In this document: positions 1-64,000 of the stretch, piece by piece
Layout of the letters: every line of letters begins with the position of its first letter
How positions within the stretch are numbered: position 1 is the stretch's first letter
Assembly (NCBI RefSeq): GCF_006345805.1
Contig: NW_021836300.1
Span: 3,718-67,717 of the forward strand
Source of the DNA: Octopus sinensis
Lineage: Eukaryota
Direction: 5' to 3'
Length of the DNA: 64,000 bases
The notes under the pieces: generated by a model
Told to the model about the DNA's origin: nothing
The model's input: the letters and a program-made list of their open reading frames with translations, nothing else
The model's database searches: none
Translations under genes and position numbers: made by a program

Positions 1-1460
1 AAGAATTTAGCATGCAGGCTACGGGCCACAGCGGAAGAGCTCACAACTGAGGGACTTCTGTGGGAACTTCTTTTTCCTTGTAATCAGGTCCTTATGACTG
101 AATGTGTTGAAGAATTGGAGGAAGAATTTCAAAGACAAAAGTAAGGTTTAGAATTGAGAAACCTCAAAATAAGGTGAAAGGTTTTAGTCAGAGTGAAGGA
201 AGAGAAGATTCTTATTCCTTTATTGCCCACAAGGGGCTAAATAGAGAGGGGACAAACAAGGACAGACAAAGGGATTAAGTCGATTACATCGACCCCAGTG
301 CGTAACTGGTACTTAATTTATCGACCCCGAAAGGATGAAAGGCAAAATTGACCTCGGCGGAGTTTGAAGTCAGAATGTAACGGCAGATGAAATGCCTATT
401 TCTTTACTACCCACAAGGGGCTAAACACAGAGGGGACACACAGGGACAGAAAAACAGATTAAGTCGATTACATCGACCCCAGTACGTAACTGGTACTTAA
501 TTTATCGATCCCGAAAGGATGAAAGGCAAAGTCGACCTCGGCGGAATTTGAACTCAGAACGTAACGGCAGAAGAAATACCTTTAAGCACTTCGCCCAGCA
601 TGCTAATGTTTCTGCTAGCTTGCCGCCTTTCCACCAACCCTAATCCTGTCAATCCAACACCTTACCATTAACTATAATAACCCTTTATACTGTAGGCACA
701 AGGGCTGAAATTTTTTGGGAATGGACCAATTGATTGCATTGACCCCCCACAAGTACTCAACTGGTACTTAATTTATGAACCCCGAAAGGATGAATGGCAA
801 AGTCGACCTCGGCGGAATTTGAACTCAGAATGTAACGGCAGACGAAATACCGTTAAGCACTTCGCCCGGCTTGCTAATGTTTCTGCCAGCTCGTCAGCAG
901 AGAAGATTTTCGCTGGCGAGCAGGAAGGGGCCATGCTCAATATGCAGAAAGTGAAAAGGCAGCAACCGGATAGCCAAAATAAACTATGGGTGCACAGAAG
1001 GAGCAACAGAATGAAAAGCAGGTTGATAAAAAAGAAAGATTTTGTATGAAACAAGTGCAGAGGAGTAGTTAAAAGTAAGAGGTGTTACCTCAGTTGGCAA
1101 CGAAGAGATACTCTGTTTGAACGAAAGAGCAGACTGTACGATGCTTGTGTACGAGGTGCAACATTGCATGTTAGAAAATCATGAGCATTGAATGGAGAAA
1201 TATAGTATTAGCGTGCATGAACGATGGAGCAGTCACGAGTTAAGCCAGAAGAGATATAGGTACGAAAGGATTCAAATGTGATGTGCGAGACGAGAGGAGT
1301 TTGCACTGTTGTAAAGATGCGATGCACTTGGAGGTTGAGGGTTGAGGACAGAAGTTCCATGGAGAAGGAACCAGCGGAAAAGGAAGAGACAGAAAGAAGT
1401 CGGAAGAGGCAAAGATAACAGAAAGATCACAAGTGGCGGAGATGTCATGCTCATCCCATA
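1..1460 (+). mobile_element. Decayed RTE-type LINE ORF remnant interrupted by SINEs
   Basis: 1-144 translates to ...TEGLLWELLFPCNQVLMTECVEELEEEFQ, resembling the WELLYADDL RT motif from memory. About 1105-1185 gives KSRLYDACVR..LH, typical of the RTE C-terminal region. Stops present. Confidence 0.5.
212..895 (-). mobile_element. Tandem copies of tRNA-derived SINE family B (core CTTTCATCCTTTCGGGGTCGATAAATTAAGTACCAG)
   Basis: Repeated blocks near-identical to copies at 8476-8708, 14050-14850, 18220-18930, 39590-40650 and 56795-57025. The head has A/B-box-like GGCAGAATCGTTAG and GAGTTCAAATTCC. Confidence 0.8.
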
Positions 1461-1909
1461 CGAGCAAATAAAATCTGATGTGAAAATGTTGACGATGGTG
1501 ATAATGAAGATGATAACGATGATAGTTTGACCTATGGAAATAAATAAAAAATTTAGTGACTTGTAACATGTATGCATGTAAACAAACATAAACATTTATA
1601 TATATATATAAAACACAGAAGAAAATACAGTAATCTCTCAACTATTGAAGGTGTGATGTTTCAAATCACCCCTGCGATAGGTGAAAATCCACAAAGTAGA
1701 AACAGTACTGTACTGTATATTTTTTAAAATTATTTTTATAATTTGTATATATTTTTTTACGGAGATGTACTTGCATAGCAAGTGACCTGATCTGAGATCG
1801 TGTGCTGGAACGAAAACAGTTGCAGCGTGGAAGGTGCTTATAAGCCATTTAAGAAACATACAAAATCCGTTAGATTCACTTCAACATTAAAATTTAATTT
1901 GCCATTATA

Positions 1910-2424
1910 TCTATATATATATAAAACTCTAGTTGTGTGAGTGTCTGTCCCCTTCGATTTAGATTCCTAACTACTCCGACATTTTGCGATGCAGTTTAAC
2001 CAAAACCGGGTATCTTATAGTCGTGATTAATATCGAGCCCTTCTGGCTATTAGCGTGCGTCTACGATGAGTCTACGAATTTAAAAATAATTTAACATCAT
2101 TTTTTATTCCATTTTAATGCATAATTTTTCGTGTGTCGATGGCGGCGGAGTTGGCGTCCATGGTCACACCTGCACCTGTTTGCTTCTCCCCCTTCTTCCC
2201 TCCCTCGTGCAGCTGTGGGGAAGGGAGTGTAAGGAAATCAACGTCGTAAAGTGTTGTCAAGGAGACCAGCGTTCTTTTAGAACAATGACTTCATGGCTTG
2301 AAGACACCAAAACAGAAATGGCTAAGAAAGCCCGAATTGGCATCTATAAGGGAAGTAACTCTCTAAAAATGCTTATATAGTTATTTCCCTTACAAACCCG
2401 AGCAACGCCGGGCGATACTGCTAG
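1910..2424 (+). mobile_element. Non-autonomous Helitron
   Basis: A|TC start, CTAG|T end, subterminal hairpin CCCGAGCAACGCCGGG. Near-identical copy at 9329-9841. Confidence 0.85.
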
Positions 2425-2484
2425 TAATTATATAATTATATAATTATATAATTATATAATGTAGTCAGAGATACTTTATGACCT

Positions 2485-4605
2485 AACTTAAAACAGGATC
2501 TTATGGCTGGAACATCTTTGATCATTGATCTGTTCTGACCTTGGGCTAAACAACAAGGCAGGATACCTTAGATAATGAAATCTCAGATACACTATGTATG
2601 GATAAAAGACAGGATGGTCACAGCTGGAACTTCTTTGATCATAGGTCTCCTGGAACAGGACTGACCTGGGGCTAAACAACAACAAAAAAGAAGAGCACAT
2701 TAGATAATGTAGTCCTAGATAGACTATGTCTATATAAAAGGCAGGATGGTCACAGTTGGAACTTCTTTGATCATAGGTCTCCTGGAACAGGACTGACCTG
2801 GGGCTAAACAACAACAACAAAGAAGAGCACATTAGATAATGTAGTCCTAGATAGACTATGTCTATATAAAAGGCAGGATGGTCACAGCTGGAATGCCTTT
2901 GATCATAGGTCTCCTGGAACAGGACTGACCTGGGGCTAAACAACAGCAACAACAAAGAAGAGCACATTAGATAATGTAGTCCTAGATAGACTATGTCTAT
3001 ATAAAAGGCAGGATGGTCACAGCTGCAACTTCTTTGATCATAGGTCTCCTGGAACAGGACTGACCTGGGGCTAAACAACAACAACAAAGAAGAGCACATT
3101 AGATAATGTAGTCCTAGATAGACTATGTCTATATAAAAGGCAGGATGGTCACAGCTGCAACTTCTTTGATCATAGGTCTCCTGGAACAGGACTGACCTGG
3201 GGCTAAACAACAACAACAAAGAAGAGCACATTAGATAATGTAGTCCTAGATAGACTATGTCTATATAAAAGGCAGGATGGTCACAGTTGGAATGCCTTTG
3301 ATCATAGGTCTCCTGGAACAGGACACTGACCTGGGGCTAAACAACAGCAACAACAAAGAAGAGCACATTAGATAATGTTGTCCTAGATAGACTATGTCTA
3401 TATAAAAGGCAGGATGGTCACAGCTGCAACTTCTTTGATCATAGGTCTCCTGGAACAGGACTGACCTGGGGCTAAACAACAACAACAACAAAGAAGAGCC
3501 CATTAGATAATGAAGTCATGGATAGACTATGTCCAAAGAAAAGGCAGGATGGTCACAGTTGGAATGCCTTTGATTATAGGTCTCCTGGAACAGGACTGAC
3601 CTGGGGCTAAACAACAACAACAAAGAAGAGCACATTAGATAATGTAGTCCTAGATAGACTATGTCTATATAAAAGGCAGGATGGTCACAGTTGGAATGCC
3701 TTTGATCATAGGTCTCCTGGAACAGGACACTGACCTGGGGCTAAACAACAGCAACAACAAAGAAGAGCACATTAGATAATGTTGTCCTAGATAGACTATG
3801 TCCAAAGAAAAGGCAGGATGGTCACAGTTGGAATGCCTTTGATCATAGGACTCCTGGAACAGGACTGACCTGGGGCTAAACAGCAACAACAAAGAAGAGC
3901 ACATTAGATAATGTAGTCCTAGATAGACTATGTCTATATAAAAGGCAGGATGGTCACAGTTGGAACTTCTTTGATCATAGGTCTCCTGGAACAGGACACT
4001 GACCTGGGGCTAAACAACAGCAACAACAAAGAAGAGCACATTAGATAATGTAGTCCTAGATAGACTATGTCTATATAAAAGGCAGGATGGTCACAGCTGC
4101 AACTTCTTTGATCATAGGTCTCCTGGAACAGGACTGACCTGGGGCTAAACAACAGCAACAACAAAGAAGAGCCCATTAGATAATGTAGTCCTGGATAGAC
4201 TATGTCCAAAGAAAAGGCAGGATGGTCACAGTTGGAATGCCTTTGATCATAGGTCTCCTGGAACAGGACACTGACCTGGGGCTAAACAACAGCAACAACA
4301 AAGAAGAGCACATTAGATAATGTAGTCCTAGATAGACTATGTCTATATAAAAGGCAGGGTGGTCACAGCTGGAACTTCTTTGATCATAGGTCTCCTGGAA
4401 CAGGACTGACCTGGGGCTAAACAACAACAAAGAAGAGCACATTAGATAATGTAGTCCTAGATAGACTATGTCTATATAAAAGGCAGGATGGTCACAGTTG
4501 GAATGCCTTTGATCATAGGTCTCCTGGAACAGGACTGACCTGGGGCTAAACAACAACAACAAACAAGAGCACATTAGATAATGTAGTCCTGGATAGACTA
4601 TGTCT
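2485..4605. repeat. Minisatellite, about 130-bp unit, about 16 copies, with internal variable (AAC)n
   Basis: Unit TAGATAATGTAGTCCTAGATAGACTATGTCTATATAAAAGGCAGGATGGTCACAG...GGGGCTAAAC(AAC)nAAAGAAGAGCACAT repeats directly. Confidence 0.95.
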
Positions 4606-4611
4606 GCTTAC

Positions 4612-4763
4612 CTTTGATATTCAGTTGATACCTTTCCAAAGGTGTGTCTGTGATGTCATCGTTCCGTCGACAGGTATATAAACCAACATCTTTGTAGTCC
4701 ACATCGTGGATGACCAATTCCCATCCTCGAATATCATGTCGGTTGTCTGGGAAGATGTCTTTG
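4612..4763 (-). CDS. Exon encoding C-terminal half of Ig-like (I-set type) domain
   Basis: [35 protein letters not shown] has the Ig L-x-I...D-x-G-x-Y-x-C motif. Acceptor ttcttcag in phase 2 matches the preceding exon; donor gtaagc in phase 1; 152 nt. Confidence 0.9.
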
Positions 4764-5282
4764 CTGAAGAACAGAGAGAGAGAGAGAAAGGAGGAGGGAT
4801 AGAACAAGGTATAAACCACATTTTAAGGTGCATAAGGAACCCCTTTTTTTGCCAAAAATTAGGTTAAAAGAATATACTCTTTACTCTTTTACTTGTTTCA
4901 GTCATTTGACTGCGGCCGTGCTGGAGCACCGCCTTTAATCGAGCAACTCGACCCCGGGACTTATTCTTTTGTAAGCCCAGTACTTATTCTATCGGTCTCC
5001 TTTGTCGAACCGCTAAGTAACGGGGACATAAACACACCAGCATCGGTTGTCAAGCAATGCTGGGGGAACAAACACACACAGACACACAAACATATATATA
5101 TATTATATACACATATATACGATGGGCTTCTTTCAGTTTCCGTCTACCAAATCCACTCACAAGGCTTTGGTTGGCCCGAGGCTATAGTAGAAGACACTTG
5201 CCCAAGGTGCCACGCAGTGGGACTGAACCCGGAACCATGTGGTTGATAAGCAAGCTACTTACCACACAGCTACTCCTGCCCC

Positions 5283-5322
<40 letters not shown>

Positions 5323-7718
5323 ATATATACATATATACGACGGGCTTCTTTCAGTTTCCATCTACCAAATCCACTCACAAGGCTTTGGTCAGCCCGAGGC
5401 TATAGTAGAAGACACTTGCCCAAGGTGCTACGCAGTGGAACTGAACCCGGAACCATGTGGTTGGGCAGCAAGCTACTTAGCACACAGCCACTCCTGCGCC
5501 TATGGGAGTTTCTTATACATGGATAGTATTATAATCCCTTAAATAAATAATAAATGTGCCTTTTTAAAGCCTAGCCAGGCTCATGGGCCCGGTTTCCCGG
5601 TTTCTATGGCGTATGTGTTCCCCAGATGGACGGGACGCCAGTCCATCGCAGCGTTACTCATTTTTGCCAGCTGAGTGAACTGGAGCAATGTGAAATGAAG
5701 TGTTTTGCTCAAGAACACAACACGTCGCCCGGTCCAGGAATCGAAACCACAATCTTACGATCATGATGCTGACACCCTAACCACTAAGCCATGCACCTCC
5801 ACTTTATAATCCTTTAGAAAACCGTTTTTCCAAAATTTTAACCTCACAAAATTGGTGGGGCTTCCATATACACGAGGGTTTTTTATACATGTTAAAATAC
5901 AGTAATTATTATTTTCGTTATGTACCTATGTGTATTTAGCAATTAAGTGGTTCGTTAAAAGGAGAGACAAGGCAAAAGAGGGGAGGGGGTAAAACGAAGT
6001 ACAATGCTATTCTGCTTATGTTACCTATCAATGTTATTTCTTTATTGCCCACAAGGGGCTAAACACAGAAGGGACAAACAAGGACAAAGGGATTAAGTTG
6101 ATTACATCGACCCCAGTGCGTAACTGGTACTTATTTAATCAATGGCACTGACAGCTGGAAGGGTGTCCACTACAAGTGTCCACCTTAAAAGTGACCACTC
6201 ACCCATTATGACTCCATGTGACAGAATATCCGACGGCTTCTCCGCACTGCAAGACCACCTTCTTCTTGAGATCGACTCCAAGCTTTATGATGTTGTTGGT
6301 CGGGGTCACAGTAAGGAACGGGGGCAGAGTGAAAACAGTCGGGGGCCGCATCTCGGGCCCGGATTTCACTCGGCAGGATGCCAAGCATTCCAGTTCAGTG
6401 TGGAACCGGTTGCCGTTGCCGCCGCAGCCAGAGTAGAAGAACTGGTCGCACTGTTCCTTGACGTGGTCATAGTACCACATTCGACGGATGTCCTGACACG
6501 AGCCCGTCGTTGCCGGCAACTTGCATTTCATTGGCTGTTTGACGGAGATTGCTGTAATTAATGGTAATGAGACAGATGTATAGATAATGGTAGTGGTGTT
6601 GGTGGCGACGGCAGTGGTGGTGGGGGCGATGATAGCGGTGGAGGCAGTGGTGATGGTGTGATAATAATGGTGGGGTGATGACTGTGGTGGAGGTGGTGAT
6701 GGTGGGGTGGTGGAGGCAATGGTAGTGGTGATGATGATGGTGGTGTGATAATAATGGTGGTGCTGGTGCAGTGATGATGGCGGTGGAGGTTCAATGATGG
6801 TGGTGGTGGTGATGTGATGGTGGTGGTTGGAGTTATGCAACAACAGCAGTGGTAATGGAGGTCAGTGCATTGGTGGTGGTGGTGGTGGTGGTGGTGGTGG
6901 TGGTGGTGGTGGTGGTGGTGGTGGTGGTGGTGGTGGTGGTGGTGGTGGTGGTGGTAGTGGTGGTGGTTGTTGCATTGTCAGAAGTGATATGATAGTCATC
7001 ACTGCATGCTCACAACAGTGGTGGTGGCCATCATAATGGTAGTGGGATAAGTCTGATGGAAGAATGAAGGCATAAAAACAAGCAAATGAAAAACGATTGA
7101 AAATGATTGAAAAATTTGAAAAAAGAATTAAAAATTTGAAAAATGAATAAAAAAAACTGAAAAAGGAATGAAAAATGATTGCAAAATGAATGAAAAACGA
7201 TTGAAAATGATTGAAAAATTGAAAAAAAAAAAAACTGAAAAATGAATGAAAACCTATTGAAAAATGAATGAAAAATTTGAAAAAAGAATTAAAAAAACTG
7301 AAAAATGAATGAAAACTTATTGAAAAATGAATGAAAAACGATTGAAAAATGAATGAAAAAACTGAAAACTGAATGAAAAACAATTGAAAATCTGCTGCAC
7401 ACTTACGTCCTGGGATTACTGGACCTGTATGGTTTCTTGGAGTTGTAGCATTTGGGCCACACAAATTATAACAAGCTCCCATGGTAGGGAAACGGTTGGC
7501 ATTACCACCACACCCTCCATACACAAACTTCCGGCATTTCTTCATGTTCGAGTCGTAGAAATAGGCAGTGCTGTATGCATAGCAGATTCCAGAATCTTCC
7601 GGAAGGCGGCAGATATCTGTAGAAAAGACCATTGTAAATTTTTTTTGTGTAAATTTGAACTACACACACACACACACATACACACAAGAAGATGGAAGAT
7701 GGAAAATAGCTGTAATAT

Positions 7719-7752
<34 letters not shown>

Positions 7753-10700
7753 AATTATTGTATACAGTGCTGAGGTGCACCACAACTTGTCAGAAAGTGC
7801 ATATAAAGCATATGCAGTAATGTACAAATGTCTGGGAAGTGAACAATGTATGAGTCAGATACATGCTGGTGTGTGTATGGAGGGGAGAAAATCAGGTGTA
7901 GTGTTGGCGAATCTCAGGAAGCATGGAAGTTTTGAAGGATGCAGTGCTCCGACAACTAACAACTAATGCCGGCAGTTTGTTCCATGCTTCAGCGTGTGTA
8001 TGGAGGGGAGAAAATCAGGTGTAGTGTTGGCGAATCTCAGGAAGCATGGAAGTTTTGAAGGATGCAGTGCTCCGACAATTAACAACTGATGCCGGCAGTT
8101 TGTTCCATGCTTCAGCAACTCTTAGCATGAAAAAATGTTTCCTCAAGTCATGGGAGCTGTGTTGTTTTCTGACTTTGTAAATATGTCCACAGGTGTTAGA
8201 TGGGTGGAGTTTGAAGAGATGCTCAGAGTTATTGTTTGTGTGATGGTTGATAATTTTATGGGTGTCTGCCAAGTCAGCTGCCAGACGTCGGAGTTTCAAT
8301 GTGTCCATGCCCCGGGAAGTAAGGCGTTCAGGATATGGCAAATGCCTGATGAAGGGTATTCTTTTGGTTGCGCTGTATCTGCTGTAAATTGTATAACTGT
8401 GCTAACCCCTGCACCAAAGTGACATTACAGCTTTAACCATCCATATAGGCGTAGGAGTGGCTGTGTGGTAAGTAGTGGGCGGCGAGCTGGCAGAATCGTT
8501 AGCATGCCGGATGAAATGTGTAGCCGTATTTCGTCTGCCGTTACGTTCTGAGTTCAAATTCCGCCAAGGTTGACTTTGCCTTACATCCTTTCGGGGTCGA
8601 TAAATTAAGTACCAGTTACGCACTGGGGTCGATGTAATCGACTTAATCCCTTTGTCTGTCCTTGTTTGTCCCCTCTGTGTTTAGCCCCTTGTGGGTAGTA
8701 AAGAAATATGTGTGGTAAGTAGCTTGCTTACCAACAACATGGTTCTGGGTTCAGTCCCACTGCGTGGCACCTTGGGCAAGTGTCTTCTACTATAGCCTCG
8801 GGCCGACCAAAGCCTTGTGCATGGATTTGGTAGATGGAAACTGAAAGAAGTCCGTCGTATATATGTATATATATATATATGTGTGTGCGTGTATGTTTGT
8901 GTGTCTGTGTTTGTTCCCCTAGCATTGCTTGACAACCGATGCTGGTGTGTTTATGTCCCCGTCACTTAGCGGTTCGGCAAAAGAGACCGATAGAATAAGT
9001 ATTGGGGTTACAAAAGAATACGTCCCGGGGCCGAGTTGCTCGATTAAAGGTGGTGCTCCAGCATGGCCGTAGTCAAATGACTGAAACAAGTAAAAGAGAA
9101 AAGAGAGAGAGAGATGTCAACTCACCCTTCTTGTTGCACGTGGCTTCACACTCGTGCTTCATCCTGAACCTGTTCTTGTTGCCTTCACAGCCTCCGTAGA
9201 GAAATTTCATGCATTGACCAACCGACATATCGTAATACCATGACGGAATTGCGCCCTTGCAGGAGCCAATCTTCTTGGCGAAATGGCACACATCTTTAGC
9301 GGATTCTCCTGAAATGAAATTCATGAAATCTATATATATAAAACTGTAGTTGTGTGAGTGTCTGTCCCCTTCGATTTAGATTCCTAACTACTCCCACATT
9401 TTGCGGTGCAGTTTAACCAAATTCGGGTATCTTATAGTCGTGATTCATATCGAGCCCGTCTGGCTATTAGCGCGCGTCTACGATGAGTCTACGACTTTAA
9501 AAATAATTTTACATAATTTTTTATTCCATTTTAATGCATAATTTTTCGTGTGTCGATGGCGGCGGAGTTGGCGTCCATGGTCACACCTGCACCTGTTTGC
9601 TTCTCCCCCTTCTTCCCTCCCTCGTGAAGCTGTGGGGAAGGGAGTGTAAGGAAATCAACGTCGTAAAGCGTTGTCAAGGAGACCAGCGTTCTTTTAGAAC
9701 AACGACATCATGGCTTGAAGACACCAAAACAGAAATGGCTAAGAAAGCCCGAATTGGCATCTATAAGGGAAGTAACTCTCTAAAAATGCTTATATAGTTA
9801 TTTCCTTTACAAACCTGAGCAACGCCGGGTGATACTGCTAGTAAAGTATAGAAGTGTAGCCAGCCGTGGAATGAGATGATCAATGCAGCTATTTGGATGC
9901 TGAAAACAGAGAATATATTGAAGCTTTCTACCCCTATAACTTCTGTTTAAAGTACCCAGGGACTAGGTGGTCTTGTTTAATCAGGGAATAGATTTTACCT
10001 CTCTACTCAAGCAGACTCTGCTAAAAGCACCCAGGAACTAGATGGCTTTGATAAAATAGGGAATATATTAAGGCTCCCTACCCTTGTAGCCTCTGTTCAA
10101 AGTACCCAGGAACTAGATGGCTTTGATAAAACAGGGAACAAATTAAGGCTCCTTACTCGTGTAGCCTCTGTTCAAAGCACCCAGGAACTAGATGGCTTTG
10201 ATAAAACAGGGAACAAATTAAGGCTCCTTACCCGTGTAGCTTCTGTTCAAAGTACCCAGGAACTAGATGGCTTTGATAAAACAGGGAACAAATTAAGGCT
10301 CCTTACCCGTGTAGCTTCTGTTCAAAGTACCCAGGAACTAGATGGCTTTGATAAAACAGGGAACAAATTAAGGCTCCTTACCCGTGTAGCTTCTGTTCAA
10401 AGTACCCAGGAACTAGATGGCTTTGATAAAACAGGGAACAAATTAAGGCTCCTTACCCGTGTAGCTTCTGTTCAAAGCACCCAGGAACTAGATGGCTTTG
10501 ATAAAACAGGGATTATATTAAGGCTCCCTAGTCTTGTAGCTTCTGTTCAAAGCACTCAGGGACTAGGTGGTCTTGTTAAACTAGGCCTCATATTAAGCCC
10601 ATTGATCTAGGGGACTTAGCTAAATCTATCCAAAGACCACAAAGTGCTGGAATGAAGCCGAGGATCAGGCTAAGTTCACCACAGAATATTTATGGAAGAT

Positions 10701-11127
10701 ATTTTTTTTTCTGCCTTTAACCCTCCAACATGGAGTATAGGCCACTTATAATTGAATTCTATGTCACATAATTTTTCGCTTCTGTACTTATACTCTGCCA
10801 TGAATGTCCCCCTGTCTCTAGTTCCTTTTGTGTTGATCTCCACCACGAGTTCCTAGGCCTACCTCTCTTTCTATATTCATCCGGTTTCCACTGTCTCTTT
10901 TTCATCTCTTTGACTTGTTTCAGTCATTTGACAGTGGCCATGCTGGAGCACCGCCTTTTGGTTGAGCAAATCGACCCCAGGACTTATTCTTTGTAAGCCT
11001 AGTACTCATCCTATCGGTCTCTTTTGCCGAACCGCTAAGTAACGGGGACGTAAACACACCAGCATCGGTTGTCAAGCGATGTTTGGGAGACAAACACAGA
11101 CACACAAACACACACACACACATATAT

Positions 11128-11175
<48 letters not shown>

Positions 11176-14100
11176 GACGGGCTTCTTTCAGTTTCCGTCC
11201 ACCAAATCCACTCACAAGGCTTTGGTCGGCCCGAGGCTATAGTAGAAGACATTTGCCCAAGGTGCCATGCAGTGGGACTGAACCCGGAACGATGTGGTTG
11301 GTAAGCAAGCTAGTTACCTCACAGCCACTCCTATATATATATATATATACGACGGGCTTCTTTTAGTTTCCGTCTACCAAATCCACTCACAAGGCTTTGG
11401 TCGGCCCGAGGCTATAGTAGAAGACACTTGCCCAAGGTGCCGCGCAGTGGGACTGAACCCGGAACCATGTGGTTGGTAAGCAAGCTACTTACCTCACAGC
11501 CACTCCTATATATATATATATAATACGACGGTCTTCTTTTAGTTTCCGTCCACCAAATCCACTCACAAGGCTTTGGTCGACCCGAGGCTATAGTAGAAGA
11601 CATTTGCCCAAGGTGCCACGCAGTAGGACTGAACCCGGAACTGTGTGGTTGGTAAGCAAGCTACTTACCACACAGCCACTCCTATATATATATATATATA
11701 CGACGGTCTTCTTTTAGTTTCCGTCTACCAAATCCACTAACAAGGCTTTAGTCAGCCCAAGGCTATAGTAGAAGACACTTGCCCAAGGTGCCGCGCAGTG
11801 GGACTGAACCCGGAACTGTGTGGTTGGTAAGCAAGCTACTTACCACACAGCCACTCCTGCGCTGTGTAAAGCACTTTTTGCTACATTTGGTGTTTATTTT
11901 CTAATTGTGCTACCAATCCACTTCCACTTTTTCTGAAATATTTGCTCCCTAATCGAAACTTGATTTGTTCTTTGCCATAGCTCCATATTGCTTATGTGTT
12001 GGGGCCATATAATTTTAAATATACTACGCAAGCATCTCTCTCTATATAAACGGCAGTTTGTCTGTCTGCGCGTCTGTGTGTCTGTTAGGTTGTACCCTCA
12101 CCCTGACCACGGCTTTCAACCGATTCTGATGAAACTTGACACACGCATAGCCCAATGTCATAATTCGAAACTAACGCAGCGAAAATTTTGAAAAGTTCCC
12201 CCAGTTCTGAAAAACAATCGATAAATTCGACATGCGGGTCGAGAATCAGAAACACAAACCACAGACTGTCTAGGGGACGCAACTCGACCTTTTTAACTCT
12301 CCAAAAAAAATTTACCATAATTTTTTTCCCCATTCTTTTGCTATTTTTTGGCTATAACTCTCTAAAAATGCTTTATAGTTATTTCCCTTACAAACCCGAG
12401 CAACGCTGGGCAATACTGCTAGTCTGTTGATAAATGATTGAAACAACAAAAGAACAAAGGTTGGAAATACGGAATGGGAAAATACCTGGGGCCTTGCAGG
12501 CTTTACGACATTCGTCTTCTGTTTCAAAGTTGTTGGCATTGCCACCACAGCCTGTGAATGCGAACCTTATGCATTTGTTGTCTTTCTTTGAGAAATGCCA
12601 GCGACGAGTGACATTGTGGCACCTGCCAGTATTTCGGGGGAGGTCACAGAGATCTAGTGAAAATAGAGGTCAGAGGTCAAAGTTCATGTACAGGTTTGTT
12701 GTTTGTTTGGTCCTTCTCGAGCCACACCTGGCTCATAAGGGCCGGTTTCCCGGTTTCTTTGGCATATAGGTTCCCCACCTGGACAGGACGTCGGTCCATC
12801 ACAGGTGAGCTGCAAGATGCAGGAGGAAAGAGCGAGAGAAAGTTGTGGCGAAAGAGTCAGCAGAAGTTTCGCCATTAACTTCTGCCAGATCCGCTTGGAG
12901 TTTAGGTGTTTTTGCTCATAAACACACACATCGCCCAGTCTGACATTCGAACCTGCGATCCATCAACCGCGAGTCCGCTGCTCTAACCACTGGGCCATGT
13001 GCTTCCACAATGTTCCTTCTCAAGCCACACCTGGCTCATAAGGGCCGGTTTCCTTGGCGTATAGGTTCCCCACCTGGACGGGACGCCGGTCCGTCGCAGG
13101 TGAGCTGCAAGACGCAGGAGGAAAGAGTGAGAGAAAGTTGTGGCGAAAGAGTCAGCGGAAGTTTGCCATTACCTTCTGCCAGATCCGTGTGGAGCTTAGG
13201 TGTTTCGCTCATAAACACACACATCGTCCGGTCTGAGATTCGAACCCACGATCCCTCCACTGCGAGTCTGCTGCTCTAACCACTAGGACATGTGCCTCCA
13301 CCATGTACAGGTGATTAGACTAGAGGTTAGAAGTCCCAGATCCTGGGTATGACTTTAAACTCCATCCAGTAGTGGGGCCCTAGTTCTGGAGTTATAGGGT
13401 TTTGATGAGTGCAGGACCACTTTTTAGTACCCGTTGGTCTCACATCTACTCTGGGCTGGGCCACGCATTGTGTTCTTGAGCAAAACTCTTCATTTCATAT
13501 CGCTCCAGTTCACTCAGCTTGGCAAAAATGAGAACTCCTGTGATGGACCAGCATCCGACCACTACCACCAACACCACCACCACTGTCACCGTCATCATCA
13601 TCGTCATCGTCATCGTCATCATCATCATCATCGTCATCATCATCATCATCACCGTCATCATCATCATCATCATTGTCATCGTCGTTGTCATTTAACATCC
13701 GCTTTCCATGCTGGCATGGGTTGGACAGTTCGACTGAGAACTGGCAAGCCGGGAGGCTGCATCAGGCCCCAATCTGATTTGGCAAGGTTTCTACAGCTGG
13801 ATGCCCTTCCTAACGCCAACCACTCTGAGCGAGTAGTGGGTGCTTTTAATCCTACAATGGACCAGCGTCCCATCCAGGTGGGGAATGTAAATGCCATGGA
13901 AACGAGGAAGGAACTTTACCTTACTATATCATCTCAGGAGTGGAGGCACGTGGCTTAGTGGTTAGAGCAACAACAACAACAAGAACAACAACAGCATCAT
14001 CATCATGAGCAGCAGCAGCAATAGCAATAAGAACAACAACAACAATAATCCTTTCTACTATAGGCACAAGGCCTCAAATTTCGGGGAAAGGGATTAGTCA

Positions 14101-17100
14101 CTTATATCGACCCCAGTATGCAACTGGTACTTAATTTATCGACCCCCGAAAGGATGAAAGGTAAAGTCAACCTTGGCGGAATTTGAACCCAGAACACAGC
14201 AACAAGCAAAATGCAGTTAAGTATTTTGTCCAGCACGCTAACGATTCTTATTTCTTTACTGCCCACAAGGGGCTACACACAGAGGGGACAAACAAGGACA
14301 GACAAATGGATTAAGTCGATTATATTGACCCCAGTGCATAACTGGTACTTATTTAATCGACCCCGAAAGGATGAAAGGCAAAGTTGACCTTGGCGGAATT
14401 TGAGCTCAGAACGTAGCGGCAGACGAAATACCTATTTCTTTATTGTCCACAAGGGGCTAAACACAGAGAGGACAAACAAGGACAGACAAATGGATTAAGT
14501 CGATTATATCGACCCCAGTGCGTAACTGGTACTTATTTAATCGACCCCCGAGAGGATGAAAGGCAAAGTCGACCTTGGCGGAATTTGAGATCAGAACGTA
14601 ACGGCAGACGAAATACCCATTTCTTTATTACCCACAAGGGGCTAAACACAGAGAGGACAAACAAGGACAGACAAATGGATTAAGTCGATTATATCGACCC
14701 CAGTGCGTAACTGGTACTTATTTAATCGACCCCCGAGAGGATGAAAGGCAAAGTCGACCTTGGCGGAATTTGAACTCAGAACGTAGTGGCAGACGAAATA
14801 CGGCTACGCATTTCACCCAGCATGCTAACGTTTCTGCCAGCTCGCCGCTTTAACAACAACAACAACAACAACAACAGCCAGAATAGATTCAACAACAGTA
14901 ACAGCATTCACAACAACAAACACACTGGCCCTTTTTTTAACTTACCCTTCATTGGTTTGCAGGCCCTTTCACATTCTTCCCTGGTCTTGAAGTTATTCTG
15001 GTTACCGCCACACCCACTGTACTTGAACTGACTGCATACGCCTTGCAAACTGTCGTGGTACCATGCAGTAATACGAGAGGAGCATGGACCCACTATTTTC
15101 TGTAGGTGGCACACCTCTGAAATAGACACACAATATGTGTAGGGTGTATATGCTTTTATTCTTTGACTGGTTTCAGTTGTTTGACTGCGACCATGCTGGA
15201 GCACCGCCTTCAGTCGGGCACATCGACCCCAGGACTTATTCTTTGTAAGCCTAGTACTTATTCCGTCGCTAAGTTATGAGAATGTAAACACACCAAATCA
15301 TGTCATTGATTGGTTGAAGTTACCGAAATAGGCCTACATTAATGTGAAATTCCTTCGTAAATATAATTTTTTCTCAAAAATGCTAAGAGTAAAACATGTT
15401 TTATATGACACATTCTACCATCGTCCGAAATTTGAAAGTGTTTAGTTACAAAAAATTATGTTTTAAATCTGTAGGTCAAAAGGTAAAGATCCTTATCCCC
15501 TGCTAAAACATATATAACCATCTATGGAGCAGTATAGAAAAGTTATATCTTTATATATAAAATTCAAGTTGTGTGTGTGAGACTCTGTCTCCTCCGATTT
15601 AGATTCCTAACTACTCCCACATTTTGTGGTGCAGTTTAACCAAAAGCGAGTATCTTATAGTCGTCATTCATATTGAGCCCTTAGTGCGCGTCTACGATGA
15701 GTCTACGATTTAAAAAAAATTTACCATCATTTTTCTGCATTTTGAATGATTTTTGCTCGGGTTATATAAGGGAAGTAACTCTCTAAAAATGCTTATATAG
15801 TTATTTCCCTTACAAACCCGAGCAACGCCAGGCGATACTGCTAGTTTAATAATAAAATAGAAGAATAAAAGCAGAATAAAATATAATTCAAGCCTCTTCT
15901 TATCTCCTCAAAGACATACAGCATCTCGAAAGAGTCCAGAAGCTGGCTACCCACATGGTTCTTGGTTTCAAAAATTTGTCTTATGAAGAAAGGCTGAAGA
16001 CGCTCGACCTTTATTCTCTAGAACAACGCTGCCGCCGTGGTGATCTCATTCTTGCTCACAACATCATAAGTGGAAAGTGTAACCTCTCGAAGGAGCTGTT
16101 CTTCACTCCTGCTCCAGAGCGTCGGCTGCGGGGTCATTCCGAAAAGCTCTATCTGCGACGACTTCATCTCAATCGAAGGAGAGGGTCTTTCTCCGTCCGG
16201 GTTGCGGTTCCGTGGAATAAGCTGCCGGACGGGATAGTGAAGATGCCGACGACCGCTCGGTTCAAAGTCTCCCTTGACTACAAGTGGCCTGAACTCTTTA
16301 CATGAACACCACCCTGTACATAACTCCATGTCCCCCTACATGGCCTTACTTTTTTGATTTTTGAGCCAAATAATTAACTAACTAACTAACTAATAATAAA
16401 ATTGTAGAATAAAAGCAGAATGAAATATAATGAATCACTTAGGACCGAATTATTGAATAAAGAAAAGAGAAATATTCTTTCTCACTGACCTGGTTTTGGC
16501 GTTGGTTTTGTCTGGTTAACTGTGGGAACTGGTTTTGGTGTTCTTGAAGTTATGAAAGTGAAGATTGGGGGTGTCGTTTTAGGCTCACACTTGTTGCGAC
16601 ATTCCAAGAAAGTGGTGAAGCGGTTCGCATTGCCTCCACATCCGCCATACACAAATCTTTCACATCGGCCCAACTTATTGTTGAAGAAGTACTGTTCGCT
16701 GTAGCTGTAGCAGTTTCCTGGCTCCTTTGGCAACTGGCAGACGTCTATGGAGAAAAGGGGAAATGATGAGGGGTGTATAAGGGGAGAAAGACCGGAAGAC
16801 AATGGAATATATATGTAACGATATCATCATCATCATCATCATCATCATCATCGTTTAACGTCCGTTCTCCATGCTAGCATGGGTTGGACGGTTCGACCGG
16901 GGATCTGGGAAGCCAGAAGGCTGCACCAGGCTCCAGTCTAATCTGGCAGTGTTTATACAGCTGGATGCCCTTCCTAATGCCAACCACTCCGTGAGTGTAG
17001 TGGGTGCTTTTTACGTGCACCTGCACAGGTGCCAGGCGAGGCTGGCAACGGCCACGGTCGGATTGGTGTATTTTATGTGCCACCGGCACGGAAGCCAGAC

Positions 17101-17868
17101 GAGGCGGAGCTGGCATCGGCCACGAGTCGGATAGTGCTTTTTACGTACCACCAGACCAGGGATCCTGGCTGGTTCAATTCGATTTCGATTTCGATTCCGA
17201 TTTCGCTTGCCCCAACATGTCTTCGCAAGCAAGGGGGTTGGCATGGGTGCCTGTCGTACGGTCAGATTGGTGTATTTTACGTGCCACCGGCACAGAAGCC
17301 AGTGGAGGCGGCGCTGGCATGATATGAATAACATATTTTTTCAAATGCAGAATTACGATGAAGCCGTATGAAAGATGGCAGAATCCCCAAGGACATACTC
17401 TACGGAGGCGCAATGGCCCAGTGGTTAGGGCAGCGGACTCGCGGTCATAGGATCGCGGTTTCAATTCCCAGACCGGGTGTTGTGAGTGTTTATTGAGCGA
17501 AAACACCTAAAGCTCCACGAGGCTCCGGCAGGGGATGGTGGTGATCCCTGCTGAACTCTTTCACCACAACTTTCTCTCACTCTTACTTCCTGTTTCTGTT
17601 GTACCTGTATTTCAAAGGGCCGGCCTTGTCACTCTCTGGGACTTGAACCCACATCCCTCAAGACTCAAACTGAGTGCTTTACCATTAAGCTAAACTGCTG
17701 TTTGTTGAGAAATTTTTCCACTTTCTAAAGGTGATTCACCTAGTATTTCTGCTGTCTTAACAGCAATTCTGAGTTCAAAATATTATCATCTTATTTGTAT
17801 TATACAATACATATTTTGATGCTTATAAAAAAAGACAAATGCTAGTTTGTATATATTTATATACACGA

Positions 17869-17913
<45 letters not shown>

Positions 17914-17915
17914 TG

Positions 17916-17961
<46 letters not shown>

Positions 17962-17963
17962 TG

Positions 17964-18048
<85 letters not shown>

Positions 18049-18080
18049 ATATATATACATATCTATATACATATATATAA

Positions 18081-18149
<69 letters not shown>

Positions 18150-21100
18150 TATATATATATCATCTTATTTGATGCTTTTTTTCTATGTGAAATGAAGTGT
18201 CCAAAAATTTTGGGGAAATGAAGTGGTACTTATTTATTGACCCCGAAAGGATGAAAGGCAAAGTCGACCTCGGCGGAATTTGAACTCAGAACGTAACAGC
18301 AGACGAAATACCGTGAAGCATTTTGCCCAGTGTGCTAACGATTCTACCAGTTCACCGCCTTCAGGTAAATTAATTAATAATACAAGTCATTAATAATACG
18401 ATTGTTTTATTGTGCAGTACCTTAGAAAACTCTGAAACTCATCAGACAATCAGGTAAACAAGCGAACGATGACCTCTTGAGTAACCCACAGGTATATGTA
18501 CATGCGTAGGGCGGCGAGCTGGCAGAAATGCTAGCACGCCGGACGAAGTGCTTAGCAGTATTTTGTCTGCCGCTACGTTCTGAGTTCAAATTCCGCTGAG
18601 GTCGACTTTGCCTTTCATCCTTTCGGGGTCGATTAAATAAGTACCAGTTACGCACTGGGGTCGATGTAATCGAATTAATACGTGAGTCTGTCCTTGTTTG
18701 TCCCCTCTATGTTTAGCCCCTTGTGGGTAATACAAGAAATAGGTATTCGTCTGCCGCTACGTTCTGAGTTCAAATTCTGCCGGGGTCGACTTTGCCTTTC
18801 ATCCTTTCGGGGTCGATTAAATAAGTACCAGTTACGCACTGGGGTCGATGTAACGAATTAATACGTGAGTCGGTCATTGTTTGTCCCCTCTATGTTTAGC
18901 CCCTTGTGGGTAATAAAGAAATAGGTATATGTACATGCATTCACACACACACACACACGCACACACACACACACACACGCACACACACACACGTGTAAGA
19001 ATACTTGTCTGAATACTCACTTTTCGGCATCGTAGGGGTCCAGGTAGTGTAAGGGGTGGTGGTCATGGATTTCACAACGAAAGCAGAACACAGCTGTTCA
19101 CATTTGTAGATTGAGGCAAAGCGGTTGGCATTTCCACCACAGCCGCCGTAGACGAACTGCTCACACTGCCTTGTGACCATATTGAAGTAATATTGCTCAC
19201 TGTAGGAATAGCATATTCCTGTTTCTTTCGGTAGAGAACACATATCTGGAAGAGTGGAATGGTAGAAGAGTGGAATAGTGAATTAGCAGAATGGTGTCAA
19301 CGAGAATGGAATGATTTTAAAATTCTTCAACAATAAGAGATGCATTGGAAGATAGATAGCACATTTATATCTTTTGCATCAGTTTCTTGAACTTGGAAGG
19401 TTGAGCCTCAAACTAGGCCCTTTGCAATACCCTTAAAACCTCGAACTTATATTTGAAATTAGAAGGTTGAGCCTCAAACTAGGCCCTTTGCAATACCCTT
19501 AAAACCTGGAACTTGAGGCTCAACCTTCCAAGTTCAAATATAAGTTCCAGGTTTTAAGGGTATTGCAAAGGGCCTAGTTTGAGGCTCAACCTTCCAATTT
19601 CAAATATAAGTTCGAGGTTTTAAGGGTATTGCAAAGGGCCTAGTTTGAGGCTCAACCTTCCAATTTCAAATATAAGTTCGAGGTTTTAAGGGTATTGCAA
19701 AGGGCCTAGTTTGAGGCTCAACCTTCCAAGTTCAAATATAAGTTCCAGGTTTTAAGGGTATTGCAAAGGGCCTAGTTTGAGGCTCAACCTTCCAAGTTCA
19801 AATATAAGTTCCGGGTTACACAACATTGCTATGCATAATGTCACTACTAACACACTGTACGATCACACAACCAACAACATCATCATCATTGTTCGACCGT
19901 GGTCGAGACAATGGAATTTACCATGCTACGTCAGACTTCACGGTCCATCATGGCATTACGGAGGTCCTGTTGCTGGATGCCTGTATCCCTGGAGATTACA
20001 TCAGGGTAGGAGAGTGTGTGCCCTCTGGTATCGCAAGTAGATGGCTTCCAGAGGAGAAGAGTAGAAATTGCTTCGTTTTCAGCTCTACAACAATGTCCAG
20101 CAAACTGGACTCTCCTACCTTTCACAAGAGATGACACAGGTGGTAGTTTCCTATATATTTGTACTTTGGTTGGATGACGCTTCCACGAGAGATTTTGAGC
20201 TCTTATAAGGAGGCGAGTGTAGGTTCCATCCAACTGCCTCTCGAAGAGTGTGTGCCCTCTGGTATCGCGAGTAGATGGCTTCCAGAGGAGAAGAGTATAA
20301 ATTGCCTCTTTTTCAACTCAACAACAATGTCCAGCAAACTGGACTCTCCTACCTTTTACAAGAGATGACACAGGTGGTAGTTTCCCATATATTTGTACTT
20401 GGTTGGATGACGCTTCCAGGAGAGATTTTGAGCTCTCATAAGGAGGCGAGTGTAGGTTCCTCCAACTGCCTCTCGAAGAGTGTGCAACCTCTGGTATTGC
20501 GAGTAGATGGCTTCCAGAGGAGAAGAGTAGAAATTACCTCGTTGTCAGCTCTACAACAATGTCCAGCAAACTGGACTCTCCTACCTTCACAAGAGATGAC
20601 ACAGGTGGTAGTTTCCCATATATTTGCATTTGGTTGGATGATGCTTCATGAGATTTTGAGCTCTCATAAGGAGGCGAGTGTAGGTTCTATACAACTGTCT
20701 CTTGAAGAGTGTGCGCTCTCTGGTATTGCGAGTAGATGGCTTCCAGAGGAGAAGAGTAGAAATTACCTCTTTTTCAGTTCTACAACAATGTCCAGCAAAC
20801 TGGACTCTCCTACCTTTCACAAGAGATGACACAGGTGGTAGTTTCCCATATATTTGTACTTTGGTTGGATGACGCTTCCACGAGAGATTTTGAGCTCTTA
20901 TAAGGAGGCGAGTGTAGGTTCCATCCAACTGCCTCTCGAAGAGTGTGCGCTCTCTGGTATTGCGAGTAGATGGCTTCCAGAGGAGAAGAGTAGAAATTAC
21001 CTCTTTTTCAGCTCTGCAACAATGTCCAGCAAACTGGACTCTCCTACCTTTCACAAGAGATGACACAGGTGGTAGTTTCCCATATATTTGCAACCAACAA

Positions 21101-21814
21101 CACAAGGCTAACTACAACAACAATTGCATCAGCAACAATTATATGCTGACCAACTTTTATCGTGACATACCTTTCGGCTGACATATCTTCTCACACTCCT
21201 CTTTAGATTCGTAACGGTTATTGTTGCCGCCACAGCCAGAGTAGAGGAACTTCTTGCAGCGACCTTCACCCATGTTGTAGTACCATTTATACATAATGTC
21301 TGTGCACGACCCGACCTCCTCTTTCAAGTGGCAATAACGAGCTGTGGAGAAAAACAATTAAAGACTATATATATATATATTGAACCATTGGGTCGGTCAT
21401 TAGTTAAGTGTATCTCTACGTGTATATATTTGAATCGAATTGCATATAACAATTTTAATTACAAAAAAAAAACTTTTGGCAACTACTGTATATATATTGA
21501 TAAAAATGGTAAGACAACAAAAGAATGAAAGATACTTCAATATATTGTAAATAGAGGAATTTATCCGTAAAAGTAATATGTGACAATTATTTGGTAGCCA
21601 TGATAAAACTCCGAGTTTCGGATGCCAAGGTGGAAATCCATGCCACCATCTCTTCAGTTATCTGGCCATCGGAAATAATGCTATGAAAATCTGCATAGAA
21701 TTTTAACCGATGGCCAGATAACTGAAGAGATGGTGGCATGGATTTCCACCTTGGCATCCGAAACTTGGAGTTTTATCATGGCTACCAAATAATTGTCACA
21801 TATTACTTTCACAG

Positions 21815-21851
<37 letters not shown>

Positions 21852-22032
21852 ATATATATATATATATATATAATATATATATATATGTATGTATGTATAT
21901 ATATGTATATGTATATATTATATATAGATATAGATATATATATATAGTATATATACACATACACACACACATATATATAAAAGTGTGTATATATATATAT
22001 ATATATATATAAGTATATATGTGTACACACAT

Positions 22033-22064
<32 letters not shown>

Positions 22065-22589
22065 GTATACTCACACACACATACATATAAACATGCACAT
22101 CACAAGCTTTGTTCAGTTTATGTGAACCTAATTCACTGACAAGACATTTGCCTGGACTGAGGCTTACAGTAAAGAACACATGCGTCTAAGGTGCCATGCA
22201 GTGGGACTGAACTGGAAACCATTCGGTAGGGAAGCAAGCTTCTTAACCGTAGGGCCACACTTGCTCATATAAGAAAATCCAAAAGAACGCGTAGAGAACT
22301 TACTGGAAACGACACGCAGTTCCGTTGTTGTCATTGTAGTTGCTGGAGTGGTGAATGGAATATAGGGGGTGGTCCACTCGATCGATGACCCACACCTGAG
22401 ACGACATTCTTCGAAGGTCGCGAAACGGTTGGCATTGCCACCACATCCCCCATACACGAACATCTCACATTTACCCTTCAGTGTGTTGTGGAAATACTGC
22501 TCGATGTAGGCGTAGCAGTGTCCCTTTTTCTTGGGCAACAGGCAGACATCTGCATAAACAGGGGGTAACAGCTGTAGGTTAAGATTCTT

Positions 22590-22627
<38 letters not shown>

Positions 22628-23597
22628 GAGAAACACACACAAACTCTCTCTCTCTATCTCTCTCACATAAACACACATGCATTCACACACATGTTCATAT
22701 ATACACACACACATTCATTTATACATCCATACATCCGTCCATACAAACATACATATACGCACACATAAATACATACATACACACACATACATTCATTCAT
22801 TCATCCATACATACACACACACACATATAGAGATACACACACAAATTCTCTCTCTCTCGCATAAACACACATGCATTCATACAGATGTTCATATATACTC
22901 ACACACACACACACATTCATTTATACATCCATACATCCGTCCATACAAACATACATATACACACACATAAATACATACATATACATATATATGCATACAT
23001 ACACACACACATACATACATTCATACATGCACACACGCACACATGCATACATACATACATAAAAACACACACACACACGCATACATACACATATAGAGAT
23101 ACACACAAACTCTCTCTCTCTCTCTCTCTCTCTCGCATAAACACACATGCATTCATACAGATGTTCATATATACTCACACACACACACACATTCATTTAT
23201 ACATCCATACATCCGTCCATACAAACATACATATACGCACACATAATTACATACATATACATATATATTCATACATACACACACACACAAATACATTCAT
23301 TCATCCATACATACACACACACACACACACATAAATACATACATACATTCATACATGCACATACGCACACATACATACATACATAAAAACACACACACAC
23401 ACACATATAGTGACAGTAACTTCGAAGTTTCGGCTTGTTCTCCTTCAAACTGCCAATCTTTTCCTTGTAGAAGTTTAATAAATTTGTACTCTAGTAAAAT
23501 GTATTGAGTACATTTTAACAGAGTACATGCTTATTGTGCAGTTTAATGTTACATTGTTTACCCATATAACTTGAAATAAAAACAAACCTTAAAACAC

Positions 23598-23637
<40 letters not shown>

Positions 23638-25298
23638 TTGGATGAAAATAATGGAAACCATTTTCTATTCAAACCCTTTAGCATTCAGATTACTCTATGA
23701 AAAATAGTATTATTTAAAAAGCATCTAGTCCACACTGTGAAGTGGTTGCCATTTGGAAGGACAGCCAGCTGTAAAGACCATGCCACACATCGCCTGGTCT
23801 GAGATTCGAACCCGCAATCCCTCGACTGCGAGTCCACTGCTCTAACAACTAGGTCATGTGCCTCCTCATAGTCAATGGTAGATGATGCTATCAAGCCATA
23901 GAGAAGACAACCCACCAGTGCCGGTGGCACATAAGAGAACCATCCGACCGTGGCATGCTAAAAGCACCATCCGATCGTGGCCATTGCCAGCCTCGCCTGG
24001 CCTCTGTGCTGGTGGCACGTAAAAAGCACCATCCGATCGTGGCCATTGCCAGCCTCGCCTGGCCTCCGTGCTGGTGGCACGTAAAAAGCACCATCCAACC
24101 GTGGCTGTTTGCCAGCCTCGTCTGTCACCTGTGCCGGTGGCACGTAAAAAGCACCCACTACACTCATGGAGTGGTTGGCGTTAGGAAGGGCATCCAGCCA
24201 TAGAAACATTGCCAGATCAGACTGGGCCTGGTGCAGCCTTCTGGCTTCCCAGACCCCAGTTGCACCGTCCAACCCATGCTAGCATGGAAAGCACCCACTA
24301 TACTCACGGAGTGGTTGGCGTTAGGAAGGGCATCCAGCCATAGAAACATTGCCAGATCAGACTGGGCCTGGTGCAGCCTTCTGGCTTTCCAGACCCCAGT
24401 TGCACCGTCCAACCCATGCCAGCATGGAAAGCGGATGCTAAACGATGATGATGATGATGATGATGAAATGTCCGAAATAAAAACCATTTAGCAAGGATGT
24501 GCGCCATCTGATACCGTTTTGCGCATAAAAGATTATGACATAAATCTCTCTCTATATAAACGGCAGTTTGTCTGTGCGTATTTCTGTGTGTCTGTTTGCT
24601 TGTACCCTCACCCTGACTACGGCTTTCAACCGATTCTGATGAAACTTGACACACACATAGCCCAATGTCATAATTCAAAACTAACGCAGCGAAAATTTTG
24701 AAAAGTTCCCCCAGTTCTGAAAAAAATCGATAAATTCGACATGGGGTCGAGAATCAGAAACACAAACTGTCTAGGGGACGCAACTCCACCTTTTTTAACT
24801 CTCGAAAAAAATTTACCATCATTTTTTCCCATTTTTTTGCTATTTTTTGGCTATAACTCTCTAAAAATGCTTTATAGTTATTTCCCTTACAAACCTGAGC
24901 AACGCCGGGCGATACTGCTAGTATGTTATAATTTCATCCATGGATGACTAATAATACATACACACTGCTCAAAAACACACATGTACATGCATACGCACAC
25001 TTGTCATTTGACCTATTAGAAACAGCAGCCAAACGGCACCAAATGATACCTACCACATTGAAAAGAAAAAAAAAAAACCTCAGAGGACACACAGACAATG
25101 TGGTCCTTGATATCCTGCAACTGAAAAGGAAAAAGACCCACAAAACTGGTTGGACATGGTTGGACATGGCTGGAAAGCCTTTCAGCCGTAGGTCAACTTT
25201 AGACAACACAAACATCTACATGCACACACCACATGTATAGTACTGACTGAAACATGTAAAAGATAAACAAACAAACACACACACACATGTATATGAAA

Positions 25299-25338
<40 letters not shown>

Positions 25339-25810
25339 TAGAGATAAAACCACAATTAGGCAAATCAAACAGTGAAAAACATAAACCAAAACATAGAAAT
25401 AAATTAATTAATTAAAAATTCTTTTTAAATTTTAACTTTAAATTTAAATAATTTAAATTTTGAATTTTATATTTTATATATTTTGTATATTATATTAATT
25501 AATTTATTTCTATGTATTGATTTATGTTTTTCACTTTGATTTGCCTAATAGTGGTTTTATCTCTAATTTATATATATATTTATACTGTAAAATTAGATTT
25601 AATCCTAAATCTAATTTTCCCCTGTAAGTTTGGATTTACTCCCTAATAATATATATATATATATATAGACATAATACATAAGGTAATAATAAATTATTAT
25701 TACCAGTGGCCTAGCACAAAAAACGAATTAGTCATTAGACTATATATTATTCATATAGAAATACAAGAAGAGGCTTCCAAATAGGAAAGCGTTGTGCACA
25801 ACGCTTATTG

Positions 25811-25847
<37 letters not shown>

Positions 25848-28800
25848 AGAGTTTACGAAAAAAAACAAAAGACGAAGACAGGTGGTGTACAAAACAAACA
25901 GATGTATTAGTATAACGCTCAGGAATAGAAAAAGTCTTTTACGTTTCGAGCCTATGCTCTTCTACAGAAAGGGACACAGAAAAAACAAGGAGAGAAACAA
26001 GGAGAGAAAAAAATGTGTGTAGTGGCTAACGATCTATATGCATGTGTGTAGTAGAAATGTATACAAATATACAGTTATACATCACGGGACAGTACATTAT
26101 ATATATATATATATATATATATTCAATATATGAATGAGGTATTGAAAGTCACAAAAATGACAAAACACTGATGTATAACACTCCTGCAATAGGACTTGAT
26201 GTGAGTTATCTTGCTTAACTATGACTTCCAGGTGTTAACACCAGGTAAATTGATGGAATATATTCTCTTATGCCTATAATCGTAGCCTGCTCACGAACTG
26301 ACAAAACACATACCTTGTGTATGTACATTCGATATTGTTTATATATATGCATATCGTTTATAAATGAATTAGATTGTGTTTTGATTTCAGCATCTTTTGG
26401 ACAGAACTGCTCTTTTCAGCAGTGACAGTAGTGCTGAAGGGATGAAAATATTACAGAATAGCATGAAAGTAGAAAAAAATGACAGGATAAATAAATGTAA
26501 CAGGTAAATTATGATTGTATTTTGACATGGATGAAACATTGGCACATACAATGTAATATAAAAGGAATATATATATATCTATACAAAGTACCTTGGATTT
26601 CAGAACAACCCGCTGTGCTTGAGGAGACCTATTGAGTCAAGTACATGAACATCGAAATAAATATCAAATGGAAATGGTAGTTGTGATACCTGTGCCGGTG
26701 GCACATAAAAAGCACCATCCGAACGTGGATGATGCCAGTGCCGCCCTCGACTGGCTTCTGTGCCGGTGGCACATAAAAAGCACCATCCGAATGTGGCTGA
26801 TGCCAGCCCTGCCTCGACTGGCTTCTGTGCTGGTGGCATGTAAAAAGCATCATCCGAGCGTGACCGATGCCAGCGCCGCCTTGACTGGCTTCTGCGCTGG
26901 TGGCACGTAAAAAGCACCATCCGAGCGTGACCAATGCCAGCGCCGCCTTGACTGGCTTCTGTGCTGGTGGCACGTAAAAAGCACCATCTGAGCGTGACCA
27001 ATGCCAGCGCCGCCTTGACTGGCTTCCGTGCCGGTCGCACGTTAAAAGCACCAACCGATCGTGGCCGCTGCCAGACACCCCTGGCACCTGTGCTGGTGGC
27101 ACATAAAAAGCACCCACTACACTCACAGAGTGGTTGGCGTTAGGAAGGGCATCCAGCTGTAGAAACACTGCTAGATCAGACTGGAGCCTGGTGCAGCCTC
27201 CTGGCTTCCCAGACCCCGGTTGAACCGTCCAACCCATGCTAGCATGGAAAGCGGATGTTAAACGATGATGATGATGATGATACTAGCTTAAAAGCCACAC
27301 TATGTGCAAGCTCTTAAGCTAGTTCCTGTGGCCCCAAACTAAAGAGAGCTAAATAGCATGACTGTATGTCCCTAATGACTATAGGCCCCTGTGGTGTTGG
27401 ATCAGGGGTTAAGGACAGACAAGAATTAATTCTGTAACGTAATCATTCTATTGTTTTGTTTGTTTGTCCCTTCTCGAGCCATACCTGGCTCATGAGGGCC
27501 GGTTTCCCAGTTTCCTTGGTGTATAGGTTCCTCACCTGGACGGGACGCCGATCCGTCACAGGTGGGCTGCAAGATGCAGGAGCAAAGAGTGATAGAAAGT
27601 TGTGTGCTGGAGCCATGTGGAGATTAGATGTTTAGCTCATAAACACACACATCGCCCGGTCTGAGATTCAAACCCGCGATCCCTCGACCGCGAGTTCGCT
27701 GCTGTAACCACCAGGCCATGTGCCTCCACTAATAATTCTATTGATCCAGTCTCAAGTTGAATTCTAACTGTTGGCCACAGTTTCGAAGTAGGTGAGAAAC
27801 CATCATCATCATTATCATTTAACGTCCATTGTCCATGCTGGCATTGGTGGAATAGCTTGACCAGGGTTGATAAGCTGAGGGGCTGCACCAGACTCCAGTC
27901 TGATTTGGTATAGTTTCTACAGCTGGATGCCCTCTGAGAGTGTAATGGGTGCTTTTATGCGCTGCCATTTGCATGACACCAGTATCTGCCATGACTACGA
28001 TTCCACTCGTCTTGATGGGTCTTCTTCTGAAGCATGGCACATCGCCAAGGGACTTGGGGGAAAATTTTCGAAAAATTCTTGGTGAAAAGTTTCGAAAAAT
28101 TTTTGGTGAAAATTTTCAAAAAATTTCTGGGTAAAATTTTCGGTGATAATTCTCGAAAATTTCTTTTCCGGCTAAAATTTTCGAAAAATTGTTGGTGAAA
28201 ATTTTTGGGTAAAATTTTCGAAAAATTTTTAGGTAAAATTTTCGAAAAATTTTGGGGGAAAATTTTCGGTGATTATTTTTGAAAAATTTTGAGGGAAAAT
28301 TTTCGATAAATTTCTGGGTAAAATGCTTGAAAGGTGCTTTTTACATGCCACTGGCATGGGTGCTAGTTATGTGACACTGGCATCGGCGGCAATAATACAC
28401 CAAACTCTGACATCTCCCTGAGGTTGGAGAATTCCGTTCTTTTATCACAGATGTCTTATGGAATATAGATGTGTCAGCGCAGGAGTGACTGTGTGGTAAG
28501 TAGCTTGCTAACCAACCACATGGTTCCAGGTTCAGTCCCACTGCATGGCATCTTGGGCAAGTGTCTTCTGCTATAGCCCCGGGCCGACCAATGCCTTGTG
28601 AGTGGATTTGGTAGACGGAAACTGAAAGAAGCCTGTCGTATATATATATATATATATATATATGATTTTGTATGTGTGTCTGTGTTTGTCCCCCTAGCAT
28701 TGCTTGACAACCAATGCTGGTGTGTTTATGTCCCCGTCACTTAGCGGTTCAGCAAAAGAGACCGATAGAATAAGTACTGGGCTTACAAAGAATAAGTCCC

Positions 28801-29340
28801 GGGGTCGATTTGCTCGACTAAAGGCGGTGCTCCAGCATGGCCGCAGTCAACTGACTGAAACAAGTAAAAGAGTAAAAGAGTAGAAGAGTAAAAGAGAGTG
28901 ACTGACTGTCTTTGTCAAAAAAAAAATTTAAAGGGAGAAATTTGACAAGACAGTCAGTCACCGGCTGACACTTGCTGACGATACGTCAAAGAGGCCAGGG
29001 AACACAAGAAAGACATGCACCCAACACCAGAGCTGAAGACACCTCCGAAAGGCGGGGGTGTGTCACGTCAAAATGGTAGAGGAGTAGGGGCCAAAACCGG
29101 ACGTGGTTCCTCCTGATGATGTCTTGAGCTAACTGGATCCTATAAAGGAGCTGTTGTGGTAGCAGACCACGAAACACAGTTGTAAATACCCTGGAATATA
29201 GATGTGGTTGTAGGCGAAGAAGCTTAGGGGACAAAACTTGCTAATGATTAAACCTGGATTTCAGAACCTTTGAAAGCATCCCTGACAACGTAGAAACACC
29301 GACAAAAACAATACATACATGCACACATATATACACACAC

Positions 29341-29399
<59 letters not shown>

Positions 29400-29431
29400 A
29401 TATATATATATACATATATATACATATATAC

Positions 29432-29470
<39 letters not shown>

Positions 29471-29501
29471 TATACATATATACATATACATATATATATA
29501 C

Positions 29502-29558
<57 letters not shown>

Positions 29559-29568
29559 TATATATATA

Positions 29569-29621
<53 letters not shown>

Positions 29622-29656
29622 TATATATATATACACATATATATATATATACACAT

Positions 29657-29715
<59 letters not shown>

Positions 29716-32700
29716 TGTAAACACACATGTATTACATACTGACCTATCGGTGGCACCGAGGGAGAAGGAGTAGTGGTGAGAGGCACTTTTATGATAAAGG
29801 GAGAGCAAAATTGTTTGCATTCTTGGAGACTGTGGAAACGGTTGGTATTTCCTCCACAACCACCGTAGACAAAATCTTCACACTGCCTCGTAACCATATT
29901 GAAGTAATATTGTTTCAAGTGGGCAAGACATATCCCTGCCTCTTTTGGTTGAAAACAGATATCTGGAATGGTGGAATGGTAAAATAGAGGAATAGCAGAT
30001 TAGTGGATTGGCAGATGAATGAAATTGCAGAATGGGAGATTGGTAGAGCGTTGCTTGTAGGAATGGCAGAATGGTGGTTTAGAGGTTGGAAGGGTTGATG
30101 GAATAATGAAATGGTAAATAATGAGATGTTGGTAAGTAAGAACAGTAGAATGGTAAAGTGGTGGAATGGTAAAATAGAGGAATAGCAGATTAGTGGATTG
30201 GCATGAATGAAATTGCAGAATGGGAGATTGGTAGAGCGTTGCTTGTAGGAATGGCAGAATGGTGGTTTAGAGGTTGGAAGGTTGTGGAATAATGAAATGT
30301 AATATAATGAGATGTTGGATAGTAAGAACAGTAGAATGGTAAAGTGGTGGAATGGTAAAATAGAGGAATAGCAGATTAGTGGATTGGCAGATGAATGAAA
30401 TTGCAGAATGGGAGATTGGTAGAGCGTTGCTTGTTGGAATGGTAGAATGGTGGTTTAGAGGTTGGAAGGGTTGATGGAATAATGAAATGGTAAATAATGA
30501 GATGTTGGTAAGTAAGAACAGTAGAATGGTAAAGTGGTGGAATGGTAAAATAGAGGAATAGCAGATTAGTGGATTGGCAGATGAATGAAATTGCAGAATG
30601 GGAGATTGGTAGAGCGTTGCTTGTAGGAATGGCAGAATGGTGGTTTAGAGGTTGGAAGGGTTGATGGAATAATGAAATGGTAATTAATGAGATGTTGGTA
30701 AGTAAGAACAGTAGAATGGTAAAGTGGTGGAATGGTAAAATAGAGGAATAGCAGATTAGTGGATTGGCAGATGAATGAAATTGCAGAATGGGAGATTGGT
30801 AGAGCGTTGCTTGTTGGAATGGCAGAATGGTGGTTTAGAGGTTGGAAGGGTTGATGGAATAATGAAATGGTAATTAATGAGATGTTGGTAAGTAAGAACA
30901 GTAGAATGGTAAAGTGGTGGAATGGTAAAATAGAGGAATAGCAGATTAGTGGATTGGCAGATGAATGAATTGCAGAATGGGAGATTGGTAGAGCGTTGCT
31001 TGTTGGAATGGCAGAATGGTGGTTTAGAGGTTGGAAGGGTTGATGGAATAATGAAATGGTAATTAATGAGATGTTGGTAAGTAAGAACAGTAGAATGGTA
31101 AAGTGGTGGAATGGTAAAATAGAGGAATAGCAGATTAGTGGATTGGCAGATGAATGAAATTGCAGAATGGGAGATTGGTAGAGCGTTGCTTGTTGGAATG
31201 GCAGAATGGTGGTTTAGAGGTTGGAAGGGTTGATGGAATAATGAAATGGTAAATAATGAGATGTTGGTAAGTAAGAACAGTAGAATGGTAAAGTGGTGGA
31301 TGAACAGAATGTTGAAGTGAGGGAATGGTGGTATGGTTCCTTGGTGCATATTTTCTTCATCTTTTAACCAGGAGTGAAGGTCAGTACTCGTCTGTTTTAG
31401 AGGACCTCCAAAAATGCTAGGAAGGAAAGAAGGGACCGTAAAGGTGCCCAAGGTGCCTGGTGGTTGTATTAAACCAGTTGATTGGCAGAATGGTATAATG
31501 GTGCAGTACTAGATTAGAAAATAACAGACTGGTAGAATTAGTGAAATGGTAGAGAAGTAAAATAATGGTTGAGTGTAGAACTTATATAATTTGAATTATA
31601 CAATGTTGGAATGGTATAATGGTAGTCAGAAAGTATAATGGCAGAATACTCTGTCTGAAGAATAGTATGGCAGAATGATGAAATAATGGAAGAAGCAGAA
31701 TAGCAGAATGATAGAATGCTGAAAATAAGGGAATCATGTAATGCGTGTTTGAATGGAATGGTTAGAATTGGTAGAATAATGTTGGAATAATTGGATGGTA
31801 GAGTAGGATTGGAGGAATAACAGAATGGTAGATTTGGAGCTGAAGGAATAGCAGAATGATAAAGAATGACAGAATGCTGAAAATAGTGGAATCATGTAAT
31901 GCGTGTTTGGATGAAATGGTTAGAATTGGTAGAATAATGTTGGAATAATTGGATGGTAGTGAAGGATTGGAGGAATAACAGAATGGTAGATTTGGAGCTG
32001 AAGGAATAGCAGAATGATAAAGAATGACAGAATGCTGAAAATAGTGGAATCATGTAATGCGTGTTTGGATGAAATGGTTAGAATTGGTAGAATAATGTTG
32101 GAATAATTGGATGGTAGAGTAGGATTGGAGGAATAACAGAATGGTAGATTTGGTGCTGAAGGAATAGCAGAATGATAAAGCATGTAGATGTTAGAAATAA
32201 ACCTGCTGGTGCTGGGGAAGATAAGGACTTATATAGTTGTATTTAACAATGTTGGAATGGTATAATGGTAGTAAGAAAGTACAATGATAGAATGGTAGAA
32301 TGATGAAATAATGGAATAAGCAGAATAGTATTGGGTTGTCCGGAAAGTTTGTGCCGATTTTGAAAGGAAAGAAAAAGGTCAATAAATACTTGCCATTACA
32401 TTTTTAATCAACCAAATATGAACCATTTTCTTGCACAATGTGTCTCCATTTTTCCTTTAACTTGAAAATACCCTCTTCCCAGAATTCAGGTGGTTTCATG
32501 GCAAAGAATTCATCAAGGTATCTTTTTATGTCATCTAAGGATTTTTAAAGGAAAGAAAATGGTCAATAAATGCTTGTCCTTACACTTTTAATCAACCAAA
32601 TATGAACCATTTTCTTGCACAATGCGTCTCCATCTTTCCTTTAACTTGAAAATACCCTCTTCCCAGAATTCAGGTGGTTTCATGGCAAAGAATTCATCAA

Positions 32701-35700
32701 GGTATCTTTTTACGTCATCCAAGGAATTGAAATTTTTACCATTAAGACTATTCTGCAGAGACCTGAATAAGTGGAAATCCGAAGGAGCAATATCTGGTGA
32801 ATATGGAGGGTGGGGTAACACATCCCAGTCAGGCTGCAGCAATTTTTGTCTGGTTCCCAAAGAAATGTGAGGTCTTGCATTATCATGTTGGGAAACAACA
32901 CCCTTCCTGTTGGCCAATTCTGGATGTTTCTCTTGAATTGCTGCTTTTAACTTGTCCAGTTGTGTGCAGTATTTCTTAGAATTAATTGTTTGGTTACTTG
33001 GGAGAAGCTCATAGTACAGAATTCCTTTCCAGTCCCACCAGACACAAAGCCAGACTTTTTTAGGGTGAAGACCTGCTTTTGGGGTGGCTAAGGGTGGCTC
33101 ATGTCGCTTACTCCAGGATCACTTTCTCTGAACATTTCGGTAGATAATCCATTTCTCATCACCTGTCACAATTTGCTTTAAAAAAGGTGCGTTTTCATCC
33201 CGTTTATAAAGTGAATCACAGATGGAAATGCGATCCAAAAGGTTCTTCTCACTCAACTCATGTGGTACCCAAGCATCGTAGCAATTTGTGTACCCAAGCT
33301 TTACCAGGTGCTCATGAGCGATGGATTTTGATAGGTTGAAGCTTTCTGCCAATTCTTGGGTTGTGCAATGCGGGTTATTCTCAATTAATGACTTGATTTG
33401 GTCATCATCTGTAGTGGATGGTCTGCCTGATCACTCTTTACCAATAAGGCTACAATCTCCAGCTCGGAACCTTGTGAACCACTTCCGTACAGTTCTTTCG
33501 GATAAAGAAACATCACCGTAAACTGCGCATATTTCTTTGGTTGCTTGTGAGCCATTTTTCCCTTTACGAAAAAAGAAAAGCATCAGGTGCTGAAAATTAA
33601 CTTTCTTATCTTCCATTTTAAAGGGTTACAGAATTAACAAAGGTTACAGGAGCATAAACGTTCTTCCACGAAAAAACAGCTTAAACTGTGCTCTAAATGG
33701 AGGTGTAGTCAAATCCTATTTTATGGACTCAACCATGTTCTAAAATAAGTCGAAAGGTAAGCTACTATAAATCGGCACAAACTTTCCGGACAACCCAATA
33801 AAATGACAGAATGCTGAAAATAGTGGAATCATGTAATGGGTGTTTGGATGAACGGATTAGAATTGGTAGAATAATGTTGGAATAATTGGATGGTAGTGAA
33901 GGACTAGAGGAATAACAGAATGGTAGATTTTAGTCTGAAGGAATGGCAGAATGATAAAGCGTGTAGGTGTTAGATACTAACCTGCTGGCGCTGGGGAAGA
34001 TAGGACGGTGGTGGTAATGGTGGTGGTGGAAGAAGGTTTTACGATAAAAAGGGAACAGAATTTCTGACAGTCTTGGAGGGAGGGAAAACGGTTGGGATTT
34101 CCCCCACAACCTCCGTACACAAATTCTTCACACTTCCTTGTAACCATATTGAAGTAATATTGATCACTGTAGGCATAACATATTCCTGTCTCTTTTGGTA
34201 GAGAACAGATATCTGGAATGGTGGAATGGTAGAATAGCGGTTTAATGGATTTGTACAATGGTTGAGTAGTAGATTAGTGCAATGGTAGACTTGTGCAATG
34301 GTAGAATACTCAATTAGTGATTTGGCAGAATGGTGGAATGGCACAATTGCAAATCAGTGGATTGACAGAATGGTAGAACAAGTGAATTGGCAGAATGATG
34401 GAATGGTGCATTAGCAGATTAGTAGGTTGAGTGAATTGTGGAATAATGGATTAATGAATTGGCAGAATGATGGAATGGTAAATTAGCAGATTAGTAGGTT
34501 GAGTGAATGGTAGAATAATGGATTAATGGATTGGCAGAATGCTGGAATGATACGAATGCAGATTGGTGGAATGGTAGAATAATGGATTAATGGATTGGCA
34601 GAATGCTGGAATGATACAAATGCAGATTGGCAGAATGGTGGAGTAGTGGATTAATGGATTAGCAGAACGATGGAATGATACAAATATAGATTGGTGGAAT
34701 GGTAGAATAGTAGATTAGTGAATTGGAATAATGAAAGAATGATGGAATGGTAGAATTGTGCATTAGTGGATGAGTAGAATGGGAGAATGACAGATTAGTG
34801 GATTGAAAGAATTGTAGATTAATGGCTTTGTAAAACTTTGGATTATTTGGATTGGCAAAATCGTTGATTAATGCCATGGTTTCCTAAAAATATTTTACTG
34901 TGGAACTCTCATCTGTTTTTCAAGGGTCATGAAGCCCTTTACCTGTATTTCATAGACAGCCCTTGCCCTCATCATTTTAAAATAACCCCTTCAAAAAACC
35001 CTGCAACCCCTATCTTTATTTTACAAAAATTCAATAATTTCCCTAATTTTTATTTTGAAAAGACATTAAATAAAATAATTGTTTTTGAGAGAATTTATTC
35101 AACAATTTGTTATTTTGGAAATGGTAAATGAAATTGTTATTTTTCTAATGTGAACTTTTACTAAATTTTATTAAAAGTCATTTTATCTATTTCAAAACTG
35201 GAAATTTTTCATGAAACCCAGGGCTTCAGGAAATCCCATTTTGAGAAATACGGGTCCAGTCTCTTCTCACCTCATTACAGTTGTTCCATGGATATAGAAA
35301 CACGAAGTAGGGTCACTTATGCGTACCTTTTCCTTCTTTGGACACTAAACTCTGTTTGTGAAGACCTGTTGAGGCAAGTGAAATCGAAATCAAAATCAAA
35401 TTCGATGACTGGCATCTGAGCTAGCAGGGTGCAAAGAGCACCATATGAGTGTAATCATTGACAGAGCGGTTAACTGGCTTCCGTGCCAGTGGCACATAAA
35501 AAACACCATTCGTCACCTGCGTCGCCTTACTGGCACTCATGCAGGTGGCACGTGAAAAAGCATTTGAGCAAGGTCGTTGCCAGTGCCGGTGGACTGGCTC
35601 CTGTGCAGATGGCACATAAAAAGCACCATTTGAGTGTGGCCGTTGCTAGTACCACCTGACTGGCCCTCGTGCCAGTGGCACGTAAAAGCACCCACTACAC

Positions 35701-37807
35701 TCTTGGAGTGATTGGTGTTAGGAAGGGCATCCAGATGTAGAAACTCTGCCAGATCAGATTGGAGCCTGGCGCAGCCTTCTAGTTCGCCAGTCCTCAGCCA
35801 AATCGTCCAACCCATGCTAGCATGGAAAGCGTTAAACGATGATGATGATGAGGAGGATGACACACGGATAATGATAAATACATAAACACGGAAGAACGAT
35901 CTCAGGTCACTGAGCCTTTCAGACAAGATGACAAATTGATCCTTGTAACTTAGCAGTTACATGTGAAGGCGCGTGGCTCAGTGGTTAGAGCGTCGAGCTT
36001 ACGATCGTGAGGTTGTGAGCTCGAATCCCGGACCGGGCTGCGTGTTGTGTTCTTGAGCAAGACACTTTATTTCACGTTGCTCCAGTTCACTCAGCTGTAG
36101 AAATGAGTTGCGACATCACAGGTGCCAAGCTGTATCGGTTTTTGCCTTTCCCTTGGACAACATCGGTGACGTGGAGAGGGGAGGCCGGTATGCATGGGCG
36201 ACTGCTGGTCTTCCATGAAACAACCTTGCCCAGACTTGTGCCTCAGAGAGTAACTCTCTAGGTGCAAACCCATGGTCAGTGTCTGACCGAAGGGGGTCAC
36301 ACACAAAACTTAGCAGTTCAGCAAAAGAGTCCGTTGGGATATGTACTGAGCTTAAAAGAAAAAATAAGCCCAGGGATCGATTTGTTCAACCCAAAAACCC
36401 TTCCAGGCAGTGCTCCAGTATGGCTGCAGTCAAATGACTGAAAGAAGTAAAGTGTATAAAAAAAAGAAAAAGAAAAGATAAATCGGCGCAGGAGTGGCTG
36501 TGTGGTAAGTAGCTTGTTTACCAACCACATGGTTCCGGGTTCAGTCCCACTGCGTGACACCTTGGGCAAGTGTCTTCTACTATAGCCTCGGGCCGACCAA
36601 AGCCCTGTGAGTGGATTTGGTAGACGGAAACTGAAAGAAGCCCGTCGTATATATGTATATATATATGAGTGTATGTGTGTCTGTGTTTGTCCCCCTAGCA
36701 TTGCTTGACAACCGATGCTGGTGTGTTTACGTCCCCGTTACTTAGCGGTTCGGCAAAAGAGACCGATAGAATAAGTACTGGGCTTACAAAAGAATAAGTC
36801 CCGGGATCGAATTGCTCGATTAAAGGCGGTGCTCCAGCATGGCCGCAGTCAAATGACTGAAACAAGTAAAAGAGTAAAGAGTAAAGAGTAGGTAAAGTTA
36901 TGAGATACCTACAGGTTTTAAAGTAATCTCAATTAAAAATCTTTGTTAATTAATGTTCCTGTCACTAGTTTTACGGGATTATTTGAAACAAAGGCGGCAT
37001 ATTTCAACAGAAATATTCCAGTCAGATAATTCAGCTTCCAGATCTTTCCATCATGTTCTCATTCCTAAAGTATTTTTTGATGTTATTATTATTAATATTA
37101 TTATTATTGAGTGAGAGAGCAGTTCATGCCATCAAAGTGACACTGGGGTAAAATATACGACGCCCAGTATACCCATCATGACTACTCGTCTGATAAGGGT
37201 ACACTAGGCACATGCATCACAAACATATGTGCGCGACATGGTGATCCCATATCAAGATAAACAGCACATGACCTTGCAGGTGGGGCCCAGTTAGAATTTT
37301 CTTCAGGTTGAGTATATTATTATTATTATTATGGCAATGGAAATTGTAGCTGTGAAAGCAGTGCCGGTGACATGTAAGAGAACCATCCGAACGTGGCCGT
37401 TGCCAGTGCCGCCCCGACTGGCCTCCGTGCTGGTGGCATGTAAAAAGCACCATCCGATCGTGGCTGTCTGCCAGCCTCGTCTGGTACCTGTGCAGGTGGC
37501 ACGTAAAAAGCACCCACTACACTCACGGAGTGGTTGGCGTTAGGAAGGGCATCCAGCTTTAGAAACACTGCCAGATCAGACTGGACCTGGCGCAGCCTTC
37601 TGGCTTCTCAGACCCCAGTTGAACCGTCCAACCCATGCTAGCATGGAAAACGGACGTTAAATGATGATGATGATGATTACTGATTATTATTCAGGTCACT
37701 GCCTGGAATCGAACTCAGAATCTTGGGGTTAAGAGTGTGGGCTGGGCATATGGCATAGTGGTTAAGAGCACTAACTCCAAGATTCTGAGTTTGATGAAAG
37801 GCAGTGA

Positions 37808-37857
<50 letters not shown>

Positions 37858-39106
37858 TAATAATAATAATAATAAACTGATTGGAAGTGTTATCATGTAC
37901 ATTGTTTTGTTTTGGTATAAAAGATGGGCTACAGCAAATATTCTGCTCAATACCACAGATTTGCTAATGCCCTGATGCAGTTCCAGGCAGTGGCTCTCAT
38001 GGCTTCTGATCTTAACTGAATGGAAGTGTTATCATGTACATTGTTTTGTCTTGGTATAAAAGATGGGCTACAGCAAATATTCTGCTCAATACCACAGATT
38101 TGCTTGTCAGTTGTTTGACCTTAACCAGTTGAGCATGTCCCTTAGTGGCTGACGATATGTGCATCTCTGATCACGAGCAGATGTAGTGGGGGAGCATCAT
38201 AGCCATGTGTTGAGAGGGATTCTTTGGGGTTTGAATGATTCACCTCTGGAAACATGGGTGGTTCTTTCAACATCCTTAAACAACCCTTATTCAGGGACTT
38301 TTTGAGCGGGATGGGCTACTCGACCTGAAGAAAATTCTAACTGGGCCCCACCTGCAAGGTCATGCGCTGTTTACCTTGATATGAGACCACCATGTCGCAC
38401 ACATATGGTTGTGATGCATGTGCCAGGTGTACCCTTATCAGACGGGTAGTCATGATGGGTGTATTGGGCTTCGTATATTTTATCCCAGTGCCACTTTGAT
38501 GGCATGAACTGCTCTCTCACTCAATAATAATAATAATAATAACATCGAAAAATACCTTAGGAATGAGTACCTAGGCTCGAAATTTCCCCAAGATACCTGA
38601 TGAAGGCTGGAGGGTATATCAGCTAAAACGTTGTGTTAACAACAAACAAGATGAGGACAAATATCCGTCGAATGTAAATAATGTAAATAATGTAAATAAT
38701 GTAAATAATGTACATAATTCCTCATCCCTTAAATATAGAACAGAAACATCCCAGGCATATGATTCAGCTTCCAGATCTTTGCATCATGTTTGTCTTAACA
38801 CTTTTGATCCCAACCCAACCAAGACCAACCTGGTTCTATGGTACAAACTTCGTATTCTAAAGTGGTTTAAATTAAAATCTTCCATCAAAATTTCATATTA
38901 AGTTATGCTCGACTCACCACCTTCATAACGACAAAATTATTTTACTAAATCTTTTAATATTTTCAAAATTTATTGAAACAACCACATGGCTCCGGGTTCA
39001 GTCCCACTGCGTGGCATCTTGGGCAAGTGTCTTCTGCTGTAGCCCTGGACTGACCAATGCCTTGTGAGTGGATTTGGTAGACGTAAACTGAAAGAAGCCC
39101 GTCGTA

Positions 39107-39141
<35 letters not shown>

Positions 39142-42100
39142 ATATATATGTGTGTGTGTGTGTTTGTGTGTCTGTGTTTGTCCCCCTAGCATTGCTTGAC
39201 AACCGATGCTGGCATGTTTACGTTCCTGTCACTTAGCGGTTCGGCAAAAGAGACCGATAGAGTAAGTACTGGGCTTACAAAGAATAAGTCCTGGAGTCGA
39301 TTTGCTCGACAAAAGGCGGTGCTCCAGCATGGCCGCAGTCAAATGACTGAAACAAGTAAAAGAGAAAAAAGAAAGAGTGTATTTCAACAGAAATATCCCA
39401 GTCTTATAAATTTAGCTTTCAGATATTTCCATTATGTTTGTCTTAAATCTTCTGATACAAAATTATGTTAATTAATGTTCCCAAAACTAACTTAATTAAT
39501 GATAGTTATTTTACTAAAATCTTCATTATTTTAAAAATTTATTGAAACAAACTCAGTTTATTTCAACAGAAATATCCTATAGTCTTAATATCTATTTCAC
39601 TACTGGTACTTAATTTATCGACCCCGAAAGGATGAAAGGCAAAGTCGATCTCGGCGGAATTTGAACTCAGAACGTAACGGCAGACGAAATACGGCTACGC
39701 ATTTCGCCCGTCCTGCTAACGTTTCTGCCAGCTCACCGCCTTATATGTTATATATAAATTATTATTATTATTATTATTATTATATGTTAATTTATATAGT
39801 CTTAATAATAATAATAATAATAATATATCATTAGCTTCCACCATACTTGTTTTAGCCCATTTGCTATTCTTTTCTACTCTAAGCTCAAGGCTCAAACTTT
39901 TTAGGGGGGATGGTGGTCCAGTTGATTAGATCAATTGGAGTACGCAACTGGTACTTAATTTATCGACCCCAAAAGGATGAAAGCAAAGTTGGCCTTGGCA
40001 GAATTCCAACTCGGAACATAAAGACAGATGAAGCATTTCGCCTGGCGTGCTAATGTTTCTTATTTCTTTATTGCTCACAAGGAGCTAAACGTAGAGGGGA
40101 CAAACAAGGACAGACAAAGGGATTAAGTCGATTACATCGACCCCAGTGCGTAACTGGTACTTAATTTATTGACCCCAAAAGGATGAAAGGCAAAGTCGAC
40201 CTCGGCGGAATTTGAACTCAGAATGTAACGGCAGACGAAATACCTATTTCTTTACTACCCACAAGGGGCTAAACACAGAGAGGACAAACAAGGACAGACA
40301 AAGGGATTAAGTCGATTACATCGACCCCAGTGCGTAACTGGTACTTAATTTATTGACCCCAAAAGGATGAAAGGCAAAGTCGACCTCGGCGGAATTTGAA
40401 CTCAGAATGTAACGGCAGACGAAATACCTATTTCTTTACTACCCACAAGGGGCTAAACACAGAGAGGACAAACAAGGACAGACAAACAGATTAAGTCGAT
40501 TATATCGACCCCAGTGCGTAACTGGTACTTATTTAATCGACCCTGAAAGGATGAAAGGCATAGTCGATCTCGGCAGAATTTGAACTCAGAATGTAATGGC
40601 AGACGAAATACCGCCAAGCATTTCACCTGGCGTGCTAACGATTCTGCCAGCTTACTACCTTAGCCCTACAATGTCCTTGACTCTATGATACAAACATCAG
40701 TTTCAAAGTGGTTTCAATTAAAATCTCCCATGAAAATTTCATGTTAATTTATGTTCTAAATACAATGTTAAATATCAATGACAAAACTTATTTTTAGCTT
40801 CTAGATCATTCCATCGTGTTTGTTTCAGCCCATTTGATACCGACCCAACCCAACTGAGACCACCCTTGGTTGTATGATACAACCTTCCTGTTTTAAAGTG
40901 ATCCAGCTTAAAAAAAACCTGGCAGCAAAACTTTATATTAATTCATGTTCCAAACACAAGCTTAAATATTAATGATGCAATTATTTTATTAATCAGACAC
41001 GCACTATATATTCGTTCTTCACTCATTTACTATTGTTCTATTTTATCTTATGTCCATTGTCTGGAAACCTTTCATCACACATCTGTGACCTCTTCAGTAA
41101 CTCTTCCATCAGAACAGGAGGATACACGTAGATGGAAAGGATTGCTGAAGAGGTCACAGATGTGTGATGGAAGATTTCCAGAAAACAGGCGTAAGATAAA
41201 ATCTTTCGTCACACCAGAACAGGACGATACACGTGGATGGAAGAGTCTCTGAAGAAGGCACAGATGTGTGATGAAAGATTTCCAGACGATGGTCATACGA
41301 TAAAATCTTTTGTCACACATTTGTGACCTCTTCAGTGACTTTTCAATCAGAACAGGAGGATACACGTGGATGGAAAGGATTGCTGAAGAGGTCACAGATG
41401 TGTGATGGAAGATTTCCACAGAATAGGCATAAGATAAAATCTTTCATCACATCAGAACAGGAGGACACACGTGGATGGAAGAGTCACTGAAGAAGGCCCA
41501 GATGTGTGATGTAAGATTTCCAGAGAACAGGCGTAAGATAAAATCTTTCGTCACACCAGAACAGGACGATACACATGGATGGAAGAGTCTCTGAAGAAGG
41601 CACAGATGTGTGATGTAAGATTTCCAGAGAACAGACGTAAGATAAAATCTTTCGTCACACCAGAACAGGACGATACACATGGATGGAAGTGTCACTGAAG
41701 AAGTCACAGATGTGTGATGTAAGATTTCCAGAGAACAGGCGTAGGATAAAATCTTTCATCACATCAGAACAAGAGGACACACGTGGATGGAAGAGTCACT
41801 GAAGAAGGCACAGATGTGTGATGAAAGATTTCCAGACAATGGTCATACGATAAAACAAGAACAATAACAAAAAGTGGAGAATAAATATATAGTGTGTGTG
41901 TTTATTTGGCAAGAAAAGAAAAATGGTCATCTGAAATATAACAATATCTGCTTCAACATGATTTCGCATCACAAATCTTGCAAAACAAATTCATAAACGT
42001 ATTTTAATAACTTCGTTTTTCTTAAGATTAATTAAAACAAAGACAGGTATTTCAACAGAACAAAAGGCCCTGAACCTCAAAGATAAGCGAGGGAGAGCAA

Positions 42101-42537
42101 GAGACACACAAAATAAACTGTGAACAAACCAGCAAAAAGCACAAGAAATCAGGGGTGAATATTGCTCCAAAAAAATTACAAGAGCCATGCGAATCGGTGC
42201 ATGTAGGCATGACATACAAAGAAAGAATGGTGGAATGCTAGAATGTATGATTAACAGAATGGTAGAATAGTGGAATGGTAGATTGACAGAATGAACAGAG
42301 GGAGTAATAGAAGTACAAGAGAGAGAGAGAGAGACAGAGAGAGACAGAGAAAGAGAGAGAGAGATAGAAAGGGGTAATCCAGTAAGAATATGAAACAGAT
42401 AGACATGAATACATTTTTAAGACAGGAAGGTATGATCATAGGAGGATCTGACTGTGATTTCTAGCAGACTGAAGGACTGTAACGGGAGGTAACAAAAATG
42501 ATTGATGTTATTCAGTTAATGGTTGATATCAATAACG

Positions 42538-42570
<33 letters not shown>

Positions 42571-43326
42571 TAATAATATAATAATAATAAAAATAATAAT
42601 AATAATCTTTTCTACTCTAACCCTAACCCTAACCCTAACTGGCACTTAATTTATCGATCTCAAATAATTTATCGAATCTACAAGAGCACATTTAGAGTAG
42701 GTCCATTCTTCTCACACTCATCACTTTTCCACAAATTCACTGTGAAAAAGAACACTTGCCTCTCTGCCCTCAATTTGCTTTCCAAGTGGAATTTGAAAAA
42801 CTCAATGAGGGCTTCATTCACCTAATTGCTGTTCTCCAATCAACAGGTGCTGATTTAGAGCAGGTCCATTCACCCTAACCATTCTTGTCATCACAGTCAT
42901 CACTTTTTCAAAAATTCACTAGGAGAGAGAGCATTTCCCTCTCTACTTTCACTTTCCAGTCCGAGTGGAACCTGAAAAACTCAATGAGGGCTTCACCAAA
43001 GAAGAAAGGGTCTTTCTTTAATCCTTTCAGCCTCGTTCCCGACAGAATCTTTTTCCACTATAACCAGCAACACAGAGGAACACTGTCTGCCCTGCTAAGT
43101 GGGCAATGGGTTGATCCTTGCAATGGACTCACAAAATAATCGGATTTGTCATACACACATAGGCGTAGGAGTGACTGTGTGGTAAGTAGCTTGTTTACCA
43201 ACCACATGGTTCTGGGTTCAGTCCCACTGTGTGGCATCTTGGACAAGTGTCTTCTGCTGTAGCCCCGGGCCGACCAATGCCTTGTGAGTGGATTTGGTAG
43301 ACGGAAACTGAAAGAAGCCCGTCGTA

Positions 43327-43371
<45 letters not shown>

Positions 43372-44346
43372 CTGTGTTTGTCCCCCTAGCATTGCTTGAC
43401 AACCGATGCTGGTGTGTTTACGTCCCCGTCACTTAGCGGTTCGGCAAAAAGAGACCGATAGGATAAGTACTAGGCTTACAAAGAGTAAGTCCCGGGGTCG
43501 ATTTGCTCGACTAAAGGCGGTGCTCCAGCATGGCCACAGTCAAAATGACTGAAGCAAGTAAAAAGAGTAAAGGAGTAAAAGAAAAGAAAAGACACGAGTG
43601 CATGCAGCGGCATTCCATCACTCTGGGCAACAACAACAACAACAACAATCCTTTTTACTACAGGCACAAGGCCTGAAATTTGGTGGGGAGGGGAGATGGT
43701 TGATTACATCCCCCCCCCCAATATTCAACTGGTACTTAATTTTATCGACCCCCCCCCGAAGGATGAAAGGCAATGTCGACCGTGGCGGAATTTGAACTCA
43801 GAACACGTAGCGGCAGAGGAAATACCGCTAAGCATTTTGCCCGGCGTGCCAACGTCTCTGCCAGCTCACCACCTTAACAACAACAACAACAACAACAACA
43901 ATAACAGCAACTTCTGATTTCACCAATCTTTAAAGGAGGGGGTGGGGATAACCGAGAACATTGGCCACAACAACTACTTCTACTACATCTACTACTACTA
44001 CAACTACTACTACTACAACTACTACTTCTACTACTACTACTACTACAACAACTACTACTACTATACTACTACTACTACTACAACGAATAATAATAATAAT
44101 AATAATAATTTCTTTAATTTCTTTAGTTTATTTAGTAGAATGGGGAGAGAAATGGAGAGAGAGAGAGAGATTAAGAAAAAAGAAAGAGAGAATCACACAG
44201 GCAAAGTGTCTCAGGGCAGACTAAGAGACAGAGAGATGAGGAAATATAGAAAGTAAAGAGAAAAAAAGAGAGATAAAGAGAAATAGAGGGTGAGAGAAAG
44301 AGAGGGTAAGATAGAGAGAGAAAGAGAAATAGAAAGAAATAGAGAC

Positions 44347-44411
<65 letters not shown>

Positions 44412-44546
44412 AAGAAATATATATATATATATAGAGAGAAATAGAGATAGATAGACAAATAAATAGAGAGAGAGAGAGAGAGAAAGAAAGAAACAGAAAA
44501 AGATAGATAGAGAGAGAGAGAGAAATAGAGATAGATAGACAATTAA

Positions 44547-44595
<49 letters not shown>

Positions 44596-47500
44596 AAGAA
44601 CAGAAAGAGAGAGATAGAGAGAGAGAGAGAGAAATAGAGATAGATAGACAATTAAATAGAGAAGAGAGAGAGAGAGAGAGAGAGAAAGAAACAGAAAGAG
44701 AGAGAGAGAGAGAGAGAGAGAATAGAAATAGATAGACAAATAAATAGAGAGAGAGAGAAAGAGTGAGTGCGTGCATGAATAAAGCATGCAGATTTAGTAG
44801 AATGCTATTGGTAAATGTTCCCTTACCTGTTGGCGTCAGAGGCAATTTCTTCTCTCTTGGCTTGCAGACGGCCATACAGGTGTCCATGGAAGGGAACCTG
44901 TTGGCATTTCCTCCACACCCTCCGTAGACAAACCTCTCACACATTTTGGTGTCTTTATTGTAAGAGTAGTGGGGCATGTAGGCGTAGCACAGGCCCGGTT
45001 CAGCAGGCATCTGGCAGAGAACTGGTGACGGGGGGGATAAATGAAAAATACAGTGAGCGAGGACAAGTGTGAGTGCGAGTGAGCGAAGACAAGTTTGAGT
45101 GAGAGTGAGTGTGAGTGATGGGTTGTAGATGGACAGAGACAGACAAAAAGAAAGAAAAACTAACTCCAAACATGGTTCACTCACACACAATATATACATA
45201 TATGCATACATACGTTTTTTCACTTCCCTGAAGAGAAGATTGCATTGTTTTATACCATTTATTCTTTTGAATAATATCAGTGAAATCTTCGAAACGTGTG
45301 TCGGAAGTAAAAGTATTTGATTTATACCTGCGTTAAACTCTATTTATTTATATATATATATCACGTGATCACGTGACTGACCAGACCATCAGATGTAGTT
45401 ACACATCGCTGGTCACAATGCATTGTTTTAGCCTTCAAATGACACCACCCAGCTGGCTAAGCGAGCAGGCCAACAGAAGAAAGAGTGAGAGAAAGTTGCA
45501 GCAAAAGAGTACAGCAGGGATCACCACCTAGAAAATTATTTTATCTGCTAAAAAAAGTCAGAAACCATGGTCCAGGAGATAGATGGACACCACCCAGCTG
45601 GCTAAGCGAGCAGGCCAACAGAAGAAAGAGTGAGAGAAAGTTGCAGCAAAAGAGTACAGCAGGGATCACCACCTAGAAAATTATTTTATCTGCTAAAAAA
45701 AGTCAGAAACAATGGTCCAGGAGATAGATGGTAAATGTTTTTATTTTTCATTCCCTTCGAAGTTTTATCCCTAATACATATATATCATGTGACTGACAAT
45801 GCTATCAGTGGTTTGGACTTTGGCTGTTCCTTCTAGCGAGCCAGGAATCCTTTGACGGATACCTCTTATGTGTTTAAATGTACACTGTATTTATATGAAA
45901 ATATATAGTCTATTGACTTATTTTTCTACACGCTAGGCCACTGTAGTAAAAAATTTCTAAAATTTTTCCTACCTTGATATTTATTAATATATGGTGGTGA
46001 CCCCCTTCGGTCAGACACTCACCATGGGTTTGCACCTAGAGAGTTACCCTCTGAGGCACAAGTCTGGGCAAGGTTGTTTTTTATGGAAGACCAGCAGTCG
46101 CCCATGCATACCGCCTCCTCTCTCCATGCCACCAGTGTTATCCAAGGGAAAGGCAAAGGGGCCGTTACAGCTTGGCACCTGTGACGTCGCAACTCATTTC
46201 TACAGCTGAGTGAACTGGAGCAACGTGAAATAAAGTGTCTTGCTCAAGAACACAACACGCAGCCCGGTCCAGGATTCGAGCACACAACCTCACGATCGTA
46301 AGCTCGACGCTCTAACCACTGAGCCACTATTGATATATATATCCCTATATATAAAACTGAAATGCGTTTTTACCGCTTGGTTCGCTTTCAATGCCACTAC
46401 ATCCCGTCCGATTTGCTCCAAAATTTACACGGACATGTAGAATGAGGTGACGATGCGCGTGGGCTACCTTAGAAATCCCTATCTTAAAAGCTGTGGTTTC
46501 TAGGGGCCATCTTCCTACCTCACCCTATTTCCTCCAGTACTCTGTCACTCCTCTTCATTTATAACTTTCAGAAGTCCACTACCGTTATTTAAAGTATCTG
46601 TCACTATCGCTATTTCCTTTCTTTTTCACTGACTCTGTTTCCTACCTTCCTATCACTTCGGCGGCGTTCTTTTAAGTATATGTCTGTCACCAACAATCAA
46701 CACACGAGCATGAGAACAAATATTATGAATCAGATATTCTTGCGTTCATTTATATGTGTGTGTGTGTGTGTGTTCTATATATAAATATGTATATATAATG
46801 TATGTGTGTGTGTGTGTGTGTTCTATATATATAAATATGTATATATATGTATGTGTGTGTGTGTGTTCTATATATAAATATGTATATATAATGTATATAT
46901 ACAAAGTGTATATATCTGGTTATGTATATTAAACTTTTCATACTTTTTCATAGTTATATATATTTTTAAACAAATTATAAATATAATTTCATAATTTTTA
47001 TTTTCAATTTAAATAATTTAAAGTTTTCAATTTTATATTTTACAAGCAGTAGTATCGCCCGGCGTTGCTCGGGTTTGTAAGGGAAATAACTATATAAGCA
47101 GTTTTAGTGAGTTATAGCAAAAAAATAGCAAAAAATGCATTAAAGATGGAATAAAAAATGATAGTAATTTCTTTTTTAAATCGTTGACTCATCGTAGACA
47201 TTTTTACAGAGTTACTTCCCTTATATAATAGCGAAAAATGCATTAAAATGGAATAAAAAAATTATGGTAATTTTTCTTTTAATCGTTGACTCATCGTAGA
47301 CATTTTTAGAGAGTTACTTCCCTTATATAATAGCGGAAAAAATGCATTAAAATGGAAAATAATGATGGTAAATTATTTTTAAAATCGTAGACTCATCGTA
47401 GACGTGCGCTAATACCCAGAAGGGCTCGATATGAATCACGACTATAAGATACCCGGTTTTGGTTACACTGCACCGCAAAATGTGGGAGTAGTTAGGAATC

Positions 47501-50500
47501 TAAATCGTAGGAGACAGACACACAACTTCACTTTTATATATAAAGATTTGTGCAACAACTAAAACATTCGGTTGTGCAAATTGTTTGCACAGGAAACCTG
47601 CCCTGTGTGGCGGTTTTTGCCGTTTTTGTGGATCTGTTTCAGCTTTTTTAGCGATTTCTGTTTTGGCGACTTCAAGCCATGAAGTCGTTGTTCTAAAAGA
47701 ACGCTGGTCTCCTTCACAACGCATTACGACGTTGATTCCTTACACTCCTTTCCCCACAGCTTCACGAGGGAGGGAGAAGGGGGGGAAGAAGCAACACAGG
47801 TGCAGGCGTGAGCGTGGACGCCAACTCCGCCGCCATCGACACACGAAAAAATATGCATTAAAATGGAATAAAAAAATGATGTTAAATTATTTTTAAAATC
47901 GTAGACTCATCGTTGACGCGCGCTAATACCCAGACGGGCTCGATATGAATCACGACTAAGATACCCGAATTTGTTAAACTGCACCGCAAAATTTGGGAGT
48001 AGTTAGGAATCTAAATCGAAGGGGACAGACACTCACACAACTACAGTTTTATATATATAGATATATTTTCTATGTTATATTTTCTTTTTTTATGTTTTTG
48101 TTTTTGGTTTTTCACTGTTTGATTTGCCTATTAGTGGTTTTATCTCTAATTTAATTTATACAGATATATATCTCATTTGTATACATTTGTATATATAATG
48201 CGTGCACACACACACACACACATATATATATATACACATATATATATGTGTGCATTACGTAGTCAGTCGATTCACCTGAAAATATGCACACCTATGTTAA
48301 AGGTGCTGACAAGTTTACATCACAACTATTTTGTTCCTCAAATGAAAGGCGTCACCTCTAGGACAAAATTCCTCATCTTATAAAATGTGGCCCCAGTACA
48401 CCCGAATGAAATCGGGTTATATTAACCAAAATGTGAAAAGGGGTCTAAATGGGGCTGGAAGGGGATTAAAATTTCAAAGAGGGGTGTTTAGGAATTCTCT
48501 GTTGCATCAAGCTAAAAAATTTGCGCCAGCCTTTTAATCGTCAATGTGTTGCCGTCCATGATAAAGAAGTTTTGAATGCTTGCCATGGTGAGTCTACTGT
48601 CGTGAGAAAGAATCACTTCAAAAATTGTGTGTTTACGAATTTTCTTTTACATCAAGTTCAAAATTTTACGCCAGCCGTTAAACTGTCACTACGTTGCTGT
48701 CCGTCGTTAACAAATGCCAGCCATGGTGACTCTACTGTCCTCAGATTCTATCCCTTCAAACTTTGGTTTCCAATATTTTATTATTTTTATTCAGCTCGCA
48801 AGTTCGTCTGTCCCTTTTGAATGTTAGCGTTTTGCTGTCTGCCTTGAAGCAGACCTTTCCATTGCCACTGCCTCATATTTCTGATTGATCTTTCTAAATA
48901 TTTTATTTCTCAACTTACTCAAGATCTTCTGTTGTTTATAAATGGGAGAGAGATAGATAAAGATAGAGAGTAAGAGAAAGCGAGGGAGAGTCAGAGAGAA
49001 AAGAAAAGTAAGAGAGTGGGAAAGTGAGAGAGAAAGGAGAGAGAAACAAATACGGAGAGAATCATCATCATCATCATCGTTTAACGTCCGTTTTCCGTGC
49101 TAGCACGGTTGGGCAGTGTGACCGGGTCTCGGAAGCCAGGAGGCTGCACCAGGCTCCAGTCTGATCTGGCAGTGTTTCTACAGGTGGATGACCTTCCTAA
49201 CGCCAACCACACTGTGAGTGTAGTGAGTGCTTTTTTGTGCCGACGGCACTGGTGCCAGGGGGGCTCGCAGTGGCAACGATCGGTTGGTGCTTTTTACGTG
49301 CCACCAGCACAGAAGCAAGTCAAGGCGGTGCTGCAATCGGCCACGTTCGGATGGTGCTTTTTACGTGCTGAAAGGAAGCAACAGAAAGTAACACCCACAC
49401 TCTTACCCGCGCGTAGAGCGGGTCACCTTCAGCTAGTATATATATATATATATATATATAAAATACGGTGTACATTTAAACACATTAAGGTTTCCATCAT
49501 AGGACTCCCTTATGCTAGAAGAAACAGCTAAAGTCCAAACCACTGTGGTTGGACTTTAGCTGTTCCTTCTAGCGTAAGGGATTCCTATGATGGAAACCTT
49601 AATGTGTTTAAATGTACACTGTACTATATATATATTATATAGTCTATTGACTCATTTTTCTACACGCTAGGTCACTGGTAGTAAAAATTTCTAAATCTTT
49701 ATTACCTTGACATTATTAATTATATATATATATATGTAGAGAGAGAGAGAGAAGAGAGAAAGACTATAAAAAGTATAGATTATCCTGGTGGATAGCGTAT
49801 CATCTCACAAATTGGTAGTAATGCTGGCTATCCATAATGATCCACACAATCATATAAATGATTATAATTTAAACACTATCTATATAGGGTCAACTTCAAA
49901 TAAAATTAAATTAAGAGTAGCTCAACATATGTATTCTTTTAGGAATAGAAATCTAATTAATTCAACAGGCCTCCGTAAATATATTTGGGAACTTAAATCT
50001 AAATGTATTAAATATAAATTAACTTATGAGATAATTTGTAAGGCAAAATCTTATTGTATAGGGAGTTGTTGGCATCCTTTTTGTCTCGGAGACAATGGAG
50101 TTGCGCATAAAATAATCTAGTCCGGCTTTTACATTTCATGTCCTAATACATTTCCATGCTGTGGCTGTGTAGTCCTATCCTGGACAAACACTCCCTCTAG
50201 TGGCAGGTGCCGCAAATGTAGCGAAGACTTTTCCTGGCTGGTTGTAGTGTCATAGTTTCTTGTTGACGTCTTTTCTTGTCTTTCCATTTCTCCTCTCTCT
50301 CTCTCTGTCACTCCTTTGTATTCCCTCTTTTACGGTACGTCACCAATCTCCACGGTTGATGGCATTTCATGTCCTAATACATTTCCTGCTGTGGCTGTGT
50401 AGTCCTATCCTGGACAAACACTTCCTCTGGCAGGTGCCGCAAATGTAGCGAAGACTTGTCCTGGCTGGTTGTAATGTCATAGTTTCTTGTTGACGTCTTT

Positions 50501-51524
50501 TCTTGTCTTTCCATTTCTCCTCTCTCTCTCTCTCTGTCACTCCTTTGTGTTCCCTCTTTTAAGGTACGTCGCCAATCACCACGGTTGCTGGCAATTGCTT
50601 CCCAGTTGTTAATATTGATGTCGCAGGCCTTCGTGTCCCTTTTGTTTATTGTGTAATAATGAATTTAAGGAAATATTATTTAATAATAATTATGCATTGG
50701 TCAATTCCCTAGATGAGCATAAAATTAAATGCAAACAAAACACGTATAGCCCTTTACTTAATTAAATTGGTATATGTTTTTATTGTATATCTAATTTTTT
50801 TTCTATATGGTATAATTTAATTATATCATTGTTATTTCATTGTTGAATTGGTTCTTCTCTAATTTATATACATATATTATATATTGTGAAATTTGATTTA
50901 ATATTGCTAAATTGAATTTTTCCCTCTAAGTTTGGAATCATATTCCCTAATATTATTATGATATATATATATATATATATATACTTTATTTAAAAGCAGC
51001 AGAAATTCAACAAAACCTGTTACTCTGAGTTTCACGTTCCCGTTCGTCGGACAGTTTTTGGGAACGTGAAACTCAGAGTAACAGGTTTTGTTGAATTTCT
51101 GCTGCTTTTAAATAAAGCATATTACTCTACCCCTGGTATTTGAGTACTCTTTTTTCCACCTTGCTTCACATTTATGTGTTTACTCCGGTATATATATATA
51201 TATCACGTGATCACGTGACCGACCAGACCATCAGATGTTGTTACACATCGCTGGTCACAATGCGTTCGCATGGTTTTAGCCTTCGAATGACGCCACCCCG
51301 CTGGCTAAGCGAGCAGGCCAACAGAAGAAAGAGTGAGAGAAAGAGTGGTGAAAGAGTACAGCAGGGATCACCACCATCCCCTGCCGGAGCCTCGTGGAAC
51401 TTTAGGTGTTTTCGCTCAATAAACACTCACAACGCCCGGTCCGGGAATCGAAACCGTGATCCTACGACCATGAGTCCGCTGCCCTAACCACTGGGCCATT
51501 GCACCTCCACAAAAAAACAATATA

Positions 51525-51572
<48 letters not shown>

Positions 51573-51601
51573 TATATATATATATATATTATATATATAT
51601 A

Positions 51602-51652
<51 letters not shown>

Positions 51653-51684
51653 TATATATATATATATATATATACTATATATAT

Positions 51685-51726
<42 letters not shown>

Positions 51727-54700
51727 ATTATATATATTTATATATATATATATATAATATATATATATAATATATATATATATTATATATATATATAATA
51801 TATATATACTATATATATATATATATATATATACATATATATATAAAGTGATCAAATAAGTACTAGGCTTAGAAAAATATAAGTCCCGGGGTTGATTTCT
51901 TTGACTAAAACTCTTTAAGACTGTGCTCCAGCGTGGCCGCATTCAAATGACTGAAACAAGAAAAGGAATAAAAGAATATGAAGAAAAGGTCTTACTTTTG
52001 GGGTCACAGAGGTAATTGCAGGCGTCTTTTGTTTTGAAAGAGTTGCGATTACTTAAGCAGTACCCTGGTGGTGCCTTTTGGCAAGTACCACTTGTCATGT
52101 TGTAGTACCATGATGGGCCGATGGCGTCACATATTACTGGGTTCTCAAGTAAAGAGCAAATATCCGTTGCTGAAATGGTAAGGAACACGGTTTGTTTTAG
52201 ATAAATGATAACACTAGTGTGTGTGTGTGTGTGTGCCTGTCTGTGTGTGTGTGTGTGTGTCTGTGTGTGTGTGTGTGTGCATGTCTGCGTGTGTGTGTGT
52301 CTGTGTGTGCGTGCGTGTGTGTGTCTGTGTGTGTGTGTGTGTGTGTCTGTGTGTGCGTGCATGTGTGTGTCTGTGTGTGTGTGTCTGTGTGTGTGTCTGT
52401 GTGCGTGTGTGTGTGTGTGTCTGTGTGTGTGTGTGTCTGTGTGTGTTTGTATTTATGTTGTTCCAGATATGACCATCGTTTCTGTTATTCAAGTTTACTC
52501 TGCCTTGGACAACATAAAGACCCCCTTCAGTCATCAGTGACCATGGTACGGCACCTAGAAAGCTCCCTCCGAGGCACAAGTCCAGGCAAGGTTGTTTATG
52601 GAAGACCAGATGTCACCCACGCATGCCAGCCTCCTCACTCCACGCCACCAATGTTATCCAAACGAAAGGTAAAGGCTGATACAGCTTGGCACCTGTGACA
52701 TCGCAACTCATTTCTACAGCTGAGCGAACTGGAGCGACGTGAAATGAAGTGTCTTGCTCAAGAACACAACACACAACCTGGTCTGGTAATACATACATAC
52801 ACACAGATACAGACACACACACATAAAGGGTACAAGGGTAAGGAGACCCTGTGGTGTCGGTGGAGAGGACGACAGATAGGGGAGGGCGGAAGTAGGGCTT
52901 GCAGGGCGCATGCGCGGCAGGAAGCGGAAGTGGTGAGGAACGACGCACGTGTGGCATCGACGAAGCGGGAGTTGCAGCTCACATGAAGAAGCGACGAGAC
53001 GCATTGACCTGGTTGAGCGAGATCTGATCTTCGCTGAGTTTTGGTAGACTAATCTTCGCCGAGGTAAGACCTAATTATATTTCCTTTCTCCTTTTCTGTT
53101 GCCCTCTTTCATCATTCACACCACAGACCCCTTTCTGTCGTGAAGGACTATGGGATTGCAGCTAAAAGGTTCCCCTCAGAGGTATGAGCCTGGGCAAGGT
53201 TGTTTATAGAATACCAGCAGTCACCCATGCATACCGTCCTCCTCTTCTCCATGCCACTGATGTTATCCAAGGGAAAGGCAAAGGGGCCAATACAGCTTGG
53301 CACCAGTGACGTCGCAACTCATTTCTACAGCTGAGTGAACTGGAGCAACATGAAATAAAGTGTCTTGCTCAAGAACATAACACACATCCTGGTCTGGTAA
53401 TACATACATACACACAGACACAGACACACACACAAATAAAGGGTAGAAGGGTAAGGACCCCTTTCTGTCATGAAGGACTATGGGATTGCAGCTAAAAAGT
53501 TCCCCTCAGAGGTATGAGCCTGGGCAAGGTTGTTTATAGAATACCAGCAGTCGCCCATGCATACCAGCCTCCTCTTCTCCACACCACTGATGTTATCCAA
53601 GGGAAAGGCAAAGGGGCCAATACAGCTTGGCACCAGTGACGTTGCAACTCATTTCTACAGCTGAGTGAACTGGAGCAACGTGAAATAAAGTGTCTTGCTC
53701 AAGAACATAACACACATCCTGGTCCAGGAATACATACATACATACATATATGTATATATATATATTCTGAGATCTCCTTCAGTCACAACACAGATCATGG
53801 GATTGCACCAAGAAAGTTACCCTCTCAGGCACAAGTCCAAGCAAGATTGTTTATGGAAGACCAGAGGTCATCCGTGCATACCGGCCTCCCCTCTCTGATG
53901 TTATCTAAGGGAAAGGCAAAGGGGCCGATACAGCTTGGCACCAGTGATGTCGCAACTCATTTCTACAGCTGAGTGAACTGGAGCAACATGAAATAAAATG
54001 TCTTGCTCAAGAACACAACATGCAGCCCAGTCCAGGAATCGAACTCACTACCTCATGATTATGAGCCTGACACTGGAACCACTAACCCATGCACCAACAA
54101 CAAAATAACAACAATATCAATAACAAGAACCAAAGAAATTGGTAAATAAAATCATCAGAAATCTTACGCTTCTCTTTCTTGGTCGGAACCGTGGGTTTAG
54201 CAAGGAATGGTTGGCATGCCTTCTGGCAGGTTTCCAAAGTAGCAAATCGGTTGGCGTTGCCTCCACATCCACCATAGGCGAATTCTTCACATTGTTTCGA
54301 TCCCATATTAAAGAACCACTGCTTGCTGTAGGCATAACATGTCCCTGAATCTTGCTTCAGTTGGCATATTCCTGTAGAATTACATAATAGTGACACGTTG
54401 TAGGGTGTGTGATTAAGGGTTGATGTAATCAACTAACTTTCTCATCCCAAGGGAGGCTCCTTAGAGTAACCCTTCCACTTGAGGAAGTGTCATTTGGGTA
54501 ACTCTTCCACCCAAGGGAGTGTTGTTAGGGAGTTGATATAACTGAATAAACTCTCTCATCCAAGGCAGTGTTATTAGGGTAAACCTTCAACCCAGAGGAT
54601 TGTTATTAGGGGTTGATATAATCAACTAACCCTCGCTCCCTGGAAAGGAATCCAGTTTCGGGTTTTGGGTTCATGGAAATGACTGTTCCTGAAACCCAAG

Positions 54701-57080
54701 GGAGCATCATTAGAGGGTTGATATGGTTGACAAACAAAAGACAAATATATATTGGGATATTAAGATGGTGTTTGGGACATCACAAGAGACAAATATATAT
54801 TGGAATATTAAGATGGTGTTTGTGACATCACAAAAGACAAATATATATTGGAATATTAAGATGGTGTTTGGGACATCACAAGAGACAAATATATATTGGA
54901 ATATTAAGATGGTGTTTGGGACATCACAAAAGACAAATATATATTGGGATATTAAGATGGTGTTTGGGACATCACAAAAGACAAATATATATTGGGATAT
55001 TAAGATGGTGTTTGGGACATCACAAGAGACAAATATATATTGGAATATTAAGATGGTGTTTGGGACATCACAAAAGACAAATATATATTGGGATATTAAG
55101 ATGGTGTTTGGGACATCACAAAAGACAAATATGTATTGGAATATTAAGATGGTGTTTGGGACATCACAAAAGACAAATATATATTGGGATATTAAGATGG
55201 TGTTTGGGACACCACAACAGACAGATAAACATTGGGATATTAAGATGGTGTTTGGGACATCACAAGAGACAAATATATATTGGGATATTAAGATGGTGTT
55301 TGGGACATCACAAAAGACAAATATATATTGGGATATTAAAATGGTGTTTGTGACATCACAAAAGACAAATATATATTGGGATATTAAGATGGTGTTTGGG
55401 ACATCACAAGAGACAAATATACATTGGGATATTAAGATGGTGTTTGGGACACCACAACAGACAGATAAACATTGGGATATTAAGATGGTGTTTGGGACAT
55501 CACAAGAGACAAATATACATTGGGATATTAAGATGGTGTTTGGGACACCACAACAGACAGATAAACATTGGGATATTAAGATGGTGTTTGGGACATCACA
55601 AGAGACAAATATATATTGGAATATTAAGATGGTGTTTGGGATATTAGAAAAGACAAATATATATTGGGACATCAAAATGGGATTTTAAACAATTAATTCT
55701 TACATAAAATTACAAGAGAATGTTTTAATTTAAGCACAAAGATATCAAAATGTGTCATTTGTGTATCACAGAACAAGAGGCAAATGTAGATGTTTGTATA
55801 TCAAGGTATGGAAGGGTTAAAAAGACACAAAAATCTTTCACAGTCAATATTTGTCATTACATCCATGGTTTATATTGCTAAACAGGATTACGTTCAGTTG
55901 GATTAGAATAGGGGGAGGGGATAATTAATGGATTATTGCAGGAGGATTATAAAATTGTTAGCACAAAATAGGATATCATATTTATGGGATTTGCATTCAA
56001 TATCCAATACAATCACGATATGTTATCACATTGCCATACACACAGACTAAAAAAAAAATGATAAGGGATTGGATGTTTTAATAAGAGGGATATGGTTATG
56101 TAACCAGAAGGGGCTGTATTAGATTTATATGGATGATATTAATCAGCTTTGTGGGATTAAATTTTCAAGGGTTATTTAAAGAAAATATCAGTGCAAAGAT
56201 ATCGAAGAAATCAAAGAAGAAAGAAATTGAAGTGCCATGAGTATCTGGCACCTGCACATCTTTTAAATATTATATTCCACCCAGTTAAGGGGTCTTGTCC
56301 TGTGAGGACTAGGTGACCTCACTAGGGCTGGTGCCATGAACAAACCACCCAGAGCACTATGTGAAGTGGGTTGGCATTAGAAAGGGCATCCGGCTGTAGA
56401 AACCATGTCAGGGCGGATGTTGTTGCAAAGCCCCCAGGCAGGTATGGTCCTTCTTGGAACAGCTAACCCATGCCAGCATGGAAAAAGGGACGTTAAATGA
56501 TGATGACAATGATTATGATGATGATGATGATGATGATGAGGGGGGGTGACTGGGTGGAATTAAAAAGTTTTGATAAATTAATTTGGATTACCTTTGTAAA
56601 TTACTTGCAAAAATAATTAAAACTTCGTATGTCATTACATGATGTGTGCAATTAATTTACAGTAAGGGAGCCAAAAACTGTTAGTATTGAGTAAGGAACA
56701 TACACACACACAAACCAATATATATATATACACATACACACACACACATATATATATATATACACAAACACATATATATACATATATATATATATTTCTT
56801 TACTACCCACAAGGGGCTACACACAGAGGGGACAAACAAGGACAGACAAGCGGATTAAGTCGATTATATCGACCCCAATGCGCAACTGGCACTTAATTTA
56901 TCGACCCCGAGAGGATGAAAGGCTAAGTCGACCTCGGCGGAATTTGAACCCAGGACGTAGCGGCAGACGAAATACGGCTACGCATTTCGCCCGGCGTGCT
57001 AACGATTCTACCAGCTCGCCGCCTATATACATATATACCTATATACATATATATATATCTATATACATGTATATAGTGTG

Positions 57081-57157
<77 letters not shown>

Positions 57158-57713
57158 CTGTAAATGTAGTATGTGACAATTATTCGGTAGCCATGATAAA
57201 ACTCCGTGTTTTGGATGCTGAGGTGGAAATCCATGCCGCCATCTCTTCAGTTATCCGGCTATGAAAAATGCTATGAAAAATGACTTAGCATTTTTCCGAT
57301 GGCCGGATAACTGAAGAGATGGTGTCGTGGATTTCCCTCTTAGCATTCGAAACACGGAGTTTTATCATGGCTACCGAATAATTGTCACATATTATATTTA
57401 CAGATAAATTCCTCTGTTACATAATATCGAGGTCTCTTTCATTCTTTTGTTGTCTTACCAGTTTTATCAATATATACATATATATATAAATGTATATATA
57501 CATATACCGGAGTAAGCACATAAATGTGAAACAGGGTGGAAAAAAGGGTACTCAAATACCAGGGGTAGAGTAGAGTAATATATTTAAAGCAGCAGAAAAT
57601 TCAACAAAACCTGTTACTCTGAGTTTCCCGTTCCCGTTTGTCGGACAGTCCGACGAACGGGAACGTGAAACTCAGAGTAACAGGTTTTGTTGAATTTTCT
57701 GCTGCTTTATAAA

Positions 57714-57755
<42 letters not shown>

Positions 57756-58305
57756 ACAAATAATAAATAAAACATATGCATATATACATACATATATGTA
57801 TGTACCTACATCTATATGTATATATACATGCATATATGGGTACAGGACACAAAAAAAACGCCGAACACAATGAGAAACGAAAACATAAACACAAAACCAT
57901 GGAAACAGGCATTTTTTTAAACAATGAGAAAACAGGGCACAAGACATACAACACAAGGAAAATTCCCCTTCAGCAGTCGCCTTTGTTTCATCTACTCCAT
58001 GTTTCGAAGGTAAAGGCGAGACACGACTTCGGTGAAACGGTCCTTCCCGCAAAGCAAATTAAATAAAATTTGAGATTTTTTGCGGTGGGGTAAAAACGGT
58101 AACAAAAACAGGACAACAAAAACAATACCAGGCAGTAAAAATACAAATAAAAACAGTAAACAACAGGACAAGTAGAATAACAGTAATACAATATATATAT
58201 AATATATACACACACTATATAAACATGTATATTATATATATATATATATATGTATACATATCTAATGTATATATTATATATATATATGTATATATATATT
58301 ATATG

Positions 58306-58337
<32 letters not shown>

Positions 58338-58400
58338 ATTAATATATATATATATATATATATATAATGTAAATATATATATATATGTATATATATATTT

Positions 58401-58473
<73 letters not shown>

Positions 58474-58612
58474 TATATATATATATATATATGTCTAATA
58501 TATATTATCTATATGTTATATATATATATATGTATATATTATAGATATGTTATATATATACATATATATATCTATATATATACTATATATATATATATAT
58601 ATATACAATATT

Positions 58613-58666
<54 letters not shown>

Positions 58667-58763
58667 CATATTATATATATATTATATCATAATATATAAC
58701 ATATATATATATATACATATATAATATACATATATATATATACATATATATTATATACATATC

Positions 58764-58798
<35 letters not shown>

Positions 58799-58870
58799 CT
58801 ATACATATATATATATATATATACATATATTATATATATAATATATATATAGATATATATATATATATAT

Positions 58871-58923
<53 letters not shown>

Positions 58924-59786
58924 ATACAATATGTTACATTACTCGGTGTCCAAGATAAAACTCTGAGTTTCAGATGCCGAAGTGGAAATCCACAACACCA
59001 TCTCTTCTTTAGCCAGATAACCGAAGAGATGGTGTTGTGGATTTCCACTTCGGCATCTGAAACTCAGTTTTATCTTGACTACCGAGTAATGTAACATATT
59101 GTATAGATAAATTTCCTCTATTTACATAATATTGAGGTCTCTCTTTCTTTCTTTTGTTATCTTACCGTTTATCAATATATATATATATATATATAATATA
59201 TATATATAAGTATTATTGGACGCTCAGGAAAGAGGAAAGAAAGAAGGTTTATGTTTTGAGCGGAGCTCTTCGTCGGAAACATAGGAGAAGGAAAGATCCA
59301 GAGAAGGGAAGACAGAGGAAAAAAATCGCCAGTGGTACACATGAGGTCATCCACATTTACGCAAAAAAAGGAAAAAACACTCCCTCACCAAGTTGCCTAA
59401 GTATAACAAAATAAAACTCAGTCAAGCAGGTTATGTTATGGGTTAACATGAATCGAGGGCCAAATGCATCAGGAGACAGGGGTAGCATGGATGGGTGAGT
59501 AGGGTGTTCAGAGAAAGATCAGAGTGGTAGGCGTGGGGTGGAGGGTCAGATTACATTCGGAAGTCCAATCAAACAGGGGAGCAAGGATATTTACGGTTGG
59601 GGTTACAGGTTCGGTTACACTCCTCCAGTGACATAAACCTATTTTCGTTTCCTGCACAGCCACTGTAGTTAAATGGCTGGCAGACAGCGTAGGGTGTGTC
59701 ATAGTACCAGACTTTCATGGTGTCGTTAAGGGCCAAGTCGTCCGGGCAGTCGGGGGAGCTGGGCTCCAGACTGCAGACTTCGATTT
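4612..59786 (-). CDS. Partial multi-exon gene: 14 tandem Kunitz/BPTI domains plus one Ig-like domain (papilin-like extracellular protein); 5' and 3' ends not found in window
   Basis: 15 exons read by eye with canonical AG/GT sites and compatible phases: 59595-59786, 54168-54371, 51996-52169, 44827-45021, 33982-34212, 29744-29962, 22304-22549, 21171-21341, 19021-19245, 16490-16744, 14946-15116, 9126-9308, 7407-7616, 6203-6551, 4612-4763. Total 3177 nt with no stop. A Kunitz array followed by Ig matches the C-terminal half of invertebrate papilins, but no TSP1, spacer or PLAC domain is in view, so no symbol is given. Confidence 0.9.
4876..5500 (-). mobile_element. tRNA-derived SINE family A (head GGCGCAGGAGTGGCTGTGTGGTAAG), one full and one partial tandem copy
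   Basis: Reverse complement of copies at 28476-28896, 36485-36889 and 43162-43590. B-box GGTTCAGTCCC, internal (TA)n and GTAAAAGA tail. Confidence 0.85.
6203..6551 (-). CDS. Exon K14: Kunitz domain (P1 Gln), linker and N-terminal half of Ig-like domain
   Basis: [52 protein letters not shown] followed by [18 protein letters not shown]. Acceptor aattacag, donor gtgagt, 349 nt, phase 1-2. Confidence 0.92.
6580..6968. repeat. (GGT)n microsatellite and degenerate GGT/GAT tract
   Basis: Pure TGG run at about 6870-6955 with a degenerate tract up to the K14 acceptor. Confidence 0.95.
7075..7390. repeat. A-rich GAATGAAAAA-type degenerate tandem repeat
   Basis: Repeated AAAAATGAATGAAAA / AAAAATGATTGAAAA blocks starting about 15 nt past the K13 donor. 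Confidence 0.85.
7407..7616 (-). CDS. Exon K13, Kunitz domain (P1 Tyr) plus linker
   Basis: [53 protein letters not shown]. Acceptor tttctacag, donor gtaagt, 210 nt, phase 1-1. Confidence 0.93.
7715..8415 (-). mobile_element. CR1-type LINE 3' fragment with (ATT)n tail and tandemly duplicated 3' segment
   Basis: ORF 8015-8341 [17 protein letters not shown]...[14 protein letters not shown] is a typical CR1 C-terminus. About 120 bp at 7868-7990 is duplicated at 7990-8110. Confidence 0.8.
8448..9100 (+). mobile_element. SINE family A interrupted by a SINE family B copy (8476-8708)
   Basis: 14-bp duplication TGTGTGGTAAGTAG at 8462-8475 and 8709-8722 flanks the inner element. Confidence 0.85.
9126..9308 (-). 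CDS. Exon K12, Kunitz domain (P1 Lys, trypsin-type)
   Basis: [53 protein letters not shown]. Acceptor ttcatttcag, donor gtgagt, 183 nt, phase 1-1. Confidence 0.93.
9329..9841 (+). mobile_element. Non-autonomous Helitron
   Basis: A|TC...CTAG|T with subterminal hairpin; paralog of 1910-2424. Confidence 0.85.
9930..10580. repeat. Minisatellite, 75-bp unit, about 8 copies
   Basis: AAAGTACCCAGGAACTAGATGGCTTTGATAAAACAGGGAACAAATTAAGGCTCCTTACCCGTGTAGCTTCTGTTC; period 75 (10251 to 10326). Confidence 0.95.
10905..11862 (-). mobile_element. SINE family A with its about 180-bp head segment repeated four times, joined by (TA)n
   Basis: One tail at about 10905 followed by four head copies, each ending in ACAGCCACTCCT(AT)n. 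Confidence 0.85.
12035..12422 (+). mobile_element. Non-autonomous Helitron, second subfamily
   Basis: A|TCTCTCTCTATATAAACGGCAG...CTAG|T with the same 3' hairpin. Paralog at 24545-24921. Confidence 0.85.
12690..13300 (-). mobile_element. Two tandem tRNA-derived SINEs (head resembling GGAGGCACATGGCCCAGTGGTTAGAGCAGC)
   Basis: Two about 300-bp related copies; further copy at about 27460-27728. Confidence 0.75.
14050..14850 (-). mobile_element. Tandem array of SINE family B segments
   Basis: Three to four repeats of CCCACAAGGGGCTAAACACAGAG...GGCAGACGAAATAC. Confidence 0.8.
14946..15116 (-). CDS. Exon K11, Kunitz domain (P1 Ser)
   Basis: [53 protein letters not shown]. Acceptor ctatttcag, donor gtaagt, 171 nt, phase 1-1. 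Confidence 0.93.
15548..15844 (+). mobile_element. Short non-autonomous Helitron
   Basis: A|TC...CTAG|T; internally deleted relative to 1910-2424. Confidence 0.8.
15888..16390 (+). mobile_element. 5'-truncated CR1 LINE with (TAAC)n tail
   Basis: ORF 15955-16305 [25 protein letters not shown]...[13 protein letters not shown]. Flanked by a 41-bp direct repeat at 15847-15887 and 16391-16431. Confidence 0.88.
16490..16744 (-). CDS. Exon K10, Kunitz domain (P1 Tyr) plus Pro/Thr linker
   Basis: [52 protein letters not shown]. Acceptor tctccatag, donor gtcagt, 255 nt, phase 1-1. Confidence 0.93.
16825..17320 (-). mobile_element. Abundant (GAT)n-tailed interspersed repeat (non-LTR/SINE-like) with internal about 60-bp repeats
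   Basis: Related copies at about 13690-13850, 23915-24465, 26690-27280, 35470-35860, 37360-37680 and 49065-49370, ending AAACGATGATGATG. Confidence 0.75.
17404..17640 (+). mobile_element. tRNA-derived SINE family C, 5' part
   Basis: Head GGAGGCGCAATGGCCCAGTGGTTAGGGCAGC. Reverse copies at 51205-51508 and 63545-63928. Confidence 0.75.
17870..18160. repeat. Long (TA)n microsatellite; similar tracts at 29330-29710, 51520-51845 and 58180-58925
   Basis: Direct reading. Confidence 0.95.
18220..18930. mobile_element. Inverted pair of SINE family B copies plus tandem partial copies
   Basis: 18221-18360 is the reverse complement of about 18508-18650, with about 150 bp between them. Confidence 0.8.
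19021..19245 (-). CDS. Exon K9, Kunitz domain (P1 Tyr) plus Thr-rich linker
   Basis: [53 protein letters not shown]. Acceptor tcttccag, donor gtgagt, 225 nt, phase 1-1. Confidence 0.93.
19387..19812. repeat. 66-bp minisatellite with internal inversion (about 2 units forward, about 4.5 units reverse)
   Basis: GAGGCTCAACCTTCC...GGGCCTAGTTT starts at 19515, 19581, 19647, 19713 and 19779; its reverse complement occupies 19387-19513. Confidence 0.92.
19875..21087 (-). mobile_element. LINE (RTE-like) 3' fragment whose about 234-bp ORF segment is tandemly amplified about 4.5 times
   Basis: Repeating peptide [33 protein letters not shown]; periods 234, 232, 229 and 234; (ATG)n tail at about 19878-19890. 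Confidence 0.8.
21171..21341 (-). CDS. Exon K8, Kunitz domain (P1 Thr)
   Basis: [53 protein letters not shown]. Acceptor tctccacag, donor gtatgt, 171 nt, phase 1-1. Confidence 0.93.
21570..21809. repeat. Fold-back hairpin element with 103-bp arms (1 mismatch seen) and 34-nt loop
   Basis: Arms 21570-21672 and 21707-21809. Related hairpins at 57156-57406 and 58921-59107. Confidence 0.9.
22304..22549 (-). CDS. Exon K7, Kunitz domain (P1 Tyr) plus Thr-rich linker
   Basis: [53 protein letters not shown]. Acceptor tttatgcag, donor gtaagt, 246 nt, phase 1-1. Confidence 0.93.
22583..23410. repeat. Complex CA/CATA/CT microsatellite with higher-order duplication
   Basis: Blocks such as CATTCATTTATACATCCATACATCCGTCCATACAAAC recur three times. 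Confidence 0.85.
24545..24921 (+). mobile_element. Non-autonomous Helitron, second subfamily
   Basis: A|TC...CTAG|T; paralog of 12035-12422. Confidence 0.85.
25331..25575. repeat. AT-rich imperfect fold-back element embedded in (TA)n
   Basis: TATAAATTAGAGATAAAACCAC...AAATAAATTAATTAA is mirrored by TTAATTAATTTATTT...GTGGTTTTATCTCTAATTTATA. Confidence 0.7.
28065..28325. repeat. Degenerate about 20-25-bp minisatellite built on AAAATTTTCGAAAAATTTT
   Basis: About 12 degenerate units. Confidence 0.85.
28476..28896 (+). mobile_element. Full-length SINE family A; others at 36485-36889, 38976-39375 (5'-truncated) and 43162-43590
   Basis: tRNA-like head, internal (TA)n/(TG)n and GTAAAAGA tail. Confidence 0.85.
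29744..29962 (-). CDS. Exon K6, Kunitz domain (P1 Leu) plus Pro/Thr linker
   Basis: Manual translation [53 protein letters not shown] (the ORF track starts mid-domain). Acceptor ccattccag, donor gtcagt, 219 nt, phase 1-1. Confidence 0.93.
29965..31300. repeat. GAATG-rich minisatellite, about 190-bp unit, about 7 copies, abutting the K6 acceptor
   Basis: AGCAGATTAGTGGATTGGCA recurs at about 29994, 30184, 30370, 30560, 30750, 30940 and 31129. Confidence 0.93.
31700..32185. repeat. 158-bp GAATG-rich tandem repeat, 3 copies; a fourth at about 33805-33960
   Basis: AGAATGCTGAAAATA at 31713, 31871 and 32029. Confidence 0.88.
32331..33798 (-). mobile_element. Full-length mariner DNA transposon (Tc1/mariner), decayed
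   Basis: Perfect 30-bp TIRs TTGGGTTGTCCGGAAAGTTTGTGCCGATTT, TA on both sides (32329-32330 and 33799-33800), 1468 bp including a 184-bp internal duplication. Confidence 0.96.
32588..33616 (-). pseudogene. Mariner transposase pseudogene
   Basis: Fragments 33431-33616 ([21 protein letters not shown]), 33119-33352 (WVPHEL, TGDEKW) and 32588-32917 ([20 protein letters not shown]), separated by stops or frameshifts. Confidence 0.93.
33982..34212 (-). CDS. Exon K5, Kunitz domain (P1 Tyr) plus Thr/Ser linker
   Basis: [53 protein letters not shown]. Acceptor ccattccag, donor gttagt, 231 nt, phase 1-1. Confidence 0.93.
34215..34810. repeat. Degenerate GGAATGGTAGAAT-rich tandem repeats abutting the K5 acceptor
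   Basis: Direct reading; same motif class as upstream of K6 and K9. Confidence 0.8.
35968..36303 (+). mobile_element. tRNA-derived SINE family D (core TGTGTTCTTGAGCAAGACAC)
   Basis: Head GGCGCGTGGCTCAGTGGTTAGAGCG. Reverse copies at about 45990-46328 and 52500-54085; related head at about 5670-5800. Confidence 0.78.
39590..40650 (-). mobile_element. Cluster and tandem array of SINE family B
   Basis: Three near-identical about 185-bp segments at 40060-40650 plus a copy at 39600-39740. Confidence 0.8.
41070..41850. repeat. About 119-bp minisatellite with two short inverted segments
   Basis: Unit ...CAGAACAGGACGATACACGTGGATGGAAGAGTCACTGAAGAAGGCACAGATGTGTGATG...; reverse-complement pieces at about 41074-41110 and 41311-41348. 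Confidence 0.85.
42690..43130 (-). mobile_element. Probable Tx1/L1-type LINE 3' fragment with partial tandem duplication
   Basis: Minus-strand translation [36 protein letters not shown] resembles recalled Tx1-type C-termini. 42701-42822 duplicates part of 42865-42995. Confidence 0.45.
44150..44765. repeat. Complex (GA)n/(GATA)n microsatellite downstream of the K4 donor; (AAC)n/(TAC)n tracts at 43875-44105
   Basis: Direct reading. Confidence 0.93.
44827..45021 (-). CDS. Exon K4, Kunitz domain (P1 Tyr) plus linker
   Basis: [52 protein letters not shown]. Acceptor gtcaccag, donor gtaagg, 195 nt, phase 1-1. Confidence 0.93.
47047..48061 (-). mobile_element. Composite Helitron with two 5' ends sharing one 3' end
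   Basis: 5' TC termini at 48061 and 47546; a single, slightly mutated 3' hairpin end near 47047-47075; internal about 100-bp repeats. Confidence 0.7.
49468..49619. repeat. Fold-back hairpin (about 73-bp arms)
   Basis: GTGTACATTTAAACACATTAAGG...AAAGTCCAAACCA mirrored around 49540-49547. A single-arm relative lies at about 45805-45990. Confidence 0.88.
49850..50900 (+). mobile_element. Penelope-like element GIY-YIG endonuclease 3' fragment, split by an RTE insertion
   Basis: [46 protein letters not shown], resuming after about 50640 as [13 protein letters not shown]. Confidence 0.7.
50065..50640 (-). mobile_element. RTE LINE 3' fragment with tandemly duplicated C-terminal segment
   Basis: Minus-strand translation [16 protein letters not shown]...[23 protein letters not shown] (RTE C-terminal Cys/His motif); 3' end GGATGCCAACAAC; about 230-bp duplication. 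Confidence 0.75.
50984..51117. repeat. Fold-back hairpin with 58-bp perfect arms; relative at 57585-57709
   Basis: Arms 50984-51041 and 51060-51117, just downstream of the Penelope-like fragment and next to (TA)n. Confidence 0.9.
51996..52169 (-). CDS. Exon K3, divergent Kunitz domain
   Basis: [53 protein letters not shown]: six Cys at canonical 8-15-7-12-3 spacing. Acceptor ccatttcag, donor gtaaga, 174 nt, phase 1-1. Confidence 0.85.
52500..54085 (-). mobile_element. Tandemly duplicated SINE family D units (about 330-bp period)
   Basis: Four copies of GCAACTCATTTCTACAGCTGAG...GTCTTGCTCAAGAAC; a CA-rich spacer is shared by the first copies. Confidence 0.8.
52850..53125 (+). mobile_element. 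Candidate solo LTR (or small TIR element), 276 bp
   Basis: Termini TGTGGTGT...ACACCACA (8-bp inverted repeat, TG...CA), 5-bp TSD GACCC at 52845-52849 and 53126-53130. Empty site in the neighbouring duplicate at about 53451-53470. Confidence 0.75.
54168..54371 (-). CDS. Exon K2, Kunitz domain (P1 Tyr) plus linker
   Basis: [52 protein letters not shown]. Acceptor ttctacag, donor gtaaga, 204 nt, phase 1-1. Confidence 0.93.
54727..55680. repeat. 48-bp minisatellite, about 20 copies
   Basis: ACAAAAGACAAATATATATTGGGATATTAAGATGGTGTTTGGGACATC with variant units containing ACCACAACAGACAGATAAAC. Confidence 0.95.
59595..59786 (-). CDS. Exon K1, atypical Kunitz domain with 6-residue loop insertion
   Basis: [59 protein letters not shown]. 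Acceptor tttctttcag, donor gtaaat, 192 nt, phase 1-1. Confidence 0.9.
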
Positions 59787-59864
59787 CTGAAAGAAACAGA
59801 CAAACACACAACCACGCAGGCACACAAGCATGGTGGCAGCGGTGGTTGTGGTGAGGCATGGTTG

Positions 59865-62800
59865 AATGAATGAGTGTGTGAATGAGTTTAATGAATGAAT
59901 GAAGGCTTGGAAAAAGGGATGAATGAGTAAATAAATGAATGAGTGTGTGAATGAGTTTAATGAATGAATGAAGGATTGGAAAAAAGGGATGAATGAGTAA
60001 ATAAATGAATGAGTGTGTGAATGAGTTTAATGAATGAATGAAGGATTGGAAAAAAGGGATGAATGAGTGTGTGAATGGTAGATTGAAAAATGAATGAAGG
60101 ATTGAAAAAAATTAATGAATGAGTGAATTATTGAATGAAAAATGAATGAAGGAAGGATTGGAAAAAATGAATGAATGAGAGAATGAATGAGAGAATGAAT
60201 GAGAGAATGAGAGAATGAATGAGAGAATGAGAGAATGAATGAGAGAAAGAATGAAAGATTGAAAAAATGTGTGAATGGGTGAATGGTAGAATGAAAAATG
60301 AATGAATGAAAGATTGTAAAACAAATGAATGAGTGAATAGTAGAATGAAAATGGATGAATGAATGAATGAATGAATGAATGAATGAAGGATTAAGAAAAC
60401 AGAATTAATGAATGAGTGAATAGTAGAATGGAAAATGAATGAAGGGTTGAAAAAAACGAATGAATCAGTAAATGAATGGAAGATTGAAAAAAATGAATGA
60501 ATGAAAAATGGAAGAATGAAGGATTGAACGAAAAATGATTGAATGAAGGATTGAAAAAACGAATGTATGAGTGAATGGTAAAATTAAAAATGAATGAATG
60601 AGTGAATGGTAGAATGAAATATGAATGAATGAAGGATTGACAAAACAAATGGATAAGTGAATGGTAGAATGAAAAATGAATGAACGATGGCTTGAAAAAA
60701 ACAGATGAATGAATGAATGGCACAATGAATGAGTGGATTAAAGACAAAATGATATGATGAATAAATAAGACAAGCAACAAAGGAATGAGAGAAAAAAATG
60801 AATGAGTGAGTGAATGAATTTAATGAATGAATGAAGGATTGGAAAAATGGAGTGAATGAATGAGTGAATGGTAGACTGAAATATGAATGAAGGATTGAAA
60901 AAAATGAATGAATGTATGAATTGTAGAACGTAAAATGAAGGAAGGAAGGATTGGAAAAAATGAATGAATGAGAGAATGAATGAGAGAATGAATGAAAGAT
61001 TGAAAAAATGTGTGAATGGGTGAATGGTAGAATGAAAAATGAATGAATGAAAGATTGTAAAACAAATGAATGAGTGAGTGAATGTGTAAATGAAAGAATG
61101 TGTGAATAAGTAAGAGAATGAAAGAATGACTGAATGACTGAATGAGTAAAGAAGGAAATGAATGAATGAGTGATGAAAAGAATGAGTGAATAAGTGAAAG
61201 AATGGAAAAATTATTGAATGAGTGAATGAGTGAATGAATGAGTGATGAAAAGAATGAGTGAATAAGTGAAAGAATGGAAAATTATTGAATGAGTGAATGA
61301 ATGAGTGATGAAAAGAATGAGTGAATAAGTGAAAGAATGGAAAATTATTGAATGAGTGAATGAATGAGTGAGGAAATGAATGAGTGAATAAGTGAAAGAA
61401 TGGAAAAATTATTGAATGAGTGAATGAATGAGTGATGAAAAGAATGAGTGAATAAGTGAAAGAATGGAAAAATTATTGAATGAGTGAATGAATGAGTGAC
61501 GAAAAGAATGAGTGAATAAGTGAAAGAATGGAAAAATTATTGAATGAGTGAATGAATGAGTGATGAAAAGAATGAGTGAATAAGTGAAAGAATGGAAAAA
61601 TTATTGAATGAGTGAGGAAATGAATGAGTGAATAAGTGAAAGAATGGAAAAATTATTGAATGAGTGAATGAATGAGTGAGGAAATGAATGAGTGAATAAG
61701 TGAAAGAATGGAAAAATTATTGAATGAGTGAATGAATGAGTGAGGAAATGAATGAGTGAATAAGTGAAAGAATGGAAAAATTATTGAATGAGTGAATGAG
61801 TGAATGAATGAGTGATGAAAAGAATGAGTGAATAAGTGAAAGAATGGAAAAATTATTGAATGAGTGAATGAATGAGTGATGAAAAGAATGAGTGAATAAG
61901 TGAAAGAATGGAAAAATTATTGAATGAGTGAATGAATGAGTGAGGAAATGAATGAGTGAATAAGTGAAAGAATGGAAAAATTATTGAATGAGTGAATGAA
62001 TGAGTGAGGAAATGAATGAGTGAATAAGTGAAAGAATGGAAAAATTTTGAATATATGAGGAATGAATGAGAGGAAATGAATGAGTGAATGAATGAGTGAG
62101 GAATGAAATGAGGAATAAGTGAAAGAATGGAAAAATTATTGAATGAGTAATGAATGAGTGAGGAATGAATGATGTGAATAGTGAAAAGATTGAAATTATG
62201 AATGAGTGAATGCTCGTGAATGAATGAGGAGTGATGAAAAGAATGAGTGAATAAGTGAAAGAATGGAAAAATTATGAATGAGTGAATGAATGAGTGAGGA
62301 AATGAATGAATGAATAAGTGAAAGAATGGAAAAATTATGAATGAGTGGGTAATGAGGATGAGAGTGATGAAAAGAATGAGTGTGAATAAGTGAAAGAATG
62401 GAAAAATTGATTGAATGAGTGAATGAATGAGTGAGGAAATGAATGAGTGAATAAGTGAAAGAATGGAAAATTATTGAATGAGTGATGAAAGAATGAAGTG
62501 AATAAGTGAAAGAATGGAAAAAAAAAAAATTATGATGGGGATGAATGAGTGAGGAAATGAATGAGTGAATAAATGAAAGAATGGAAAAATTATTGAATGA
62601 GTGAATGAATGAGTGATGAAAAGAATGAGTGAATAAGTGAAAGAATGGAAAATTATTGAATGAGTGAATGAATGAGTGATGAAAAGAATGAGTGAATAAG
62701 TGAAAGAATGGAAAATTATTGAATGAGTGAATGAATGAGTGATGAAAAGAATGAGTGAATAAGTGAAAGAATGGAAAAATTATTGAATGAGTGAATGAAT

Positions 62801-63250
62801 GAGTGATGAAAAGAATGAGTGAATAAGTGAAAGAATGGAAAAATTATTGAATGAGTGAATGAATGAGTGATGAAAAGAATGAGTGAATAAGTGAAAGAAT
62901 GGAAAAATTATTGAATGAGTGAATGAATGAGTGATGAAAAGAATGAGTGAATAAGTGAAAGAATGGAAAATTATTGAATGAGTGAATGAATGAGTGATGA
63001 AAAGAATGAGTGAATAAGTGAAAGAATGGAAAAATTATTGAATGAGTGAATGAGTGAGGAAATGAATGAGTGAGGAAATGAATGAGTGAGGAAATGAATG
63101 AGTGAGGAAATGAATGAGTGAGGAAATGAATGAGTGAATAAGTGAAAGAATGGAAAAATTATTGAATGAGTGAATGAGTGAATGAATGAGTGATGAAATG
63201 AGTGACAGAATGAAATAAGCAGTGACAGAAATGACAACAGAATGAATAAG
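59865..63250. repeat. 3.4-kb GAAT/GAGT-rich satellite with a 64-bp higher-order unit in its right half
   Basis: AAGTGAAAGAATGGAAAAATTATTGAATGAGTGAATGAATGAGTGATGAAAAGAATGAGTGAAT; period 64 (62761 to 62825). Confidence 0.93.
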
Positions 63251-63544
63251 CCATTGAAAGCAAAAGCAGCAACAACAACAACAACAACAACAATAGCAGC
63301 AGCAGCAAATGAGCACATCACTCAGATATGCTAACGAGCTAATCCAGATATGCTAACGAGCTAATCTCGAGCTGTTGGTATTAAACTAAGAGATGGACTC
63401 TCCTAAAGGTGATGGTATTAAACCAAATGGCAAATAGGGTCCAGCACTCTAGGGGTCTCTGATACAGGTACTGAGGGGGTCAGGCGATGGTATCGAGCCA
63501 GGTCATAGTTTAAGTCTTCCACACCAGGGGACATTTCTTAGGGG

Positions 63545-63928
63545 ATGGAAGCACTCCGTCGGTTACGACGACGAGGGTTCCGGTTGATCCGAATCAACGG
63601 AACAGCCTGCTCGTGAAATTAACGTGTAAGTGGCTGAGCACTCCACAGACACGTGTACCCTTAACATAGTTCTCGGGGATATTCAGCGTGACACAGAGAG
63701 TGACAAGGCCGGCCCTTTGAAATACAGGTACAACAGAAACAGGAAGTAAGAGTGAGAGAAAGTTGCGGTGAAAGAGTACAGCAGGGATCACCACCATCCC
63801 CTGCCGGAGCCTCGTGGAGCTTTAGGTGTTTTCACTCAATAAACACTCACAACGCCCGGTCTGGGAATTGAAACCGCGATCCTATGCCCACGAGTCCGCT
63901 GCCCTAACCACTGGGCCATTGCGCCTCC
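63545..63928 (-). mobile_element. SINE family C, apparently full length
   Basis: Its 5' part is the reverse complement of 17404-17640; it extends further 3'. Confidence 0.78.
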
Positions 63929-64000
63929 ACTCTTAGGGGATAGTGTAGGCTTAAAGCAGCACTCAGTTTAACGTCCCCACCTGGCACCCAGTGCAGATTC

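What the first reader, a model, noticed from the sequence alone, without database searches (positions are those of the whole stretch)
4612..59786. Array of 14 Kunitz domains, 13 of them single in-frame-skippable exons: a possible combinatorial protease-inhibitor system
Seen: K1-K13 each lie in their own phase 1-1 exon (171-255 nt, all multiples of 3). Every exon ends in A, C or G, so no skipping junction can create a stop codon, and any subset (theoretical ceiling 2^13) stays in frame with K14 and Ig. Known: symmetric phase 1-1 exons are typical of shuffled extracellular modules, and invertebrate papilins (Drosophila papilin, C. elegans MIG-6) carry about a dozen Kunitz domains and have isoforms differing in this region. 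Inference: this papilin-like gene, with at least 14 domains of different predicted specificity, could produce tissue-specific inhibitor combinations by exon skipping.
Basis: partly seen in the sequence, partly recalled or inferred. Interest (0 to 1): 0.8.

Follow-up and report, generated by a model that had tools for sequence, protein, structure and literature searches.

The report
Octopus papilin Kunitz-domain exon array
This is the already-annotated middle part of the octopus papilin gene, an extracellular-matrix protein with 15 protease-inhibitor (Kunitz) modules here, each in an exon that could be skipped in frame, but nothing available shows that octopuses actually mix and match them.

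Summary
The array is real but undercounted. The minus strand carries 15 Kunitz units, not 14. Fourteen sit in single phase 1-1 exons of 168-255 nt. The fifteenth shares an exon with the first half of an Ig domain. My exon model, built from the sequence alone, is 100% identical over 1,092 residues to RefSeq XP_036356152.1 ("papilin, partial", Octopus sinensis), so the gene and all its exons are already annotated.

The features offered as signs of a combinatorial system are generic. Phase 1-1 is the usual structure of Kunitz module exons. A non-T last exon base is what the splice-donor consensus gives anyway.

No octopus model shows skipping. The single O. sinensis model includes every exon. Two O. 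vulgaris models built with Iso-Seq support include Kh to Ko without gaps. O. bimaculoides models lack five units, but they are locally unreliable and I could not obtain the DNA.

RefSeq does model whole-Kunitz skipping in horseshoe-crab, tick and bryozoan relatives, so the idea is plausible but not new. Unit number varies at the genome level: Kf is missing from the O. vulgaris assembly. Bivalve papilins have 14-16 units.

Verdict: an ordinary, already annotated papilin array. Combinatorial splicing is untested.

The parts
59595..59786 (-). Exon Ka (192 nt, phase 1-1): atypical Kunitz unit with a 21-residue C2-C3 loop, P1 = Pro. First exon of the gene on this scaffold.
   Evidence: Only its C-terminal two-thirds aligns to solved Kunitz domains. 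Residues from MKVWYYD onward are in XP_036356152.1. No orthologue in the O. bimaculoides models (best 41%).
54168..54371 (-). Exon Kb (204 nt, phase 1-1): Kunitz unit of the Y-A-Y class, P1 = Tyr, with a Lys/Pro/Thr linker.
   Evidence: 100% match to P0121; 95.5% to the O. bimaculoides orthologue.
51996..52169 (-). Exon Kc (174 nt, phase 1-1): degenerate Kunitz unit ([13 protein letters not shown] in place of FxYGGCGGNxNRF), P1 = Asp, six Cys kept.
   Evidence: Full-length alignment to SmCI, TFPI and boophilin. 91% conserved in O. bimaculoides.
44827..45021 (-). Exon Kd (195 nt, phase 1-1): Kunitz unit, Y-A-Y class, P1 = Tyr.
33982..34212 (-). Exon Ke (231 nt, phase 1-1): Kunitz unit, Y-A-Y class, P1 = Tyr, Thr/Ser/Pro-rich linker. 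Recent paralogue of Kf and Ki (73-76% identity).
   Evidence: Homology with Ki extends 50 nt into the upstream intron. Donor is GTTAGT.
29744..29962 (-). Exon Kf (219 nt, phase 1-1): Kunitz unit, P1 = Leu, Thr/Pro-rich linker. Absent at the syntenic site of the O. vulgaris assembly.
   Evidence: Orthologue in O. bimaculoides at 91.7%. Missing from L001. Its acceptor lies 6 nt from a 190-bp satellite.
22304..22549 (-). Exon Kg (246 nt, phase 1-1): Kunitz unit, P1 = Tyr, Thr-rich linker.
   Evidence: The O. vulgaris models start inside this exon because they are 5'-truncated.
21171..21341 (-). Exon Kh (171 nt, phase 1-1): Kunitz unit of the W-Y-Y class, P1 = Thr. Not in the O. bimaculoides models.
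   Evidence: Present in O. vulgaris DNA at 99.4% and in both O. vulgaris models.
19021..19245 (-). Exon Ki (225 nt, phase 1-1): Kunitz unit, P1 = Tyr, Thr-rich linker.
16490..16744 (-). Exon Kj (255 nt, phase 1-1): Kunitz unit, P1 = Tyr, long Pro/Thr/Lys linker. Not in the O. bimaculoides models.
   Evidence: In O. vulgaris DNA at 98.4% and in its models.
14946..15116 (-). Exon Kk (171 nt, phase 1-1): Kunitz unit, P1 = Ser.
12486..12653 (-). Exon Kl (168 nt, phase 1-1): Kunitz unit, P1 = His (Leu in O. bimaculoides).
9126..9308 (-). Exon Km (183 nt, phase 1-1): Kunitz unit, P1 = Lys, the only trypsin-type P1 in the window.
7407..7616 (-). Exon Kn (210 nt, phase 1-1): Kunitz unit, P1 = Tyr. Not in the O. 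bimaculoides models.
6203..6551 (-). Exon Ko+Ig1 (349 nt, phase 1 to 2): last Kunitz unit (P1 = Gln) plus the first half of an I-set Ig domain.
   Evidence: The Ig part matches contactin- and axonin-type Ig domains.
4612..4763 (-). Exon Ig2 (152 nt, phase 2 to 1): second half of the Ig domain. The gene continues beyond window position 1.
   Evidence: The next Ig exon is not in the window but is at L001:39451-39792 in O. vulgaris.

Best explanation
The window holds the central Kunitz array and first Ig domain of the octopus papilin orthologue. Papilin is a secreted, ADAMTS-like extracellular-matrix glycoprotein.

The array grew by tandem duplication of single Kunitz exons together with flanking intron. 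Such duplication stays in frame only because the ancestral Kunitz exon is symmetric (phase 1-1). So symmetric phases and in-frame skippability are by-products of how the array arose, not evidence of a splicing programme.

By default all units are spliced into one mRNA. The product would be a beads-on-a-string protein: Kunitz units separated by Thr/Ser/Pro-rich, probably O-glycosylated, linkers. It presents many inhibitor-type loops in the matrix or mucus. Eight units have Tyr or Leu at P1 (chymotrypsin/elastase-type), one has Lys (trypsin-type), and six have non-canonical P1 residues.

Diversity in unit number is shown at the genome level, through in-frame exon gain and loss between species, rather than at the splicing level.

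Shown: exon structure, identity with the annotated papilin, Kunitz and Ig family membership, paralogy pattern, and presence or absence of exons in O. vulgaris DNA.

Inferred: constitutive inclusion, glycosylated linkers, inhibitory specificities, and matrix or mucus location.
For: - Exon model and phases.
- 100% identity over 1,092 aa to RefSeq 'papilin, partial' of O. sinensis, a single model that contains every exon.
- Two O. vulgaris models include Kh-Ko and the Ig exons contiguously. That annotation used Iso-Seq, RNA-seq and PASA alternative-splicing updates.
- All exons from Kg to Ig2 are conserved in O. vulgaris DNA at 97-99.6%, against roughly 89-97% for the introns.
- All 15 units keep six Cys. 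Eleven exons, ten of them Kunitz units, are 85-96% identical to O. bimaculoides orthologues.
- Pfam PF00014 and Ig families are recorded on the cluster. Units match solved Kunitz and I-set structures.
- Duplication history: the Y-A-Y class units are 51-76% identical to one another, and Ke/Kf/Ki homology runs about 50 nt into the upstream intron.
- Papilin context: an ADAMTS spacer is recorded on the O. bimaculoides models and a faint TSP1 hit on the newer one. YGCCPDG repeats are visible in the sequence.
- Genome-level modularity: Kf is ancestral (91.7% orthologue in O. bimaculoides) but absent at the syntenic site in O. vulgaris.
- Cephalopod papilin is reported in epidermal cells and in skin mucus (PMC9839350, PMC11431876).
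Against: - No transcript reads were available, so constitutive inclusion rests on three automated gene models from two very close species.
- The O. vulgaris models are 5'-truncated and say nothing about Ka-Kf.
- Both O. bimaculoides models omit Ka, Kh, Kj, Kn and Ko/Ig1. Their junction codons, N at Kg|Ki and K at Ki|Kk, are exactly what precise exon joining predicts, and this could reflect real skipping.
- Several donors are weak or atypical: Ka, Kb and Kl score low, and Ke, Kf and Kj have a pyrimidine at +3. Weak sites are commoner in cassette exons.
- RefSeq models whole-unit skipping in related multi-Kunitz genes.
- The Kf absence in O. vulgaris could be an assembly collapse inside intronic satellites.
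Confidence: 0.7

Rival explanations
1. Limited cassette splicing. A few of the Kunitz exons are alternatively included, giving a handful of papilin isoforms as in Drosophila. Candidates are Ka, Kh, Kj, Kn and Ko, which are missing from the O. bimaculoides models, and the weak-donor exons. The rest of the array is constitutive.
For: - All 14 single-unit exons are symmetric and skip junctions are stop-free.
- The O. bimaculoides models join Kg to Ki and Ki to Kk with the junction codons expected from precise skipping.
- The missing units are at most 69% identical to any paralogue, while orthologues are 85-96% identical. They therefore predate the species split and were not simply never present.
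- Donor strengths are heterogeneous.
- RefSeq isoforms of Tachypleus, three ticks and a bryozoan each lack exactly one or two whole Kunitz units.
- Alternative splicing is published for Drosophila papilin (Kramerova 2003, cited) and C. elegans mig-6.
- An in-frame 342-nt Ig exon downstream is included in the O. sinensis model but omitted from both O. vulgaris models.
Against: - No O. sinensis or O. vulgaris model skips a Kunitz exon.
- The O. bimaculoides models are unreliable here. They cut an Ig domain in half, insert a 13-residue filler with no counterpart in this window, and the newer one is fused to a neighbouring chitin-binding gene.
- That genome is an early short-read assembly, to my knowledge, so the exons may lie in gaps.
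- Mollusc isoform pairs sampled from RefSeq differ only by small indels.
- The Tachypleus deletions fall at a regular three-unit period, so read mis-mapping between near-identical repeats may have created some of those models.
Confidence: 0.24
2. One reading: a true combinatorial system. Many independent exon-skipping choices generate a large, tissue-specific repertoire of inhibitor combinations, up to 2^14.
For: Only permissive evidence exists. Every subset stays in frame and P1 residues are varied. The many single- and double-unit deletion isoforms modelled in Tachypleus hint that such behaviour may occur somewhere.
Against: - The supporting features are generic to Kunitz exons and to splice donors.
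- There are no transcript variants in octopus models.
- I saw no feature such as mutually exclusive exon clusters.
- In the C. elegans neuronal-maintenance assay, the Kunitz-containing C-terminal region of MIG-6S was dispensable (PMC11844652).
Confidence: 0.04
3. The exons belong to separate transcription units, or some are unexpressed pseudo-exons. The long array would then be an annotation artefact.
For: The O. vulgaris annotation has no protein covering Ka-Kf, and its models begin inside Kg.
Against: - The O. vulgaris models start at internal Met residues in the middle of a Kunitz domain, which is typical of 5'-truncated transcripts.
- All 15 units keep open frames, six Cys and canonical splice sites.
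- O. bimaculoides models join the N-terminal cassette through Kb-Km to Ig2 in one transcript.
- No signal peptide or start exon is evident between units.
Confidence: 0.02

Closest known systems
Papilin (Drosophila Ppn; C. elegans MIG-6; Manduca lacunin), an ADAMTS-like basement-membrane glycoprotein
   Same: Same family by annotation and architecture. The orthologue has a TSP1/ADAMTS-spacer cassette and Cys-rich YGCCPDG repeats upstream, then a Kunitz array, then Ig domains and a PLAC-like C-terminus. Alternative splicing of papilin is published for fly and worm.
   Different: There are more Kunitz units: 15 in this window, plus 8 further upstream in the O. bimaculoides model. If those 8 are conserved, the total is about 23, against about 10-12 in insects and nematodes. 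Linkers are Thr/Pro-rich. Worm isoforms differ by a long versus short C-terminus, not by individual unit skipping. I could not read the Drosophila isoform paper.
Tick papilin (Rhipicephalus microplus BAC HM748961)
   Same: A 40-exon gene with TSP1, ADAMTS spacer, ten Kunitz units, Ig and PLAC. The authors already suggested that undiscovered isoforms may exist (PMC3160391).
   Different: It has a WAP domain between the Kunitz and Ig parts, and fewer Kunitz units.
Multi-Kunitz 'papilin-like' genes with RefSeq exon-skipping isoforms (Tachypleus tridentatus LOC143234563, Amblyomma, Haemaphysalis and R. microplus papilin, Watersipora)
   Same: Long Kunitz arrays of 11-26 units. Their modelled isoforms differ by deletion of exactly one or two whole units at many positions.
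   Different: These are automated models in other phyla, some on highly periodic arrays where mis-mapping is possible. No such isoforms exist for the octopus gene or for the mollusc pairs sampled.
APP KPI exon and TFPI Kunitz exons (vertebrates)
   Same: Each is a single Kunitz domain in its own symmetric exon. The APP KPI exon 7 is a classic cassette exon (abstracts; established knowledge).
   Different: They involve one to three units, not a long array, and the proteins are unrelated.
SmCI, tri-Kunitz inhibitor of Sabellastarte magnifica (PDB 4bd9_B)
   Same: Closest solved relative of the individual units, with E = 8e-36 for Ke. It is a tandem Kunitz protein from a marine lophotrochozoan.
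   Different: It is a small three-domain inhibitor, not an ECM protein. Its dual serine-protease and carboxypeptidase inhibition cannot be inferred for the octopus units.

Membership tests
Kunitz/BPTI domain (Pfam PF00014) | Six Cys with spacing C-8-C-15-C-7-C-12-C-3-C | tested here: met
   14 of 15 units are canonical. Ka has 21 residues in place of 15 between C2 and C3. The signature occurs 15 times versus 0 in 100 shuffles.
Kunitz/BPTI domain (Pfam PF00014) | Significant sequence similarity to known or solved Kunitz domains | tested here: met
   Ke has E = 8e-36 and Kc 1.6e-15, both aligned over their full length. Ka has 2.6e-16 but only over residues 23-61. PF00014 is precomputed on the protein cluster.
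Kunitz/BPTI domain (Pfam PF00014) | Canonical inhibitory loop with a protease-type P1 residue, and actual inhibition | not testable with these tools
   P1 residues read from the sequence are P, Y, D, Y, Y, L, Y, T, Y, Y, S, H, K, Y, Q. Activity needs biochemistry.
Papilin | N-terminal papilin cassette (TSP1, ADAMTS Cys-rich/spacer, further TSP1 repeats) | tested here: inconclusive
   It is not in the window, because the scaffold starts at Ka. It is present in the O. bimaculoides orthologue: PF05986 is listed for P0002 and is weak, with faint PF19030, on P0123. CSRTCGGG and the spacer are visible in the sequence. The link rests on an automated model.
Papilin | Cys-rich lagrin-type repeats between the cassette and the Kunitz region | tested here: inconclusive
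   Repeated YGCCPDG/YGCCDD motifs are visible in P0123 and P0125. The domain name is taken from PMC11844652. No profile test was run.
Papilin | Tandem Kunitz array | tested here: met
   15 units in colinear exons.
Papilin | C-terminal Ig (I-set/C2) domains | tested here: met
   The Ig domain is split over 6203-6551 and 4612-4763 and matches contactin and axonin Ig domains. PF07679, PF13927 and PF13895 are recorded on P0003. Further Ig exons lie downstream in O. vulgaris.
Papilin | C-terminal PLAC domain | tested here: inconclusive
   The O. vulgaris C-terminus (CLNVQDVLPTLQCRIIVTSQLCDQRAFRTQCCASCKK) has a PLAC-like six-Cys pattern, but no PF08686 hit is recorded for it. It lies outside the window.
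Papilin | Orthology or annotation as papilin | tested here: met
   100% identical over 1,092 aa to XP_036356152.1 'papilin, partial [Octopus sinensis]'. 99% identical to O. vulgaris 'papilin' models.
Cassette-exon or combinatorial alternative-splicing system | Exons symmetric, so that skipping preserves the frame without creating stops | tested here: met
   14 exons are phase 1-1 with lengths divisible by 3, and no stop arises at any pairwise junction. This feature is necessary but generic.
Cassette-exon or combinatorial alternative-splicing system | Transcripts or models of the same species that differ in which exons they include | tested here: not met
   There is one O. sinensis model with all exons. 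Two O. vulgaris models are identical across Kh-Ig2. No other octopus protein fragments are in the database. Reads themselves could not be examined.
Cassette-exon or combinatorial alternative-splicing system | Tissue-specific regulation of inclusion | not testable with these tools
   This needs RNA-seq or Iso-Seq mapping.

The most novel reading that the evidence does not exclude
Octopus papilin really does use its symmetric Kunitz exons as independent cassettes. Ka, Kh, Kj, Kn and Ko, which are omitted from the O. bimaculoides models, would be the first candidates. Epidermis, mucus-secreting cells and other tissues would then secrete matrix proteins with different sets of inhibitor loops. This would be a splicing-encoded protease-inhibitor repertoire, layered on rapid genomic gain and loss of units between octopus species.
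Probability: 0.1. Interest if true: 0.6.

Novelty: already known. Interest (0 to 1): 0.25.

Why it matters
As it stands, the finding re-derives an existing RefSeq gene model and confirms that the scan can recover exon structure from raw sequence.

Three modest points of interest remain:
- Octopus papilin probably has the largest Kunitz array among the molluscs sampled: about 23 units if the eight upstream units of O. bimaculoides are conserved.
- Unit number seems to change between very close species by in-frame exon loss inside satellite-rich introns. Kf is missing in O. vulgaris.
- The function of papilin's Kunitz region is unknown in any animal, and cephalopod papilin marks a conspicuous epidermal cell population.

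If cassette use of the units were shown, it would give a concrete handle on what the Kunitz region is for. The public Iso-Seq data make that test cheap.

Tried and rejected
1. I looked for transcript-derived octopus fragments that would reveal junction usage. The full-length query returned only heterologous multi-Kunitz proteins plus two octopus clusters. I then masked the family-wide conserved residues so that only close relatives could score. That returned the same two clusters and one distant Logan contig. That contig, P0098, is only 36-38% identical and not informative.

2. I tried to get O. bimaculoides genomic DNA to see whether Ka, Kh, Kj, Kn and Ko exist there. The gene range is 151 kb, so no DNA was returned.

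3. I considered that the five units missing in O. bimaculoides are O. sinensis-specific gains. I rejected this because each is at most 69% identical to any paralogue, whereas orthologues are 85-96% identical.

4. I considered 'isoform X2/X12' in the O. vulgaris names as evidence for at least 12 isoforms. I rejected this because the names come from Blast2GO best hits. The two proteins differ only in which internal Met starts a 5'-truncated ORF.

5. I searched the introns for extra or decayed Kunitz exons and found none.

6. I looked for other genes, RNA families or tRNAs in the introns. There were no Rfam hits, one dubious tRNA-like hit, and long ORFs only inside tandem repeats.

I treat this as a weak hint only.

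8. Kawano 2009 (PMC2674254) is not held in the library, and Kramerova 2003 was not read. My statements on the fly isoforms rest on citations in other papers.
Full report
**Observation.** A six-frame scan for the Kunitz cysteine pattern found 14 canonical matches, all on the minus strand. The only other matches were translations of (TG)n microsatellites. An ORF listing of the upstream region showed a fifteenth unit at 59.6-59.8 kb, with a 21-residue loop between C2 and C3. The strict six-Cys signature occurs 15 times in the window and never in 100 shuffles.

**Exon structure.** For each unit I extended the open frame and listed AG and GT sites by phase. In every case one polypyrimidine-AG acceptor leaves two bases before the frame, and one GT donor leaves one base after it. 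That is phase 1-1. The fourteen single-unit exons are:

| Exon | Coordinates | Length (nt) |
|---|---|---|
| Ka | 59595-59786 | 192 |
| Kb | 54168-54371 | 204 |
| Kc | 51996-52169 | 174 |
| Kd | 44827-45021 | 195 |
| Ke | 33982-34212 | 231 |
| Kf | 29744-29962 | 219 |
| Kg | 22304-22549 | 246 |
| Kh | 21171-21341 | 171 |
| Ki | 19021-19245 | 225 |
| Kj | 16490-16744 | 255 |
| Kk | 14946-15116 | 171 |
| Kl | 12486-12653 | 168 |
| Km | 9126-9308 | 183 |
| Kn | 7407-7616 | 210 |

The fifteenth unit, Ko, shares a 349-nt exon (6203-6551, phase 1 to 2) with the first half of an Ig domain. That Ig domain is finished by 4612-4763 (152 nt, phase 2 to 1). The stated range of 171-255 nt fits if the 168-nt exon Kl was the one missed. 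No exon ends in T, and no pairwise skip junction makes a stop.

**Identity.** A protein search with the concatenated translation returned 'papilin isoform X2 [Octopus vulgaris]' at 99% and 'papilin-like [Octopus bimaculoides]' at 63% over the best local alignment. Hundreds of heterologous multi-Kunitz and papilin proteins followed. The cluster members include XP_036356152.1, 'papilin, partial [Octopus sinensis]', 1203 aa, on a 67.7-kb scaffold. My model is identical to it over all 1,092 residues that overlap. So the window is O. sinensis, my exon boundaries are corroborated, and the array is already annotated, with every exon included in the single RefSeq model. The model's last Ig exon lies outside the window.

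**Is it really papilin?** The window holds only Kunitz and Ig modules. The O. bimaculoides models carry, upstream of the orthologues of Kb-Km, a TSP1 motif, an ADAMTS spacer (Pfam PF05986), eight more Kunitz units and runs of YGCCPDG Cys-rich repeats. The O. vulgaris models continue downstream into further Ig domains and a PLAC-like six-Cys C-terminus. This is the papilin architecture as described for worm and tick. Individual units match solved Kunitz inhibitors. The best hit is the tri-Kunitz SmCI, then TFPI and boophilin. Ke and the degenerate Kc align over their full length, while Ka aligns only over its C-terminal two-thirds. The Ig part matches I-set domains.

**Anatomy of the array.** Two classes of unit are visible.
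- The 'C-Y-A-Y ... [13 protein letters not shown]' class comprises Kb, Kd, Ke, Kf, Kg, Ki, Kj and Kn. These units are 51-76% identical to one another, have P1 = Tyr (Leu in Kf), and are mostly followed by Thr/Ser/Pro-rich linkers.
- The 'W-Y-Y' class comprises Ka, Kc, Kh, Kk, Kl, Km and Ko. These are 27-51% identical, with P1 = Pro, Asp, Thr, Ser, His, Lys and Gln.

So the units are not all of different predicted specificity. Half share an aromatic P1, and only Km has a trypsin-type Lys. Ke, Kf and Ki are recent paralogues, and homology of both Ke and Kf with Ki extends about 50 nt into the upstream intron. Their acceptors abut GGAATGG-type intronic satellites. This is the footprint of tandem duplication of exon plus flank. 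Such duplication stays in frame only if the exon is symmetric.

This is established knowledge: class 1-1 modules, the APP KPI exon, the TFPI exons. The lack of a terminal T is expected from the donor consensus, where position -1 is mostly G and rarely T. Here 8 of the 14 single-unit exons end in G. With a T frequency of 7-8%, the chance of no T in 14 exons is about 0.3. That figure is my estimate from general knowledge, not a tool result. Both features allow skipping, but neither argues for it.

**Evidence on actual exon use.**
1. O. sinensis has one RefSeq model, with all exons.
2. O. vulgaris has two models that start at internal Met residues inside Kg, so they are 5'-truncated. Both contain Kh, Ki, Kj, Kk, Kl, Km, Kn, Ko, Ig1 and Ig2 in order. 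That annotation used Iso-Seq, RNA-seq and PASA alternative-splicing updates. The 'X2/X12' labels are Blast2GO names, not an isoform count.
3. The older and newer O. bimaculoides models both lack Ka, Kh, Kj, Kn and Ko/Ig1. Their junction residues, N at Kg|Ki and K at Ki|Kk, are what A+AT and A+AG would give on precise joining. Each missing unit is at most 69% identical to any paralogue, while orthologues are 85-96% identical. The units are therefore older than the species split, and the cause must be loss, assembly gaps or skipping. These models are unreliable here. They leave half an Ig domain and bridge it with a 13-residue filler that has no counterpart in this window. The newer one runs on into a chitin-binding neighbour. 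The DNA could not be fetched because the gene spans 151 kb.
4. A search with the conserved Kunitz residues masked found no other octopus proteins or transcript fragments. Junction usage therefore could not be tested with the data on hand.

**Comparative evidence.** Isoform sets of related genes in RefSeq show the proposed behaviour.
- Tachypleus tridentatus LOC143234563 has 26 units. Of its listed isoforms, 12 differ from the longest only by deletion of one or two whole units, at different positions, and a thirteenth lacks one unit plus two short N-terminal segments.
- Rhipicephalus microplus, Haemaphysalis longicornis and Amblyomma americanum genes, and a bryozoan gene, also have isoforms that lack whole units.
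- The Tachypleus deletions fall on a three-unit period, so mis-mapping among near-identical repeats may contribute.
- The three mollusc isoform pairs sampled (Littorina, Gigantopelta, Babylonia) differ only by small indels.

Alternative splicing of papilin is published for Drosophila and C. elegans. The tick papilin paper already raised the possibility of undiscovered isoforms. The concept is therefore not new.

**Unit counts.** Mollusc papilin-like proteins in the hit list carry 8-16 units: Mactra and Potamilus 16, Argopecten 15, Ylistrum 14. The incomplete O. bimaculoides model has 18. Chelicerate relatives have 14-26. If the eight upstream units are conserved, O. sinensis papilin would have about 23. 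That is high for a mollusc but not a distinct kind of gene.

**Genome-level variation.** In the O. vulgaris locus (L001), all exons from Kg to Ig2 are present at 97-99.6% nucleotide identity. Kf is not. The match to the window runs at 100% through the last 49 nt of the intron upstream of Kf. It is then replaced by copies of a 158-bp intronic repeat, and it resumes downstream of the microsatellite that follows Kf. Kf has a 91.7% orthologue in O. bimaculoides, so it is ancestral. Either O. vulgaris has lost it in frame (Ke|Kg would read GAT, Asp) or the assembly collapsed there. This suggests that modularity is exploited in evolution, whatever happens in splicing.

**Conclusion.** The best-supported reading is a constitutively spliced papilin Kunitz array built by tandem exon duplication (confidence 0.7). 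Its symmetric exons make both evolutionary gain or loss and occasional skipping possible. Limited cassette use of a few units is a live rival (0.24). A large combinatorial system is unsupported (0.04). The decisive test is to map the named public Iso-Seq and RNA-seq sets onto these exons.

Noticed in passing
window 29744-29962 versus L001:577-1195: Exon Kf is absent from the syntenic position of the O. vulgaris chromosome assembly. The upstream intron matches at 100% up to the exon, then a 158-bp intronic repeat takes its place. Kf is ancestral (91.7% orthologue in O. bimaculoides), so this is an in-frame exon loss or an assembly collapse.
   Followed up: partly
outside the window (below position 1); L001:39451-39792: A symmetric 342-nt Ig exon (VPVTINEDQ...) follows Ig2 in the O. 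sinensis RefSeq model. It is present in O. vulgaris DNA at 97% but is omitted from both O. vulgaris models, which splice Ig2 directly to the next Ig exon. It is a candidate cassette exon or an annotation difference.
   Followed up: partly
window 2568-4605: A 132-bp satellite (about 15 copies, 92% matches) begins 7 nt after the donor of exon Ig2 and fills most of that intron as far as the window reaches. Its translation gives long spurious ORFs.
   Followed up: no
window 29969-31300, 31705-32184, 34297-34733: GGAATGG-rich intronic satellites (190-, 158- and 64-72-bp units) end within a few bases of the acceptors of Kf and Ke. The branch-point and polypyrimidine regions of these exons are therefore satellite sequence. 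The copy number of the 190-bp array differs between O. sinensis (7) and O. vulgaris (about 2).
   Followed up: partly
window 59863-63214: A 3.3-kb (TGAATGAA)n-like low-complexity array with extreme GC and AT skew lies immediately upstream of exon Ka. A 128-bp higher-order repeat sits inside it.
   Followed up: no
window 54734-55680: A 48-bp tandem array (about 20 copies, 93% matches) in the Ka-Kb intron is open in both strands for 321 codons. These are repeat artefacts, not genes.
   Followed up: no
window 213-581, 14250-14801, 40061-40612 (184-185 bp units); 5093-5503, 11155-11858 (175-218 bp units): Dispersed SINE-like elements occur as tandem dimers to tetramers in several introns. At the site homologous to 14250-14801, O. 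vulgaris carries about nine to ten copies instead of three (L001:19421-21249).
   Followed up: no
window 36881-36975 (+): ARAGORN reports a 95-nt tRNA-Phe-like sequence with anticodon AAA in the large Kd-Ke intron. There is no Rfam support, so it is probably repeat-derived or spurious.
   Followed up: no
P0123 (O. bimaculoides XP_052834080.1), residues about 1890-2248: The newer O. bimaculoides papilin model runs on into chitin-binding type-2 (CBM_14) domains of a neighbouring 'chondroitin proteoglycan 2-like' gene. It spans 151 kb with two other genes nested on the opposite strand, so it is probably a chimeric model.
   Followed up: no
window 6552-6861 (-): The open frame upstream of exon Ko reads through a His/Thr/Pro-rich low-complexity stretch (a GGTGGTGGA-type 90-bp repeat on the plus strand). 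It is intronic according to the RefSeq model, not coding.
   Followed up: no
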